NCBI GenBank assembly: GCA_963777505.1
Contig: CAVZQN010000004.1
Location: 1,632,001 to 1,696,000 of the forward strand
From: an uncultured bacterium
Lineage (GTDB): Bacteria; Acidobacteriota; HRBIN11; JAKEFK01
DNA length: 64,000 nt
Reading direction: 5' to 3'
Shown here: positions 1-64,000 of the stretch, one piece after another
Numbering within the stretch: the first letter of the stretch is position 1
Layout of the letters: the number at the start of each line of letters is the position of its first letter
Made by a program: the position numbers and the translations under genes
The notes under the pieces: model-generated
The model's database searches: none
Seen by the model: the letters and a program-made list of their open reading frames with translations, nothing else
What the model was told of the DNA's origin: nothing

Positions 1-849
1 TTACAAACCGATGCGCCGGAATCATCGGCCACTGCGATATTGAATCGCATAGTCGGTCATCCATCCTTGAATCCAGCTGCATTTGCCTGGTTCTGTGAAG
101 GCGCAAGTGGAGAAAATGTTGATCCTGCTTTTGCGCAGCTTCTAGATGGAAAGTTCATGCTATCTGCGTTTGAATCAATTGATGGAACTGAGTTTTCAAA
201 ACAGCGGAACCGGGTTAAGAAGGCTGTAGAAAGCGGATTGCTGATGAATTTGCTTGCCCGTTCCATCAATCCAGATCTTGCGCAAAAAGCGGTCGATATG
301 TTGGATCACACGATTCACCTGGAAGATTATCGAAGAGATCGTTGGAAAAATGTGATTCGTGCACGGATTCCAGAAACGAAGAAAAAGGAAGATTGGATTT
401 TCAGCACACGTGAAGCCTTTGAACGGAAACGCGTGGAGCTTGAACAGCTGATTAAAGTTGAGCTGCCTGTCAATCGAAAAGCAATTGGCGAAGCTGCGGC
501 GCATGGTGATTTGAAAGAGAATCACGAATATAAGGCTGCAAGGGAACGTCAGGATTATTTGATTAACAGAGTCAGTCAACTTCAGGGTGAATTGAGTCAC
601 GTTCGCGTTCTTGAGCCGGGACAGGTTGATTGCAGCGAAGTGCGGCCTGGTACGCGGGTCGAATTAGTTCAACCCGGTGAAAAACGGATGCTTGTGACAT
701 TGCTCGGTCCCTGGGATTCCAATCCTCAGGAAGGTGTGTATTCCTATCAAGCAAGAATCGGCACGATACTTCTTGGCAAACTTCCAGGTGAAAAAGTGGA
801 ATGGAATGACGAGCACTGGACCGTAGAAAAAATCGAACCCTGGAGCTGA
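1..849 (+). CDS. greA: N-terminally extended GreA-type transcription elongation factor (5'-truncated by window edge)
   Basis: C-terminal half has the Gre coiled-coil tip AAAHGDLKENHEYKAARE and the C-terminal TLLGPWDS...YSYQARIG..LLGK. The frame is open back to position 1, so the gene starts upstream. Confidence 0.8.
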   Translation, partial: LQTDAPESSATAILNRIVGHPSLNPAAFAWFCEGASGENVDPAFAQLLDGKFMLSAFESIDGTEFSKQRNRVKKAVESGLLMNLLARSINPDLAQKAVDMLDHTIHLEDYRRDRWKNVIRARIPETKKKEDWIFSTREAFERKRVELEQLIKVELPVNRKAIGEAAAHGDLKENHEYKAARERQDYLINRVSQLQGELSHVRVLEPGQVDCSEVRPGTRVELVQPGEKRMLVTLLGPWDSNPQEGVYSYQARIGTILLGKLPGEKVEWNDEHWTVEKIEPWS

Positions 850-858
850 GCTTATTAA

Positions 859-908
859 GGGATCGCAGACGTCCCGTCTGCATCGGGATCGCGGACATCT
901 TGTCCGCA
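859..908. repeat. Two tandem REP-like palindromes (GGGATC-GCRGAC-N5-GTCYGCA)
   Basis: gggatcgcagacgtcccgtctgca (859-882) and gggatcgcggacatcttgtccgca (885-908) lie between convergent genes. The same family occurs at 36383-36488. Confidence 0.85.
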
Positions 909-915
909 TACCATT

Positions 916-1521
916 TCACTGCGGCGTTACAGGAATCTGCCTATCTTCCGGAACTGTCCACAAGTAAAGCGTTCTATTGTGAACATAGATAGTCTTCTCT
1001 GGCTTCCAATCACCCATATCGAATGTATTTGAAACGATTCGTGTGCCTGGTTTGAGTTCAGCGAGAAGTTTAGGTCGCAATTTCAGATTTACCCTTTGCA
1101 AAAGATAGAGTGTAACTACTGTCGCATCTTTAATATCTGCATCAAATAAATCGCGTTCGAGAAACTTTACGCGATCACTGACTCCGGCCTTCGTTGCATT
1201 GCCCCATGCTTCTTTGATTCTTACGGGATCGATATCAATACCGACTCCATGCGCTCCAAACTTTTCTGCAGCCATAACAACAATTCGACCATCGCCGCAT
1301 CCTAAGTCGTAGACAATGTCACTGCTTTGTACGTTTGCCATTTTTAACATTTCCTCAACGACCTCATTAGGAGTTGAGACATACGGCACATCTTTTTCCT
1401 TTTTGGGCTGCGGTTGAGATTGTGGTTGTAAAACATCCAACACCTGGGCTTCCTGGAATTGAGCTCCTGCAAACGCGAATAGCACAACCGCCATTGCGCC
1501 GAGAATTGTTTTGCGTACCAT
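916..1521 (-). CDS. Class I SAM-dependent methyltransferase with N-terminal signal/TM segment (FAM173/aKMT-like)
   Basis: VPYVSTP pre-motif, motif I YDLGCGDGRI, VVTLYLL, LKPGTRIVSN.F. Hydrophobic N-terminus. Confidence 0.85.
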   Translation of the reverse strand: MVRKTILGAMAVVLFAFAGAQFQEAQVLDVLQPQSQPQPKKEKDVPYVSTPNEVVEEMLKMANVQSSDIVYDLGCGDGRIVVMAAEKFGAHGVGIDIDPVRIKEAWGNATKAGVSDRVKFLERDLFDADIKDATVVTLYLLQRVNLKLRPKLLAELKPGTRIVSNTFDMGDWKPEKTIYVHNRTLYLWTVPEDRQIPVTPQ

Positions 1522-1633
1522 ACGGTTCTCCTTTTAGATCTACCTGGGGTTCAATACGAATAAAGATTTGTCCTGGCTTCTGAAGCTATAATAAAATATT
1601 AGTACAACATCCAATAGATACAAGGATAAACCT

Positions 1634-3799
1634 ATGCATATTCGCTCAATTTTTATTGTCTTCAGCGTATTCCTCGCTGGTTTTGCTTTCGCCGAAAACT
1701 TAAATGAACAGCTTCTCGAAGCTGCACGGAAAGGTGATGCAACGCTCGTCAAGTCGTTGCTTGACCGTGGTGCCGATGTCAATGCAAAAGCCCGGTATAA
1801 CGTCACACCCCTTGCTTTTGCCTGCGATAAAGGGCATCTCGAAGTCGTTAAATTGTTGCTTGAACGCGGCGCAGATGTGAATGCAGAAGATACTTTTTAC
1901 AAATCAACTCCTTTAACGTGGGCGGCGGAAAATGGACACATTGAAATCGCAAAACTTCTAATCCAAAAAGGGGCGAAAACTGAAGGAGCCCTAACATTCA
2001 TGATTTATACCGGAAAAGAAGATATGGTCCGGATGCTTCTCGAAAACGCAAAGTTTACGCCTGAAAATATGACGGAGGCTCTTGAAGTCGCAATCTCGCA
2101 AGAGCAAAAAGGTATTGTAAAAATTCTTGAAGACGCAGGAGCAGTACGAAAAAAGGCGGACCTTCAGGTACCACCAGAAGTTCTAAAAATGTACGCAGGC
2201 AAGTTCAAAAATAATGAAGGAAATGAGGTGACGTTTGTTCCTGATGAAAATTCAATAAAGGGGAGTGGAGCAGGTGAGCCTTTTGTGCTTATTCCCAAAG
2301 ACGATAAGTCATTTGAAATGGGTGGTGCTCCTGACTACAAATTTGTTTTTGAAGTCGCAGATGGCAAGTCAAACCGGTTAACTGTTACACGTCCGGATGG
2401 CTCTACTTCCATTTATGACAGAGTTGATGAAAAGAGTGCAGCTGCAGAAGAACCAAAAAGCACTCAGACTGCCAACACCGCCGCGCTTACAGAAAAGCGT
2501 GAGGTTACAAAGCCATTAAACTGGCCTTCATTTCGTGGAACTGAAGCTTCAGGTGTCGCAGATGGACAATATCCTCCTGCTGTATGGGATGTTGAGAAAG
2601 GAAATAACATTGCATGGAAAACAGCAGTTCCTGGTTTAGCGAATTCATCTCCTATTGTTTGGGGCGACCGTGTATTCATAACGACTGCTATCACCAGCGA
2701 TCCAGAATCAAAATTGCGGCATGGTCTTTATGGCGATGTTAAACCCTCTGAAGATTTAACAAAACATACATGGCGTATCTATAGCATTGATAAAAAATCA
2801 GGAAAAATTTTATGGGACAAGATTGCTTTTGAAGGCTCTCCAAACGTAAAACGCCATCCAAAATCTACCCAATCGAATTCAACACCTGTAACCGACGGTA
2901 CGCATGTAGTTGCTTTGTTTGGTTATGGAGGACTGCAGTGTTATGACTTCAAAGGAAATCTATTGTGGAAGAACGATCTTGGAGTTCTAGATTCCGGCTG
3001 GTTTTATGATCCTGATTATCAATGGGGCCATGGAAGTTCTCCAGTATTGTTCGGAGATCTGGTTATTGTGCAGGCCGATTTGCAGAAAAATTCCTATATT
3101 GCCGCATTCAATCTTAAAGATGGAAAGTTAGTATGGAAAACTCTTCGTGATGAAATTCCATCATGGGGGAGTCCCACTGTAGTGAAAACAAAGAACGGAA
3201 GTCAGATCGTTACCAATGGTACGAATTATGTTCGAGGTTACGACGCGAAATCCGGAAAAGAAGTGTGGAAGCTTAAAAATAATTCAGAAATTACAGTTCC
3301 AACTCCTTTTGTTGCTCATGATCTAATTTTTGTTACAAGCGGTTATCCTCCCATGCAACCAATCTTTGCAATTCGCACGAGTGCAACTGGAGATATTTCA
3401 TTGAAAGAAGGTTCCGAATCGAATGAATATGTCGCGTGGAGTAAATCACGTGGCGGACCATACATGCCAACTCCCATTGTGTATGGTGATTATTTGTATA
3501 CTTGTGCAAATAATGGTGTTGTGGCTTGCTACAACGCGAAAACAGGCGAACGCATTTATCAAAAACGCCTTGGTGGAAAGGGCAGCGGATATGCATTTAC
3601 TGCTTCACCTGTTGCAGCAGATGGAAAGCTATATTTTACGAGTGAAGATGGGGAAATTTATGTTGTTAAAGCAGGGCCTGAATATGAAGTGCTCGCGATC
3701 AACAAAATGAATGAAGTCGCAATGGCAACACCTGCTATCTCCGACGGCATGATCGTCATCCGAACGCTCGAGCATGTGTACGGAATTCAAGCCAAATGA
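1634..3799 (+). CDS. Secreted ankyrin-repeat + PQQ-like (BamB-type) beta-propeller protein
   Basis: Signal peptide, ankyrin repeats (TPLAFACDKGHLEVVKLLLERGADVN), then NWPSFRG, SSPIVWGDRVF and repeated propeller blades. Confidence 0.85.
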   Translation: MHIRSIFIVFSVFLAGFAFAENLNEQLLEAARKGDATLVKSLLDRGADVNAKARYNVTPLAFACDKGHLEVVKLLLERGADVNAEDTFYKSTPLTWAAENGHIEIAKLLIQKGAKTEGALTFMIYTGKEDMVRMLLENAKFTPENMTEALEVAISQEQKGIVKILEDAGAVRKKADLQVPPEVLKMYAGKFKNNEGNEVTFVPDENSIKGSGAGEPFVLIPKDDKSFEMGGAPDYKFVFEVADGKSNRLTVTRPDGSTSIYDRVDEKSAAAEEPKSTQTANTAALTEKREVTKPLNWPSFRGTEASGVADGQYPPAVWDVEKGNNIAWKTAVPGLANSSPIVWGDRVFITTAITSDPESKLRHGLYGDVKPSEDLTKHTWRIYSIDKKSGKILWDKIAFEGSPNVKRHPKSTQSNSTPVTDGTHVVALFGYGGLQCYDFKGNLLWKNDLGVLDSGWFYDPDYQWGHGSSPVLFGDLVIVQADLQKNSYIAAFNLKDGKLVWKTLRDEIPSWGSPTVVKTKNGSQIVTNGTNYVRGYDAKSGKEVWKLKNNSEITVPTPFVAHDLIFVTSGYPPMQPIFAIRTSATGDISLKEGSESNEYVAWSKSRGGPYMPTPIVYGDYLYTCANNGVVACYNAKTGERIYQKRLGGKGSGYAFTASPVAADGKLYFTSEDGEIYVVKAGPEYEVLAINKMNEVAMATPAISDGMIVIRTLEHVYGIQAK

Positions 3800-3843
3800 G
3801 GATGGGTTAAATCTTCGCCACAATCGGTGCGTTCAAGAAAGGT

Positions 3844-4695
3844 ATGATGAGAAACCGTCTCTTTCATGATGCGCGCGACTTTCAAATTCTTTTTTTATTT
3901 ACCTTCCTGACACTAGGAATATTTGAGCGGGATTGGACTCTTCGACCCATACTGATGGCGACGATTATAGTGTCCTCAGTCACCGTTCAATGGATTTGCG
4001 ATCGTTTTTTCTCTTCTCCCAAGCCCTCGATTCGCAGCGCCTTGATCACGGCGATTAGCTTGTGCGCACTTCTTCGAGCCGGCTCAATTCTAACAATGAT
4101 CATTGCCGGAGCAGCGTCCATCTTGAGTAAATTTCTTTTTCGTTACCGCGGAAAACATTTCTTTAACCCATCTAATTTTGGAATCATTCTTGTTTTGTTG
4201 CTCACGTCTGATGCCTGGGTATCGCCAGGGCAATGGGGGAACGAGGTTTGGCTTGTGCTTTTGTTTTTCGCAACCGGTGGCATGGTGGTTAGCAAAGTCG
4301 GACGTTGGGACACGACAGGTGCATTTTTAGGCGGTTATATATTGCTTGAGTTTGCCCGCAATCAATGGCTCGGATGGACACCCGATGTTTTTGTTCACAA
4401 AATGATGAGCGGCTCGCTGCTTCTGTTTTCATTTTTCATGATCACAGATCCGCGTGCGATTCCTGATCGAAGAATTGCAAGAATACTCTGGTCTCTTTGT
4501 GTTGCAGTCCTTACGTATGTTCTCCGGAATCATTATTTCCTTCCGACAGCTCCGTTTTGGGCATTATTTGTGCTGTCACCATTTACGATCGTTTTCGATC
4601 GGATATTTCCAGCCAAGCGATTTGAATGGAGTGCCAAAGAAAGCTCTGTTGTAAATCCATTAATCGCAAAGACACAAAGGGAGGTCTTGGTATGA
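3844..4695 (+). CDS. Stand-alone RnfD/NqrB-family membrane protein
   Basis: Polytopic membrane protein with SALITAISL..LL, SKFLF....KHFFNPSNFG and FFMITDP motifs typical of the NqrB/RnfD fold. No other rnf/nqr genes are in the window. Confidence 0.75.
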   Translation: MMRNRLFHDARDFQILFLFTFLTLGIFERDWTLRPILMATIIVSSVTVQWICDRFFSSPKPSIRSALITAISLCALLRAGSILTMIIAGAASILSKFLFRYRGKHFFNPSNFGIILVLLLTSDAWVSPGQWGNEVWLVLLFFATGGMVVSKVGRWDTTGAFLGGYILLEFARNQWLGWTPDVFVHKMMSGSLLLFSFFMITDPRAIPDRRIARILWSLCVAVLTYVLRNHYFLPTAPFWALFVLSPFTIVFDRIFPAKRFEWSAKESSVVNPLIAKTQREVLV

Positions 4696-6003
4696 TGCGG
4701 ATTTTATTAGCTTTTGTATTTTCATTGCCTTTCATTTCATCTGCCTATGGATTTTGCGGATTTTTTGTGGCCAAGGCAGACACGAAATTATTCAACAAGG
4801 CTTCAAAGGTTGTGCTTGTTCGGGATGAAAATCGCACAGTCATTACAATGGCGAACGACTTTCAAGGAGAAGTAAAAGATTTTGCAATTGTAGTTCCGGT
4901 TCCAGTCGTTTTGAAAAAGGAACAAGTTCATATCGGTGATCCAAAAATCATTGAAAGGCTTGATGCATTCAGCGCACCGCGATTGGTCGAATACTTCGAT
5001 CGTGATCCATGCCAGCCTGTTTATCCTGAAAGTGTCGGTGCGGCAATGCCGCGGAAATCGGCAGTAGCTGACCGCAAGAAGAGATTCAACAGGCGTAACG
5101 ATTGAGGAGCAGTTTACTGTTGGCGAATACGACATCATGATTTTGAGTGCGACTGAATCTTCAGGACTTCAGACATGGCTGGAACAAAATGGATATAAAA
5201 TTCCGAAAACCGCAACTGAATTGCTTCAGCCTTATATCCGCAGTAACACAAAGTTTTTTGTAGCGAAAGTGAATCTTGCCGAATATGACAAACGAGGTCT
5301 AACGTATCTTCGTCCAATTCAAATGGCTTTTGAATCACCTAAATTTATGCTGCCGATCCGTTTGGGAATGGCAAATGCAGATGGCGTACAGGACCTGATT
5401 GTATTTGCATTATCTCGAGTGGGAAGAATTGAGGTTACCAATTACCGAACTGTAAATATTCCATCAGAATTCAATATTCCGATTTACGTTAAGAATGAAT
5501 TCGCCGATTTCTATAAAGCGATGTTTCAAAGAGCCTACGAAAAGGAAGGGAAGAATGCTGTGTTTGTTGAGTATGCATGGGACATGGCCTGGTGTGATCC
5601 ATGTGCAGATGATCCATTGAATCCTGAAGAGCTTCGAAAAGCGGGTGTTTTCTGGTTAGATCAGCAAAATCAAAACAATGTTTTTATTACTCGAATTCAT
5701 GCGCGTTATACACGTCCGCTATTTCCTGAGGATTTCGTATTTCAGGCAACTCCTAATCGTCAGAATTATCAAGGACGTTATATTTTGCAGCATCCATTCA
5801 AAGGGAAAATTGCGTGTGACCAGGGCCGTCAGTATTTAAGAGAAGTGGCTAAACGGCAGGAGAAAGAAGCACAACAACTGGCAAGTTATACAGGGTGGGA
5901 CATTAATGAAATTCGTAAGAAAATGGGACTTCAACAAGCTGTGAATAAACCCGAAGATGAGTCATGGTGGGATAAAATCTTTTCGGATGAAAAGGATGAC
6001 TAA
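4692..6003 (+). CDS. DUF2330-family secreted protein, copy 1 (single +1 frameshift near 5070-5085)
   Basis: ORFs 4626-5105 and 5137-6003 together align end-to-end with copy 2. The shifted frame reads RDSTGVTIEEQFTVGEYDI, matching DALGIKIEAQFTVGEYDI in copy 2. Confidence 0.8.
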
Positions 6004-6029
6004 CCGCAAAGACACAGAGGGAGGTTGAT

Positions 6030-7343
6030 ATGAAGCGGATTGTTCTAGCTTTTTTATTTACAACGATCATAGTTAGCTCTGCTTACGGCTTTTGCGGTTT
6101 TTTCGTAGCAAAGGCTGATACAAAGCTATTCAACAAGGCTTCGAAAGTTGTTTTAGCCCGTGATGGTGATCGCACTGTCCTTACAATGGCAAACGATTTT
6201 CAAGGTGAAGTCAAAGACTTTGCGATTGTCGTTCCTGTTCCTGTTGTATTGAAGAAGGAACAAGTTCACATCGGCGACCCGAAAATGATTGAACGTCTTG
6301 ATGCATTCAGTGCGCCGCGGCTCGTAGAATATTTTGATTCGGATCCGTGTATGCCTATTCCTCCGCAACCAGTTCCCATGCCTTCGGCTATGGCAGACAA
6401 AAGCGGCGCGAGCAGAGCGCGTGAAGATGCTCTTGGAATCAAGATTGAGGCTCAATTTACCGTTGGTGAATATGACATCATTATTTTGAGCGCGAAAGAA
6501 TCATCGGGGCTTCAAATTTGGCTCAATGAAAATGGCTACAAAATGCCACCAGGTGCAGCAGAACTTCTGCAGCCTTACATCCGAAGCAATACAAAGTTCT
6601 TCGTTGCGAAAGTGAATCTTGCCGAATATGACAAACGAGGTCTTACCTTTTTGCGGCCATTACAGATGGCATTCGAATCGCCTAAGTTTATGCTGCCGAT
6701 CCGTCTTGGAATGGCTAATGCAGATAAAGAACAAGATCTTGTCGTGTTTGCTTTATCACCGCAAGGAAGAACAGAGGTAACAAATTACAGAACTGTGAAT
6801 ATCCCTTCCAACGTCGAAATCCCCGTTTATGTAAAGAACGAATTTTCAGAATTCTATCGTTCAATGTTTCAGCGTGCCTATGAGAAAGAAGGCAGGAATG
6901 CTGTATTTGTGGAATATGCATGGGACATGGCATGGTGCGATCCATGTGCCGCCGATCCTTTAACACCTGAAGAACTGCGAAAAGCCGGTGTGTTCTGGGA
7001 AAGCGAGCAAGGTTCAAGCAATGTTTTTATCACGCGTATTCATGCGCGATATACGCGAGATAAATTTCCTGAGGATCTCGTATTTCAGACAACTCCGAAT
7101 CGAGAAAACTACCAGGGACGTTACATCATGCGGCATCCATTTAAAGGAAAAGTCGCCTGCGATCAGGGACGCCGGTACATGCGTGAACTTTCCACAAGAC
7201 AGGAAAAAGAAGCGCAAACACTTGCTTCACTGACAGGATGGGACATCAATGAGGTTAGAAAAAAGATGGGACTCAACCAGGCGAAAGGCAAACCTGAAGA
7301 TGAATCCTGGTGGGACAAAATTTTTGACGATGATGAACAGTAG
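6030..7343 (+). CDS. DUF2330-family secreted protein, copy 2 (intact)
   Basis: Signal peptide followed by FCGFFVAKADTKLFN, APRLVEYFD.DPC, VGEYDI, MLPIRLG, EYAWD..WCDPC, NYQGRYI.RHPF. RBS GGAGG upstream. Confidence 0.85.
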   Translation: MKRIVLAFLFTTIIVSSAYGFCGFFVAKADTKLFNKASKVVLARDGDRTVLTMANDFQGEVKDFAIVVPVPVVLKKEQVHIGDPKMIERLDAFSAPRLVEYFDSDPCMPIPPQPVPMPSAMADKSGASRAREDALGIKIEAQFTVGEYDIIILSAKESSGLQIWLNENGYKMPPGAAELLQPYIRSNTKFFVAKVNLAEYDKRGLTFLRPLQMAFESPKFMLPIRLGMANADKEQDLVVFALSPQGRTEVTNYRTVNIPSNVEIPVYVKNEFSEFYRSMFQRAYEKEGRNAVFVEYAWDMAWCDPCAADPLTPEELRKAGVFWESEQGSSNVFITRIHARYTRDKFPEDLVFQTTPNRENYQGRYIMRHPFKGKVACDQGRRYMRELSTRQEKEAQTLASLTGWDINEVRKKMGLNQAKGKPEDESWWDKIFDDDEQ

Positions 7344-7372
7344 ACTCTGCGACTCCGCGGTGAGAACAAAGA

Positions 7373-8167
7373 TTAACGAAGCCGCCGAAATTGTGTAGGA
7401 GTCATGCCAGTAAAGCGTTTGAATATTTTTGTAAAGTGACTTTGATCACAAAATCCAGACGCTAACGCAATCTCCGCAATTGAATTGTGTCCGTGAAGTA
7501 AATTGCAGGCATGCTCAACTCTTAAGCTCCGTACATATTCTGCAACTGTCGTTCCATAGAATTTGCGGAAGGATCTAGCCAGATGAACAGGATGGACACC
7601 CGCGCCTAAGGCTAATTGTTTAAAAGAAAAATTCTCCACGAAACAATCCTGAAGATGAGCTTTCGTATCCTTCAACCATCGCGGGATTTCTTTCGAAGCG
7701 ATACGGAATTCTCTCAATCCCGCAGCCATTAATTCCATTGAAAGTCCTTCAATAGCAAGGCTTGAAAGATTGTCCGGAAATTTGAACTCCTGAAATATCC
7801 GCATAGCAATCAAAGAAGGTTTGATGCCGCATGAATTCCACGGTTGTGCATCCGACATTTCAGAAATTCCTTGAAAGAATTCGATATTAAAACACCGGCT
7901 CGGATTGTCATGAACGCGATCGGAATGGAGGTCTCCCGGTGGGTGAAATATGACTGTCCCGGGTTTGCAATTCAATGTACGGTTACGTCCGATTTCAGAA
8001 AAAGTCCCTTGCAAGACATAGCAAAAAAACGGCAGCTCGTGAAAATGTTTGGGAATAACCTCCCGGGCATCGTATCGGGTTTCGCACAACTGGATTCCGC
8101 CCGTTTTATGCAGGCTGGTTATAGTTCCAAAGTACTGCCCTGAGCTTAAAACTCGATTCAATTCCAT
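7373..8167 (-). CDS. AraC-family transcriptional regulator (cupin + HTH)
   Basis: IPKHFHE cupin and C-terminal IAEIALASGFCDQSHFTKIFKRFTGMTP. Start placed at MELNRV. Divergent from the M1 peptidase. Confidence 0.9.
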   Translation of the reverse strand: MELNRVLSSGQYFGTITSLHKTGGIQLCETRYDAREVIPKHFHELPFFCYVLQGTFSEIGRNRTLNCKPGTVIFHPPGDLHSDRVHDNPSRCFNIEFFQGISEMSDAQPWNSCGIKPSLIAMRIFQEFKFPDNLSSLAIEGLSMELMAAGLREFRIASKEIPRWLKDTKAHLQDCFVENFSFKQLALGAGVHPVHLARSFRKFYGTTVAEYVRSLRVEHACNLLHGHNSIAEIALASGFCDQSHFTKIFKRFTGMTPTQFRRLR

Positions 8168-8252
8168 TGTTATTGGCTCACCAAAAAGTTTACAGCATAC
8201 AAGACAAAAACCCTTCCGATATTTAGACTGATTCTCCAGCAAAGAGGTTGGG

Positions 8253-10292
8253 ATGAAATACGTCATCATTGCTCTTTTAACTTTAAACGCCGCCACCGCT
8301 TCAGCAATTGAGATTTCTGAATTTCCTCATTATGAAATGGACGTTCATCTCACTCCTTCGGATCAAACGATCAGAACTGAAGGCATCATTACACTGCCAA
8401 AAAATAGTGAATCGATGACAGTTTTGAAGCTTGCGTTAAGTGAACAAATCGAGGATCTTCGCGTTGAAGTGTTATCGCCTCCTGATTGTGCAGGGGTCGC
8501 GATGTTTGAAAAAAAAGAAACCCGCCGCCCTTGGTCGCGCGATGGATGGGAAATAAATACCTGGCATTTTCAATTACCGAAACAATTACCGGCGGGGTCG
8601 CAATTAAAAGCAAAATTTTCTTATCAAGGTAAATTTACACAAAGCAGCTTTATATTTTCGCTTCAAAAAGACGTGATGTTCGGATCTGGCATCGGCACGG
8701 CATGGTACCCACAATTTGAAGAAGCTGATGCAACTACACGATTGAAAGGATTGCGATCTACAGGAAGACTTCAATTTCATGTGCCACCCGGACTGATTGT
8801 TCATTCAGCGGGAAAGTTGGTGAGTTCAGTTGAAAATCAAAAGCAAGGCAAATTTGAATTTGAAAATTCCAATCCTGTCTTTTTTTCATTTGCCGCTGCA
8901 AAGTTTTTCCATGTGATGGCACAGGGGAATCCTCCAGTCAGCGGCTATTTATTAAGGGAAAGGAAAAATATTAACGAATATTTGAACAAATGCTCACGCA
9001 TTATGAAAGTCCTTACAGATGAGTTTGGGCCCAGTCCGCTCAGTCCGGAATTTGCGATTGTGGAATTGCCATCAGAGCAATCGAATGATGCAGGGTTTGC
9101 TGGAGCCAGTCTGGATGGATTCATGCTTTCAACCACCGATTTTCTGGACCAGCCGTTCAACACTGCATATTACGGTCATGAAGTGGGTCATCAATGGTGG
9201 GGTGGGCTTGTTCGTGTCAACGGAACATCAGGAATCTGGATGTTGCAGGAAGGACTTGCCCAGTATGGCTCCTTGCGTGCGGTTGAAATCATTGAAGGCC
9301 CGGAAAAAGCAAAACAGTATCGCACTAAGTATTATCCGGGATACTTTGAATTTGAATCGTCCGGACCCGGTTATTTGCGTTTTGCTGCTGCAGGCTTAGA
9401 CAAACCACTGGCGCCATTGCCAAGAGAAGATCCAATCGCTCGAAGACTTTCAAATAGCAAAGGCATGTTTGTATGGGACATGCTTGCACAAGAAGCAGGC
9501 CGCGACCGTTTCAATGAAGCTTTAAGAAACATCGCTAGAAAATATGCTTACAAAAGGATTCAATGGGAAGAATTTCTTCAGGAAATTGAAAACAGCGCCG
9601 GACGTGATCTATCGACATTTTATAAACAATGGTTCGACCAAACGGGTGCTCCATCGTGGAAATCAAAATGGTGGATGAATGGCGAAAATCTTGAAGTTGA
9701 AATACGTCAGGATCTGCCGCATTTTCAAGTTAAAGTTCCTGTTGTGATGCGCGGAGAAGGCAAAGAAAAAAGAGAGACAATCGAACTCAAAGGTGAAATA
9801 TCTAAATTTACGATGCCAGTTTCATTCCAACCTGAGTCAGTTGAGATTGATCCCGATTTCACAGTTCTGCATTGGACTCCGCAACTCCGCGATGAAGCCA
9901 ATGCATTAATTCCATATACACGTGGATTCATGAAGTTCGTAGACGGCAACGCAAAAGAGGCAGAAGAAGAATTTCGTGCAGGGCTCAATCAGATTCCGGT
10001 TCCAGATCAACATGGTTTAGAGTTTTTACTTCGTTATGGTTGGAGCCAGGCCGCTCTGGATCAAGATCGTGTGGATGAATCCCTGAAGCAAATTCAAGCT
10101 GCTGTATCCTGCAAGACCCGTCGTCCTGAACTTCTTCCATGGGCGTATCTTCATCTTGCATTGGTTGCAAAAAAGATGGGGAATCAAGTTCTCTTAGAAG
10201 ACGCTGTGCAAAGTGTGAATGATGCCGACAAAGTTACAAAGACAGGCGCAGCAGAACAAGCCATTCAACTATTGAATCGCAAAGATCGCTAG
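8253..10292 (+). CDS. Secreted M1-family (gluzincin) aminopeptidase with C-terminal TPR-like region
   Basis: Signal peptide, HEVGHQWWG...WMLQEGLAQY zinc motif, FYKQWF, IDPDF. Confidence 0.85.
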   Translation: MKYVIIALLTLNAATASAIEISEFPHYEMDVHLTPSDQTIRTEGIITLPKNSESMTVLKLALSEQIEDLRVEVLSPPDCAGVAMFEKKETRRPWSRDGWEINTWHFQLPKQLPAGSQLKAKFSYQGKFTQSSFIFSLQKDVMFGSGIGTAWYPQFEEADATTRLKGLRSTGRLQFHVPPGLIVHSAGKLVSSVENQKQGKFEFENSNPVFFSFAAAKFFHVMAQGNPPVSGYLLRERKNINEYLNKCSRIMKVLTDEFGPSPLSPEFAIVELPSEQSNDAGFAGASLDGFMLSTTDFLDQPFNTAYYGHEVGHQWWGGLVRVNGTSGIWMLQEGLAQYGSLRAVEIIEGPEKAKQYRTKYYPGYFEFESSGPGYLRFAAAGLDKPLAPLPREDPIARRLSNSKGMFVWDMLAQEAGRDRFNEALRNIARKYAYKRIQWEEFLQEIENSAGRDLSTFYKQWFDQTGAPSWKSKWWMNGENLEVEIRQDLPHFQVKVPVVMRGEGKEKRETIELKGEISKFTMPVSFQPESVEIDPDFTVLHWTPQLRDEANALIPYTRGFMKFVDGNAKEAEEEFRAGLNQIPVPDQHGLEFLLRYGWSQAALDQDRVDESLKQIQAAVSCKTRRPELLPWAYLHLALVAKKMGNQVLLEDAVQSVNDADKVTKTGAAEQAIQLLNRKDR

Positions 10293-10304
10293 TAATAACG
10301 AGGC

Positions 10305-11025
10305 CTACCGCGCCGCAGCTATATCCTTGGAGTTCATGTCGATGGTGATGGTCCATCCTGAGGTACCACGAAAGTCGAACGGTGCTGGCTTGGGTCCGCG
10401 ACGATAGGCGATAAATTGGACTGGCATGATATTAAACCCGTCATTTCGGGTAGAGCCGAAGTAGCTCATATTCTTAATGACGGTCGTACCTTCACCTGTG
10501 GCGCCAGGATTTCGAGTCAACACCACTTCAGCCGCCTTCCCGCCATCGAGCTTGGCCTCGGCGCGCACCGACTCTGCTTTGAAGTCAATCTTTGCATCGG
10601 GTCCTTCAGTGAAAGACGTCCACTTCAACGGCAGGAAATGGGACATGAACACGCGGATCGCTGCCCGTTGCTCTTTGGTCGCGGAAGGCTCGAATGTAAG
10701 TTCGACAGTCTTAACGTCGCCCTTGTCTCCCGCGAACCAAAACTTCAGCCCGTCCAGCCTCACCTTGCCATAATGCCCCTGATTCACCCGAAACGCCTGG
10801 TTGAAGTAACAGGACCTGTGTCCTCCATGCTCGTGGGTCGCAGCTGAGCCGACTGTCGCGGGCGAGCCGAAGATACACGGACACAGCATACGGCAGCTAC
10901 AGCCATCGATAATTGTTGTATTCACCGCCCAGTCAACCAAGGCTTCTTTCGCAAGGGTCTGCGTCGCAAGAACCAGTGGTACAGAGAGCAACGACTATAC
11001 TAATGAGGATTTGATTTATTTTCAT
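10305..11025 (-). CDS. DUF1326-family protein with signal peptide (apparent 1-nt indel near 10995)
   Basis: GCSCRMLCPC...SC..G.YG.V.LDGL pattern. RBS GGAGG and ATG at 11025 (MKINQILISIV) are one base out of frame with ORF 10305-10991. Confidence 0.7.
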
Positions 11026-11079
11026 ACTTCCTCCTTTTCGATCTCTGTCGCGAGTATAGTTTTTTCCCACATGGCTACT

Positions 11080-11096
11080 AGTACAACAAATGAACT
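11080..11096. promoter_or_regulatory. Candidate operator of the adjacent HxlR-type regulator
   Basis: AGTACA-ACAAA-TGAACT, an inverted repeat with one mismatch to AGTTCA-N5-TGAACT, between divergent genes. Confidence 0.45.
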
Positions 11097-11129
11097 GGTC
11101 GTAAATGATGGTGAGGTTATACTGGATTA

Positions 11130-11822
11130 ATGACCAAGTATGGTCAGTACTGTCCCACGGCGCGTGCTGCTGAGATTTTAGGCGATCGCTGGACGCTCCT
11201 GATTATTCGGGACTTGTTATGCGGTGTGAGCCACTTTAACGAATTGGAGCGCGGGCTTCCCGGGATCTCACGTGCGCTCCTTGCTGAACGGTTGCGCCAT
11301 TTGCAACAGGTTGGAATTGTAATACGTAAAGACGTTCGCGACCGACAGCGAACCAGCTATCAGCTTACCAGGGCAGGAATAGAACTTAAAGAACCGGTGA
11401 ATTCCATGACGCAGTGGGGTGCAAAGTGGGCCTTCGGTGAACCGGAGCCGGCAGAACTTGATCCGGTTTTGCTTTTGTGGTGGATGCGAAATCGAGTTTA
11501 CTTTGAACGTCTGCCCAAAAAACAGATCGTAGTGGAATTTGTGTTTCGTCCCATGCACAAAAGAAAGTACTGGCTCATCTTAAAACCTGACGATGTTTCG
11601 CTTTGCCTTCAGTATCCCGGTTTTGAGAGTGACTTGCTTGTAAATGCGGATCTGTCGGCCTTTTACCAGGTGTGGCTTGGACGTAACACTTTTGGAAATG
11701 CATTGCGGAATCGAAGTATCGAAATTGTCGGAATACCATCGCTCGTCCGCGGGTTCCCACGCTGGTTTGCTCTAAGCCCAGTTGCGGAACTGGTACGAAA
11801 AACAGAAAAATTTCAGAAGTAA
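11130..11822 (+). CDS. HxlR-family winged-helix regulator with C-terminal SCP2-like domain
   Basis: YGQYCP.ARAAEILGDRWTLLIIRDL...FNELERGLPGISR.LL.ERL. TATACT lies 6 nt before the ATG (leaderless-like). Confidence 0.9.
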   Translation: MTKYGQYCPTARAAEILGDRWTLLIIRDLLCGVSHFNELERGLPGISRALLAERLRHLQQVGIVIRKDVRDRQRTSYQLTRAGIELKEPVNSMTQWGAKWAFGEPEPAELDPVLLLWWMRNRVYFERLPKKQIVVEFVFRPMHKRKYWLILKPDDVSLCLQYPGFESDLLVNADLSAFYQVWLGRNTFGNALRNRSIEIVGIPSLVRGFPRWFALSPVAELVRKTEKFQK

Positions 11823-11886
11823 GAGTATATTTGCGATCCGAATCTTCGCCATAATCGAATTAAAGTTAGCGCCTCGAGACGTGCTC

Positions 11887-13335
11887 CTATTTTCTCTTAT
11901 AAATAGTGTAAGAGCCGTACCGGCTCTGGATGGTTTTTACCGGTACGTAATGCTGCATCAAATCCGAATCTTTCAAGTTCAAGGATCGCGCTTGACCCGC
12001 GCTGAATGCAAAATAGTCGGGATGAAATGCCCGGATCGGGCCGAGAAAATCGCCTCTGGCTCTGTATTCGATACACTGCGGGGAGACCAGGCCGGCCAGA
12101 TCCAGAATGTAGCGCCGGGAATAATAGCCGAGATAGCCGATATCTTTGATCGCAAGCACTGAATGCGGAGGAGTATTCTCGTTTACCCATTCGCCTGCAG
12201 CGCGGTTGACTGTCTCATAATGATGCTGTTGATATTGTAAATCCAGCACTCGATAGTACGATATCAATAGTATTATTGGTATAGAGCTCAGTGCCGCCAC
12301 GTGAATTAGGATCTCTCTTTTCTTGAAAAGGTAAAGCAGCCCCAGCCAGATGAGGGGAAGGTATGCAGCGTAGAAAGGGGCATAGTACCAGGGATGCATA
12401 GGACCTGCAGCGGCGGTGTACGAAATAGCATAACCGGCGGCCCAAATCGGAATCAACAGAAGATTTCGGTGATTCTTCCAGACATTCCATGAGCCTAGCA
12501 AAGCAAGGACCAGGAACGGGATTCCAACAGTATTCAGGTGCAGAAATCCGCGAAGCAGAATTTCGTAAATTGCATTTCCTTCAGATTTTTCCGCAAGCGC
12601 CCATTTTGCGGCAGCCGAATTCGGGATCGGGGAACCGAACATGAGGAAGCCGAACAGAATCATCGGTATTAGCGCAACAAATGCAATGAAAAGAGGCTTC
12701 AGCGGTAATTTACGTTTTTGCAGGAAATAACAAACAGTAAGTCCGGCAAGTACGGCAATTCCATCTACTCGCGTCCAAACCGCAAAGGCGCCGCATAGGA
12801 AAGCTGCAGTCCATTTTTCTCGAGACGATAAAAGAATCGCGGCAAACAGCCAGGCAATCGATAATTGAGTTTCCATACCCGACAGGGACCACTGTAAAGT
12901 TTCGGGTCCGAACAGGAAGAGGAATGCAGGAACCCATCGAGACGGGCCGGGCGCATGAGAAAAAATTTGCAATAATATCCAACCGATAAAACAATCGGCT
13001 GCCAGAGAAATAATGAATGCCGCGGAAATACTGGAGATCCCGATTTTGACAAACAGTGCGATGATCAACCCTTCAAGCATGGTTGACGTGCCAAGTACTT
13101 TTTCACCCGCGTTATAAACGAATCCCACACCGGATGCCAGATTTTCTGCATAACGAAAAGTGATCAGGGCATCATCGGCAGTGTACCTGATGGTGAAAAA
13201 CAGGTAGATGCGGATCACAGCCGCGGATATTAGCAGAACGGCTATCAGGTATTTCGGAACGTGGGTCTCGGAATGGATCGATTGATGAAGTTGGTGCGGG
13301 TTCTCCGAAGCACTTGATGCTGCTTCAGGATGCAT
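11887..13335 (-). CDS. GT-C-fold membrane glycosyltransferase-like protein
   Basis: DDALITFRYAENLASG.G.VYN.GE.V.G.S loop, SGMET, R.DG, PNS..AK, DIGYLGYYS...ILDLAGLVSP. Many TM helices. Confidence 0.75.
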   Translation of the reverse strand: MHPEAASSASENPHQLHQSIHSETHVPKYLIAVLLISAAVIRIYLFFTIRYTADDALITFRYAENLASGVGFVYNAGEKVLGTSTMLEGLIIALFVKIGISSISAAFIISLAADCFIGWILLQIFSHAPGPSRWVPAFLFLFGPETLQWSLSGMETQLSIAWLFAAILLSSREKWTAAFLCGAFAVWTRVDGIAVLAGLTVCYFLQKRKLPLKPLFIAFVALIPMILFGFLMFGSPIPNSAAAKWALAEKSEGNAIYEILLRGFLHLNTVGIPFLVLALLGSWNVWKNHRNLLLIPIWAAGYAISYTAAAGPMHPWYYAPFYAAYLPLIWLGLLYLFKKREILIHVAALSSIPIILLISYYRVLDLQYQQHHYETVNRAAGEWVNENTPPHSVLAIKDIGYLGYYSRRYILDLAGLVSPQCIEYRARGDFLGPIRAFHPDYFAFSAGQARSLNLKDSDLMQHYVPVKTIQSRYGSYTIYKRK

Positions 13336-14098
13336 GAGCCAATGTTTCCGGCTTTATTGAGTTATGAATCACCGCAAAATTCTTGTATTTGAAGTTTTCC
13401 AGCTTGTGCTGATATGCAGGTATTTTCTTAAGTCCGGAATCAAGAATCTTGTAGATCGAATAATTTTCTATTTTTGAAAAGAAATCGAAAAAGTCCTTCA
13501 ATAACACCCTGGAATCTATGTTGCAGCGGCTGTATTCGAATTGAATCCTCAAAATCTTTTCAGCATCGATCATCTTCTGCGCACCTTTGAGGATTGGCAG
13601 CTCATGTCCTTCGACATCCAATTTCAGAAAATCGATTGATGCGATTTCGTGGTTCTTACAATAGTTATCCAGAGTATCCAGTTCAACCGGTATCCTTTGA
13701 TTGGATTCAATATATGACTCGTCTTTGGGTGAAACTCTTTCAAAGGAAGCAGAGCGGGCATCGATAAATCTTGTTCCCGGCTGTGAGGAAAAGCCGAGGA
13801 GGTTTAGGTGGACATTATTCGGAAAGGCGGCGAGTTGAAGGCGGCGATACATTTCCGGAAGTGGTTCGAAAGAATGGATTATGGCAGCAGGATTGAGAGC
13901 GAGAGCCATGCGCGTCCAGTTCCCTTCGTTTGCTCCCACATCGAAAATAATCGAACAATCTGAGATTTGAGATTTTAGGAAAGCGAATTCACCGTTTGTG
14001 TGGAAATTTCCGTTGTTTTCTCCATCCATCCAATTACAATATCGCCGGAAGAGGTAATACAATTTTTGGGATCGGGGGGCAAATCGGCTAAATTTCAT
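13325..14098 (-). CDS. FkbM-family methyltransferase
   Basis: FDVGANEG.W, HSFEP, TLD.YC....IDFLKLDVEGHE...LKGA, IQFEY. Confidence 0.9.
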   Translation of the reverse strand: MKFSRFAPRSQKLYYLFRRYCNWMDGENNGNFHTNGEFAFLKSQISDCSIIFDVGANEGNWTRMALALNPAAIIHSFEPLPEMYRRLQLAAFPNNVHLNLLGFSSQPGTRFIDARSASFERVSPKDESYIESNQRIPVELDTLDNYCKNHEIASIDFLKLDVEGHELPILKGAQKMIDAEKILRIQFEYSRCNIDSRVLLKDFFDFFSKIENYSIYKILDSGLKKIPAYQHKLENFKYKNFAVIHNSIKPETLAHAS

Positions 14099-14211
14099 GC
14101 ACGTCGCAATGTGAACACATAGGAAAGCAAAATGCCTCTATCTTGTCAAGAATGCTTGGTTGTTGTTTCAGTCGCGCGATCAAAAAGCTTAGCGATCGGG
14201 CAATTTATCAT

Positions 14212-14274
14212 GTAAAGCATACTTGACTTATTGTAAAGGCTGCTTTATACTGATTTTTGTCAAGTTTACTTTAC
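14212..14274 (+). promoter_or_regulatory. Sigma70-type promoter overlapped by three GT(A/C)AAG-N4-CTT(T/G)A(C/T) operators
   Basis: -35 TTGACT (14223-14228), 17-nt spacer, -10 TATACT (14246-14251). Palindromes at 14212-14227, 14233-14248 and 14259-14274. Confidence 0.75.
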
Positions 14275-14286
14275 AAGAGGGTGACA

Positions 14287-14685
14287 ATGACTTTACTTGA
14301 AATTGATAAGAAGCAAATTTTCAGATTCACAGCGCTCTGTCTTGTTGGCTCTGTCGCAATTTTGGTCGCGCTATACATTGCAATCTGGTTCATCGATTCC
14401 CATCCTGGGGACTCAGTCAATCTTTGGATTGCAACATTTCCAATTGTTGGATTGCTTTTTCTCACTGTTCTTGCGATGCGTAGTCTACGCGGCATGGATG
14501 AACTGCACCAGAAGATACATACAGAGGCAATGGCATTTGGGTTTCTTGCAAGTTTCCTGATTATCACTAGTTGTGGTTTTCTCGCACTGGCAGGTTTCCT
14601 GAAAATGACGCTTGACTGGATGGCACCAACCATGATCATTAGCTGGATTGTCGGGTTGCTCATCGCATTATTGCGGTATCGTTGA
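14287..14685 (+). CDS. Small 4-TM membrane protein (DUF2178-like DE loop)
   Basis: Four hydrophobic segments with central MDELHQKIH.EA. Upstream GAGGG RBS. Directly upstream of the XRE gene. Confidence 0.7.
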   Translation: MTLLEIDKKQIFRFTALCLVGSVAILVALYIAIWFIDSHPGDSVNLWIATFPIVGLLFLTVLAMRSLRGMDELHQKIHTEAMAFGFLASFLIITSCGFLALAGFLKMTLDWMAPTMIISWIVGLLIALLRYR

Positions 14686-14696
14686 GGCCTGCTGAT

Positions 14697-14891
14697 ATGA
14701 AGAATCGACTGAAAGTATTGCGCGCAGAAAGAGATTGGTCACAAGCCGATCTCGCTAAAAAACTCAAAGTTTCCCGCCAGACTGTAAATGCGATCGAGAC
14801 CGGAAAATATGATCCGAGTTTGCCACTTGCCTTCAACATCGCACGATTATTTGGACTGCTGATCGAAGAAATCTTTCAACCAGATTCTTGA
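14697..14891 (+). CDS. XRE/Cro-family HTH regulator
   Basis: MKNRLKVLRAERDWSQADLA..L.VSRQTVNAIETGKYDPSLPLAF.IA..F...IEEIF. Confidence 0.92.
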   Translation: MKNRLKVLRAERDWSQADLAKKLKVSRQTVNAIETGKYDPSLPLAFNIARLFGLLIEEIFQPDS

Positions 14892-14972
14892 GCATTCTAG
14901 TATTTGAATCACACGAATCGCAGAGTATCAACGGATTCAATAAGACATCTCGGCGTACTCGGCGTTAAAAAA

Positions 14973-16137
14973 CTAACGCTGATCGCGTGCGACGAATTTC
15001 AGATCGATGGGGCCACTATATTCAGAAGCGGGTCTGATCAAACGATTTTCTGATTGTTGTTCCAAAACATGAGCAGTCCAACCTGCGATCCTGCCTGCAG
15101 CAAACAATGAAGAAAATTGATCAGGTGTGAGGCCGATACTTTGCAGAACAAGTGCGGTATAAAACTCAACATTAGTATTCAAATTCCTTCCTGGTTTGAC
15201 TTCATCTAATACGCGCAAAGCAGTTTTTTCTACACCAGTTGCCAGCTCAGTTAATTGGCGATCAATATTTGCGGATTTTCCAAGTTCTTCTACTGCAGCT
15301 TTCAGCACATTCGCGCGCGGATCACGCACTTTGTATACGCGATGTCCAAAGCCCATAATGCGTTTTCCTGCTGCGAGTTGTTCGCGTACCCAGGATTCTG
15401 CGCGATCCAAAGTCTTAATTTCCAGAAGCATATCCAGAACAGGGCCTGGTGCGCCTCCATGAAGTGGACCTTTCAAAGCTCCAATGGCGCCTGTAACAGC
15501 GGAATACATATCTGACTGTGTTGAAGCGATCACGCGTGCTGTAAAAGTGCTAGCATTCATTCCGTGATCGATCACGGTTGTCCAATATGTATCAAGCGCA
15601 TGAGCTGCTTCGGGGGCTGGAATTCGATCATTGAGCATGTAAAGGAAATTGGCTGCGCGATCCAATTCAGGTTTTGGTGGTACAGGATTTAAACCCCGTC
15701 TGAACCTGTCATGCGCAGCTACAATCACTGGAATTTGTGCTGTGAGACGTTTGGCTCGCTGTAGATTCGCTTCAATGGATTCATCATTCACCGCAGGATC
15801 ATTAATTGATAAAACACCTGCAGCCATTCTTAACGCATCCATTGATGGGGCGTTTCTGGCGGCTTGCAATAACATGATCGCCGCATCCGGAATCGTCCGT
15901 AGTTCTCTGAGCTCTTCACTCAGCGCTTCATATTCTGCCTGTGTCGGTAGTGAAGGATGTTTGCCCTGGGCTGCATTCCACAATATGTAAGCTACTTCTT
16001 CAAAAGTTGCTTTACCTGCAATCTCTTCCAGTGGATAGCCGCCAATGATGAGTTGTCCGGCTTGACCATCAACATGGCTAATCCGCGTGGTTGTTGCGAC
16101 TACGCCTTCCAGACCTTTCTTTGCTTGTGTACTTCAT
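14973..16137 (-). CDS. Citrate synthase/2-methylcitrate synthase family (1-nt insertion just after the start codon)
   Basis: KGLEGVV...ISHVDGQAG.L...GY is in frame upstream of the called ORF. DHGMNASTF, GPLHGGA, GFGHRVYK, NVEFY. ATG at 16137 is followed by an extra A. Confidence 0.9.
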
Positions 16138-16140
16138 AAT

Positions 16141-16226
16141 TTCAAGATTAAAAATGAAAGATAAAAAATAAAAAATAAGGACTTAAAGCGGCACTAATTT
16201 TTGATCTTTTATTTTTGATTTTTAAT
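16141..16226. repeat. Inverted pair of degenerate heptamer arrays (AAAAATA/AAAGATA vs TATTTTT/GATCTTT)
   Basis: caagattaaaaatgaaagataaaaaataaaaaataa ... aatttttgatcttttatttttgatttttaa. Confidence 0.6.
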
Positions 16227-17412
16227 TTTTTTTACGTTCGGGGTTAAAAAATGGCAGTTTAACTATATCAGCAAAGACTTTTTTCCTTTGATATTCAACA
16301 GTCATTTCCATTTGAATTGTTTTACCAGGTTCAGCGAACTGTTTCTCAACGGTGCCAATGGCAATATATTTCTTTAGCACGGGAGACCAACATCCACTCG
16401 TTGCTTTCCCTATTTGACGATATTCATTATAAAGTGGAATGCCACCCCGCCATGAGGCAGACGGCACCTGGGGAGGTAATCCGTCCTCCTGATAAACACG
16501 TTCAAGTTCGTCCCATCGGATATCAAGCCCAATCAAATCTCGTGCTACACCTTTCTGTTTGTCTTCAATGAGCTTCTTTTTGCCAACAAAATTTTGTTTG
16601 TCCAAATGAACTGTCCAACCGAGTCCGATTTCGTAAGGACTGTATCTTTGAGATTCAATGATTGCTTTTTCGGCACTGATGTAATCGACTTCAATCAAAA
16701 CAAATCCAGCTTCGATTCGGGTTATATCGAGTGCAATATTTCCCGCAGGTGTAATTCCATACGGATGACCGGCTTCCATTACCATGTCATAAACTTTTAC
16801 TGCATGTTCAACTGGAACCCAGATTTCGTAACCCAGATCTCCTGTGAATCCCGTTCTGGAAATCATCAAAGGAATTTTTTCAACAGTGACATTTGTTAAA
16901 CGAAAAAACTTCAAAGCATCAACAGCATTACTGTTTGTCAAACTGCGGATTATTTCGCGGGAAAGTGGTCCCTGAAGTGCGAGTGCTGCATATTGATCGC
17001 TTACATCCTGAATCTCAACATCTAATCCGGATGCATTTAATTTCATCCAGCGGAACATAGGATCTGCGGTATTAAATCGGAAGTAATCATCAGTGATCCG
17101 GAAAACAGTACCGTCTTGTAATGTCTTTCCTGCTTCATCGCACCATGCAGAATAAACAGCTTGTCCTACTGCACATTTCTTCATGTTTCGCGTAACAATC
17201 CGATCACAAAGGCTGAGTGCACCTGGACCTTTAACGTCATATTTCAACATTGGAGTAATGTCGATCAAACCTGCTGAGTTGCGAATCGCATAATATTCAG
17301 TTTCATGATGCACTTCGTAGGAGCTTGGTACAAAGTATCCGGACCAATAGCGCCATTGCATGCTCTTCATGAGTTTTGATGTTCGTGGATAAAAAGCTGT
17401 TGGATCTGGCAT
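16222..17412 (-). CDS. GcvT-family aminomethyltransferase/THF-dependent demethylase
   Basis: EYYAIRNSAGLIDITP, ALQGP.SR, ISRTGFTGDLGYEIW, RIEAG, SPYEIGLGW, LPFFNP. No gcvH or gcvP nearby. Confidence 0.9.
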   Translation of the reverse strand: MPDPTAFYPRTSKLMKSMQWRYWSGYFVPSSYEVHHETEYYAIRNSAGLIDITPMLKYDVKGPGALSLCDRIVTRNMKKCAVGQAVYSAWCDEAGKTLQDGTVFRITDDYFRFNTADPMFRWMKLNASGLDVEIQDVSDQYAALALQGPLSREIIRSLTNSNAVDALKFFRLTNVTVEKIPLMISRTGFTGDLGYEIWVPVEHAVKVYDMVMEAGHPYGITPAGNIALDITRIEAGFVLIEVDYISAEKAIIESQRYSPYEIGLGWTVHLDKQNFVGKKKLIEDKQKGVARDLIGLDIRWDELERVYQEDGLPPQVPSASWRGGIPLYNEYRQIGKATSGCWSPVLKKYIAIGTVEKQFAEPGKTIQMEMTVEYQRKKVFADIVKLPFFNPERKKN

Positions 17413-17466
17413 GCGCTTATTCTTACAGCAAAAATACTAACTTTCAAGAGATCTCTTCAAAAAGTC

Positions 17467-17505
17467 ATGTTTCACATTGTGAAACATCGTTTCGAATGTT
17501 GAAAC
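17467..17505. promoter_or_regulatory. Tandem GTTTC-N7-GAAAC operator between divergent genes
   Basis: Perfect 21-bp palindrome ATGTTTCACA-T-TGTGAAACAT (17467-17487) followed by GTTTCGAATGTTGAAAC (17489-17505). Confidence 0.65.
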
Positions 17506-17555
17506 ACGCGAAAAATCGTTCCTTTACATTTCAGAATCGTTTAGAATAGACGCCT

Positions 17556-19133
17556 ATGGCAAATCGATATGACGCAATTATTATCGGTGGCGGTCACAAC
17601 GGACTTGTTACAGGTGCATATTTAGGCAAAGCTGGAAAGAAAGTTGTTGTACTTGAAAGACGTCACCTGGTTGGCGGTGCAGCTGTTACAGAAGAAATTT
17701 ATCCTGGATTCAAATACACAGTAGCATCGTATGTTGTAAGTTTACTTCGTCCTGAAATTGTCCGGGAGTTAGAGCTCCCTAAATATGGACTTGAAATTTT
17801 ACCTCTTGAAAGTACGGTAACGCCCTTGCCTAATGGAGATTATCTTGGGCGCTGGCCTGATCATGCAAAAACGCGGCGCGAACTGATGCGCCACTCAGTT
17901 GCTGATGCCGAAGCTTACGATCAATTCGGTAAGCTGATGTATCACATGGCTGTTTTGGTCAAACCCATTTTGGGAATGACTCCGCCGCGTATTGGATCAT
18001 TCAATCCTTCCGAACTGATGCGTCTTGCCGGGCTTGGAAAGCATTTCCGTAAGACCGGCGAAGAATATATCTACGATATGCATAAGCTGATGACGATGAG
18101 CTCAGCGGATTATCTGGATGAATGGTTTGAAACCGAATGTTTGAAAGCAACAATGTCTGCGAGTGGAATTATTGGCACATTTTTAGGGCCCCGTTCACCT
18201 GGAACTGCTTACGTTTTGCTGCACCATTACATGGGTGAAATTGATGGGAACTTCCGCGCATGGGGATTTCAGCGTGGCGGAATGGGTGCGCTTAGCGAAT
18301 CCATGGCTGGTGCGGCCCGCGCACAAGGTGTAGAAATACAACTTGAACGTTCGGTCTCAAAGATTCTCATTCGAAATGGTACTGCTTATGGCGTTGCTCT
18401 TGATAATGGTGATGAGCTGCATGCGCCGATCGTGGCTTCGAGCCTTGATCCGAAACGCACGTTCTTGCAGCTGATTGATAAGAATGAATTGCCTGCAGAC
18501 TTTGTCAGACAAATAGAAAACTACAAGATTCGAGGCTCTTCAGGAAAAGTGAATCTTGCACTTGATGCACTCCCAAATTTCACGTGCCTTCCAGGAGATG
18601 GCCCTCATCTTCGTGGTGCATTTTCAATCAGTCCTTCGATTGATTATCTAGAACGGGCTTATGATGATGCAAAGTATGGAAATTTTTCACAAAAGCCTTA
18701 TATGGATATCGTTTTGCCTTCCATGATTGATCCTTCAATGGCACCCCCAGGAAAACATGTGATGTCGATTTTTGTTCAGTATGCGCCGTATCACTTGAAG
18801 ACCGGAACCTGGGAAGAGAAGCGTGAAGATTTTGGTGATGCTGTTATCAATACTCTTAGTGAGTATGCACCAAACATAAAGGATATAATTCTTCATCGCC
18901 AGGTTTTGTCTCCATGGGATATTGAACAAAGATTTGGCCTGACTGAAGGAAACATTTTTCAGGGTGAGTTATCACTTGATCAATTGTTCTTTTTACGGCC
19001 TGCAGCAGGTTGGGCACAATTCCGTACACCCATTAGAAATTACTATTTGTGCGGATCAGGCGCGCATCCGGGCGGGGGAGTAATGGGAGCTCCAGGCAGA
19101 CTTGCAGCTCTGGAGATTTTGAAAGATCACTAA
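17556..19133 (+). CDS. Phytoene dehydrogenase-like (COG1233/PYROXD2) FAD oxidoreductase A
   Basis: IGGGHNGLV...VVLERR..VGGAAVTEE, GGMGALS, APPGKHVMS, EGNIFQGE, YYLCGSGAHPGGGVMGAPG. Confidence 0.9.
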   Translation: MANRYDAIIIGGGHNGLVTGAYLGKAGKKVVVLERRHLVGGAAVTEEIYPGFKYTVASYVVSLLRPEIVRELELPKYGLEILPLESTVTPLPNGDYLGRWPDHAKTRRELMRHSVADAEAYDQFGKLMYHMAVLVKPILGMTPPRIGSFNPSELMRLAGLGKHFRKTGEEYIYDMHKLMTMSSADYLDEWFETECLKATMSASGIIGTFLGPRSPGTAYVLLHHYMGEIDGNFRAWGFQRGGMGALSESMAGAARAQGVEIQLERSVSKILIRNGTAYGVALDNGDELHAPIVASSLDPKRTFLQLIDKNELPADFVRQIENYKIRGSSGKVNLALDALPNFTCLPGDGPHLRGAFSISPSIDYLERAYDDAKYGNFSQKPYMDIVLPSMIDPSMAPPGKHVMSIFVQYAPYHLKTGTWEEKREDFGDAVINTLSEYAPNIKDIILHRQVLSPWDIEQRFGLTEGNIFQGELSLDQLFFLRPAAGWAQFRTPIRNYYLCGSGAHPGGGVMGAPGRLAALEILKDH

Positions 19134-19148
19134 AAAACGGGAGAAAAT

Positions 19149-19913
19149 ATGACACGTCAATTTGTTCGCGCTTTGTGTGGTTTTACCTGCGTGCTTCTCT
19201 TACTTGCAGTTGGTTGCATCAACTATGATCAAAAAATGGAATTGAATTCAAACGGATCCGGCAAAATGGTCATGCATTACAGCATGGCACAGCAACTAGT
19301 TTCTATGATGCAGATGGGTGGTGACGCAGCTGGTGGTGAGACCGGCGGAGACCAGGAAATGCCATTCAAGCTGAAAGAAGAAGAAGTAAAAGCAGACTTG
19401 GTTGCTCCCGGAGTCAAGGTGGAAAAATTTGAAACGAAAACAGAAGGCGATCAACAACATTTTTATGTGCATTTATCCTTCGACAATGTTACAAGCCTGA
19501 ACAAAACAAAAACCTTCAAGGACATGCAAGTTACATGGAAGGAAGAGGGCGGCGTTACGACATTTTCCCAACTATTGAAAGCGAAAAAGAAGGAAGCCGG
19601 TGCGACCCAGGGTGACGATGCGATGGGAAAACAAATGGCTTCGGCAATGTTTGGAAATGCAGCGTTTAAATATAACGTAAAATTTCCCGCCAAAGTTTTA
19701 CCTGCACCGGATACAAATGGAACGATCGCTGAAGATGGTCAAACTGTAAGCTGGAGTTTTCCTCTGGTTGAAATGGACTCAGGCGACAAAGTCATGACGG
19801 CTAAATTCAAATCCGGCGGCTTATCGATGAAAACACTGGCAATTATTGCTGGCGCCGGACTGTTAACACTCATTGGTTTGGTCGGAATTATCTTAATGAT
19901 GCGCAAGAAATAA
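19149..19913 (+). CDS. LppM-like lipoprotein with C-terminal TM anchor
   Basis: Lipobox LAVGC, then INYDQKMELNSNGSG, TNGTI..DG.TVSW, and a C-terminal TM followed by RKK. Confidence 0.65.
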   Translation: MTRQFVRALCGFTCVLLLLAVGCINYDQKMELNSNGSGKMVMHYSMAQQLVSMMQMGGDAAGGETGGDQEMPFKLKEEEVKADLVAPGVKVEKFETKTEGDQQHFYVHLSFDNVTSLNKTKTFKDMQVTWKEEGGVTTFSQLLKAKKKEAGATQGDDAMGKQMASAMFGNAAFKYNVKFPAKVLPAPDTNGTIAEDGQTVSWSFPLVEMDSGDKVMTAKFKSGGLSMKTLAIIAGAGLLTLIGLVGIILMMRKK

Positions 19914-19956
19914 TTTATCGAAGCGCGCTGTCTCAAGTGGAGCAAAATAAAAATCT

Positions 19957-21528
19957 ATGGCATATGACGCAATTGTAATTGGCGCAGGTCACAACGGTCT
20001 AATAACTGCCGCAAAATTGGGAAAAGCCGGGAAGAAGGTTCTGGTTTTGGAACGTCGTAATATAGTTGGCGGCGCGGCTGTGACGGAAGAAACTTATCCC
20101 GGATTTCGATATTCAACCTGCGCATATTCGCCTGGACTCTTTCAAGCATCCATAGCAGATGAACTCAATCTTGCAAAATATGGTTATTCAACGATTGAAT
20201 TTGATCCAGCTCTTGTTGCTCCATCGCCCGATGGCGAACCACTCTACTTCTGGAATGACCAGGCACGAACGATAGAAGGGATTGCTAAGAAGTCTGTTAA
20301 TGATAGCAAGCGCTATCCGGAATTTATTGCCGATATGGAACGGCTCGTTAAACATTTAAAGCCGCTTCTAACAAAATCTTTACCAGATCCTGCTACAGCA
20401 GGTGTCTCAGATCTCGGTGAATTGTTAGCACTTGCCTGGAAGCTAAAGGGATTACGGGAACGCGATATCCTGGAAATGCTTCGCGTTCTTCCAATGAGCA
20501 TTTTCGATTTGCTCAATCAATACTTCGAAAATCCTCATCTTAAAGGAGTTTTAGCTAGCGAAGGTATTTTTGGAAGCTTTTACGGTCCGCGCTCAGCAGG
20601 CTCTGTCTATGTGATGCTTTATTTGCGGATGGGAAGAGGAGATGGATCTAAGTTTGGCTGGCCATTTTGCAAGGGTGGAATCGGAACTCTGACGCAGGCG
20701 ATCGCTCAAGCTGCGAAAAGCCATGGCGTGGAGATCAGAACTGGAGTGGATGTTGCGCAAATTCAAATCAAAGATGGTGTTGCAACTGGAGTTGTGCTTT
20801 CAAATGGCGATGAAATTTCCAGCAATATTGTTGTTTCAAACGCAGATGCGAAGCGTACGTTTTTGAAACTTGTCAATCCGATTTATCTCGAACCGCATTT
20901 CCTGGTCAAAATACGTGCGATTAAATCTCGCGGCGTAAGTTGTAAAGTGAACTTTGCATTGGATGGGTATCCAAATTGGAAGGGCTTGAATTCAGGCCAA
21001 CAGCCTGCTGCACTTTGTATTGCGCCCGATATGGATTATCTTGAAAAAGCATTTGATGATGCAAAATACGGAAGACCGTCAAAAGCACCATTTCTGGATA
21101 TTGCAATTCCTACAGTCGCAGATTCAAGTATTGCTCCACAAGGAAAACATGTGATGTCGGTTTATGCCTTATTTGCTCCATATCATTTGAAAGAAGGCGA
21201 TTGGAACCAAAAAAGAGATGAATTCGGCGACACAGTTGTAAAAACTATTGAGACATATGCGCCAGGGTTCTCAAAATTGATTCTTCACAGACAGGTAGTT
21301 ACACCACTGGATCTTGAAACTGAATTTGGACTTACTGAAGGAAACATCAATCAGGGTGAAATTTCGCTGGATCAAATCATGTTCATGCGTCCGGTTTCAG
21401 GATATTCACGGTACAAAACGCCGATTGAAAAACTCTACCTCTGCGGTGCTGCAACTCATCCAGGCGGAGGCGTTACTGGAATTCCCGGGTCGCTTGCAGC
21501 CAGTCAAATCCTTTCCGATTGGAAGTAG
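19957..21528 (+). CDS. Phytoene dehydrogenase-like FAD oxidoreductase B (paralog of A)
   Basis: Same motif set as A: GAGHNGL, APQGKHVMS, EGNINQGE, LYLCGAATHPGGGVTGIPG. Confidence 0.9.
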   Translation: MAYDAIVIGAGHNGLITAAKLGKAGKKVLVLERRNIVGGAAVTEETYPGFRYSTCAYSPGLFQASIADELNLAKYGYSTIEFDPALVAPSPDGEPLYFWNDQARTIEGIAKKSVNDSKRYPEFIADMERLVKHLKPLLTKSLPDPATAGVSDLGELLALAWKLKGLRERDILEMLRVLPMSIFDLLNQYFENPHLKGVLASEGIFGSFYGPRSAGSVYVMLYLRMGRGDGSKFGWPFCKGGIGTLTQAIAQAAKSHGVEIRTGVDVAQIQIKDGVATGVVLSNGDEISSNIVVSNADAKRTFLKLVNPIYLEPHFLVKIRAIKSRGVSCKVNFALDGYPNWKGLNSGQQPAALCIAPDMDYLEKAFDDAKYGRPSKAPFLDIAIPTVADSSIAPQGKHVMSVYALFAPYHLKEGDWNQKRDEFGDTVVKTIETYAPGFSKLILHRQVVTPLDLETEFGLTEGNINQGEISLDQIMFMRPVSGYSRYKTPIEKLYLCGAATHPGGGVTGIPGSLAASQILSDWK

Positions 21529-21559
21529 CTCTTAACCTCAAAGACTCAAAGTTATCTGT

Positions 21560-21862
21560 CTATCGGTAGATATTGATCCAGGAGCGGCTGTAATAATCGG
21601 TAAGGGTTAAGGTAAGCAGGATTGCAAGCCAGAAAAATCCGGCGACCACGCACAGTCGAACGACACTATCACTGTATCGTACATGCATAAAATACAGCAC
21701 CACAAGTGTGCCTTTCAAAACTGCAATCGAAACGGCAATGATCGTATTCCACTTACCAAAATCTTGCATCGATGCAAAAACTGTAACGGCTGTTAAGATC
21801 ATCAAGCTGAGAAATATAGCTATATAAATCTTGATAGGCACAACATGATGTTGTTCTGACAT
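21560..21862 (-). CDS. coxD: Cytochrome c oxidase subunit IV (caa3-type)
   Basis: Three TM helices, K..LV..YFMH.RY motif, last gene of the cox block. Confidence 0.85.
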   Translation of the reverse strand: MSEQHHVVPIKIYIAIFLSLMILTAVTVFASMQDFGKWNTIIAVSIAVLKGTLVVLYFMHVRYSDSVVRLCVVAGFFWLAILLTLTLTDYYSRSWINIYR

Positions 21863-21869
21863 TATTTCC

Positions 21870-22517
21870 TCAATGGTGTCTGCTAATTAAATAAAGGAAA
21901 GGAAATAAGAAAATCCAAACGATATCTACAAAATGCCAGTACAATCCGCAATTTTCAACCGGCGAATAATATTCAGCTGAATACAATCCTCTCCATGAAT
22001 TGAATACAAGCCAGGAAAGCAACCCGATTCCAATAATCATGTGGAGTGCGTGCAATCCGGTCATGCAGAAATACAATGAAAAGAATATTTGTGCATGTTC
22101 CGGATCCGTGACTTCCGTGAAATGAAAATTCACTCCGGGAACATGATGATGTTTAAACTTGTCTGCATATTCAACGACTTTGATGCCTAAAAATATTGAT
22201 CCAAGAATAATCGTAAGAACCAAAAAGAATAGCAGTGCTTTTCTCTTGCTTGTTTGAGCGGCATGTACAGCAAGCGCCATAGTTAAGCTACTGCCGATCA
22301 GAACTCCTGTATTGATACTTCCCAGAGTCACATCGAGAGTATTACTGGCTGCAACAAATGCGGCGTGATACGTACTGCGGTAAATGACATATGCCAGAAT
22401 CAAACCGCCGAAAAACATAATTTCTGTGACCAGGAAGACCCACATTCCAAGGTTTGACGCTTCGCGTTGTTGTTGCGGAGAATCAAAATGGTGTAAGAAG
22501 GCCGGGTTTTCAGACAA
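21870..22517 (-). CDS. coxC: Cytochrome c oxidase subunit III
   Basis: LGMWVFLVTEIMFFGG, TGLHALHM, GLYWHFVDIVWIFLFP. TTG start after AAGGAGG. Confidence 0.92.
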   Translation of the reverse strand: MSENPAFLHHFDSPQQQREASNLGMWVFLVTEIMFFGGLILAYVIYRSTYHAAFVAASNTLDVTLGSINTGVLIGSSLTMALAVHAAQTSKRKALLFFLVLTIILGSIFLGIKVVEYADKFKHHHVPGVNFHFTEVTDPEHAQIFFSLYFCMTGLHALHMIIGIGLLSWLVFNSWRGLYSAEYYSPVENCGLYWHFVDIVWIFLFPFLYLISRHH

Positions 22518-24123
22518 CTTCAACCTCCTTTGGTGAATATGCGTATGCGTCTTCTGTCACAACTGGTGTTTCTGCAAAAATTCTCGGTGGGCGGCGGTGA
22601 GGGTGTCTCCCACTCCAATCCTTTTGCATTCCATGGATTGGATGATGCAGCGGGACCGTAACGCATCGACCAAACGAAATAAATCATCGGGATCAAATAT
22701 CCGATTCCTAAAATTGATGCGCCTGCGGAAGACATGACGTTCAATACTTGAAATTCTTCTGGATAGAAATGATAACGGCGCGGCATTCCAAGATATCCAA
22801 CAACAAATTGCGGGAAGAACGTTAAATTAAATCCTATGAAAACGACTAGAGCTGCAAATCGTGCCCAACCTTCTGGATATAATTTGCCGCTGATCTTTGG
22901 CCACCAGTAATGAAGTCCGCCAAGATAAGCCATAATTGTGCCGCCCACCATGATGTAATGAAAATGTGCAACGATAAAGTATGTGTCATGCACATGAATA
23001 TCGAGACCCAGGCTCGCAAGAAAGAGCCCTGTTAAGCCTCCAATCAAAAACAGACCGATAAATCCGAATGCATAAAGCATCGGCGTTGCATAGGAGATAG
23101 AGCCTTTGTAGAGTGTGGCGGTCCAATTAAAGACCTTTATAGCAGATGGAATTGCAACCAGAAAACTTAAGATCGAAAAAATCATCGCAGCATAAACAGA
23201 TTGTCCTGTTGTGAACATATGATGTCCCCAGACAAAAAATCCGATCACTGCAATTGCAAGACTTGAGAATGCAACAAAGCTATAGCCGAAGATTCTTTTT
23301 CTTGAGAAAGCTGCGACGAGTTCGCTGATCACACCCATCGCAGGAAGGATCATGATGTACACGGCGGGATGCGAATAAAACCAGAATAGATGCTGAAATA
23401 GTACGGGATCACCACCTAGCGATGGATCAAAAATTCCTAGCCGCAAAGCTCTTTCGGCAACAACCAGCAGCAGAGTAATTGCGATTACTGGAGTTCCCAA
23501 AATCATGATGAGGCTGGTTGCATAATGTGCCCAGATAAAAAGTGGCAGGCGGAACCAGGTAAGGCCTGGAGCGCGCATTTTATGAATCGTCACGATGAAG
23601 TTCAGTCCCGTAAAGATGGACGAGAATCCTGTGACAAACACGCCGATTCCAGTTGCTATCACGTGTGTCTTTGTCACTTCTGTTGAATATGGTGTGTAAA
23701 ATGTCCATCCCGTATCAACACCGCCGCTAATCACAACATAGACTGTAAAAATTGCTCCAATCATGTATAGATACCAGCTCAATAAGTTGATTCGCGGAAA
23801 CGCAAGATCTCGTGCTCCGATCATCATTGGAACAAGAAAATTCCCAAGCGTCGCTGGGATCGCTGGAATTAGAAAAAGAAAAACCATGACTACGCCATGA
23901 AGCGTAAACATTTTGTTGTATGTATCGGATTGCATGAGGTCGCCTGGAGGTGTCAGAAGTTCAAGCCGGATTAGTACAGCGAAAGCTCCCCCAGAAAGAA
24001 GAACAATGTGATGGATGCAAGATAAAGGAGTGCAATCCGTTTGTGATCGACTGTCAGCAGCCATGACTTTACGCCATAAGCCACATTCAAATAATTCGTA
24101 AGAGGTTTAGTTTGAGTGTTCAT
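22510..24123 (-). CDS. coxA: Cytochrome c oxidase subunit I, A2-type (two homopolymer indels at 23988-23992 and 22576-22580)
   Basis: True N-terminus [11 protein letters not shown] is in another frame. [10 protein letters not shown] (YS motif), [24 protein letters not shown]. Confidence 0.92.
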
Positions 24124-25111
24124 TGGTTCTTCACCTCTTCCGGTACGTTCGCTGGTGCCGAAGCAGCAGTCGAGGTATCGTTGGTTTTACGAAGGCTTTT
24201 AATGTATGCAATTAACTGCAGCAATCCTTCTTCACTGATTTGACCTTGATAAGTTGGCATAATTGGTTGATAGCCTGCAACGATTTTTACGTGCGGATTT
24301 ACAATGGATTCCCGCAGATATGTTTCATCGACTTTTATAGTTTCACCAGTTTGCATTTGGACTTCGCTTCCGAATAGTCCAGCCAGAATTGGACCCCGTC
24401 CAACTCGATCAGGGAAATGACAAGTATTGCACGCAAGCTGTGTGAATAATTTTTCACCTGATTCCTCCAATGAGCCTCCGGTTGGACCCCCACTGATCCA
24501 GGCTTGAAAATATGAAGGTTCCATGACGTGCACCCAGCCGATCATACCTGCATGTTTTGTCCCGCAATATTCAGCACAGAAAATTCGATATCGCCCCGGC
24601 TTCGTTGCTTCAAACCAGATCGTTCGATAATGCCCCGGTATGACATCTCCTTTTACTCTGAACGCGGGAAAGAATAGAGCATGAATTACATCTTCTGATG
24701 CCATCGTTAACTTTACGGCACGGCCAACCGGAACATGGAGTTCATTAATTTCACGAACACCGTTCGGATGTTGAAACTTCCACATCCATTGTTTGCCAAC
24801 TACGAATACATCCATTGCTCCTGCCGGAGGGCGATTCAAATCGAAGTAAATCTTTGCAGCCCATCCAAAAATTCCAAGTGTGATTATCAAGGGAATAATC
24901 GACCATGTCAGTTCAAGCAGAACTGAGCCTGTAATCGCTTGCGGCTGCTCATTTTCTGAACGTCTTCGGTATTTGATTGCAAATACGATGACGTCAGCAC
25001 GATGAGCACGGTGAAAAATACACTGATCGCAATCAACGTAATGTATAAAGCGTCAACTTCTCCGGCTTTGCTGGAAGCTTGTTCCGGAAAAAGTGGAAAA
25101 TTTTCAAACAT
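24120..25111 (-). CDS. coxB: Cytochrome c oxidase subunit II with fused cytochrome c (frameshift near 24992)
   Basis: [14 protein letters not shown]-terminus joined via IKYRRR...LELTWSIIP. Cu[13 protein letters not shown], heme CNTCH, MPTY. Confidence 0.92.
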
Positions 25112-25112
25112 T

Positions 25113-25916
25113 TTATTTATTCTTTGCGACTCTGCGGTTAGTAATGATAAAAATTCCAAGACAGATTACGGTTATGATTCCTCCGAGCCTTACAAAGTTC
25201 AACGCATAAGCGCTGTATTTCCCTGTGCTCGGATCGTAATGAAAACAAAAAAGAAGTATTTGATCTCGAATTGAACCAATCTTGCCTTTTGAAGCTTCGA
25301 CTAGTGCAAGTCTGAGATCACGAGCAGAATATTCCACACCATAGAAGTAGTTCGAAATCTTTCCTTGCGGTGTTATCACCATGATGGCGGCACCATGCGC
25401 AAATTGTCCTGATTTTTGATCATAGTTGTAGCGGAACCCAACTGACTTTGTTAACTCAGCTATCGAATTGCGGTCGCCTGTCATGAAATGCCATCCTGAT
25501 TCTGTCCCAGGTCTCTTATATGCCGCGGCATACACGGCCTTCTTTTTAGAAGCGAGTTGTGGTGTTTCACTTGGATCAAAACTGACCGTCACAACTTCAA
25601 AATCGCGTCCCATTTCAAGATTCAGAACCTTTAACGATTTCAGCAGTCCATTCAATACTTCCGTACAAAGCATCGGGCATTCGTAATAAACAAGTGACAG
25701 GATCACAGGCTTTTCTGTTTTGAAGTATTCCTGTAACTTAACCTTCCTGCCATGCTCATCTTGAAACATTAAGTGCAAAGGAAGTTGTTCATTGATTCGT
25801 TGATCGATTCCAACGCTTTTCAATGCGGGCGGAAGGCCATTGTCGGCACTTGTTGAGAACGGCAATTGAGTCAGCAGGAAAAAAAACATTGCGATAAGAC
25901 GGTTATTGTTGATCAT
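25113..25916 (-). CDS. SCO1/SenC-family protein
   Basis: YYECPMLC, conserved His (FAHGA), LLFCFHYDP, C-terminal TM. Confidence 0.9.
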   Translation of the reverse strand: MINNNRLIAMFFFLLTQLPFSTSADNGLPPALKSVGIDQRINEQLPLHLMFQDEHGRKVKLQEYFKTEKPVILSLVYYECPMLCTEVLNGLLKSLKVLNLEMGRDFEVVTVSFDPSETPQLASKKKAVYAAAYKRPGTESGWHFMTGDRNSIAELTKSVGFRYNYDQKSGQFAHGAAIMVITPQGKISNYFYGVEYSARDLRLALVEASKGKIGSIRDQILLFCFHYDPSTGKYSAYALNFVRLGGIITVICLGIFIITNRRVAKNK

Positions 25917-26376
25917 TTGTGGCCTTATTCGTTTGTGCGGCTGGCGCAGTCTGAGTCTGATTTTCTTTCTCAGCTAGAATCCTGATTGCATCATCAATCG
26001 GAATTCGGATGATTCCGTTCTGCGGATCAACCCATCCATATTCTTTTAAAAGGCTTGCATCTGATTGCATTGCTGAATTCGCAGAAGGGGTGTCAAAGAT
26101 CTGCCTTGAAGAATCTGATTTATTTGGCATGGCTTGAAGCCGCGGCTCTGCAGGCAGGACCTGTTGTTTCGGGTACAAAGGTGAAAGGACTGGATCTTCC
26201 GCTTTTTTTCGTTCATCCAGGAATCTAAACAACCACCAAACCACAATATGAACAACTACAGCGATGACTACCAAAGCAATACCAAACTTCAGAATCGCCC
26301 CGGTGTTTACCCCGGATGGATCTGCCGGAGGAATTATTTCCTTTAAACTCTTGTCATCTAGCTTTTCAGGTTCCAT
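25903..26376 (-). CDS. actG: Alternative complex III subunit ActG-like
   Basis: Single TM, P.PRLQ, YGWVD...G..RIPIDDA. Position between actF and sco. Confidence 0.65.
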   Translation of the reverse strand: MEPEKLDDKSLKEIIPPADPSGVNTGAILKFGIALVVIAVVVHIVVWWLFRFLDERKKAEDPVLSPLYPKQQVLPAEPRLQAMPNKSDSSRQIFDTPSANSAMQSDASLLKEYGWVDPQNGIIRIPIDDAIRILAEKENQTQTAPAAQTNKATNDQQ

Positions 26377-26382
26377 AAGTTC

Positions 26383-27555
26383 TCATGCATGCTTAGGTGC
26401 TTCAGTCAGGTGAACATCTCTTTCAGGCAAATTCGGATCATAAAGAACTGCAAATGGGTGCTTTTTCAATTCGTTTAAAAACAGGCTCAAGCAGAGCGAG
26501 CCCAATCCTAACGGAAGAATGAAATCCAGAAAGTTAATGTGAAATCCTTTTTGATGTAATTCAGGTCCGATCAACCAGAACAGATCGACGAGCCGCATGA
26601 TCAGTACGCCAACGGCAACATAGCCCAGAGTTCGCGGATTTTTTTTCAATTGTTTAGAAAGAAGCACGATAAATGGCAACGCAAAATGCCCAACGATCAA
26701 TAAAATTCCTGCATATTTCCAGCCGCCTTGAATTCTGTGGATGTACCATACGTTTTCTTCCGGTAAATTCCCGGAATAAATAATGAGGTACTGAGAAAAG
26801 GACAGATAAGCCCAGATCATTACAAACGCGAGTAACAGTTTGCCAAGGTCATGAAATTGTTCCGGACCAATGATTTCTGAAAATGGTGAAAAGCGGGAAA
26901 GCCACGCAGCAATCGCAATAATAAATGCAAATGCAGATAGAACTTGTCCGGCAATAATAAGCAACCCAAAGATTGTTGAGAACCAATGCGGCTCTAAAGA
27001 CATCATCCAGTCTACGGATGCAAATGTCATTGTTAATCCGTATAAGACGAGTCCAGCTCCGCCAAGCGCTTCCAATCTTCCGAGGATTGCAGGATCTTGT
27101 GTTTGATCCTGTTTTAGTGAGAGTCGATTAAACACCCAGGCAAGCAGATTCCAGATTATGAAATAAATTGCGGCACGAAACAGGAAGAAGGGAACATTCA
27201 GATAAGGCGCTTTCGATTTCAAGATTTCATCGTTATTAACAACATCAGAATGAGTCCATTCATAAAGGGAATGGGTTCCAAAAGCGATTGGAAGGAATAA
27301 TAAGGCAAACACTGGAAGTAGTCTGATTGCGGCTTCCATGATCCTGCGAGTAACGGCGCCCCAGGCTCCTCCCGCGAGATGATAAATGCAAAGAATGACC
27401 ATGCATCCCAAGGAAATTCCAATGCAGAACACGTATGCAAAAAGATAAGATCGGAAAAATTGATCCCAATTGGTTGCGCCAATTATGAATGAGAGCAACA
27501 AAAGCACGCTTCCAATGATTCGTGTCGGTTTTTGAAGCTGCTCTATATTCGTCAT
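26383..27555 (-). CDS. actF: Alternative complex III membrane subunit ActF
   Basis: LYEW, YLN.PFF..R, DWMMSLEPHWFSTIFG, HDLGKLL, YSGNLPEE. Confidence 0.88.
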   Translation of the reverse strand: MTNIEQLQKPTRIIGSVLLLLSFIIGATNWDQFFRSYLFAYVFCIGISLGCMVILCIYHLAGGAWGAVTRRIMEAAIRLLPVFALLFLPIAFGTHSLYEWTHSDVVNNDEILKSKAPYLNVPFFLFRAAIYFIIWNLLAWVFNRLSLKQDQTQDPAILGRLEALGGAGLVLYGLTMTFASVDWMMSLEPHWFSTIFGLLIIAGQVLSAFAFIIAIAAWLSRFSPFSEIIGPEQFHDLGKLLLAFVMIWAYLSFSQYLIIYSGNLPEENVWYIHRIQGGWKYAGILLIVGHFALPFIVLLSKQLKKNPRTLGYVAVGVLIMRLVDLFWLIGPELHQKGFHINFLDFILPLGLGSLCLSLFLNELKKHPFAVLYDPNLPERDVHLTEAPKHA

Positions 27556-28148
27556 TGCGGCTTCATTGCCTCCAGTTCTTTTCTTTTTTCTTCAGGTACA
27601 AGATCGATCGTCGCATGCTGACTCAACTGCAATGCCCGGATATAAGCCACAATCGCCCAACGATCCCGGACTGGGATCTGCTCGGCGTAGCTGGACATTG
27701 TTCCAAAACCATTAGCAATTGCATCGTAAAAATATCCAGGCGGAGACTGACGGAGTCGATCAATATGAAAGGAGGGTGGACGCTTGAAGCCGCGTTGCAC
27801 AACGATTCCAAGTCCATTTCCAATAAGGTCATGACACGGCGTGCAAAAGATGTTGTAACGGCTCTCCCCTCGCCGTACCAGCTCTTCTGTAACAGGAATT
27901 GGAAATGATGTCACATGTTGATCTCCGATTTTACCGGCAAAGTACTCCGGATTGTCTCTCAGATGTCCACGCGCAACTGTTCCTTCTACAAAAGGACGTG
28001 ATGCTCTTTGATCATCAAAGAATGCACTTTTTTCCAATGGTTCATATTTCGGCTGATCATGCATATCCTGACGGCAGGCTGCAAGACTTACTGCAAAGAC
28101 ACAAATGCCCAACGTCAGTCTTAGTTTCTTTGCGGTAAAAAATATCAT
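27552..28148 (-). CDS. actE: Alternative complex III monoheme cytochrome c lipoprotein ActE
   Basis: Lipobox LAAC-RQDMHDQPK, GTVARG, CTPCH, DRWAIVAYIRALQ. Confidence 0.9.
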   Translation of the reverse strand: MIFFTAKKLRLTLGICVFAVSLAACRQDMHDQPKYEPLEKSAFFDDQRASRPFVEGTVARGHLRDNPEYFAGKIGDQHVTSFPIPVTEELVRRGESRYNIFCTPCHDLIGNGLGIVVQRGFKRPPSFHIDRLRQSPPGYFYDAIANGFGTMSSYAEQIPVRDRWAIVAYIRALQLSQHATIDLVPEEKRKELEAMKPQ

Positions 28149-28149
28149 T

Positions 28150-28686
28150 CTAATGGTCAACTTCGGATACAAATGTTGGTTGAAGCGCATCCAGAAAACG
28201 CATGGTATTGTCGCGATCAAATTTTGGATCACTCGATTCAATTAACAAAAAGAAACGATCACGTGAAGCAAGGGCAAAGCGCTTCACATTAAATACAGGA
28301 TGATATGGTTCCGGAAGTCCATTTAATGCAAGCATTCCAAGGACTGCAGTTAATGCGGCAACTAAAACTGTGGTCTCAAATGTAACCGGGATGAATGAAG
28401 GCCAGCTATTAAATGGCTTGCCTCCAACGTTGATTGGATATTCGACAACCGAAACCCAATAGCATAATGCATAACCACCGATGCATCCTATAATTCCACC
28501 AATCAAGACCAGTAATGGAAGCCGGTTTTTGTGAAATCCGATGGCTTCAGAAAGCGCTTCAATTGGAAATGGAGAGAATGCGTCCATCTTGCGGTAACCT
28601 TCTTCATGTGCTTTTCGTGCTGCGTCCACAAGACTATTGGCGTCTCCAAATTCTGCCATGAGGCCGTAAATGCCGCGTTCTTTCAT
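28150..28686 (-). CDS. actD: Alternative complex III subunit ActD (DUF3341)
   Basis: DAFSPFPI, YPINVGGKP..SWPSFIPVTFE, LP..YHPVF. Confidence 0.9.
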   Translation of the reverse strand: MKERGIYGLMAEFGDANSLVDAARKAHEEGYRKMDAFSPFPIEALSEAIGFHKNRLPLLVLIGGIIGCIGGYALCYWVSVVEYPINVGGKPFNSWPSFIPVTFETTVLVAALTAVLGMLALNGLPEPYHPVFNVKRFALASRDRFFLLIESSDPKFDRDNTMRFLDALQPTFVSEVDH

Positions 28687-30071
28687 TCCTCACCTTCGTG
28701 TTTTACTTCAGCTTCAGGAAGCAAAGTGCGCATTTCAAAAATGGAAATCATCGGTAGTACGCGAATAAATAAGAACAGGAGAGTCAGGAACAATCCAATT
28801 GTTCCAATGAACATACTCCAATCGAAACCAGTTCCTTTGTACATCCCCCATGAAGACGGCAGGAAATCACGGTGTAAACTGACCACAATAATTACGTATC
28901 GTTCCAGCCACATTCCGAGACTTACGATCAAAGAGATAATGAACAGAGCTTTGGTGCTATTTCTGATTTTCGTTAACCACAGAAATTGTGGCGTTATTAC
29001 ATTACACAGAATGAGTGCCCAGTACATTGTTTTATAAGGCCCTGTCATCCGATTGATGATCATGAATTTTTCGTACTGATTTCCGCTGTACCAGGCCATG
29101 AACGTTTCCATCATGTACCCATATGCGACTAGGAGACCTGTTGCGAGCATGATCTTGGCCATATTTTGGAGATGCCGCATAGTGATGAAGTCTTGTAAGC
29201 CATAAACCGCGCGAATGGGAATTGCAAGAGTGATCACCATTGCAAATCCAGCGTAGATTGCGCCTGCGACAAAGTACGGTGGAAAAATAGTTGCATGCCA
29301 TCCAGGAATTAATCCGACAGCGAAATCGAAGCTAACAATGGTATGCACTGAAACTACAAGCGGCGTGGAAAGTGCAGCAAGCAAACCATATGCAGTTTCA
29401 TAACGGTGCCAATGTTTTGTAGATCCGCGCCAACCCATGGCCAACATTCCGTAAATAATTCTTCCGATTCGTGAGTTGGAGCGGTCTCTTAAAGTTGCAA
29501 GATCCGGGATGAGCCCAACAAACCAGAAGAGTGCGGAAACTGTCGCATATGTTGAAACTGCAAAAACATCCCAGACTAAGGGGCTGCGGAAGTTCGGCCA
29601 GATTGACATCGTATTCGGATATGGAAACAACCAATATGCGAGCCATGGCCTCCCCATGTGCAGTATCGGATACAATCCGGCACACGAAACAGCGAACAGA
29701 GTCATTGCTTCAGCGAACCGGTTGATGGAAGTTCGCCATTGCTGTTTCAACAGTAAGAGAATTGCAGAGATTAATGTTCCAGCATGACCGATGCCGATCC
29801 ACCAGACGAAGTTAATGATGTCGAAACCCCAACCGACTGGAATGTTGATGCCCCAGATCCCAACACCGACAAATAGCAGCATCGTGATTGTAAAAAGCAG
29901 TCCCATGAGCAGAGTGAAGGCAATCGCAAAACCGATAAACCAGCCGAGTGGTGTCTTTTTAGTTAAGACAATTGAGCTGATTTTTTCTGTAATTGTCCCA
30001 AATGTATGGCCGGGTTCAAGAACAGGACTCGAATCCTGTGCTTTTATTTCCCGGCGTTCTTCCATACTCAT
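28683..30071 (-). CDS. actC: Alternative complex III NrfD-like quinol-binding subunit ActC
   Basis: WGFDIINFVWWIGIGHAGTLISA, RFAEAMT, FRSPLVWD, GWH.TIFPPYFVAGAI. Confidence 0.93.
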   Translation of the reverse strand: MSMEERREIKAQDSSPVLEPGHTFGTITEKISSIVLTKKTPLGWFIGFAIAFTLLMGLLFTITMLLFVGVGIWGINIPVGWGFDIINFVWWIGIGHAGTLISAILLLLKQQWRTSINRFAEAMTLFAVSCAGLYPILHMGRPWLAYWLFPYPNTMSIWPNFRSPLVWDVFAVSTYATVSALFWFVGLIPDLATLRDRSNSRIGRIIYGMLAMGWRGSTKHWHRYETAYGLLAALSTPLVVSVHTIVSFDFAVGLIPGWHATIFPPYFVAGAIYAGFAMVITLAIPIRAVYGLQDFITMRHLQNMAKIMLATGLLVAYGYMMETFMAWYSGNQYEKFMIINRMTGPYKTMYWALILCNVITPQFLWLTKIRNSTKALFIISLIVSLGMWLERYVIIVVSLHRDFLPSSWGMYKGTGFDWSMFIGTIGLFLTLLFLFIRVLPMISIFEMRTLLPEAEVKHEGEE

Positions 30072-30117
30072 AGCTTTGTACGCGGCGTCGCTGTCCCGGG
30101 TAAGAGCGCAGGTCTTA

Positions 30118-30181
30118 CGCCCGCTTGCCGCGGGCTTATCAACGCTGCGTATTTTTGTCCCCCGGCTTACGCCGGGGGCTA
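30118..30181. repeat. REP-like palindromes between actB and actC
   Basis: gcccgc-ttgcc-gcgggc and CCCCCGGC-TTAC-GCCGGGGG hairpins. Confidence 0.7.
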
Positions 30182-30186
30182 AACGG

Positions 30187-33147
30187 TTAAACATTCTTCA
30201 ATTCCGGATTCAGGTTACGAATATTCGCAAGATACGTCGTTCTGGGTTTTGTATTGAGTTCAGTTAGCAAACTATAGTGCAATTGATCCTTTCTCAATTT
30301 ACTGACACGGCTTTCTGGATCATTAATATCGCCAAACACAATTGCCTCAGCAGGGCATGCCTGCGCGCAAGCAGTCTGAACTTCGCCTTCACGGATTTTG
30401 CGATCTTCACGTTTTGAATCAATCCTTGCGTGATTAATTCTTTGAACACAATAAGTGCATTTTTCCATTACACCGCGCGTGCGCACGGTTACATCAGGAT
30501 TTCGCATGAGTTTCAAGCTTGGAGTTTTTAAATCCGAATAAAGGAAAAAATTGAATCGTCGAACCTTATACGGACAGTTGTTGGAACAATATCTTGTACC
30601 CACGCAGCGGTTATAAACCATTTCATTTAAGCCTTCAGTATTGTGAACGGTTGCATTTACAGGGCAAACAACTTCGCAAGGCGCGTTTTCGCAATGCATA
30701 CAAGGCAATGGTTGATGATGGATTGTCGGTGAACCGGGTTCACCTTCAAAGTAACGATCAACACGGATCCAATGCATTTCGCGTCCGCGTTTGACTTCTT
30801 TTTTTCCAACAACTGGAATGTTATTTTCAGCCTGACAGGCAATCACACAGGCATTACATCCCACACAAGAATTCAGATCGATTGCCATTCCCCAGGAATA
30901 GCCTTCATACTTGTGTTCAGGATACAGACTTGGGAGGTGTTCTTCTTCATGTTCGGGTGGATGAGCCAAATATTCCTGGAGTGAAGAAGATCGTACGATA
31001 TCGCGGCCTTCCATCGAATGATGATCCTGAGTGCAAGCAATTGTGTAAGTCTCATTCGCTTTTGTGATACTGAGACCTGGTGCTGCCCAATGGGCATTTG
31101 AACCGCGTAAATGAAATGCGTTGAAGCCAACCTTTCGTCCGACACGCCCGGTGCGAGTACGCCCATAACCCAGATGAAGCGTTACAGATTCTTCTGCTTG
31201 TCCTGGCAGGATCCAAACGGGAACTTTGAGGCTTTGATTATTGCATTTCAGTTCAACAACGTCTTCATTCTTTAAACCGAATTTTTTTGCAGTTGCCGGG
31301 CTGATTAAAGCAGGATTGTCCCACGTAATCTTTGTTAAAGGGCGTGGTAATTCTTGCAGCCATGCATTGTTTGCAAATCTGCCATCATACGCGCTGGGGT
31401 CAGGCCTGAATAACAATTCCAAACTTGAATCCTTTTGCAGCGCAGGGATCGATGCAACAAAATCTGTACGCGCTGTAACGCTTTGTTGAATTGCGGCAGA
31501 GTTCGCGACGACTCCATCATGTAAAGACTTCTCCCAAAATGATTCGAAATTCGCATTTTGATTTCGAGTTTGCCAGTAGCTGCGAACGATATCGTACGAT
31601 TTTGCGTCGGGTCTGCCATTCAATGCAGACAACACTTCGTGAGCAGATTTTGATCCAGAGTATAAAGGCGCAATTAACGGTTGAATGATGGTTGCCGTAC
31701 CATCGTATGCGCGAACATCACTCCACGATTCGAGAAAATGTGTTTCAGGAATGTGCCAGTGACACAGATTCGATGTTTCATCATGATGTTGACTGAGATG
31801 GATACGAAGTGAGACCCCGGTAAGCGCAGTACCAAAATTAAAATCAGCGGGCGCCGTGAAAACAGGATTACCACCGAGTATTAATAATGTATCGACCGTA
31901 CCTCCAGCCATATCCTTTGTGAGCTGACGAAGCGATTCATTCTGATTAACTGGATCAGCAACTATGGGGTCAGTATGAATTACTGTTGCGCCTGCATTGC
32001 CTAATGCGTCATTAATTGCATGGACAAGAGCATGAAGAGCAGCAGGTTGATGTTCGCCTGGAATCACGATGCATTTGCCTTTGTGCGCTTGCAAATCTCG
32101 AACGATTGGCGCAATCCACGCATGCCCTGCATATTCAGATCCGCCACCCAAGCCAAGTCCTGCTGCAATCGCTTTTGCAAATTCAAGAATGTGACTGGAA
32201 CGTAATGCAAGACGATGATCCGATACTGCGCCTGTGATTGATGGTGTGCTTTCTACAACATACAACCGGCTCATTTTTGTGTTATCCGCGCCCGTTCGAA
32301 CTTTTCTGCGCGAAGTAAAATCACGAATGTAACGGATATTTCCAGGGATGTTGGAAAAGAAATCTGCATCCAGTGACAGAACTACATCCGCTTGATCAAA
32401 TTTGTATTGAGTCTCCACTGGTTTACCGAACGCAATTCGAGCGCCATCAAAAACAGCATCTCGATTCACCGCTTCATATTGGTGCCACTTAGCACCGGGT
32501 AAAGCTTGAAGCAGCTGATTGATTTGATCTGCGAGTGTTGGAGATGAAATCGTTTCAGTTAAAATGCGGAGTCCTGCACCCGGAGTTGGACGCTGCTTTT
32601 CAATTTGCATTCTCAAATTTAGCGCCTGAAACAATTCAGTCCAGGAGCTAATGTTTAACAAATTCGTGACGGATTGCGATCGATCAGGATCGTATAAATC
32701 AAGCACACTGGCTTGTCCAAAAACATTTGTCGATCCGAGACTTGCAGGATGATCCGGATTTCCTTCAGCCTTCGTTGGCCTCCCCATATGATTCTCCATG
32801 AGCAACCCATTTCCATAGCCGCTCATTGTCATCGCAGTGGCAAAAAATAAAGGCTTTCCTGGAATCAATTCTTCAGGCTGTCGAACGTAAGGAACAATTC
32901 TTTCTTCGGGCTGTTTTGTACAGGACGTAATTCCAGCAAGCGCAAGGGAGGCACCCATGATTTTTATGAAATTTCTGCGGCTTACAGGATCGAACCATTC
33001 AGAAGCTTGTTCAGGAAATTCACGATGTAGATATTCAAGAAACTCTTCACTTCCAGATAATTCTTCAAGGCTTCGCCAATAACGCTTTCCTGTCGTACTT
33101 TCTAATTTGTTTTTGAGAGCCGGATCTATCGATCTTGGATTGCTCAT
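30187..33147 (-). CDS. actB: Alternative complex III subunit ActB (molybdopterin-oxidoreductase-like + Fe-S domain, Tat signal)
   Basis: YWRSLEEL, SRRNFIK, GRPTK.EGNP.HP, CVGCNACVIAC, CMHCENAPCEVVCP, CVGTRYCSNNCPY, EKCTYC. Confidence 0.95.
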   Translation of the reverse strand: MSNPRSIDPALKNKLESTTGKRYWRSLEELSGSEEFLEYLHREFPEQASEWFDPVSRRNFIKIMGASLALAGITSCTKQPEERIVPYVRQPEELIPGKPLFFATAMTMSGYGNGLLMENHMGRPTKAEGNPDHPASLGSTNVFGQASVLDLYDPDRSQSVTNLLNISSWTELFQALNLRMQIEKQRPTPGAGLRILTETISSPTLADQINQLLQALPGAKWHQYEAVNRDAVFDGARIAFGKPVETQYKFDQADVVLSLDADFFSNIPGNIRYIRDFTSRRKVRTGADNTKMSRLYVVESTPSITGAVSDHRLALRSSHILEFAKAIAAGLGLGGGSEYAGHAWIAPIVRDLQAHKGKCIVIPGEHQPAALHALVHAINDALGNAGATVIHTDPIVADPVNQNESLRQLTKDMAGGTVDTLLILGGNPVFTAPADFNFGTALTGVSLRIHLSQHHDETSNLCHWHIPETHFLESWSDVRAYDGTATIIQPLIAPLYSGSKSAHEVLSALNGRPDAKSYDIVRSYWQTRNQNANFESFWEKSLHDGVVANSAAIQQSVTARTDFVASIPALQKDSSLELLFRPDPSAYDGRFANNAWLQELPRPLTKITWDNPALISPATAKKFGLKNEDVVELKCNNQSLKVPVWILPGQAEESVTLHLGYGRTRTGRVGRKVGFNAFHLRGSNAHWAAPGLSITKANETYTIACTQDHHSMEGRDIVRSSSLQEYLAHPPEHEEEHLPSLYPEHKYEGYSWGMAIDLNSCVGCNACVIACQAENNIPVVGKKEVKRGREMHWIRVDRYFEGEPGSPTIHHQPLPCMHCENAPCEVVCPVNATVHNTEGLNEMVYNRCVGTRYCSNNCPYKVRRFNFFLYSDLKTPSLKLMRNPDVTVRTRGVMEKCTYCVQRINHARIDSKREDRKIREGEVQTACAQACPAEAIVFGDINDPESRVSKLRKDQLHYSLLTELNTKPRTTYLANIRNLNPELKNV

Positions 33148-33791
33148 CGGTGACACACTGTGCAATCTTGTAAACGAGCGATCTTGTATTTCTTGACAAG
33201 CTCCTGACCCTTTTTGAGTTGATCAGCCGGAGGCTCGTAGTTCATGTTGAATACTTCTTGCTGTTCTCGAACGTATTTTTCCGGATGACGATGACAATTC
33301 AAACACCATTCCATTGCCAGTGAAGCATCCTGCCACATTAAAGGCATTTGATTGACCTTGCCATGACACGTATCACAACCGACACCTTTTTTTACGTGAA
33401 TGCTGTGATTGAAATAAACAAAATCAGGAAGATCGTTAACGCGAACCCATTCCAGCGATTTTCCCGTGCGAAAGCTTTCTCTAACAGGTTCCAGGTAGGG
33501 GCTATTGGCCCAAATTTGTGAATGACAGTTCATACAAGTCTTCGTTGGTGGAATACCAGCAAACGAAGACTCTTCTACTGATGTATGACAAAAACGGCAA
33601 TCAATACCGATTCCGCCTACATGATGTTGATGACTGAATTGAACGGGTTGTTCTTTTGCGATCTTTGCTTGGGTGACATAAGGCGAACGATTGATTCCAG
33701 CAACCCCCCACCCTAACGCTCCCAAAATAAACAATCCGCCAAGAATGCTGAATTTCGATAATGTGTTCGTGCTCGGATGGAAGATCTGCAT
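33144..33791 (-). CDS. actA: Alternative complex III pentaheme cytochrome c ActA
   Basis: QPVQFSH..H and five CxxCH motifs (CRFCH, CMNCH, CDTCH, CLNCH, CTVCH). Confidence 0.93.
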   Translation of the reverse strand: MQIFHPSTNTLSKFSILGGLFILGALGWGVAGINRSPYVTQAKIAKEQPVQFSHQHHVGGIGIDCRFCHTSVEESSFAGIPPTKTCMNCHSQIWANSPYLEPVRESFRTGKSLEWVRVNDLPDFVYFNHSIHVKKGVGCDTCHGKVNQMPLMWQDASLAMEWCLNCHRHPEKYVREQQEVFNMNYEPPADQLKKGQELVKKYKIARLQDCTVCHR

Positions 33792-33967
33792 AGTACGCCT
33801 CTGTGCGAATCCGAAATCTCAGCGTGAACCTTTTATCGGGGAAGGAAAAATCTTACCGTATTTAATATAAAAAAGAAAACGGTTTCGGGGAGGGGCATTT
33901 TTCAGTGTTTTGCGCTAGTTTAATTCAACCCAAGAGGCCAGCGCCCTATTATGGGCTACACTGTACA

Positions 33968-34106
33968 TGATTTCAGATTTCAGACGTTAGATTTTAGATT
34001 GAAATTTTTGATTTAAGATTAATAGAAACCTTGCTTCAAGCTGAGTAAATCAATCAAAAATCCTCAATTCCAATCTGAAATCTGAAATCTAGAATCTGAA
34101 ATTGAA
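33968..34106. repeat. Inverted pair of heptamer arrays (ATTTCAG/ATTTTAG vs CTGAAAT)
   Basis: gatttcagatttcagacgttagattttagattgaaatttttgatttaagatt ... caatctgaaatctgaaatctagaatctgaaattgaa. Confidence 0.8.
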
Positions 34107-34107
34107 T

Positions 34108-34875
34108 ATGAATGAAACGGTTCGTTTTGAAAATGTTTCCTGTCGGATTGGCAGCGCGGAATTAATACGGGATTTGAATCTGGCAATCAGTGAAGGGGAG
34201 ACGTTCGTTCTTTTAGGCCGAAGTGGATCAGGGAAGACAACCACGCTAAAACTTGTGAACCGGCTTCTTTCAGCCACTTCGGGGGCTGTCATTGTGGAAG
34301 GACGCAATGTCGGAGACTGGGATCCGATTCTGTTGCGAAGAAGAATTGGGTATGTGATCCAGGAAATCGGTTTATTTCCGCACCTTACGATTGAAAAAAA
34401 TGTAGGGTTGGTTCCATCTTTGTTAAATTGGGATCCTGAAAAAATCAAAGAGCGTTACCGTGTTGTTATGCATTTGGTTGATCTTGATCCAGAGGTGTTT
34501 GCCAGTAGATACGCATTTGAACTTTCGGGTGGACAGCGCCAGCGTGTCGGCGTGGCCCGTGCACTGGCAGCCGATCCTCCCTTGTTGTTAATGGATGAGC
34601 CATTTGGTGCGCTTGATCCTGTAACCCGTACAGATCTGCAAGCCGCTTTCAAGTCATGGAAAAAGAGACTTGGTAAAACCATTCTCTTTGTTACTCATGA
34701 TGTGGCTGAAGCTTTTTTGCTTGGCGACAGAATTGGTTTGATGGAATCGGGTACTCTCGTTGAGTGTGGCACAAAAGCCGTTATGAATGATTCGAATCAT
34801 CCGCTCATTCATGCGTTTCGAGTATCCGTCGAAACTTTTTTGAAGGAATCCGAGAACACCAGTGAATCTTTATAA
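34108..34875 (+). CDS. Osmoprotectant (OpuC/ProV-like) ABC transporter ATPase
   Basis: GRSGSGKTT, LRRRIGYVIQEIGLFPH, LSGGQRQRVG, LMDEPFGALDP, VTHD. Confidence 0.92.
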   Translation: MNETVRFENVSCRIGSAELIRDLNLAISEGETFVLLGRSGSGKTTTLKLVNRLLSATSGAVIVEGRNVGDWDPILLRRRIGYVIQEIGLFPHLTIEKNVGLVPSLLNWDPEKIKERYRVVMHLVDLDPEVFASRYAFELSGGQRQRVGVARALAADPPLLLMDEPFGALDPVTRTDLQAAFKSWKKRLGKTILFVTHDVAEAFLLGDRIGLMESGTLVECGTKAVMNDSNHPLIHAFRVSVETFLKESENTSESL

Positions 34876-35509
34876 CTTCCTTTTGACCAATTGGAATGAG
34901 TTGGTTTCAGTTACGTTGCAGCATTTGTTACTTGCTTCAGTTTCGACTTTGATAGCATGCGCAATCGGTATACCCACGGGAATTTTTTTAACGCGACGTC
35001 CTGAATTAAGCAAACCGATCCTTGGTTTTGCAAGTGTTGTTCAAACAATTCCAAGTCTCGCACTGCTTGGTTTTCTTATCCCGCTTCCATTTATTGGCGG
35101 TATCGGACCTCGTAGCGCAATCGCTGCGTTATCGTTATACTCGCTTCTGCCTGTAATCAGCAGCACTCATGCCGGAATCAAAGGAATAGACCGGTCTGTT
35201 ATTGAAGCTGGCCGTGGAATGGGAATGAACAACAGGCAGTTATTAACTCAAGTAGAGATCCCGCTAGCGGCTGGAGTAATTCTTGCGGGAATCCGTGTCG
35301 CAATGGTTTTATCAATTGGAATTGCTACAATCGCAGCGCTTACTGGCGCAGGCGGTCTTGGCACATATATTTTTCGTGGTATTTCTATGCTCGATCATAC
35401 GTTAATTTTTGCTGGAGCCATTCCTTCTGCACTGCTTGCACTTTCAGCGGATTTGATTCTTGGGATCGTTCAGAAACATATTCAATTCGTCCCTGTCGTA
35501 AAAAAATAG
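34862..35509 (+). CDS. Osmoprotectant ABC transporter permease
   Basis: QTIPSLALLG, EAGRGMGM...Q.L..VEIPLA, GAGGLG. Confidence 0.92.
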   Translation: MNLYNFLLTNWNELVSVTLQHLLLASVSTLIACAIGIPTGIFLTRRPELSKPILGFASVVQTIPSLALLGFLIPLPFIGGIGPRSAIAALSLYSLLPVISSTHAGIKGIDRSVIEAGRGMGMNNRQLLTQVEIPLAAGVILAGIRVAMVLSIGIATIAALTGAGGLGTYIFRGISMLDHTLIFAGAIPSALLALSADLILGIVQKHIQFVPVVKK

Positions 35510-35511
35510 CT

Positions 35512-36378
35512 ATGCGTTTCCTATCCATTTTAATCCTGGCACTTTTTTCGTTTGCCTGCGCTTCTAAAGAAGAGGCAATTGTCGTTGGTTCAAAAAACTT
35601 TAGCGAACAAGTGCTGCTTGGTGAAATACTCGCTCAACAAATTGAAAACAAAACAAATCTTAAAGTCGATCGAAAACTAAATCTCGGTGGAACTTTTATT
35701 TGCCACAAAGCTATGATCGCAGGTGAGATGGATACGTATATCGAATATACCGGCACCGCCCTGACGGCAATCTTGAAACATGAAACCCAAACTGATCCGA
35801 AAACTGTAACGAGGATTGTAAAAGATGATTATGTCAAACAGTTTAAGATTGAATGGCTGGATCCTTTGGGATTCAACAATACATTTGCAGTTTTAGTTCG
35901 GAAAGAAGATGCTGGCCGATTGAATCTTAAAACGATTTCCGATCTTGCTCGTCATCCGGATCTGAGACCTGGTTTTGGTTACGAATTTATGGAACGCAAA
36001 GACGGCTTTCCAGGTCTTGAGAAGCTTTATGGTTTGAACTTTAAGGAACGTCCTAAATCAATGGACTTAATGATCAGTTACAACGCTCTTGCTCAAAAGA
36101 AGGTCGATGTCATTTCGGGAAATTCTACAGATGGGCTGATTGAAAAGTTGAATTTAGTAGTGCTTGAAGATGATCGGCATTATTTCCCTCCTTATGAGGC
36201 TGCTCCTGTCATCCGCATGGATACTTTGTCGCGTCATCCGGAGTTAGGCCCAGCATTACGTGGACTTGCGGGCAAAATTTCAGAGCAAGAGATGAGACGC
36301 TTGAACTCGCAGGTTGATGTGGAGAAACGTGACGTCAAACAAGTTGCCGCTGACTTTTTGAAAAGCATCTCACATTGA
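35512..36378 (+). CDS. Glycine betaine/choline-type ABC substrate-binding lipoprotein
   Basis: Lipobox SFAC, VGSKNFSEQ, Y.EYTGT, LGFNNTF, LEDDRHYFPPY. Confidence 0.92.
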   Translation: MRFLSILILALFSFACASKEEAIVVGSKNFSEQVLLGEILAQQIENKTNLKVDRKLNLGGTFICHKAMIAGEMDTYIEYTGTALTAILKHETQTDPKTVTRIVKDDYVKQFKIEWLDPLGFNNTFAVLVRKEDAGRLNLKTISDLARHPDLRPGFGYEFMERKDGFPGLEKLYGLNFKERPKSMDLMISYNALAQKKVDVISGNSTDGLIEKLNLVVLEDDRHYFPPYEAAPVIRMDTLSRHPELGPALRGLAGKISEQEMRRLNSQVDVEKRDVKQVAADFLKSISH

Positions 36379-36382
36379 GTAC

Positions 36383-36488
36383 GGAGCGCGGACATCTTGT
36401 CCGCATTAAGGGCCGCAGGCATCTTGCCTGCAGGAAAATTGCGGACTGGAAGTCCGCGGCCCGAAATGCAGGCTGGAAGCGTGACTCG
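36383..36488. repeat. Cluster of four REP-like palindromes (two direct, two inverted)
   Basis: ggagcgcggacatcttgtccgca, gggccgcaggcatcttgcctgca, tgcggactggaagtccgcggccc, and a degenerate fourth copy. Confidence 0.85.
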
Positions 36489-36507
36489 TGCGGTAGAGTT
36501 CTGATAT

Positions 36508-37614
36508 ATGAAATTTGAGGATTATCAGCCGGAAGAAGATTTATCGCGCGCATCAACCATTCCTGCCCGATGGTGCACGGATCCTGGATTTCTTGAATTA
36601 GAAAAGAAGAAAATCTTTTGGGCCACATGGCAACCTGTAAGCAGACTGGAATTGCTTCAGCGTCCGGGCGACTTTCATACTGCTGAAATTGCAGGTGAAC
36701 CGCTTGTCATAGTCCGTGGATCAGATAATCAATTAAACGCATTTTCGAATGTGTGCAGACATCGCGCAGGTCCTGTTGCTGTAGGGCGAGGAAATCGCAA
36801 AAGCTTGCAATGCCGCTATCATGGCTGGACATATGGTTTAGATGGCCGCCTTCTTACGCAACCTGATTTCGAAGGGGTTAATGATTGGAACAAAGAAGAA
36901 ATCTGTTTGCCTTCTTTTGCAGTTGAAGCGTATGGCCCGTTTGTTTATGTAAATTTAAGCCGCAGACCAAATCCACTTCGCTTGTATATGGGACATATTC
37001 CGTTTGAAGTTCAAGAAATGGGTGTTGATCTGAACAGTATGCGATTGATTGAACGCCGTGATTATGTTGTGAATTGCAACTGGAAAGTCTATGTGGATAA
37101 CTATCTTGAAGGCTACCATATTCCGATGGCCCATCCAGGATTATTTAAGGAAGTGGATACAGAACAATATCGCATTGATACATTTCGATATTACAGCTCG
37201 GCTCATGCACCGATTCGAGATTTAAAGACTGGAGACCTGCAAGGGCGGGATCGAAGATATGTCAGGAATACGGCCGAATCGAGAGCACTTTATTATTGGG
37301 TTTTTCCCAATTGGATGATCAATATTTATCCAGACAATTTGAGCATCAATATTGTTCTACCAATTAATCATGAACAGACGCTCACAATCTTCGAATGGTA
37401 TTTCAATGAACCGGGGACAGGTGAAGGCTGGGAATCGGTTCAGGAATCGATTACATTCAGCGATCAAATTCAGAAAGAAGATATCGAAATCTGCGAAGCG
37501 GTCCAGCGCGGTTTGAAATCAAAGACATATGATCGAGGCAGATTTTCGGTAAAAAAGGAAAATGGTGTTCACCATTTTCATCTGTTACTGAATGAATTCC
37601 TATCGCAACCTTGA
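36508..37614 (+). CDS. Rieske non-heme iron oxygenase alpha subunit (choline monooxygenase/CntA-like)
   Basis: Rieske NVCRH...CRYHGW, mononuclear iron site NWKVYVDNYLEGYHIPMAHP...EDIEICE.VQRGL. Confidence 0.88.
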   Translation: MKFEDYQPEEDLSRASTIPARWCTDPGFLELEKKKIFWATWQPVSRLELLQRPGDFHTAEIAGEPLVIVRGSDNQLNAFSNVCRHRAGPVAVGRGNRKSLQCRYHGWTYGLDGRLLTQPDFEGVNDWNKEEICLPSFAVEAYGPFVYVNLSRRPNPLRLYMGHIPFEVQEMGVDLNSMRLIERRDYVVNCNWKVYVDNYLEGYHIPMAHPGLFKEVDTEQYRIDTFRYYSSAHAPIRDLKTGDLQGRDRRYVRNTAESRALYYWVFPNWMINIYPDNLSINIVLPINHEQTLTIFEWYFNEPGTGEGWESVQESITFSDQIQKEDIEICEAVQRGLKSKTYDRGRFSVKKENGVHHFHLLLNEFLSQP

Positions 37615-37675
37615 TTTTAACGCCGAGTACGCCGAGGATTTTTAAATAATTTTAACTCGGCGTCCTCTGCGTTAA
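37615..37675. repeat. Head-to-head pair of the dispersed 3'-end motif (TTAACGCCGAGTACGCCGAG-type)
   Basis: ttttaacgccgagtacgccgag (37615-37636) is identical to the reverse complement of 14949-14970. The second copy at 37656-37675 is on the minus strand. Confidence 0.85.
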
Positions 37676-37681
37676 GAAAAA

Positions 37682-39112
37682 CTATTCAACGGGCACAGGA
37701 GGCGGACCGTCAGGAATATATCCTTTATAAACAACGTTGCCTTTGCGTTCCACGAAATCCTTTTTGATTTCATCCCGTTGTTGCGGGCTCAAATAAAGAT
37801 CGATCATTGTAGCCGCCATCGCTTTCGATGCATACATCATTCCTTTGTGGCCGATCGACATCCCACCGGCAGCCACAACAGGCCATGCGTGCCATGGTGC
37901 TTCGGCTGGAGCAGTAACTACGCAAAGATGAAGTGTTGGAATGTTCCAACTCACATCTGCAACATCAGTTGATCCGCCTTCAGGTTCACCTGGAGCATTT
38001 GCGACCGGAGTAATCTTTTCATCCAAACCAATTTCCTTTCCGCCTGCTTCTTTTTGGATCTTGCGCGCAAACGCATGTTCTTCTTCGGTAAAATCGGGCG
38101 GTCCTAGCCACTGCAAATTTGCATCGAGCAATTTTGCGCCCGGCATATTTACGAGGATTTCTGGAGAACCGGCTTGCACGGTAAATTTCATTTCAACACC
38201 GGCTGCCATTGCTGCGCCTTCAGCTACTTTTTTTACACGCTCCAAAAGTTCATCCACTCTGACTTTTTTTGAGTCACGTACCCAGCACCATAACCTCGCA
38301 TATTCAGGGACAACATTCGGAACATCCCCTCCTTTCTGGATCGCGTAATGAATGCGAACGGAAGGCCGTACATGTTCCCGCATTAAATTCAAAGCGTGAG
38401 TAAACAATTCCAAACCATCTACCGCGCTTTTGCCATTCCATGGATCGAATGCAGCATGGGAAGTTTTACCAAAAAATTCAACCCTGAAATCAGCCATCGC
38501 CTGGCTGCTATCGGTATCAGCCTTTGTTTCAGAATCGGGATGCCATGCAACAGCAATATCGACATCCTTAAAAAGGCCTTCACGAATCATGTAGGCTTTG
38601 CCGCCGACTGATTCTTCTGCCGGAGTTCCATAGAAGCGGATCGTTCCTTTTAGCTTTCCAGCCTGAATCAGATCTTTGATTGCAAGCGCTGATCCCAAAC
38701 TTGCGACGCCGAATAAGTTATGGCCACATCCATGTCCACCTGCACCTTCTGCCAACGCTTCCTTATGCGGAGTCGCTTTTTGAGAAATTCCGGGAAGTGC
38801 ATCATATTCGCCAAGAATTGCAATGATGGGACGTCCTTCCCCAAATTCTGCAATAAAAGCTGTCGGCATTTGCGCTACGCCGCGAGTCACTCGAAAACCA
38901 TTTTTTTCAGCATAATCGGAAAGAAGTTTTGCCGATTTTGTTTCTTTTAAAGCGGTTTCAGCAAAGGCCCAGATTTGATCGCTCATCGCGGTCATTTCAT
39001 TTGTTCTTTTTACAATACTTTCAACGGCTGATTTTTTCAGCGCTTCATCTGCGAACAGAAAATTTACAAACAACGAAATTACAAAGACCTGGCTTAAGAT
39101 TTTGATTTTCAT
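37682..39112 (-). CDS. M20-family amidohydrolase (AbgB-like) with signal peptide
   Basis: GEYDALPG, GHGCGHN, GTPAEE, WHP, GGSTDV.DVSW. N-terminal hydrophobic signal. Confidence 0.9.
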   Translation of the reverse strand: MKIKILSQVFVISLFVNFLFADEALKKSAVESIVKRTNEMTAMSDQIWAFAETALKETKSAKLLSDYAEKNGFRVTRGVAQMPTAFIAEFGEGRPIIAILGEYDALPGISQKATPHKEALAEGAGGHGCGHNLFGVASLGSALAIKDLIQAGKLKGTIRFYGTPAEESVGGKAYMIREGLFKDVDIAVAWHPDSETKADTDSSQAMADFRVEFFGKTSHAAFDPWNGKSAVDGLELFTHALNLMREHVRPSVRIHYAIQKGGDVPNVVPEYARLWCWVRDSKKVRVDELLERVKKVAEGAAMAAGVEMKFTVQAGSPEILVNMPGAKLLDANLQWLGPPDFTEEEHAFARKIQKEAGGKEIGLDEKITPVANAPGEPEGGSTDVADVSWNIPTLHLCVVTAPAEAPWHAWPVVAAGGMSIGHKGMMYASKAMAATMIDLYLSPQQRDEIKKDFVERKGNVVYKGYIPDGPPPVPVE

Positions 39113-39176
39113 CGTGTGTGTTTTTCCCCCATGCTCTTCTTGTGGCAAGAACGTTCGTACTACTATGCACCGCGAA

Positions 39177-40541
39177 CTATTTTATGTACACGGTTTTGAT
39201 GTTGACGAATTCACGGATTCCGTACGATGACAATTCACGTCCGTATCCGGATTCTTTTACCCCGCCGAAAGGCAAACGGGGATCGGATTTGACAAAAGTA
39301 TTAACGAAACAGGCACCTGCTTCAAACTTTTCTGCTGCTATATTTTCACCACGCTTTATGTCGCGTGTAAATACAGCCGCTCCAAGTCCGAATTCTGAAT
39401 CATTTGCAACTCGAATCGCTTCTGCTTCACTTTCAACAGGAATGATTGCGGCAACAGGCCCGAACAACTCTTCATCGTATGCAGGCATCCCTTTTTTTAC
39501 GTCTGTTAACACTGTCGGTTCATAGTATGCGCCTTCACGATCGGGAATTGTTCCACCCAGCAGCAAGCGAGCCCCTTTTTCGACACTGATCACCACTTGA
39601 CGATGCAACGCATTCCGCAAATCAATTCGAGCTTGCGGACCCAAATCGACGCCTTCTTCAAGTGGATTGCCCATCTTCTTGGATTTCATTTTCTCGACGA
39701 ACATTTCTTCAAAGCGATTTCGAATTTCGTTGACTACGATAAAACGCTTAGCAGCGATGCAGCTCTGTCCGCCATTAATCAAACGAGAAGTCACGCAAGT
39801 ATCCACAGCCAGATCAAGATCGGCATCTTTTAGAATGACATAAGGATCACTGCCGCCAAGTTCTAACACTGTTTTCTTCATGACTGAGCCGGCTTTTGAT
39901 GCAACCGATTTTCCTGCAGGTGTACTTCCCGTGAGCGTAACCGCTTTGACATAAGGATGTTCAATAATGTTTGCGACGACCTGGTTATTCACAAGAACAG
40001 TACGGAAAAGATTTTCCGGAAACTCAGCATTGCGAAAAATTTCTTCAATAGCCAACGCGCAGCCAGGAACATTGGAAGCATGTTTTAGGATTCCGGCATT
40101 TCCTGCCATTAATCCAGGAGCAGCGAAACGAAAAACCTGCCAGAACGGAAAATTCCATGGCATGACCGCGAGCACGATTCCCAACGGATTAAATGCTACA
40201 TAGCTGCGAGAAGCATCGGTATCCACTAATTCCGGAGATAGAAATTTTTCCGCATTCTCAGCATAATATTCGCAGCACCACGCGCATTTTTCCGCCTCAG
40301 CCCGGCCTTGAGCGAGCGGTTTTCCCATTTCATCAGCCATCAGGCGTGCATACTTTTCCTTGCCTTCTTTCAGCAGCTTTGCTGCTGCTTTCATTTTCTT
40401 GCTGCGTTCACTAAAAGTGGATCCTTTCCAACCTTCATAAGCTTTCTGTGTATTTTCCAGGATCGATTCAATTTCTTCCCACGTCATCTCATCATATTTA
40501 TTGATGACCTGATTTGTTGCCGGATTAATGACTTCAATCAT
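39177..40541 (-). CDS. NAD(P)-dependent succinate-semialdehyde dehydrogenase-like ALDH (Sad/GabD1 type)
   Basis: MPWNFPFWQ, LTGS, LELGGSDP, GQSCIAAKR, EELFGP, PFGGVKESGYGRE. Confidence 0.92.
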   Translation of the reverse strand: MIEVINPATNQVINKYDEMTWEEIESILENTQKAYEGWKGSTFSERSKKMKAAAKLLKEGKEKYARLMADEMGKPLAQGRAEAEKCAWCCEYYAENAEKFLSPELVDTDASRSYVAFNPLGIVLAVMPWNFPFWQVFRFAAPGLMAGNAGILKHASNVPGCALAIEEIFRNAEFPENLFRTVLVNNQVVANIIEHPYVKAVTLTGSTPAGKSVASKAGSVMKKTVLELGGSDPYVILKDADLDLAVDTCVTSRLINGGQSCIAAKRFIVVNEIRNRFEEMFVEKMKSKKMGNPLEEGVDLGPQARIDLRNALHRQVVISVEKGARLLLGGTIPDREGAYYEPTVLTDVKKGMPAYDEELFGPVAAIIPVESEAEAIRVANDSEFGLGAAVFTRDIKRGENIAAEKFEAGACFVNTFVKSDPRLPFGGVKESGYGRELSSYGIREFVNIKTVYIK

Positions 40542-40581
40542 GATGATTCTCCTTCATTGCGTCTTTGCGGTTGAGCTAAGA

Positions 40582-42614
40582 CTAAATCCCGTACTTGTCG
40601 GAATTCCAGCTAATTTTCAATTCGCTAGGTGGCGCCATATATCCGGCCATTGCGGAGGCAGCAACAACGGCAGGGCTTGCGAGATATCCTTCGCCTCCGA
40701 CACCCATACGGTTTTGCCAATTCCGATTAAATGAAGTGATTGCACGCTGTCCGGCTTTCAAAGAATCGGGGCCTTGACCAAAACATGGACCACACCACGA
40801 ATCTCGAATTTGTCCGCCAACAGAACGGAACACTTCTGCGATTGATTCGCCTCCCAGGCGTGGATCGGATACTTCAATCGCTTTTTTTACGCCTCCGGAC
40901 CCTGGGAAAATGACAAGATCGCGTGCAGTCTTGTTTAATCCCGCTCGTCTTGCTGCATGAATTACAAAAGCGGCTTGTAATAGATCATCGTAACTGCCAT
41001 TTGTACAAGAACCAATGTAAGCCTTATCAAATGGAAGTTTTTCTTGCGCAACTTCCTCCGCTGGAAACGCATTGCCAGGGCTGTAGGGTTTGGCGATCAT
41101 CGGAACAACTTCGGTAAGATCAATCATTTCATCGATCTCATAAAAAGCTTCTGCGCCAGGCTGCAAAGGAGGGTAGGGAAGTTGGGTCAATCCTTTTTGG
41201 CGATACCACTCGTAGGTTAATTCGTCCGGCGCAAAAATGCCGTTTTGTGCTTCTCCTTCTGCCATCATATTTGCAATTGTGTTTCTGTACGCGATTGGCA
41301 ATTGTTTTTCGCGATCAACAAATTCAACTGACATTCCTTGAGATTGTGCGGCACCCCAACGTTCTAATAATTTCAAAACAATATCTTTACCACTGACCCA
41401 TGCTTGTAGTTTTCCTGAAAAGATGACACGTCGCGCGCGCGCAAGTGTGAAGTAGACATATCCAGTTGACCAGCCGAATCCAAGAGTTGTGGACCCAACT
41501 CCAAATCCTACTGCTCCATACGCTCCATATGCGCGGCTGTGTGAATCTGCTCCCGGGATGAATTGTCCAGGATAAACAAGTCCTTGTTCTGGAAAATAAA
41601 AATGGAAAATGCCGTCTCCGGGATCGGCATAATATGGCTTTTTGATATTTTGAGCTTTTGCAAACTCTTTTGAAATTGCAGTTTGCTTATCATCTTCCGC
41701 TTTTCCAGTAAATACGAAATGATCGTTTGCAATCGCAGCTTGTCGTGGATAAATCGCATGACCGCCTGTGATTTGATTAAACGTATGAATTGAAAAGGGA
41801 CCGGTACCATCGGAAGCGGGCAATAAATCCGCATAAACGCGCAATGTAGCGCCTGGTTTAACTTCGGCATCTTTATCGACACGATGTGCCCAGACGATCT
41901 GTTCGGTTGTTGTCATTTTGCGCGCTGTATCAGCGTCAGGCCAAATAATTTCGGGCTTGCGTTTAACGGAACCTGGAAATTCTCTTCGGCCTAATGCGAA
42001 GATTCCACCGGTCCGACGGATCTCATCTTCTTTTGGTGTTAGCGGAAGTGGATCATAGCTTTTTCCGCGAGTTTCATTCGTCAGTTTACGGCTGGATGGT
42101 ATCAAACAAAAATTCATCTCCGTCTTGCGCATCTTCTACAGCTTCCGGAGATTGAATTACATGTAATCCAAGATTGAATGCATTCCGGCGAAAAATGTCG
42201 CCCATATTGTTGGAGCAAATGATGACCATTTCAAGTCCGACTTCTTCGGCGACCGCTTTGAGCCCTGCGGGGCTCATTTCGCGTGATGATCCAATTCCAA
42301 AACGTTCGCCTGCAATCACAAAAGTTTCTCCACGGTGTACATGCTCACGAAAGTTGGGCATTAAATACTTGAATGCTCCCTCTTTCCATTTTTCATCAAG
42401 TGAATCCAGGCTTTCTGAAACACAAAATTTGGAAGGAGTAATTTGATCGGTGTCGATGGCGTCTAGTTTTTTACCGGGCCTTTTCGGATCCCAAAAAATG
42501 AGAGCCTTCCCGCGAATCGTACGAGCTTCTGTAGAGGCGCTTCCAGTCTTCAGACTGTATCAAAGCGTCGACTTGTTTTCCGGGCTTTAGCCGGGCGGGT
42601 AATATTATATGCAT
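40582..42614 (-). CDS. Aconitase-family hydratase with N-terminal LeuD-like swivel domain fused to a LeuC-like Fe-S domain (indels near 42530 and 42100)
   Basis: AIDTDQITP, FGIGSSRE, IFRRNAFNLGL followed by DH, GADSH, IGSCTNG, CGPCFG, NRNWQNRMG, LASP. Frames join at FD-PSSRKLTN. Confidence 0.8.
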
Positions 42615-42635
42615 AGTACTATTTACTTAGTATAG

Positions 42636-42731
42636 TTTGTAGTAAGGCGCGCTGTCGTCGAAGGCGACAGTGCCGTGAATCATTTTTACGAAACTGCCTC
42701 ACATTCGTTCGGCTGCGTGCCTTACTACAAA
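42636..42731. repeat. GTAG-type REP doublet / miniature inverted element
   Basis: Terminal inverted repeat tttgtagtaaggcgcgc ... gcgtgccttactacaaa (16 of 17 complementary) with an internal hairpin ctgtcg-N-cgacag. Confidence 0.7.
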
Positions 42732-42759
42732 GATGTTACGTTGTTCTCAGAATCCAATC

Positions 42760-43137
42760 TTAAATGTTGAAATCAGAACGATTCCGGCTCAGCTCAACAC
42801 CGACATACTGAAAACGCCCCTCAATCGGAGGGTTCATCTTCTTCACACGTAAATGAATCCGCTCCGCGACTGTGTTTTTGAAAATTTGCTCAAATAGATA
42901 ATAAGCAAATGCCTCTAAAAGCTTAAATTGCACTTTAGCTGAATGATCCAGAATCATATCGATGACCTTGCTATAGTTAACGGTATCTTCAAGCTGATCG
43001 CTTTTGCCAGCTTTCGATAGATCAAAAAAAAGTGCGACATCTACTTCGCAATTTCGTCGGACTTCCTGTTCTTCCTTGCGCACGCCAACCCGTACGGAGC
43101 AGTGAAGCCCTTTAATTACAATTTTGTCCTGAATCAT
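42760..43137 (-). CDS. folB: Dihydroneopterin aldolase
   Basis: DKIVIKGL....VGV..EE, AGKSDQLEDTVNY, FKLLE, VKK..PPI......VGVEL.R. Confidence 0.9.
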   Translation of the reverse strand: MIQDKIVIKGLHCSVRVGVRKEEQEVRRNCEVDVALFFDLSKAGKSDQLEDTVNYSKVIDMILDHSAKVQFKLLEAFAYYLFEQIFKNTVAERIHLRVKKMNPPIEGRFQYVGVELSRNRSDFNI

Positions 43138-43200
43138 GATCTATCTTTCGAGCGAAACCGAATCTCCCCGTGAAAGTGAAGGAAAATGTTATTGAACACC

Positions 43201-43485
43201 CTAATGTTTGTCAACATGAGATACTGAAGATGTTTCTTCTGCATCCAGTGTTAATGCCTTCCAGCGTTCTTTCAGCATTTCAGTTGTCAGCGATGAAAGA
43301 ATGATATGCCCGCTATCGGTAATGACTACACTTCGTGTATGCCTTCCTGCAGTAGCATCAATCAGCTTCCCAATTTCATCGGCTTCCTGCTGCCATCTCC
43401 GGCCGGCCGGCGTTTTCAGTGCATAAATTTGGCGTACCCGCGCGGCCACCACAGCGTTCCCAAACCCAATCCTCAACATTCTCAT
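43201..43485 (-). CDS. RemA/DUF370-family regulator
   Basis: L.IGFGN.V...R, LIDATAGR.TRSVVITDSGHIILS. Start at MRMLRIG, with TATACT 7 nt upstream. Confidence 0.85.
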   Translation of the reverse strand: MRMLRIGFGNAVVAARVRQIYALKTPAGRRWQQEADEIGKLIDATAGRHTRSVVITDSGHIILSSLTTEMLKERWKALTLDAEETSSVSHVDKH

Positions 43486-43543
43486 ACGTTCAAGTATAAG
43501 CTCCGGTCTCTGCGGTTCAAAATAAAGAAGATACAATGATGGA

Positions 43544-44464
43544 ATGAGTGATCTGCCATTCATCATTGTCAACCCGAAGTCAGGAAAAGGTTTATCGGAG
43601 CGGCAATGGGCTTCATTAACGATTAAGCTCCGTGAAAATCTGGGACCATTTGATTTTGGTTTAACGCGTGGTGTTGGTGACGCAACTCGAATTGCCGAAG
43701 CGGAAGCAAAAAGCGGACGTCGCTTGATTGTTGCAATGGGTGGAGATGGCACGATCTCGGAAGTTGCTACCGGGATTTTACGTTCAGGCCGAAATTCTGA
43801 ACTCGGAATCTTGCCGCATGGAACGGGAGGCGATTTACGCAGGAGTCTTGATTTTCCAACAGATCTTGCAAAAGCCGCAAGAAGACTACGGAAAGGAGAA
43901 TCTCGAAGTGTGGATATTGGCCGATTAACATATGTCGATCATGATGGGAAGGAAGCTTTGCGATATTTTGTAAACACGGCATCTTTCGGGATGAGTGGTA
44001 AGGTCGCAAGAAGAGCCAATCGATCGTCAAAACGCCTCGGTGGAAAAGTTAGTTTTGCTGTTGCGAGTCTTCATACAACTCTAACCGAATCCAATTCAGA
44101 AGTGTATTTGCATATTGATCAGCAGGAAAAGCGCAGGCTAAAAGTTGTTTCAATCTGCGTTGCAAATGGCCGGTTTTGGGGCGGCGGTATGAAGGTTGCG
44201 CCGGATGCGAAATTAAATGATGGAAAGTTTGATGTTGTCATTATTGGTGACTTTGGTTTGATGGAAATTCTTACGAAGTCGTATCGATTGTATTCAGGAA
44301 CTCATTTAAAGCTGGATAAAGTTGGATTCACACAAGCGAGTCGAATCGAGGCTTCGCCAGTGAATGGAAGTGAAGCCGTAATGCTGGAAGTTGATGGTGA
44401 AACGCCAGGTCGTTTGCCTGCAACATTTGAATTAATACCCTCTGCGCTAAAAATTCGATGTTGA
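43544..44464 (+). CDS. Diacylglycerol-kinase-family lipid kinase (YegS/DgkB-like)
   Basis: IVNPKSG, GGDGTISEV, LP.GTGGD, ANG.FWGGGM.VAPDA...DG, EVDGE. Confidence 0.92.
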   Translation: MSDLPFIIVNPKSGKGLSERQWASLTIKLRENLGPFDFGLTRGVGDATRIAEAEAKSGRRLIVAMGGDGTISEVATGILRSGRNSELGILPHGTGGDLRRSLDFPTDLAKAARRLRKGESRSVDIGRLTYVDHDGKEALRYFVNTASFGMSGKVARRANRSSKRLGGKVSFAVASLHTTLTESNSEVYLHIDQQEKRRLKVVSICVANGRFWGGGMKVAPDAKLNDGKFDVVIIGDFGLMEILTKSYRLYSGTHLKLDKVGFTQASRIEASPVNGSEAVMLEVDGETPGRLPATFELIPSALKIRC

Positions 44465-44466
44465 TT

Positions 44467-44491
44467 GTAGGGGCGGGTCTAAGACCCGCCC
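44467..44491 (+). repeat. GTAG-type REP
   Basis: GTAG-GGGCGGGTCT-A-AGACCCGCCC hairpin. Confidence 0.75.
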
Positions 44492-44539
44492 GTACTCCCC
44501 ACGAGGTCTTTCGTTTTCCTGTGTGATAATACGGCCAAC

Positions 44540-45871
44540 ATGTCTACAACCCTGGCTCGATCGTTGCGAGCAACGGAATATTTCACACTTGCTTTTGGAA
44601 CCATGGTTGGTGTGGGCTGGCTGATCTTGATCGATGATTGGCTGTCGCGAGGCGGACCTGGCGGCGCGATGCTCGGTTTTTTTGTGGGAGGTCTCGCTCT
44701 TGTTCCGGTCGCATATGTTTATGGCCGTTTTGTTCAAGAAATACCGGGTGCTGCGAGTGAGTTCGCGTATACCTCTACTGTTTTTCCCCGCGCAGGATTC
44801 GTTACAGCATGGATGATGACACTTGCTTACCTGATTGTGTGTCCCTGGGAAGCAGTAGCGATCGGCAAACTCGTTTCATATTTGATTCCATCAGTAAAAA
44901 CGATTGAGTTGTATAGAGTCGGACAATTTTCCGTCTATTTGCCCGCTTTGATTTTAGGGCTTGCGATCACGGCTCTCATCATTTTCTTAAATTATCGCGG
45001 CATTCGATTGAGCGCGCGTTTCTTGAATTACACAACTTTCGCACTACTCGCGTTATTTGGCGTATTTACAGTTGCTGGCTTTTCTAAAATGGAGACTCAA
45101 AATTTGCAGCCATTCTTTGCGCAAGAGTCGTCAAGCCCGTTAATGGGTGCGCTCATCTCAACGATCATGATTTTGCAAATCGTACCTTACTTTCTTACGG
45201 GCTTTGAGTCTGTACCAAAAGCTTCCGAAGAAGCGAATGAAGATTTTGCTCCGCGAGGTTTTTCAAAAGCTATTTATTTAGGTTTGGCTGCGGGTGTTTT
45301 GTTTTATGTTCTTGTGATCTGTGTTGTTAGCGGATTGACTCCCTGGCAGACATTAACTCAAGAACGATACGGAACGGCTGTGGCGTTTAATCGTGCGTTT
45401 GATTCGCCTTTTTTCGGACAAATCATTGTAATCGCTGCAATATTTTCACTGTTGAAAATATTCAATGCCAATTTTCTTGTTGCATCCCGGTTGGTTTATG
45501 CGCTTGGAAGAAGCGGTGTAATCCCAAAACAATTAGGAGCGATTCACAGCGTCTTTCAATCCCCCAAAAATGCAGTGATATTCTGCGGCGTCATTACGAT
45601 TACTGGAGCTTTCTTTGGTGATTCGATTTTGATTCCTGTAACGGAAGTTGGTTCGATGTGCTCAGCATTTGGATGGATGATGACCTGTCTTGCGTTTGCA
45701 CTTTTGAAACGAAATGTAATTGCCTGGATCGGGACGGCTGTTGCTTTTTCCTTTTTGATGTTGAAGTTGATTCCATCTATACCGGGAAGTTTTGGCAAAT
45801 GGGAGTACGTGGCCCTGTTTGGATGGATCGGTTTGGGATTTATATTGAACCGCAGAGGCGCAAAGAGTTAA
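44540..45871 (+). CDS. APC-family amino acid permease
   Basis: FGTMVGVGW, GFES....SEE, ASRLVYALGR.G..P....IH....P. About 12 TM helices. Confidence 0.9.
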   Translation: MSTTLARSLRATEYFTLAFGTMVGVGWLILIDDWLSRGGPGGAMLGFFVGGLALVPVAYVYGRFVQEIPGAASEFAYTSTVFPRAGFVTAWMMTLAYLIVCPWEAVAIGKLVSYLIPSVKTIELYRVGQFSVYLPALILGLAITALIIFLNYRGIRLSARFLNYTTFALLALFGVFTVAGFSKMETQNLQPFFAQESSSPLMGALISTIMILQIVPYFLTGFESVPKASEEANEDFAPRGFSKAIYLGLAAGVLFYVLVICVVSGLTPWQTLTQERYGTAVAFNRAFDSPFFGQIIVIAAIFSLLKIFNANFLVASRLVYALGRSGVIPKQLGAIHSVFQSPKNAVIFCGVITITGAFFGDSILIPVTEVGSMCSAFGWMMTCLAFALLKRNVIAWIGTAVAFSFLMLKLIPSIPGSFGKWEYVALFGWIGLGFILNRRGAKS

Positions 45872-46890
45872 TCGAAGACGCCGGCGCCGAGAAAATTTTT
45901 CCGCAAGTATTCAACCGTATCAAATAATGTTTCGCCAGGATCCCGTGGCACAAATCCGATCTCACGTTGGGCTTTCGAGGAATCGACATACCAGAAATAT
46001 CGTGACATCTCCATGCTTACAGGTTCAACAGGTGGTTCTTTGCCGATCCCATCAAATATGCCTTCAATTATCTTTGATGTAACGCTGTGGAGTTTCTTGT
46101 GAACTTTGAGTCGCGGCGCTTTTACTTTGGTAATTCTTTCAAGGTGCCCGAAAAATCGCTCCAGAGGCCAATTTGGGCCGCCTAACAAATAACGTTCTCC
46201 CGGCTTTCCGCGTTGCATTGCATTGTAAAATGCGGCCGCTGTATCGCGAACATCGACAAAATTAATTCCACCTGATGGAATTGCTGGAATATCTCCGGCT
46301 ATAAACTTCAATACATCCTGCGTTGAGCTGAGTCGATCATCGCCCGGACCTAAAAGCAAACTTGGATTCAGAATCACAAGCTCTACTTGATCGCCGCATG
46401 ATCGGATCGCGGTTCTTTCTTGATACCACTTGCTTGAGTAATACGGAAATTTTGTAATGATCTCTACCGGAACAGGCCACGATTCGTCCGGATTTTCGAA
46501 GCCGTCTTCAGTAATAGCGATCGTACCGCTGCTCGATGCAAGAACAATGCGTCGTACACCTGACGCTTTCGCGGCTTCGCATAACATCCGTGTTCCATCC
46601 ACATGGATTGCATGCATATCACGTGGATCGTCTTTGCTTCGAGAGACTTTGCCGGCGAGATGGTAAATCTGTTGAATATTTTCAACGGCGACTCGAAGAA
46701 TGTCAGGCGAGGTAATGGAACCTTCAATGATTTCAACACCACTTTCATCCAGCCACTTAGGTGGATTTGTTGTTAATACCCTCACATTCTTTTCTTTTTT
46801 GAAACGCAAATAGTCCAGTAGATGTTTTCCAAGAAAACCAGTTCCGCCGGTTACAAGAATCTTATCGCTGGAATGTTTTGAGGCTTTCAT
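45868..46890 (-). CDS. Extended SDR (NAD-dependent epimerase/dehydratase), ElbE-like
   Basis: VTGGTGFLG, HLAG, YYSSK, NP..LLGPGD, VDVRD.A, GERYLLG. Directly downstream of the ElbD-like gene. Confidence 0.85.
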   Translation of the reverse strand: MKASKHSSDKILVTGGTGFLGKHLLDYLRFKKEKNVRVLTTNPPKWLDESGVEIIEGSITSPDILRVAVENIQQIYHLAGKVSRSKDDPRDMHAIHVDGTRMLCEAAKASGVRRIVLASSSGTIAITEDGFENPDESWPVPVEIITKFPYYSSKWYQERTAIRSCGDQVELVILNPSLLLGPGDDRLSSTQDVLKFIAGDIPAIPSGGINFVDVRDTAAAFYNAMQRGKPGERYLLGGPNWPLERFFGHLERITKVKAPRLKVHKKLHSVTSKIIEGIFDGIGKEPPVEPVSMEMSRYFWYVDSSKAQREIGFVPRDPGETLFDTVEYLRKNFLGAGVFD

Positions 46891-46898
46891 TTGATGGT

Positions 46899-49800
46899 TC
46901 AATCACCAAGCGCTGAGGCCTTTTCATGAAGTTTAGGTTGGTTCTCTCGATTCCATTGATTTCGAACGGCTGTCAAATCCGGCACCGGTATTACACCATG
47001 CTTTAATTTGCGGACCATTTGTTCAACAACCAATGTAATCAAACGATAGGCCTCGTTACGCGGCATACCTTCCACGAATTTCTCAAGCGCTTCATGCGAT
47101 AAATAGGGCCCAATGATAGCTTTTACCTTTTTCTTTTTGGGAAGCTTTGATCCCTTTGGCATCGCATCATAAGTTCCACTAAGATGTATCGGCAAAATTC
47201 CACGTTTAGCGCGAAGCGCAAGGTAACCAAGGCTTGATTTGAATTCCGTAATCTGACCAGATGACGATCGCGTACCTTCCGGAAAAATCAGCAAATTAAA
47301 GCCTTTTTGTAGTGTTTGAACGGCGAGCTTTAAGGATTCGTGAATCGAACCTTCACGTTCCATCGGAATCAAATTCGTAAAATTTTCAAAGAAGGTTCGC
47401 TTTATTTTGTTGCTGAAAAAGTAATCTTTTGCAGCAAGCGCAGCCAGATTTTTTCCAGCATCCCCTAACGCTTTCTTGACAAGTCCTGTATCAAGATGTG
47501 AGCTGTGATTTGGAGCAACTATAAAATTTGTGTGAACGGGAATGTGTTGAGTTCCGCTGATTTCTGCTTTTAAGTATGAATCGTAAAAGACTTCATTCGC
47601 CCAATCCAGTGCAGCGCCGCCGGCTTCACCGATGATTCCAGGAAGGGATATTTCTTTTTCTTTCTGCGTTTCTTCTGCGATTGAGCGCTTTGCAACTGCA
47701 TGAGTTCGGGATGAAACGTGAAGGAAATCGGCAAGCTGTCTGACTGAAGTAATTGAACCAAGAGCTTCAAAAGATGGCAGCGTCCGGCCTGAATGTTCGA
47801 TTGCAGCGCCAAGCTCAGAATACATAAGACTGTCAAATCCAAGTTCATCGAATGTAGTATCACGGTGAATTTCTTCGATCGGTCTTCCACAAACAGAACT
47901 GATAATTTCTGTTAGTACCTGGAATTCGGAAGAAGCTGGCAGCTCAATCGGTGCAGCTGTGCCTTTCGCATGCAGGTCTTGAAGGATTCGGATCACCTCT
48001 CTGCGTTTTACTTTTCGAGTTCCGGTGCGCGGGAGATCCTCATCTTGAAATTCCAATGTGCTGACGCGTTTCCATACTGGAAGTCCCGAGGCGATGCGTC
48101 GAAAATGTTCTTCGATTCTTGTGCGCAGTTGAACGTGCGTCAGCGATTCATCATATGCATGGTCAGGGACAACAAGACACGCGATCCTTTCCCCGTTGTG
48201 ATCTGGCAAGCCAACAATACTCAGTTCTTTAATGTAAGGCGAATCGCGATACAAGTCTTCAATCTCATCCGGATAAATATTTTTACCACTTGGACCCAGA
48301 ATTAAATCTTTCGATCGTCCGACCAGGAATAAATTTCCATCTTCATCGATATAACCAAGATCACCGGTATGTAACCAGCCATCGATAATTGTTGAATTCG
48401 TGGCACTTTTGTTTTGATAATAGCCCGCCATGATATTTGGACCGCGCGCAATCACTTCACCGATCCCTTTTTCATTTGAATTGATGACTTTAATCTCAAC
48501 GCCAGGCAGGGCAGTTCCAACGCTTCCAATTTTTGGCTTTGACCCAGGGCGTGTGACTGAAAGAACAGGTGAACTTTCTGTAAGGCCATAGCCTTCATTC
48601 AAAGAAAATCCAAGGCCATAAAATGTTTCATAAGTCTTTTCAGAAAGTGCAGAACCGCCGCTGATTAAGAAACGGATCTTTCCACCAAGCCCATGATGAA
48701 CAGGGAAGAACAGGAATGGCCCAACATTCAATGAGGTTTTTTCGCGGACCCAATGGTTGATACTGATCAAAGATTTAACAAAACCCTCGAGCTTTTTAGA
48801 TTTATCTCCAAAACGATTTAAGATCCGCCGCTTCAATAGATCCCAAAGTGCCGGCACTCCAACAACCATCGTTACGTGACTATTTTTGAAAGCATCTGAA
48901 ATGGAATCGGATGTGAGTTCTTCCAGATATGTTATCTGCGAGCCGCGGCTGAAAGGCAGCAAAAATCCTGTAGAAAATTCAAACGTATGATGCAATGGCA
49001 GAATGCTAAGGAAGCCATCTTCGTGTGTAACATCATAAACTTTGAGCAACTGAGACATCATGCTGGTCAAATTCTTTTGGGTTAGCATGACACCTTTCGG
49101 ATTCCCGGTTGTACCCGAAGTAAATATTAAGGAGGCAATGGCGCCTGGTTTCGCTTTCGGCAATTGAGCAATTGCTTCATTTTCTTTTTCTTCATTATCC
49201 AGTTTAAAAATATCCTCAAATGTCCAAAGCTTAACTTCGAGATTTAAGTCTTGGAGCTTCTTCTCAAGTTTTGGATGTTTGCGGCGAATTTTTTCGCTAT
49301 GCACGAAGGCTTTCGCATTGCCGGCTCGCAACAGATTCACGATTTCATCCGTTGTGAGATCTTTGTCCATCGGAATACAAGTTGAACCAGCCCGGACGAC
49401 TCCCAAATAAGTGATTCCCCATTCGGGAGAGTTTTCGCCAATCAACGCAACATGATCCTCAGGTTTAATTTCGTGATTGTGCAAGAAGGCTGCAGCGCGA
49501 AGAACTAATTCGCGCAAATCACGGTACGTATATTCTTCAAGCTTGCCTTTGCGTTCCATCCGCATCGCAACGCGTTCTGCATGAAGCTTTGTAACCGAAT
49601 CGAATAATTCAGTAAGAGTTCGATATGTATAAACGCGCTTGGGTTTTGGCTTTCCGATTTCTTCCATTTTCGGAAATACCCATCGATTCAGACCAGGGAA
49701 GTGTACTTTTAACCAATAGTGATACCAGTCAAGCGTTTCAGGAGCCCAGGTTAAAATTCTGCGATCTTCTTCCGGTAGACGTTCAAAGAGAGCCCGAACG

Positions 49801-51278
49801 TTGTCGGCACGAAAATACAATTCATTCAATACTGTAAAGGGTCTGAATTGTTCGTAAGCTTCCAGGCCTTCGCTTATGAATGCTTCTGCATGATCTGCAG
49901 CTTTTTTGATTTGAGTCTTTAATCCGCTGAGAACTCCATACGATTTTGATTTTTCCAGAGTTTCCGAAATACTTTGCGCAGCATCGCGAACTCTTGGCAC
50001 AATTTTCCGGAATGGTGCATCACCAATAGCTCGTGCTTCCATTCGCGCCGCAATTGCATTCAAAAAACTGTTTCCAGTTTTTTTGTCTTGAAAATAGGAA
50101 CGTTTATAAAGTCCGAGCAAAGTGACAATCCTTCGAAGTTTTATCGGATTGCTGTCGCCTGAACAAAGTTGATAGACAAGCCGCGGTTCTTCAACAATCG
50201 TCTGTGAAGATACAGTTAGAATTGCCGATGCGACATGATCAACTGGAATGATGTCAAGAATTACATCTTGATTCAGTGGATAAAGGCTCTGTCCGTTCAG
50301 TGCAAATAGAATCAACGGTGCGGTTGTGTTAAAGCCTTCATTCCAACCTGGAAACGGATATGAAACTGAACTTTCAACAATAGCCGGACGGATAATTGCG
50401 CGTGCGATACCAGTTTCGGCAGCAATCAACTGTTCTGCCATACTTTTGGTGTAGGTATAGATATTGGGCCAGCCCCACCATTGAGCGCGTTGCAATCCAA
50501 GATCACTCATTTTATTACGGATCCAATCTTTGCGTTCGCGCGCAGCAGCAAGACTCAATGTATTCCCTTCATCAGGATCGCGTCCTTCTTCGATCAAACG
50601 CTTTCGGGCAATTGTCCGGAATTCAGCGTTCAAAGTTGCGTCAGTGGCTTCATCCACAACGTTGCGCGTCAGACGTTCGGAATCTTTTAATTCTTGTTCT
50701 ACTGAAAACTCCGCATCTTTCATCTCATCGCGTCTTGGAAAATAGCCGATGACAGGATCATCTTCCCAAATTTGACCTGAGCGGTTGCCTGCTACAAAAC
50801 ATGTGCTTGTATGAACAAATGCGGGACGCTTCATTCGCTTTACGAAAGCGATCAGATTCTTGGTCCCGGTAACATTTGTTTTCATCGCAGTTTCAAGTGG
50901 AGGGTTGAAACTGACATTTCCTGAAGAATTCAAAACAAGATCGATATCGTTTGCGATTTGTTGAGCTTGTTCTTCTGTGTAGCCAAGATTGTCATGCGTA
51001 ATATCTCCGCCAACGATGACTAGTTTTTCGCGCAAATAATCATGAACACGCTCTCCATGACGTTCACGTACTGGATCAAATGCGGGGGAAGTAAAGACAT
51101 TGTTCCAAAATCGTTCTTCGCTGTCATCGCCTGAACCGGCGCGTACCATTAAGTAGATTTTGCCAATATCAGGAAATCTCTCGAGGAGCATGCTGAGCGT
51201 TACCTTGCCCAGGAAGCCTGTTCCACCAATAAAGAAAATATTTCGGCCGCGGAATATTTCGGGGGGAGAAATTCGCAT
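46899..51278 (-). CDS. elbD: Multifunctional fatty acyl reductase - acyl-CoA/AMP ligase - ACP - acyltransferase (ElbD-like ether lipid enzyme)
   Basis: FAR: GGTGFLGK, WPNIYTYTK, PFPGW.EG. AMP ligase: FTSGTTGNPKG, GYGLTE, TGDLG. ACP: LGFDSL. PlsC-like: NHSSHLD, FPEGTRS. Confidence 0.85.
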   Translation of the reverse strand: MRISPPEIFRGRNIFFIGGTGFLGKVTLSMLLERFPDIGKIYLMVRAGSGDDSEERFWNNVFTSPAFDPVRERHGERVHDYLREKLVIVGGDITHDNLGYTEEQAQQIANDIDLVLNSSGNVSFNPPLETAMKTNVTGTKNLIAFVKRMKRPAFVHTSTCFVAGNRSGQIWEDDPVIGYFPRRDEMKDAEFSVEQELKDSERLTRNVVDEATDATLNAEFRTIARKRLIEEGRDPDEGNTLSLAAARERKDWIRNKMSDLGLQRAQWWGWPNIYTYTKSMAEQLIAAETGIARAIIRPAIVESSVSYPFPGWNEGFNTTAPLILFALNGQSLYPLNQDVILDIIPVDHVASAILTVSSQTIVEEPRLVYQLCSGDSNPIKLRRIVTLLGLYKRSYFQDKKTGNSFLNAIAARMEARAIGDAPFRKIVPRVRDAAQSISETLEKSKSYGVLSGLKTQIKKAADHAEAFISEGLEAYEQFRPFTVLNELYFRADNVRALFERLPEEDRRILTWAPETLDWYHYWLKVHFPGLNRWVFPKMEEIGKPKPKRVYTYRTLTELFDSVTKLHAERVAMRMERKGKLEEYTYRDLRELVLRAAAFLHNHEIKPEDHVALIGENSPEWGITYLGVVRAGSTCIPMDKDLTTDEIVNLLRAGNAKAFVHSEKIRRKHPKLEKKLQDLNLEVKLWTFEDIFKLDNEEKENEAIAQLPKAKPGAIASLIFTSGTTGNPKGVMLTQKNLTSMMSQLLKVYDVTHEDGFLSILPLHHTFEFSTGFLLPFSRGSQITYLEELTSDSISDAFKNSHVTMVVGVPALWDLLKRRILNRFGDKSKKLEGFVKSLISINHWVREKTSLNVGPFLFFPVHHGLGGKIRFLISGGSALSEKTYETFYGLGFSLNEGYGLTESSPVLSVTRPGSKPKIGSVGTALPGVEIKVINSNEKGIGEVIARGPNIMAGYYQNKSATNSTIIDGWLHTGDLGYIDEDGNLFLVGRSKDLILGPSGKNIYPDEIEDLYRDSPYIKELSIVGLPDHNGERIACLVVPDHAYDESLTHVQLRTRIEEHFRRIASGLPVWKRVSTLEFQDEDLPRTGTRKVKRREVIRILQDLHAKGTAAPIELPASSEFQVLTEIISSVCGRPIEEIHRDTTFDELGFDSLMYSELGAAIEHSGRTLPSFEALGSITSVRQLADFLHVSSRTHAVAKRSIAEETQKEKEISLPGIIGEAGGAALDWANEVFYDSYLKAEISGTQHIPVHTNFIVAPNHSSHLDTGLVKKALGDAGKNLAALAAKDYFFSNKIKRTFFENFTNLIPMEREGSIHESLKLAVQTLQKGFNLLIFPEGTRSSSGQITEFKSSLGYLALRAKRGILPIHLSGTYDAMPKGSKLPKKKKVKAIIGPYLSHEALEKFVEGMPRNEAYRLITLVVEQMVRKLKHGVIPVPDLTAVRNQWNRENQPKLHEKASALGD

Positions 51279-51335
51279 GCCAGAAATTATAGTGGATAGC
51301 GTCTTAAACCTCAAAGTATGGGCAGCTAGCCCTCG

Positions 51336-53555
51336 TTAATTGGCTGGGAGCTCTGCGTAAAATGTGGCACCAAAATCGGGATTATTCTCAACCCAAAGTA
51401 CACCGTCATGCGCTTCCATAATTGTGCGCGAAATGCAAAGTCCCATGCCCAAACCGTCTCTTTTCGTCGTAAAAAACGGCTCGAACAATTTTGGGATCTG
51501 ATCTGTTGGAATTCCGGGCCCCGAGTCTGAAACTGCGATTATCACACTCCCTTTACTACTATTTCCTGTTCGAACTCTCAGTTGCCGCGCGGTTTCGGGC
51601 AGAGTTGCCATTGCGTCAAAACCATTGAGAACCAAATTCATAACAACTTGTTGTAAGTGAACACGATCTCCGGGAATGGGTGGTAAATTCCGTTCTGGTT
51701 CAAAACTCATTGCGATTCTTCGAGTCATTGCTTCCGCATTCATCAGCCGCAGTATTTCTTCCACAACATGGTTCAGATCAAGTGGCTTTCGCACAACCTC
51801 GTGGTACTCCAGAAAACTTCGCATTTTCTGAATGATGTCTCTTGCACGCAGATCATCTTTTCGGATATCAGAAAGGATATCCTTAACCTCATGGATTGCT
51901 GGCGGGTCGTTGTTCAGAAACAACTCCGCAGCCTCCGCGTTGCTGAGGATCGCTGTCAGCGGCTGCTTCAGCTCATGAGCAACGGAGACGGAGAATTCTC
52001 CCATCGATCTTACACGAGTGATATGAGCCAATTCTTCGCGATGCCGTAAGTTCTCCAATTCAGCATCTATCCTTTCAGTGATATCGATCCAGGAGCCGAT
52101 AAATCCAGCGAACTCATGTTGTGGGCTAAATAACGGAATACCAGAATCGAGTACCCAACGATACTGACCATCATGACGTTTGATGCGGAATTCCTTGGTG
52201 TAAGGTCGACGCTCATTGAAAGAAGTTTGATAGATGGAGTTGCATCGCTGGAAATCATCGGGATGGATATTCTGTCTCCAACCAAAATTTGTTTGCTCAA
52301 GGGTGTGTCCCACGAAATTGAGTAACCGTTGATTACACCAGGTAGTTAGTTTGTCGACACCTGACATCCAGATCATAACAGGGGCTGTATCGGCCAATGT
52401 TCGAAAACGTGACTCGCTTTCGCGGAGTTGAGCTTCTATTTTTCTGCGGCGTGATCGCTGCATAATCAAACGGCCTATCATGAATGACTGCAATGCAATA
52501 ATACCGATCGCACCAATTATGTAGTGTTTGTATTGGTTCCATAATGAAGGCTGACGAAAACGAATGGTAGATCCTGCCGGAAGCTGGCTCTGATTGAGGT
52601 TCCAACGTTTCATCTGGCGCCAATCAAGCAGGGTTTCACTGGCTCCATATTCAAACAAAGGAAGGTTCGCAGTGCTTGTTCCGTCCAAAATCTTCAATGT
52701 GATTTTAGCGACTTCCTCACCTTGAGAGTTCAGACTATAGAGCCGTCCTCCAACAATTCCTCGCCCCAAATATTGATCGACAAAACCATATACCGGCGCA
52801 TTCGAAGCAGCTGAAATCTGTTCGATAACCTTATGGGGGATAAATGGTACTCCAGCGCCATCTTGAAACATCGTTGTGTACAGAACTACAGTTTGCGGCG
52901 GCAACTGCGAGAGTTTTGTCAACAATTCCTTCAGGGGCAAATTCGTCATGTAGTTGAACTTGAGTTGATTTTGGTAGCCTTCAAATTCATTTTTAGCATC
53001 TTCAACCAATTGCTTATCAAACTTCGATGAGCCTCCAACAACTACGACATTTTTCGTTTCAGGATGCAGTTTGAGAGCGAGTTCCAATGTCGGAGCAAAT
53101 TCCCGTTTCAAAAGAATACCTGTTACATGAGGCGGTAAGCTTCGGTTGCCGAATTCTCTTCGATCGATCCCACAGAAAACAATTGGTGTTCCAGGAAAAA
53201 TCGTTTCACCAGAATTGAGAAGAAAGTTCAATGAAGGACCCAGCATTGCGACAACTACATCGACTTTTTTATGTGCGTATTTTGTGCGCAGGTAATCCCG
53301 CATAAATGGCAGGTAATTGTCGTTTGTTCCAAATCGCGAGAGGTCAAGAGTTTCGCGATATACATCGATGGAATATTTAGAATTGTCCGTCAATTTGCGG
53401 ACGAAGCTGGCATCCATCATTGACAAGCCAGGTAAGTCGAGGCGTTCATCATAAATCAGCAGAACTTGCCGTGTGTCGGAAAAGGCCAGGTGAATGCAAC
53501 TGAGCCAAATGATCAGCACTGCAGAGGATAAACGCACGATGGGATAACAGCTCAT
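51336..53555 (-). CDS. Sensor histidine kinase (periplasmic binding-protein-like domain, TM, PAS, HisKA, HATPase)
   Basis: ESESRFRTLADTAPVMIW PAS, AHELKQPL, QQVVMNLV.N, DSGPG, FFTTK..GLGMGL. Confidence 0.9.
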   Translation of the reverse strand: MSCYPIVRLSSAVLIIWLSCIHLAFSDTRQVLLIYDERLDLPGLSMMDASFVRKLTDNSKYSIDVYRETLDLSRFGTNDNYLPFMRDYLRTKYAHKKVDVVVAMLGPSLNFLLNSGETIFPGTPIVFCGIDRREFGNRSLPPHVTGILLKREFAPTLELALKLHPETKNVVVVGGSSKFDKQLVEDAKNEFEGYQNQLKFNYMTNLPLKELLTKLSQLPPQTVVLYTTMFQDGAGVPFIPHKVIEQISAASNAPVYGFVDQYLGRGIVGGRLYSLNSQGEEVAKITLKILDGTSTANLPLFEYGASETLLDWRQMKRWNLNQSQLPAGSTIRFRQPSLWNQYKHYIIGAIGIIALQSFMIGRLIMQRSRRRKIEAQLRESESRFRTLADTAPVMIWMSGVDKLTTWCNQRLLNFVGHTLEQTNFGWRQNIHPDDFQRCNSIYQTSFNERRPYTKEFRIKRHDGQYRWVLDSGIPLFSPQHEFAGFIGSWIDITERIDAELENLRHREELAHITRVRSMGEFSVSVAHELKQPLTAILSNAEAAELFLNNDPPAIHEVKDILSDIRKDDLRARDIIQKMRSFLEYHEVVRKPLDLNHVVEEILRLMNAEAMTRRIAMSFEPERNLPPIPGDRVHLQQVVMNLVLNGFDAMATLPETARQLRVRTGNSSKGSVIIAVSDSGPGIPTDQIPKLFEPFFTTKRDGLGMGLCISRTIMEAHDGVLWVENNPDFGATFYAELPAN

Positions 53556-53609
53556 CTAAATAAATTTCATTATAGCGAGGAACAAAATAGGCTGCAATGA
53601 AGACCTATT

Positions 53610-54743
53610 CTAACTAATTGGTTGTAATCGAGCCTTAATTGTTTGCTGCTTGCCGTCGCGCAATATCGTTACGGTTACTTCATCTCCGACTTTGTGCTTT
53701 TCCAGTTCAGTAGCAAGATCGTCAGAGTTCTCCACTTTTGCGCTATCGACAGCAACGATAACATCGCCTATTTCAGTTTGTCCAAAAACATTCCGTTTGA
53801 TCCCGCGAAGCCCCGCTTTTTCAGCAGGACTTCCTTTTGCTACGCTTCCGATGATGACGCCTTCTATTCCGGCATTTCTTGCAACTTGATCGGAAAGGAC
53901 ATTCACTCCCAAACCAGGACGAACTATTTTTCCGTGTTGAATGAGTTGCGGAACGACAGCCTTAACACTATTCACAGGCACAGCAAAACCGATTCCTGCA
54001 TAGGCTCCGCTCGGACTTATGATGGCTGTGTTGATTCCGATTAAACGTCCGCCGCTATCTAACAATGGACCTCCGCTATTTCCAGGATTGATTGCGGCAT
54101 CGGTTTGAATCACTTCATGAATGGTGCGTTCAGTAACCGATTGAATTTCTCGCCCTAATGCGCTTACAACACCGACAGTTAAGGTTTGATCCAAACCAAA
54201 TGGATTTCCGATGGCAATCACTTTTTGGCCGGTGATCAATTTATCGGATGAGCCTACAGGAACTGGACGAAGTATGTGGGATGGCGCTTTAACACGAATG
54301 ACAGCGATATCTTTATTTGGCTCAGATCCAACAATATCAGCAGGATATGTTGATTGATCACTGAATTTCACACTGAGTGAATTTGCATTCGCAATGACAT
54401 GATAATTTGTAACGATATGTCCTTTGTTATCCCAAATGAATCCACTGCCGGAACCAAGCGGGATTTCAGTTACATCAAGCGTAAAAAAATCACGCTGAAG
54501 GGCGTTGTTTGTAATGAATACAACGGAAGGTGCAGCATTTTGAAAAACGCTGATCGTATTTTTTTCGTCCGCCAATAGTTCAGTCGTTTGAGCAAAAGTA
54601 ATCGTGGGTGTGCGAACCCCGCGATCGCTGTCACTCTGTTGCGATGGAGAAACGCGATCCATCATGGGTCGCAAAACAATAAACATGATAGCCATGCCGG
54701 CTATGATGCCAATTAGAAATGGGCGGTAACGTGAGGTTGCCAT
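53610..54743 (-). CDS. HtrA/DegS-family serine protease with one PDZ domain
   Basis: GSGF, TNYHV, IQTDAAINPGNSGGPL, C-terminal PDZ. Confidence 0.93.
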   Translation of the reverse strand: MATSRYRPFLIGIIAGMAIMFIVLRPMMDRVSPSQQSDSDRGVRTPTITFAQTTELLADEKNTISVFQNAAPSVVFITNNALQRDFFTLDVTEIPLGSGSGFIWDNKGHIVTNYHVIANANSLSVKFSDQSTYPADIVGSEPNKDIAVIRVKAPSHILRPVPVGSSDKLITGQKVIAIGNPFGLDQTLTVGVVSALGREIQSVTERTIHEVIQTDAAINPGNSGGPLLDSGGRLIGINTAIISPSGAYAGIGFAVPVNSVKAVVPQLIQHGKIVRPGLGVNVLSDQVARNAGIEGVIIGSVAKGSPAEKAGLRGIKRNVFGQTEIGDVIVAVDSAKVENSDDLATELEKHKVGDEVTVTILRDGKQQTIKARLQPIS

Positions 54744-54784
54744 AGAGAACTCCTGTGAAGATGTTCTCTATAATAAACCGCATC

Positions 54785-54863
54785 TGTGGTAGGGGCGACC
54801 CTTGTGGTCGCCCGCGTGTTCATCATCAGAGCTCGGGCGGCCACAAGGGCCGCCCCTACCACA
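54785..54863. repeat. GTAG-type REP doublet (REPIN-like)
   Basis: tgtggtaggggcgacccttgtggtcgccc and inverted gggcggccacaagggccgcccctaccaca. Confidence 0.85.
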
Positions 54864-54883
54864 AATGGCGTAAGCTGCAATCA

Positions 54884-55993
54884 TTACGTTTTTTGAATTT
54901 GAAGCGTGATTTTGTAAGTATCCTGCTGCCCTTCAAGAGGACTTAAATTGAGGACTCCTTTCCATGATTCACCGGAATCGCCTGTAAAGTTCCATTGGCT
55001 TGAATTCTGAGGCCAATCTGGTGTCTTCAAAGTCCATTTCCCATTTTCATTCAGTTTTGTTTCAAAAAACTTCCGCAATTCTACAAGACTTGATTTGGAT
55101 TTTAATTCCCATTCAGCGGACCACTGGTCATATGTTCCCTGTGTATTCAGGATTCTAATACTGCTTTGATCTGGAAGTTCAAACGAACGTGCGGAGATCC
55201 GGCGGATATATTTATCCGCAAAATTCGCCCTTGCATAAGTTGATTCAGGTTGCCAGTTATATTCCAGGTTTAAAGCTACAGCTTGCGCTCTGCCTTTTCC
55301 TTGAATTTTTGAAATCAGATAAAGTGTTGCATCGATACCGGAAGATAAACCTGCTGACGTAACAATTTTGCCATTATCTGCAAAACGTTTGTTTGAGACT
55401 ACATTCACTTTAGGAAAAGATGATTTCAGTTCCTCGATTAACCCATAGAATGTTGTCGCTTGTTTACCATCCAGGAGCCCAGCTTTTGCAAGATAGAATG
55501 CACCATTACAAACTGATAAGACATGTTGCGATGATTCAGCGCGTTTTTGGATCCATTGAATAACGTTTTTGTTTTCTAAATGCGGATCTACATTTCCACC
55601 TGGAACAAGAAGAATCTCTGCTTCAGGAGCATTCTCAAATGTGTATGCAGGTGTTACTGTCATTCCCATTGATGTTGTAATCGGGGCGGCCTTTTCTGCA
55701 ACCGTAAATGCATTTATTCCAGCCTGACCAAACACTTCATACGGCCCTGTGAAGTCGATGATCTGGACGCCTTCGAAGATAAGGATTGCCGCGCTCATCC
55801 GTTTTTCGGAAGGTGGAATATCTTTTTTCTTCACCAATTCCATCCCGCAAGCCGGACAACTGCCCGGCTCTTTATAGATCGTTTCATCATTGCCGCACGA
55901 ACAGGGACCACAAACATATTCATCAGTTTGAGCGTTTATTGAGAATAGAACAAGGCAAGAAATGATCGCAACTAAAATAATTCTTAATTTCAT
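54884..55993 (-). CDS. Secreted DJ-1/PfpI-family protein with N-terminal Cys-rich heavy-metal-binding motif
   Basis: Signal peptide, CGPCSC...PGSCPACGMELV, IDFTGPYEVF, SVCNGA..LAKAGLLDG, TSAGLSSGID. Confidence 0.85.
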   Translation of the reverse strand: MKLRIILVAIISCLVLFSINAQTDEYVCGPCSCGNDETIYKEPGSCPACGMELVKKKDIPPSEKRMSAAILIFEGVQIIDFTGPYEVFGQAGINAFTVAEKAAPITTSMGMTVTPAYTFENAPEAEILLVPGGNVDPHLENKNVIQWIQKRAESSQHVLSVCNGAFYLAKAGLLDGKQATTFYGLIEELKSSFPKVNVVSNKRFADNGKIVTSAGLSSGIDATLYLISKIQGKGRAQAVALNLEYNWQPESTYARANFADKYIRRISARSFELPDQSSIRILNTQGTYDQWSAEWELKSKSSLVELRKFFETKLNENGKWTLKTPDWPQNSSQWNFTGDSGESWKGVLNLSPLEGQQDTYKITLQIQKT

Positions 55994-56017
55994 ATTTTCG
56001 ACCTCTGAAATGGAATT

Positions 56018-56846
56018 CTAAATGGTTGCTACGGTCTTCTTATTGGACAGAATTGCTCTGTATTTTCCAGGTGTGATGCCGAGGATCCTGCGGAAATGTC
56101 TATGCAAATGGCTTTGATCAAAAAAGCCAGTTTCCGCTGCAGTTTCTGCGATTGAAATGCCGCCGCTTAACAATTTGCGGGCCTTCTCAACACGCAAATT
56201 GCAAAGATATTCATGAGGAGTAAGACCTGTTGCTTTCGTAAATGCTCTGAGAAAATAAAATGGACTCAGCCCCGAAACATTCGCAAGTTCAGATAATTGA
56301 ATCGAACGTGAATACTTCATCTTCAAGATATTCCTTGGCTCGCATGATTGATCGCGGAGCATTCAACGAATTCTCAGGTAAAACAATGCTTTGAGCTTGC
56401 AATAGCTTTGAAAAGGCAAGCATCATTAAGCTTTCAGCGTCCAATTGATCTTGATCGTTTTGAAAAGCTTTATGCGCTTTTTCCAACAGTCGGGCAACTG
56501 AAGGATTTTCAAGCGTGACAGATTTAAATGCAATCGGACGGTTGTAATTCAACCGTTTAGAAATCCATTGCATCCATTCACCTGTGGGATGAAAACTGCG
56601 GTATGAAACAGCCGTGCCATCGGCCGAACGTCCGGTGTGCACTTCGCCGGGATGAAGCAGAAGGATGCCCCCTTTTGGCGCATGATAACTCTTGCCAGTG
56701 CATTCAAGAGCAACGTTACCTTCGATAACAACTTCAATTACAAACGTTTCATGCAGATGCCGTGGAAATTCATGATCGATGTAAGAAACTTCAACGATTT
56801 CCAAATTGCGCATGTACGGCACAATGCCAATTTTAGCTTCAAGCAT
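56018..56846 (-). CDS. AraC-family regulator (single +1 indel near 56315)
   Basis: N-domain FPRHLHE...PGEVHTG in ORF 56289-56846 and HTH GLSPFYF.R.F...TGFFDQSHL in ORF 56018-56362. The join reads EYLEDE-YSRSIQL. Confidence 0.85.
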
Positions 56847-56956
56847 TTTTCAAGAATAAGACGAATTTGGTCCTGACAAAGTTGCAGATGGATCTCTTAG
56901 GTTAATTTAAGCATCGATATCCACGCAAATAACGAATAGAGACTGCCGACAAAAAA

Positions 56957-57700
56957 TTATCTGCGGTCTTTCAGTTTGGACAGCAGACGAAGGATTTCGA
57001 TATAAAGCCAGACTAGTGTGACCATCAGTCCGAATGCACCATACCACTCCATAAACTTTGGTGCACCGTGTTCAACTCCTCGTTCGATGAAATCGAAATC
57101 GAGAACCAGATTCAAAGCCGCGATGACAACTACAAAAAGGCTGAAGCCGATGCCAAGAAGACCGCTGCTATGAATGAACCCGATGCGTATTCCAAAGAAG
57201 CCGAGCACCATTGAAACAAGATAAAGCAAGAAAATGGCTCCGGTAGCGGCTGTGACTCCAAGCTTAAAGTTTTCTGTTGCACGGATCAGCCGTGATTTGT
57301 ACGCCATCAAAAGTGCAAAAGCAGTTCCGAAAGTTAAAGCAACGGCCTGAATCACAATGCCTTTAAATTGAGCCTCATAAAAAGCCGAGATGCCTCCAAG
57401 GAATAATCCCTCTAGAAGTGCATAGATTGGCGCAGTGACAGGTGCCCATTCTTTTTTAAAGCTTGTAATAATCGCAAATACCAAACCTCCAATTGCGCCA
57501 CCAAGCATCCATGGCACAACGACTCCCGGATTCTTTGCAAGAAAAAACATCCGCCACACATAAAATGCTGAAGCCAGGGCAAGAATAAGCAGGATTCCAG
57601 TCTTGTTTACCGTGCCGTCCAAAGTCATGGCACCTTCTGTGGTTCTTAAGCCGGTGCTCTCGAAAGTCTTGGAGCTTAATGTAGGATTTCCAGTTCTCAT
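56957..57700 (-). CDS. Bax inhibitor-1/YccA-family membrane protein
   Basis: MT..GTVNKT, YALLEG.FLG.IS, NLVLDFD.IE.G...GAPK.MEWYGAFGL.VTLVWLYIEILRLL. Confidence 0.92.
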   Translation of the reverse strand: MRTGNPTLSSKTFESTGLRTTEGAMTLDGTVNKTGILLILALASAFYVWRMFFLAKNPGVVVPWMLGGAIGGLVFAIITSFKKEWAPVTAPIYALLEGLFLGGISAFYEAQFKGIVIQAVALTFGTAFALLMAYKSRLIRATENFKLGVTAATGAIFLLYLVSMVLGFFGIRIGFIHSSGLLGIGFSLFVVVIAALNLVLDFDFIERGVEHGAPKFMEWYGAFGLMVTLVWLYIEILRLLSKLKDRR

Positions 57701-57870
57701 TCATCCCTCCTGTCCGTCATAAAAGAATAGACCATTAAACAGATTTTCACCACGTAGGTGACGACGGACTTCATTTTCTTGTCATACTATATCCGTCGTA
57801 ACAATATTGCTTTAGATCTCGGAGTCGAAGTAATATTAAGCTAACACAAAAACAATTTGAGGAGAGAGAG

Positions 57871-59571
57871 ATGAGGCGACGGGGATTCAGTGCCATTTTC
57901 TTTTCACTCACCATGATCGTTGGAGTTCCTGCGATCGATGCAGACACTAAAATCAAGAGGAATGGAAGCAAACTCCAATGGGGAAATAAAGAATTAAAGT
58001 TGATCGGATACTCGAGCATCGATCTCATTACAAAATCGGCGCTCCAGGTAAATGTTCCCAACTACCTTGATACTTCGGAATACATGAGGAAGCCTAAAAA
58101 GATCCGGCATGGCGTAAACCTGCAGCGTGTATGGGCCACGGGTTTTTCAAATGTCTTTACTCCGTGTTCCAACGCGCGAATGCCTTTTGCTCAAATTCAG
58201 GATTGTGACAATGGTCCTGTTTATGATCTGTGCATTGATTCTGTGAATGGTTGTACAGCTGTAGGCCTCGATCAGGTTTGGATGGATCGTTTAGATACCG
58301 TTTTACAGGAAGCTGAAAGGAACGGACAAATTGTTCAATTTACATTTTTTGATGCGGTGACTCTGGACAAAGATAGCGGAGGCTCGCCTGCATATCTTCA
58401 TACACCGTGGAACCCTCTGCACAACAACATGCATCAAGAACCGTTGAACTGTACTCAACAAAACGGCGGACTGCCGTTGGATACGAATGGGTCTCAAGAT
58501 GCTTTCCCAGAATTTTACAGGATCAAAAATACTGATGGCACTTTAAATTGTCTTGGATCGATTCAAAAAGCGTTTGTTCAAAAGATTGTTCAATATATCT
58601 GGGACAACGATTATGAGCATGTTTTTTTTGAAGTGATGAATGAAGCGAGAAAAGGACCAGGCGAGCCAGATTCTGTATTTGATGAAATTGCATCCTGGCA
58701 TAACACAGTTGGCGGTTGGATTAAGAATCTACCTGATGGAACGAAAACAAATTTTCTTGTTTCTGCCAGCGTGATTGGTGCTTCTACCAGCCTTGACGGT
58801 TGTACAGGTAGTTGCGCAGGCAATGCATTTAGCGTTTTCACCCAATCAAATATAGATATTGTGGATCTTCATTGGATTACATGGAGGGGATCGAATCTAC
58901 TTGGGAATCCATGTGATACTGCTGCGACAGCAATTCTAAAATTTAATAAACCGGTCATTATCAACACGGATGGTGCTCCAAGATCTGGCGGTGCAGATCG
59001 AGATGACAATTGCATTGTAAAAAACTGGGCCGATACTCTTTTCGGTTGTCAGTCCGCAGGAAGAGTTCACTTCAATCATATGGATGGAACTTTGTTCAAT
59101 GGTTGCACTACAGAAGATCTATGTTTTGATTGTGATTACATGGACCGGCTTGGAGATTCGGCGCCTAAAAAGATTTGCAAAGGCACCAATTGCGAATTTA
59201 TTTCTACATTCTGCGGCACTCCATTCCCATCTCAAAGCTGCTCGCAGCAAACGGTACTTTCGATTGATGCTGTACCATCTAAATCGCTTGTAAAAGCAAA
59301 CGGCGAATTGATTCCAGTTGAAATTCAGGTGGAAGTGACAAAGGCCTTACATTCGCCCGTCAACATTGAACTGATCTCAATTACATCAAATGAATCAAAT
59401 TTTGCTGAAGATATTCTAAGTGCTGGTTATGGCACTGATGATCGTTTGTTTTGGATTAGAGCTGAAAGGAATTTGGCAAATCCCGAAGGAAGAGTTTATC
59501 TGATTACTTACAAAGCGACAGATAAACTGGGGAATGTAGCTTATTCGAAGGCCTCAGTCACAGTTGAATAA
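57871..59571 (+). CDS. Secreted Cys-rich GH-A-clan-like (TIM-barrel) protein with C-terminal Ig-like domain
   Basis: Signal peptide, RL...L..A...G.IVQ.TFFD, HVFFEVMNE, DIVDLH, KPVIINTDG. C-terminal RAER......GRVYLITYKATDK.GN. Confidence 0.55.
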   Translation: MRRRGFSAIFFSLTMIVGVPAIDADTKIKRNGSKLQWGNKELKLIGYSSIDLITKSALQVNVPNYLDTSEYMRKPKKIRHGVNLQRVWATGFSNVFTPCSNARMPFAQIQDCDNGPVYDLCIDSVNGCTAVGLDQVWMDRLDTVLQEAERNGQIVQFTFFDAVTLDKDSGGSPAYLHTPWNPLHNNMHQEPLNCTQQNGGLPLDTNGSQDAFPEFYRIKNTDGTLNCLGSIQKAFVQKIVQYIWDNDYEHVFFEVMNEARKGPGEPDSVFDEIASWHNTVGGWIKNLPDGTKTNFLVSASVIGASTSLDGCTGSCAGNAFSVFTQSNIDIVDLHWITWRGSNLLGNPCDTAATAILKFNKPVIINTDGAPRSGGADRDDNCIVKNWADTLFGCQSAGRVHFNHMDGTLFNGCTTEDLCFDCDYMDRLGDSAPKKICKGTNCEFISTFCGTPFPSQSCSQQTVLSIDAVPSKSLVKANGELIPVEIQVEVTKALHSPVNIELISITSNESNFAEDILSAGYGTDDRLFWIRAERNLANPEGRVYLITYKATDKLGNVAYSKASVTVE

Positions 59572-59588
59572 AGTTTGATGCGAACTTT

Positions 59589-61334
59589 TCACACGGGGCG
59601 GGCGGGGGTTTGAACTTGCGCTGGTAGTTTCACGGTAAATGTTGTTCCAGCATCTGGTTCGCTCTCTACTGAAATTGTGCCACCCATCATCTGGCAAAAT
59701 CGAAGGCTGATAATCAGACCCAATCCGGTGCCGCCATATTTTCGCGCTGTGGTTGAATCTGCTTGCGAAAATGCCTGAAAGAGTCTGCCAAGCTGTTCTT
59801 GTGTCATACCAATTCCGGTATCAGAGACTCGAAACGTAATCCAATCTCCTTCCTGATCATTTGCACGGACAACTTCAAGAGTTACTTTTCCATCTTTTGT
59901 AAACTTGGCTGCGTTACTTAACAAATTAAAGAGAACCTGCCGCAATCGCGTCATGTCGGCATGAATTGTTCCAAGCTCTTTGTTTGGCTCAAAGATCATC
60001 GTATTACCATTCTTTTTCATCAGAGGGCGGACCGTAGTAACAACTTCGTCAAGGAGCCCTGGAAGACCGAAAGGTTCTAAAAATAGGTCCATTTTTCCGG
60101 CTTCAATTTTTGAAAGATCCAGAATGTCATTAATCAGTGCCAGCAAATGCTTGCCGGCCGCCTGGATTTTTTGTAAATCGCCATTAAGGTCTTGCACACC
60201 TAATTCTTGCGCCTCTTCCTGAAGCATTTCGCTATATCCAATAATTGCATTTAATGGCGTTCGAAGTTCGTGGCTCATATTTGCCAGAAACTGACTCTTG
60301 AATTTGTTTGCTTCTTCAGCCACAGACGTAGCGCGTTCGGCTTTCTCTTTTTCGACTTGAAGATTGCGTGTACGATCTTCAACAAGTGACATCAATTCCT
60401 GTTCACGGCTTCGGGCATCATCCTCAATTTTGTTGTAAAGCTTGGAATTTTCGATTGCGACAGCAGCCTGGTTGCCAAACACACTTAAAAATTCCAAATC
60501 TTCGGCAACAAAGCGCATTGGGACAGAAACATTATCAACGTATAAAACACCGATTACTTTTTCACGCGTTTTTAGCGGAACACAAATTGAGGAACGGATT
60601 GACTGCTTCATGATCGAGCTTGTGTCCCCAAAACGTGGATCTTCACGCGCATCGGATGAGATCACTGAAACGCTTTTTTGCAGCACATAGTTCACGATGC
60701 TGCTGCTGTAAATAGTTTCTCCTTCGTGAGTTTCAACAGAAGATCGGGTAATGCGTCCCTCTAGCAATCCGGTTTCTTCGTTGACCATCAGAATAGCCAC
60801 ACGATCAACATCCATAATCACAAACAAGAAATCCACAATCTTCTGAAGCAAGATGTCGATATCTTCCGGCGAAGAGAGAAGTTCACTGACTTCTAAAAGA
60901 ATTTGTAACTTGTCTTTCGATCTCTCCTGAAAATCTTTTTGTTTTATTTTCAGAGCGGAGGTGCTCACTTTGTCGCGTGGTTTTTCAGCGACAAGCAGAT
61001 CTCGAAAGCCTTTGCGGACTCCTGAAGATATTTCATGAAGGATGTGGAGGTCTTCGCGGAATTGAAATTCTGCATCGCCGCACTTTACTGCATCCCCATG
61101 TTTTAAGATGCATTCGGTGATGCGTTCTCCATTTACATACGTACCGTTGCTGCTTTGAAGGTCGCTGAGGACGATGCGTTCTTCATTGACATCGATTCGG
61201 GCATGCATGCGCGAAAGGCTGCCGTCCAGGATTACGATGTCGTTTTCTTTTGCGCGGCCTAGAGTCGTTGGCCCGATTTTTAATTCAAAAATCTGTTCGG
61301 TAGACTGGCCCGGATCCAAAACCAGGCGTGCCAT
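59589..61334 (-). CDS. FHA-GAF-histidine kinase (cytoplasmic)
   Basis: FHA LGR...NDI...SLSR.HA...[15 protein letters not shown]...S...[41 protein letters not shown]. Confidence 0.9.
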
Positions 61335-61355
61335 AGATTGAGTATCCCCCCTAAA

Positions 61356-61433
61356 TTGAAAGATGAACAATGAAATATGAACGCTGAAAGGAGTTCATTT
61401 CATCCTTCATCTTTCATCTTTTATTTTCTAATT
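61356..61433. repeat. Inverted pair of heptamer arrays (TGAAnnA vs TnnTTCA)
   Basis: tgaaaga-tgaacaa-tgaaata-tgaacgc-tgaaagg ... ttcat-ttcatcc-ttcatct-ttcatct-tttattt. Confidence 0.8.
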
Positions 61434-63029
61434 TTACTCCATATCTGACATAAAGATTGGCGGATGATGGAGCATTGTTATTTCCGCAGTTCGTCCCATG
61501 TGACTGCGAGCCATATAAATCGCCTCTGTTAAAGTTGAAGCCCGGTCCCACCCGAGCATTTCAGGCACGTATGTATTGCCTGCAACAGCAATGATTTTGC
61601 TGTAATGTTTTCTGCCATTTTCTGCCCAATACCACATAAAAAATGGATGCGCTCCATGATATGCATTCCCGCGCCGATACATTTGTATGTAATTTGGATC
61701 ATGCGCGAATTCCAGCTCATATTTCTCTCTGAGTTCAAAACTATCTTTTGTTTCAGGCAAAAGCCGGTGAAAAAATTCTATATAACTTGGATGAAAATTC
61801 GGATCAAATTCGTCATAGCATGGATGAGTCAGAATCAAAACGCCGCCTTTTTTTGCGACAGGTTTGTTCCGGTACATGTTATGGAAGTATCCAGGCCCCA
61901 TCACCTGAACGAGTATAGGATTCAAAATCGAATTTACGTTGTATGGAGAGATGTAAGGAATGCCAGTGATAACAATATCGGCTTGTCCTTTTACAGGTAC
62001 TGAATATTGCTCGAAACAATGTTGCAGGATTTTTTCATGAACAAGCTCAGTCTTGCCCGCATAACAAGCGATCATCTTGTAGTTTGAAGGAATTTGAAAA
62101 AACATTTTGCGCTTTGCAGCACGCGGAAGTTTTTCGAGCGTTGCTTTTGTTAAATTGAACAATGCCCAATCACTTTCTTTAAAGTGGTCCTCATTTTTAT
62201 TAAGAAAGCTCATCGGGCCAAGAAACATGTCGTTGTTCAGCGCTGTTTCAATGTGAAAAACATTCATATGCTGATCGACGATTTTGCCCATCCGTTCACA
62301 TTTTCTGCTGAGCTCTGATTTTGCGGGGTCCATGTAACTATCAGAATCGATGATCGTTTGCGGTTCATGATGCGGTCTTAGACTTTCATAATCGCAAAGT
62401 CCGACAGTGACTGATTTATGCCCGCCATCCATAGGAACGAGATTGATGTTGATATAAATTACGAGATCACTTTCTGCGGCTCGCCTGTTGATATTGACCG
62501 GTTCGTGATGACGGGTTTCACCCAGATTGACGATTCCTTCAGGATCTTCGGCGTCGTGACAATAATAGCGATCAGGAAAATAAGCCTTGTGAATTTTTGA
62601 ACCGACGGTGCGTTTCATTTCGCCTTCAGTCATTTTGCGATGTAGCGAATTTGCAATGATGATGTGAATATCTTCGACACCGTGACCGGTCAGCATATCA
62701 AGAACAATTTCGAGAACTTGCTGACGCACATCGGGCGTCTTCATCGGTGGAAGGGGAAGGCTAATATCATCCAGAGCTATCGTGACTTTCATGCCAGGAA
62801 AGAGTTGGGCGTGTAATGGATCACTGCCAAGAGGACGGTTTAATGCGTATCGAATTGCTGCTTCAGGGTTCGGCAAACCTGCGATTGGAGCTTTAGGATA
62901 AATAACGCGAGTTCCGATCGGCAAATCTTCAAGCAGAAAATCTTCACCATAATGAAGAATTCTAGGTTCAGAGTCGCTATCAATGTATGTAATATTTTCT
63001 TCAAGACGGCGACGAAGTATTAAACTCAT
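61434..63029 (-). CDS. Lactate racemase (LarA/DUF2088) domain protein, Elb-cluster type
   Basis: [48 protein letters not shown]. Confidence 0.8.
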
Positions 63030-63036
63030 TTTCTTC

Positions 63037-63732
63037 TTACCTCAAATCCAATATTGGCCAATGACTAGAAACTGCTGTGCTCTTCAACCGAAAATCAGGA
63101 TGAACCGCTGTCGGGTGACCTACTACAGATAACATTGGTAAATCACTAATACTATCTGTATAGCAGTAACTGTCACTCAAACTCAAGCCCTCTTTTTCAG
63201 CATAAGAACGGATCCAGGAGGCTTTTGAAGCATTTGCCATGACCGGAGGCAGCAGTCTACCTGTTGCAAATCCGTCGACAAACTCAAGGCGGTTCGTGAT
63301 CCAATCGTCGATTTTCAGATGACGGGCAAGAGGCGCCACCGTTGTGTCGAGTGCCCCTGTTACTATGACCTGTCTTAAGCCCAGACTTCGCGACTTTTCA
63401 ATCAGATCGTAAGCGCCTGGATAGATCGAAGGCAGAATCACATCTTCAAATAATTCCTCGGATAGAAACCGGATCCTATCTTCGGATTCGCCTTTGTACA
63501 TCTTAAAAAATAATTCCTGAAAGGCGGTCCGGCTGTAGGCGTCCGTTGCGAGGAAGGCAGGGACTGCAGAAAAGACGCTGGCAGTTTTGCGGATACTCCG
63601 CAAAATACCTTGCTGATTGCGGGCTTGAAAGAACAAGACATGTACGAGATTCGTTTTTACGAGCGTGCCATCCAGGTCGTAAAATGCTGCAGCCGCCCGC
63701 TTTGACTTCGGTGCCCGTCTTGCACTCCTCAT
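63037..63732 (-). CDS. HAD-superfamily subfamily IB phosphatase
   Basis: [34 protein letters not shown]. Start at MRSARR (63732) after TATAAT. Confidence 0.88.
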
Positions 63733-63777
63733 AAACCGCCTATTATAAACCACAAAGCCTCTTCGTGCCTCTGCGGT

Positions 63778-64000
63778 TAAAAAGATTCTCTTCGCTTTGT
63801 AAATGCGCACCGATCGGTCCAATGATTTCGTGCGGGATGGAAATTCATGGAGGACATCATAGGTCCCGGGAATTTTGTTGAATAAGTCTTCAGTCACACA
63901 AACATATTCATAATTCTTGACGTTTTTGGGATTCATGAACTCACCATACGAAAGGTAACGTACATTGTAACGATCGCCGGGAATTGTTGGACCTGTTGGA
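63778..64000 (-). CDS. 3' end of an upstream gene (unknown, possibly a glycosyltransferase soluble domain), stop probably lost to a homopolymer indel
   Basis: Frame is open from the window edge: PTGPTIPGDRYNV...YDVLHEFP...VRIYKAKRIF. Removing one T from the T5 run gives TAA immediately followed by the 3'-end repeat. Confidence 0.5.

Follow-up and report, generated by a model that had tools for sequence, protein, structure and literature searches.

The window, the 64,000-nt stretch of DNA that was analysed, carries scattered copies of a short motif close to the ends of its protein-coding genes. A genome-refined position weight matrix (PWM) for this motif spans 25 nt and describes a T-rich leader, AAC and two C-R-C-N-R-A-G units with an 8-nt period; it finds ten sites of at least 16 bits in the window. 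The solitary two-unit arm at 4659..4683 (+, 23.9 bits) lies in sense orientation in the last codons of ORF 3844..4695 (RnfD/NqrB-like by Pfam), is read as LIAKTQRE, and is followed by GGGAGG and the ATG of the next gene. With its own TAA, the arm at 5999..6023 (+, 28.1 bits) provides the stop codon of ORF 5137..6003 (DUF2330) and occupies the spacer as far as the Shine-Dalgarno site of 6030..7343; it shows no significant fold and is missing from the orthologous junction of the sister species (G001). Another arm, 7341..7365 (−, 25.4 bits), takes up the 29-nt gap between the convergent genes 6030..7343 (+) and 7373..8296 (−, AraC-type), being antisense and 1 nt past the stop of the former and sense after the stop of the latter, and it too is not present in the sister species. 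Three nucleotides past the stop of the amine-oxidase-like gene 19957..21528 (Pfam), in a convergent spacer, is the arm at 21531..21555 (+, 23.4 bits), where the sister species has a hairpin form (gene 508). The arm at 25118..25142 (−, 29.6 bits) is read as TNRRVAKNK, the C-terminal tail of the SCO1/SenC-like gene 25113..25916, the sister orthologue of which (gene 3091) has an antisense copy past its stop. At 40551..40575 (−, 24.2 bits), an arm without a fold lies 9 nt past the stop of the aconitase-family gene 40582..42132 (−), with AAGGAG and then the start of 39177..40541 coming next; in the sister species this site (gene 498) lacks the arm and has a GC-rich palindrome instead. Lastly, the arm at 45845..45869 (+, 29.2 bits) is translated as LNRRGAKS, the tail of the amino-acid permease gene 44540..45871 (gene 1765), and is at the same time antisense to the convergent gene 45868..46902 (−), 1 nt past its stop.

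Not all copies are solitary, and the claim of an earlier note on this DNA that they never fold does not hold. A strong hairpin at 37615..37675, with CGCCGAG/CGCAGAG arms and an AT-rich loop of 19 nt, stands between the convergent genes 36508..37614 and 37682..39148; the fold of 37612-37680 reaches −29.6 kcal/mol (z −6.05), and none of 200 shuffles was as good. The arm at 63757..63781 (−, 27.5 bits) folds into a tight hairpin of 10 bp, including two G-U pairs (63745-63785(−), −14.2 kcal/mol, z −3.3), and sits in ORF 63037..63936, within an N-terminal extension that precedes the HAD domain (from residue 84). In the alternative-complex-III gene cluster, 28086-28110(+) and 28116-28140(−) form an imperfect hairpin 12 nt past the stop of 28150..28686 (−), the two copies scoring 16.3 and 22.6 bits and each having its partner 27 nt off; this fold is weak (28084-28142, −13 kcal/mol, z −1.15), and its plus-strand arm was absent from the original list of copies. 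That list included three members of a sister subfamily, with CGCCGAG units and a 9-nt period, which the PWM used here misses: both arms of the strong hairpin (37615-37636 and 37656-37675) and 14949-14970 (−), located 3 nt past the stop of 14973..15983 (−) and the same 22-mer as 37615-37636. The possible partner of the latter, 14907..14927 (+), is degenerate (weak fold, −14 kcal/mol, z −1.9), the best PWM score at that gene end (gene 1196) being about 5 bits, and 43501..43520 (−), which lies away from gene ends, combines one good unit with a degenerate second unit and scores below 8 bits, and is not a confirmed full copy. Among the four copies said to be translated, LIAKTQRE, TNRRVAKNK and LNRRGAKS stand. 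The fourth, in ActE, is doubtful since the cytochrome c domain of ORF 27552..28241 only starts at residue 122 and the copy lies 12 nt past the stop of the upstream gene. Folding against shuffles found no significant structure at the solitary copies at 5996, 7340, 25110 and 40545.

The motif is real, and abundant. Its originally described 18-mer, with up to three mismatches, has 4 matches in the window against 0.03 expected, and across the 5.23-Mb genome (assembly G000, 95.9% complete) the PWM finds 700 sites at ≥16 bits, compared to 34 in a reversed-sequence control, and 597 compared to 6 at ≥20 bits. The module consists of a T-rich leader, then AAC or CAC, then two 7-nt units, with near-invariant positions A, C, C, C, A and G, free R and N positions, and repetition at an 8-nt period. 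Two-unit arrays number 352 (4 in the control) and three-unit arrays 45 (0 in the control); arrays of four or more units do not occur in the genome, and single units are at background (427 vs 517). Inverted partners are lacking in 502 of the 700 copies, leaving about 500 solitary two-unit arms, while some 20–28% of copies have inverted arms; genome-wide, 67 pairs converge within 200 nt, and unique strong hairpins number 58. The dominant subfamily, CxCARAG, accounts for 247 arrays, 15% of them with a partner, compared to 54%, 33% and 28% in the subfamilies that have a resident GxxExxY gene. Solitary arms are as well conserved as the paired arms of hairpins, with a mean pairwise identity of 0.697 vs 0.679 (the paired-minus-solitary difference, −0.018 as observed, was equalled or exceeded in 500/500 label shuffles) and an average PWM score of 25.3 vs 24.6. 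Six gene-less copies of about 220 bp carry the motif as their outer arms.

The proximity to stop codons reported in the window is borne out across the genome, with a median distance of 9–10.5 nt, compared to 28–32 nt for uniform placement, and none of 2000 simulations gave a value as low. The restriction to the sense strand is not, as, relative to the nearest gene end, 317 copies run in sense and 383 in antisense orientation. The sense copies are most frequent where their TAA serves as the stop codon (35 sites) and also at 1–6 nt past the stop; the antisense copies peak at 0, 1 and 2 nt past it (30, 33 and 36 sites), and in the solitary ones among them it is the inner end, on the loop side, that abuts the stop codon. 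In tandem spacers there are 176 antisense and 114 sense copies, whereas in convergent spacers the copy is near the stop of the gene on the same strand (median 9 nt in an 80-nt spacer). The peak at stops is kept in spacers of at least 150 nt, where 23/76 sense and 11/69 antisense copies are within 6 nt of a stop and about 2.5–2.8 are expected, so that tolerance of insertion is not by itself a sufficient explanation; it is also sharper than that of a GTAG REP-like family. Stops beside copies are poor in TGA (17/117 and 15/97, compared to 33% genome-wide). Altogether, the TAA of the motif is a stop codon in 49 cases, the motif is translated as a C-terminal tail in 79, and about 16–20% of gene ends are occupied, in this genome and in the sister species alike. 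Solitary copies, sense or otherwise, show no target-site duplication, of TA or other sequence, on their 3' side. An intrinsic terminator, with a GC-rich hairpin and a T-run, was considered and rejected: solitary copies are unstructured, and none of the 23 terminator-like sites at 20001-40000 (20.9 expected from shuffles) coincides with a motif copy.

Comparison with relatives revealed turnover of sites between the two species that make up the genus. Among 255 orthologue pairs, 52 gene ends carry a copy in the genome under study and 50 in the sister species; 20 are shared, 7 of these with opposite orientations, and 32 of the 52 have no counterpart in the sister. The shared ends exceed the 10.2 expected (Fisher p 3e-4), which could reflect either retention or function. 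At two junctions (genes 508 and 536) a hairpin in the sister species corresponds to a single arm here. One junction (G000:C4:1710825) allows the polarity of insertion to be read: four genomes have a stop/start spacing of 0–8 nt and no repeat, the genome under study has 27 extra nt with the motif, and two others (G003, G006) have about 62–63 nt of two other repeat families. Across the phylum, 17 of 31 genomes have no copies, and near-identical ones, many at contig ends, are found in a member of another family (G021). In three relatives (G002, G007, G028), most copies are hairpin arms of three units, and only 8 of 32 sampled copies are within 15 nt of a stop.

The association of similar repeats with GxxExxY (PD-(D/E)XK) genes that the earlier note mentioned proved correct, as did its remark that the window has no such gene. 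GxxExxY proteins form a large family in which the nuclease active site is conserved and to which, to our knowledge, no role has been assigned. All three GxxExxY genes of the genome are located between inverted arms, of the CACGGAG, CGCCGAG and CGCCAAG subfamilies, and the 12 exact genomic copies of the window 22-mer 37615-37636 include both arms of one of them. A GxxExxY protein of this genome matches TIGR04256 at 148.8 bits, and D68, E78 and K80 are invariant. In relatives, 10 of 12 GxxExxY loci have arms of such units; among the 31 compared, all ten genomes with at least five copies have PF13366, and the 16 without PF13366 have 0–2 copies each. No cognate GxxExxY gene for the dominant CxCARAG subfamily was found in the 95.9%-complete assembly.

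The copies are probably insertional DNA, itself probably mobile, that collects at gene boundaries, and not an RNA signal. The motif would be the arm module of a dispersed-repeat family, the complete members of which are hairpin cassettes around small GxxExxY genes, and the copies would be insertions of selfish, probably mobile DNA, in this genome mostly as solitary arms. They would gather within a few bases of where genes meet, on the stop codon or just past it, in either orientation; some lie in the last codons and give the gene a new stop codon or a short C-terminal tail. The GxxExxY nuclease may recognise the paired units and drive their copying, and the boundary position may combine survival of insertions with some targeting. 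The earlier note had offered the footprint of a mobile system landing at stop codons as an alternative to its RNA-level signal, and this is much the better fit. Some observations run against an insertional origin: solitary arms are no more decayed, unlike REP singlets; the 3' flank shows no target-site duplication; CxCARAG has no cognate gene in the assembly; stops are TGA-poor; shared ends are in excess; and the peak is both sharper than that of the GTAG family and kept in long spacers.

It is very improbable that the motif is a sense-strand signal for binding, processing or stability at mRNA 3' ends, even though most copies in the window are sense to a nearby gene end, convergent spacers favour the same-strand stop, and the transcribed strand of hairpins has a weak excess of G-U over A-C mismatches (38 vs 26; 16 vs 8 hairpins; p 0.15). 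The two orientations give unrelated RNAs, and such a signal is not supported: antisense copies are no rarer than sense ones and no further from stops, tandem spacers included, and at genes with verified orthologues there are 26 of each. Rfam had no match within the window, and the 70 nt after stops carrying solitary copies fold no better than controls, being in fact less structured (mean −10.8 and −11.7 vs −14.1 kcal/mol). Rather more weight, though still that of an unlikely reading, belongs to a two-unit module selected and kept by the host as a gene-boundary element, whether as a duplex site for a protein on two adjacent 8-bp boxes (a transcription roadblock or insulator) or in translation termination and re-initiation. 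The position-specific conservation with free R and N positions and an 8-nt period, the strict design of two to three units, solitary copies as conserved as hairpin arms, similar occupancy in both sister species despite turnover, shared ends above chance, the stop peak in long spacers and the lack of enrichment of canonical terminators at 20–40 kb of the window all speak for it. Against this, the motif is patchy across the phylum, its presence follows a selfish-looking nuclease gene, most sites are missing in the sister species, four relatives do with a junction of 0–8 nt where two others have unrelated repeats, and in G002, G007 and G028 few copies are near stops. It is doubtful to a greater degree that solitary arms are what is left, as dead halves, of hairpin elements after the loss of one arm. 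The hairpins at genes 508 and 536 in the sister species, the higher pairing of GxxExxY-resident subfamilies and the prevalence of three-unit hairpin arms in those three relatives agree with it, and REP singlets, which Bertels and Rainey (2011; PMC3116915) regard as remnants of REPIN doublets, provide a precedent. But solitary arms are no more diverged than paired ones, new sites arise in both sister species, and antisense arms, with their inner end at the stop, would need an exact deletion of arm and loop.

Among known systems, the motif resembles the GxxExxY hairpin cassettes, three of which are in this genome: arm sequence and design are the same, with inverted arms of tandem 7–8-nt units, and the same arms flank TIGR04256/PF13366 genes. 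The solitary two-unit arms, about 500 of 700 copies, abutting stops in both orientations, are the new part. The intervening sequences of 23S rRNA sit in an rRNA helix and are excised from the RNA by RNase III; the copies described here are between or at the ends of protein genes. MITEs have terminal inverted repeats and a target-site duplication; like them, the motif is non-autonomous, multi-copy and intergenic, and the terminal inverted repeats of its hairpin forms end in TTAA, but its 3' flank shows no such duplication, it occurs mostly as single 20-nt arms, and no cognate DDE transposase was identified. The heptamer repeats of Xanthomonas and Nostoc are likewise genome-wide, short-period tandem repeats at ORF ends, and according to Rehm et al. 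(2015; PMC4692102) they are G-rich, have 2–26 units, with four preferred, are read as quadruplex-forming, and are over-represented between co-oriented ORFs, mostly <50 bp from an ORF end, some overlapping stops; here the units number two to three and lack G-runs, the leader is fixed, and there is a link to GxxExxY cassettes. With REP/REPIN elements and their RAYT transposases (PMC3116915; see also PMC3337134), the motif shares hundreds of short extragenic copies near gene 3' ends, inverted doublets forming hairpins alongside singlets, a small nuclease-type gene between inverted copies, and subfamilies that match the flanks of individual genes. It differs in that each unit repeats two 7-nt words directly, where a REP unit is an imperfect palindrome, and in that the gene between the arms encodes a PD-(D/E)XK GxxExxY protein, where REP systems have a Y1 (IS200/IS605-type) transposase. 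In REPINs the doublet is the conserved unit of replication and singlets decay more; here solitary copies outnumber doublets and are no more decayed. Neither of the two PF01797 (Y1_Tnp) genes of the genome is flanked on both sides; one has a single copy on one side and the other none.

With some boldness it may be speculated that the two-unit arm serves for recognition in a REP/RAYT-like partnership, where a minimal PD-(D/E)XK nuclease (GxxExxY) takes the place of a tyrosine transposase and copies short DNA modules, and that this genus has shifted from hairpin doublets to solitary 20-nt arms at the stops of about one-sixth of its genes. If true, this partnership rewrites the stops and C-terminal tails of about a hundred proteins, gives a function to a very large uncharacterised family, and accounts for dispersed short-period repeats in several phyla. 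The module, present at about one-sixth of gene ends, affects those ends, protein tails and possibly gene fusions, and it links a countable DNA population to GxxExxY proteins, the function of which becomes testable with oligonucleotides of 20–60 nt. The junction at which three unrelated repeat families occupy one 0–8-nt stop/start spacing in different relatives shows that, in these bacteria, small mobile DNA of several kinds lands or survives at the same places, the gene boundaries.

The motif at gene ends in the window consists of a T-rich leader, AAC and two C-R-C-N-R-A-G units with an 8-nt period. It is the hairpin arm of a dispersed-repeat family, and its copies are probably insertional, mobile DNA derived from the hairpin cassettes of GxxExxY genes (a small PD-(D/E)XK nuclease-type family; PF13366, TIGR04256), surviving at gene boundaries. 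In the whole assembly of the host genome (G000; 5.23 Mb, 14 contigs, 44% G+C), of which the window is C4:1632001-1696000, ACCGCAGA and ACCGCAAA rank among the most over-represented 8-mers, and alignment of all 721 CCGCARAG sites brought out the T-rich leader and another unit, located 8 nt downstream. A 25-nt matrix iterated on the genome (consensus TTTAACCGCAAAGACGCAAAG) found 700 sites scoring at least 16 bits (34 in the reversed sequence) and 597 scoring at least 20 bits (6 reversed), so the repeat proposed in the earlier note is well above chance. Two-unit arrays occur 352 times (4 in the control) and three-unit arrays 45 times (0 in the control), arrays of four or more units are absent from G000, and the leader with one unit is at background level (427, control 517). 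The top over-represented 8-mer of the genome is a palindrome, TAGTACTA, with 182 observed and 68.7 expected.

Ten sites in the window reach 16 bits, and the consensus of the earlier note matches there four times with at most three mismatches, where 0.03 would be expected. The original list includes three further copies from a CGCCGAG subfamily, whose period is 9 nt. Two other listed copies, at 14907 and 43501, are degenerate, and the list had missed the copy at 28086-28110. The 22-mer at 37615-37636 has 12 exact copies in the genome. Single copies had been said to form no hairpin, which holds for the solitary copies at 5996, 25110, 40545 and 7340, where folding was not significant, but not for 37612-37680, a strong hairpin (-29.6 kcal/mol, z -6.05), nor for 63745-63785 on the minus strand, whose tight hairpin contains two G-U pairs (z -3.3). 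The window also carries tandem DUF2330 paralogues at 3844-7343 (genes 5137..6003 and 6030..7343, preceded by a related stretch) with a motif copy at each junction; in the sister species, G001, a variant, ACCACAGAGGTCACAGAGG, stands at one of three junctions.

Genome-wide, many copies form hairpins with an inverted copy, with ends TTAACC...GGTTAA, and 502 of the 700 have no such partner within 150 nt (at most two mismatches in a 10-mer; with a shuffled core, 61 of 700 had one). The 70 nt after stops with solitary copies fold more weakly than controls (means -10.8 and -11.7 vs -14.1 kcal/mol), and those after stops with paired sense copies fold better (-17.0 kcal/mol). Among 28 hairpins in tandem spacers, the transcribed strand gave no significant sign of RNA-level selection (38 G-U against 26 A-C mismatches, p 0.15). 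No Rfam family matched in the window, and canonical terminators were not enriched in its 20-40 kb part (23 vs 20.9). Sigma-70-like promoter matches at 20001-40000 were fewer than in shuffles (18 vs 35.5), which, together with the shuffle-level terminators, suggests that the signals of this host differ from the E. coli consensus.

The earlier note placed the copies on the sense strand of gene 3' ends. With genes called by a simple codon-usage model (4336 genes, 88.8% of the genome covered), 445 of the 700 sites are wholly intergenic, 120 lie across a gene end and 134 within an ORF. Taking the nearest stop codon as reference, 383 are antisense and 317 sense; co-oriented spacers hold 176 antisense and 114 sense copies, and gene ends whose orthologue in the sister species was verified hold 26 of each, as tallied from the rows of the orthologue comparison. 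The sense-only rule therefore fails genome-wide; it is a property of the window, where several copies lie between convergent genes, and not of the element. Closeness to stop codons, also claimed from the window, held for both orientations when tested against uniform placement: the median distance is 9-10.5 nt against 28-32 nt for uniform placement in the same spacers, and none of 2000 simulations was as low. In spacers of at least 150 nt, 23 of 76 sense copies (2.8 expected) and 11 of 69 antisense copies (2.5 expected) lie within 6 nt of a stop. The main sense peak is where the TAA of the motif is itself the stop codon (35 sites, with 10 more for a TGA variant one base earlier; 49 cases of TAA as stop by a same-strand criterion), with a further peak 1-6 nt after the stop, and the antisense copies have a sharp peak over the positions 0, 1 and 2 nt past the stop (30, 33 and 36 sites). 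TGA is scarce among the adjoining stops (17/117 and 15/97 vs 33% genome-wide; p 8e-6 and 1e-4). Single-strand transposition is expected to leave a replication-strand bias, and no bias of copies with GC skew was seen along five contigs.

Some copies are translated. Within the last 60 nt of ORFs lie 79, of which the 52 sense copies encode TAKTQR-, NRKDAK- or PQSRK-like tails, and the 27 antisense copies mostly end in ...SASLR, followed by a stop within GGTGAA or GGTTAA. Four translated cases had been proposed in the window; LIAKTQRE, TNRRVAKNK and LNRRGAKS are indeed among the C-terminal copies, but FTAKKL in ActE is doubtful. Only 13 of the 700 copies lie deep inside ORFs, and the idea of a DNA-uptake sequence was dropped for that reason. 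The copy at window 63757 lies within an N-terminal extension preceding a HAD domain: a single open frame (63037-63999, minus strand) enters from outside the window, crosses the motif and continues into the HAD-hydrolase gene, and is either an 83-residue extension or the product of a motif copy that fused two reading frames. In G001, the orthologue of the gene downstream of G000 gene index 10 has an apparent ATG start right after the upstream stop and reads through the motif (MQPQKRK...); if that start is true, the module can supply N-terminal residues too.

The statement in the earlier note that similar repeats flank GxxExxY genes held when tested. Each of the three PF13366 genes in G000 is enclosed by inverted arms (subfamilies CACGGAG, CGCCGAG and CGCCAAG), and 10 of 12 GxxExxY loci in relatives have inverted arms of this kind of unit, short in two cases; among the 12 exact copies of the window 22-mer are the two arms of the gene at C3:576219-576569. 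The protein in G000 is a member of TIGR04256 (148.8 bits), E28, D68, E78 and K80 are invariant in an alignment of 12 sequences, and the structure model is confident (pLDDT 93.5). Solved structures gave no sequence match below E 0.39, and Foldseek gave just weak PD-(D/E)XK matches, to Cas4 SSO0001, lambda exonuclease and the Holliday-junction resolvase Hjc (E 2e-3 to 2e-2). Pairing reaches 54%, 33% and 28% of copies in the subfamilies that have a resident gene, and 36 of 247 (15%) in the dominant CxCARAG subfamily; a cognate gene for the latter was absent from the G000 assembly, and cassettes in a relative, G021, have arms exactly of this type. Six composite hairpins, each about 220 bp long and lacking a gene, combine outer arms of the CACGGAG form with inner arms of a second long palindrome (G000:C3:207356-207574, C4:194015-194234, C1:689947-690167, C1:96375-96597, C6:356759-356981 and C2:18604-18827). 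The five PF05635 (four-helix-bundle) genes of G000 have arms made of other short words. Repeats flanking GxxExxY genes were not described in the literature searched.

An exact 17-nt pattern, with no reversed-control match anywhere in 31 genomes, has 192 copies in G000, 55 in G001, 138 in G002, 62 in G004, 48 in G007, 61 in G021 and 33 in G028, and none in 17 of the genomes. PF13366 is present in all 10 genomes with at least five copies; 16 genomes lack it and have 0-2. Since the genomes are related, this is a pattern across about six lineages and not a test. The G021 copies are near-identical, and many of them lie at contig ends. Those sampled in G002, G007 and G028 are mostly three-unit hairpin arms, only 8 of 32 lying within 15 nt of a stop (ORFs of at least 100 aa). 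The abundance of solitary two-unit arms at stop codons thus appears to be characteristic of this genus. A single metagenome scan for closer relatives gave at best 73-75% protein identity. Across 255 reciprocal-best orthologues in 400 kb of G001 (median identity 76.6%), 52 gene ends in G000 and 50 in G001 carry a copy, 20 of them in common (10.2 expected, Fisher p 3e-4). As read from the comparison rows, orientation agrees in 13 of these and is opposite in 7; window site 25118 is sense in G000 and antisense in G001, and two junctions have one arm in G000 and a hairpin in G001.

The polarity of change comes from one junction, G000:C4:1710825; contig C22 of G002 (207,695 bases) had just 6 orthologue triples in common with the stretch of G001. 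At this junction ATG directly follows TAA in G001, G002, G004 and G005 have 2-8 nt between stop and start, G000 has 27 extra nt containing the motif, and there G003 (L186) and G006 (L185) carry some 62-63 nt belonging to two other repeat families. Parsimony makes these three independent insertions into one tiny junction. Target-site duplications were not found at the copies.

A functional gene-boundary element must be kept as a serious rival to mobile DNA derived from cassettes, because three features misfit simple decaying selfish DNA: solitary arms match paired arms in conservation, the stop-codon peak is sharper than that of a REP-like family of the same genome, and the conserved positions of the matrix resemble a protein-binding logo. 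Mobile copies perhaps also land preferentially at gene boundaries. In E. coli, ribosomes stall at REPs that lie within about 15 nt of a stop codon. Among described systems, REP/REPIN with RAYT (PMC3116915) comes closest and has the same layout; here, however, the units are non-palindromic, the gene they flank is something other than a Y1 transposase, and singlets show no decay. The heptamer repeats dispersed near ORF ends in Xanthomonas and Nostoc (PMC4692102) differ in unit number and interpretation.

Other repeats also gather at stops. The REP-like family of G000, a classical palindrome (GTAG, then GGGCGGGTCT-N-AGACCCGCCC; 238 strand hits genome-wide, e.g., on C4 beside gene index 1850), lies close to stop codons, its TAG sometimes being the stop; no copy was seen in the window, nor within either 3.2-3.3 kb locus of the two Y1_Tnp genes. 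The G003 and G006 junction inserts are a GGAGCGCGGGC-type hairpin and a GTAG REP-like element, and both bring AGGAG just before the start codon. In G001 (L089-L108; genes 2510 and 3147), hairpins of another short-period family, with AACGTAA units, start directly after stop codons.
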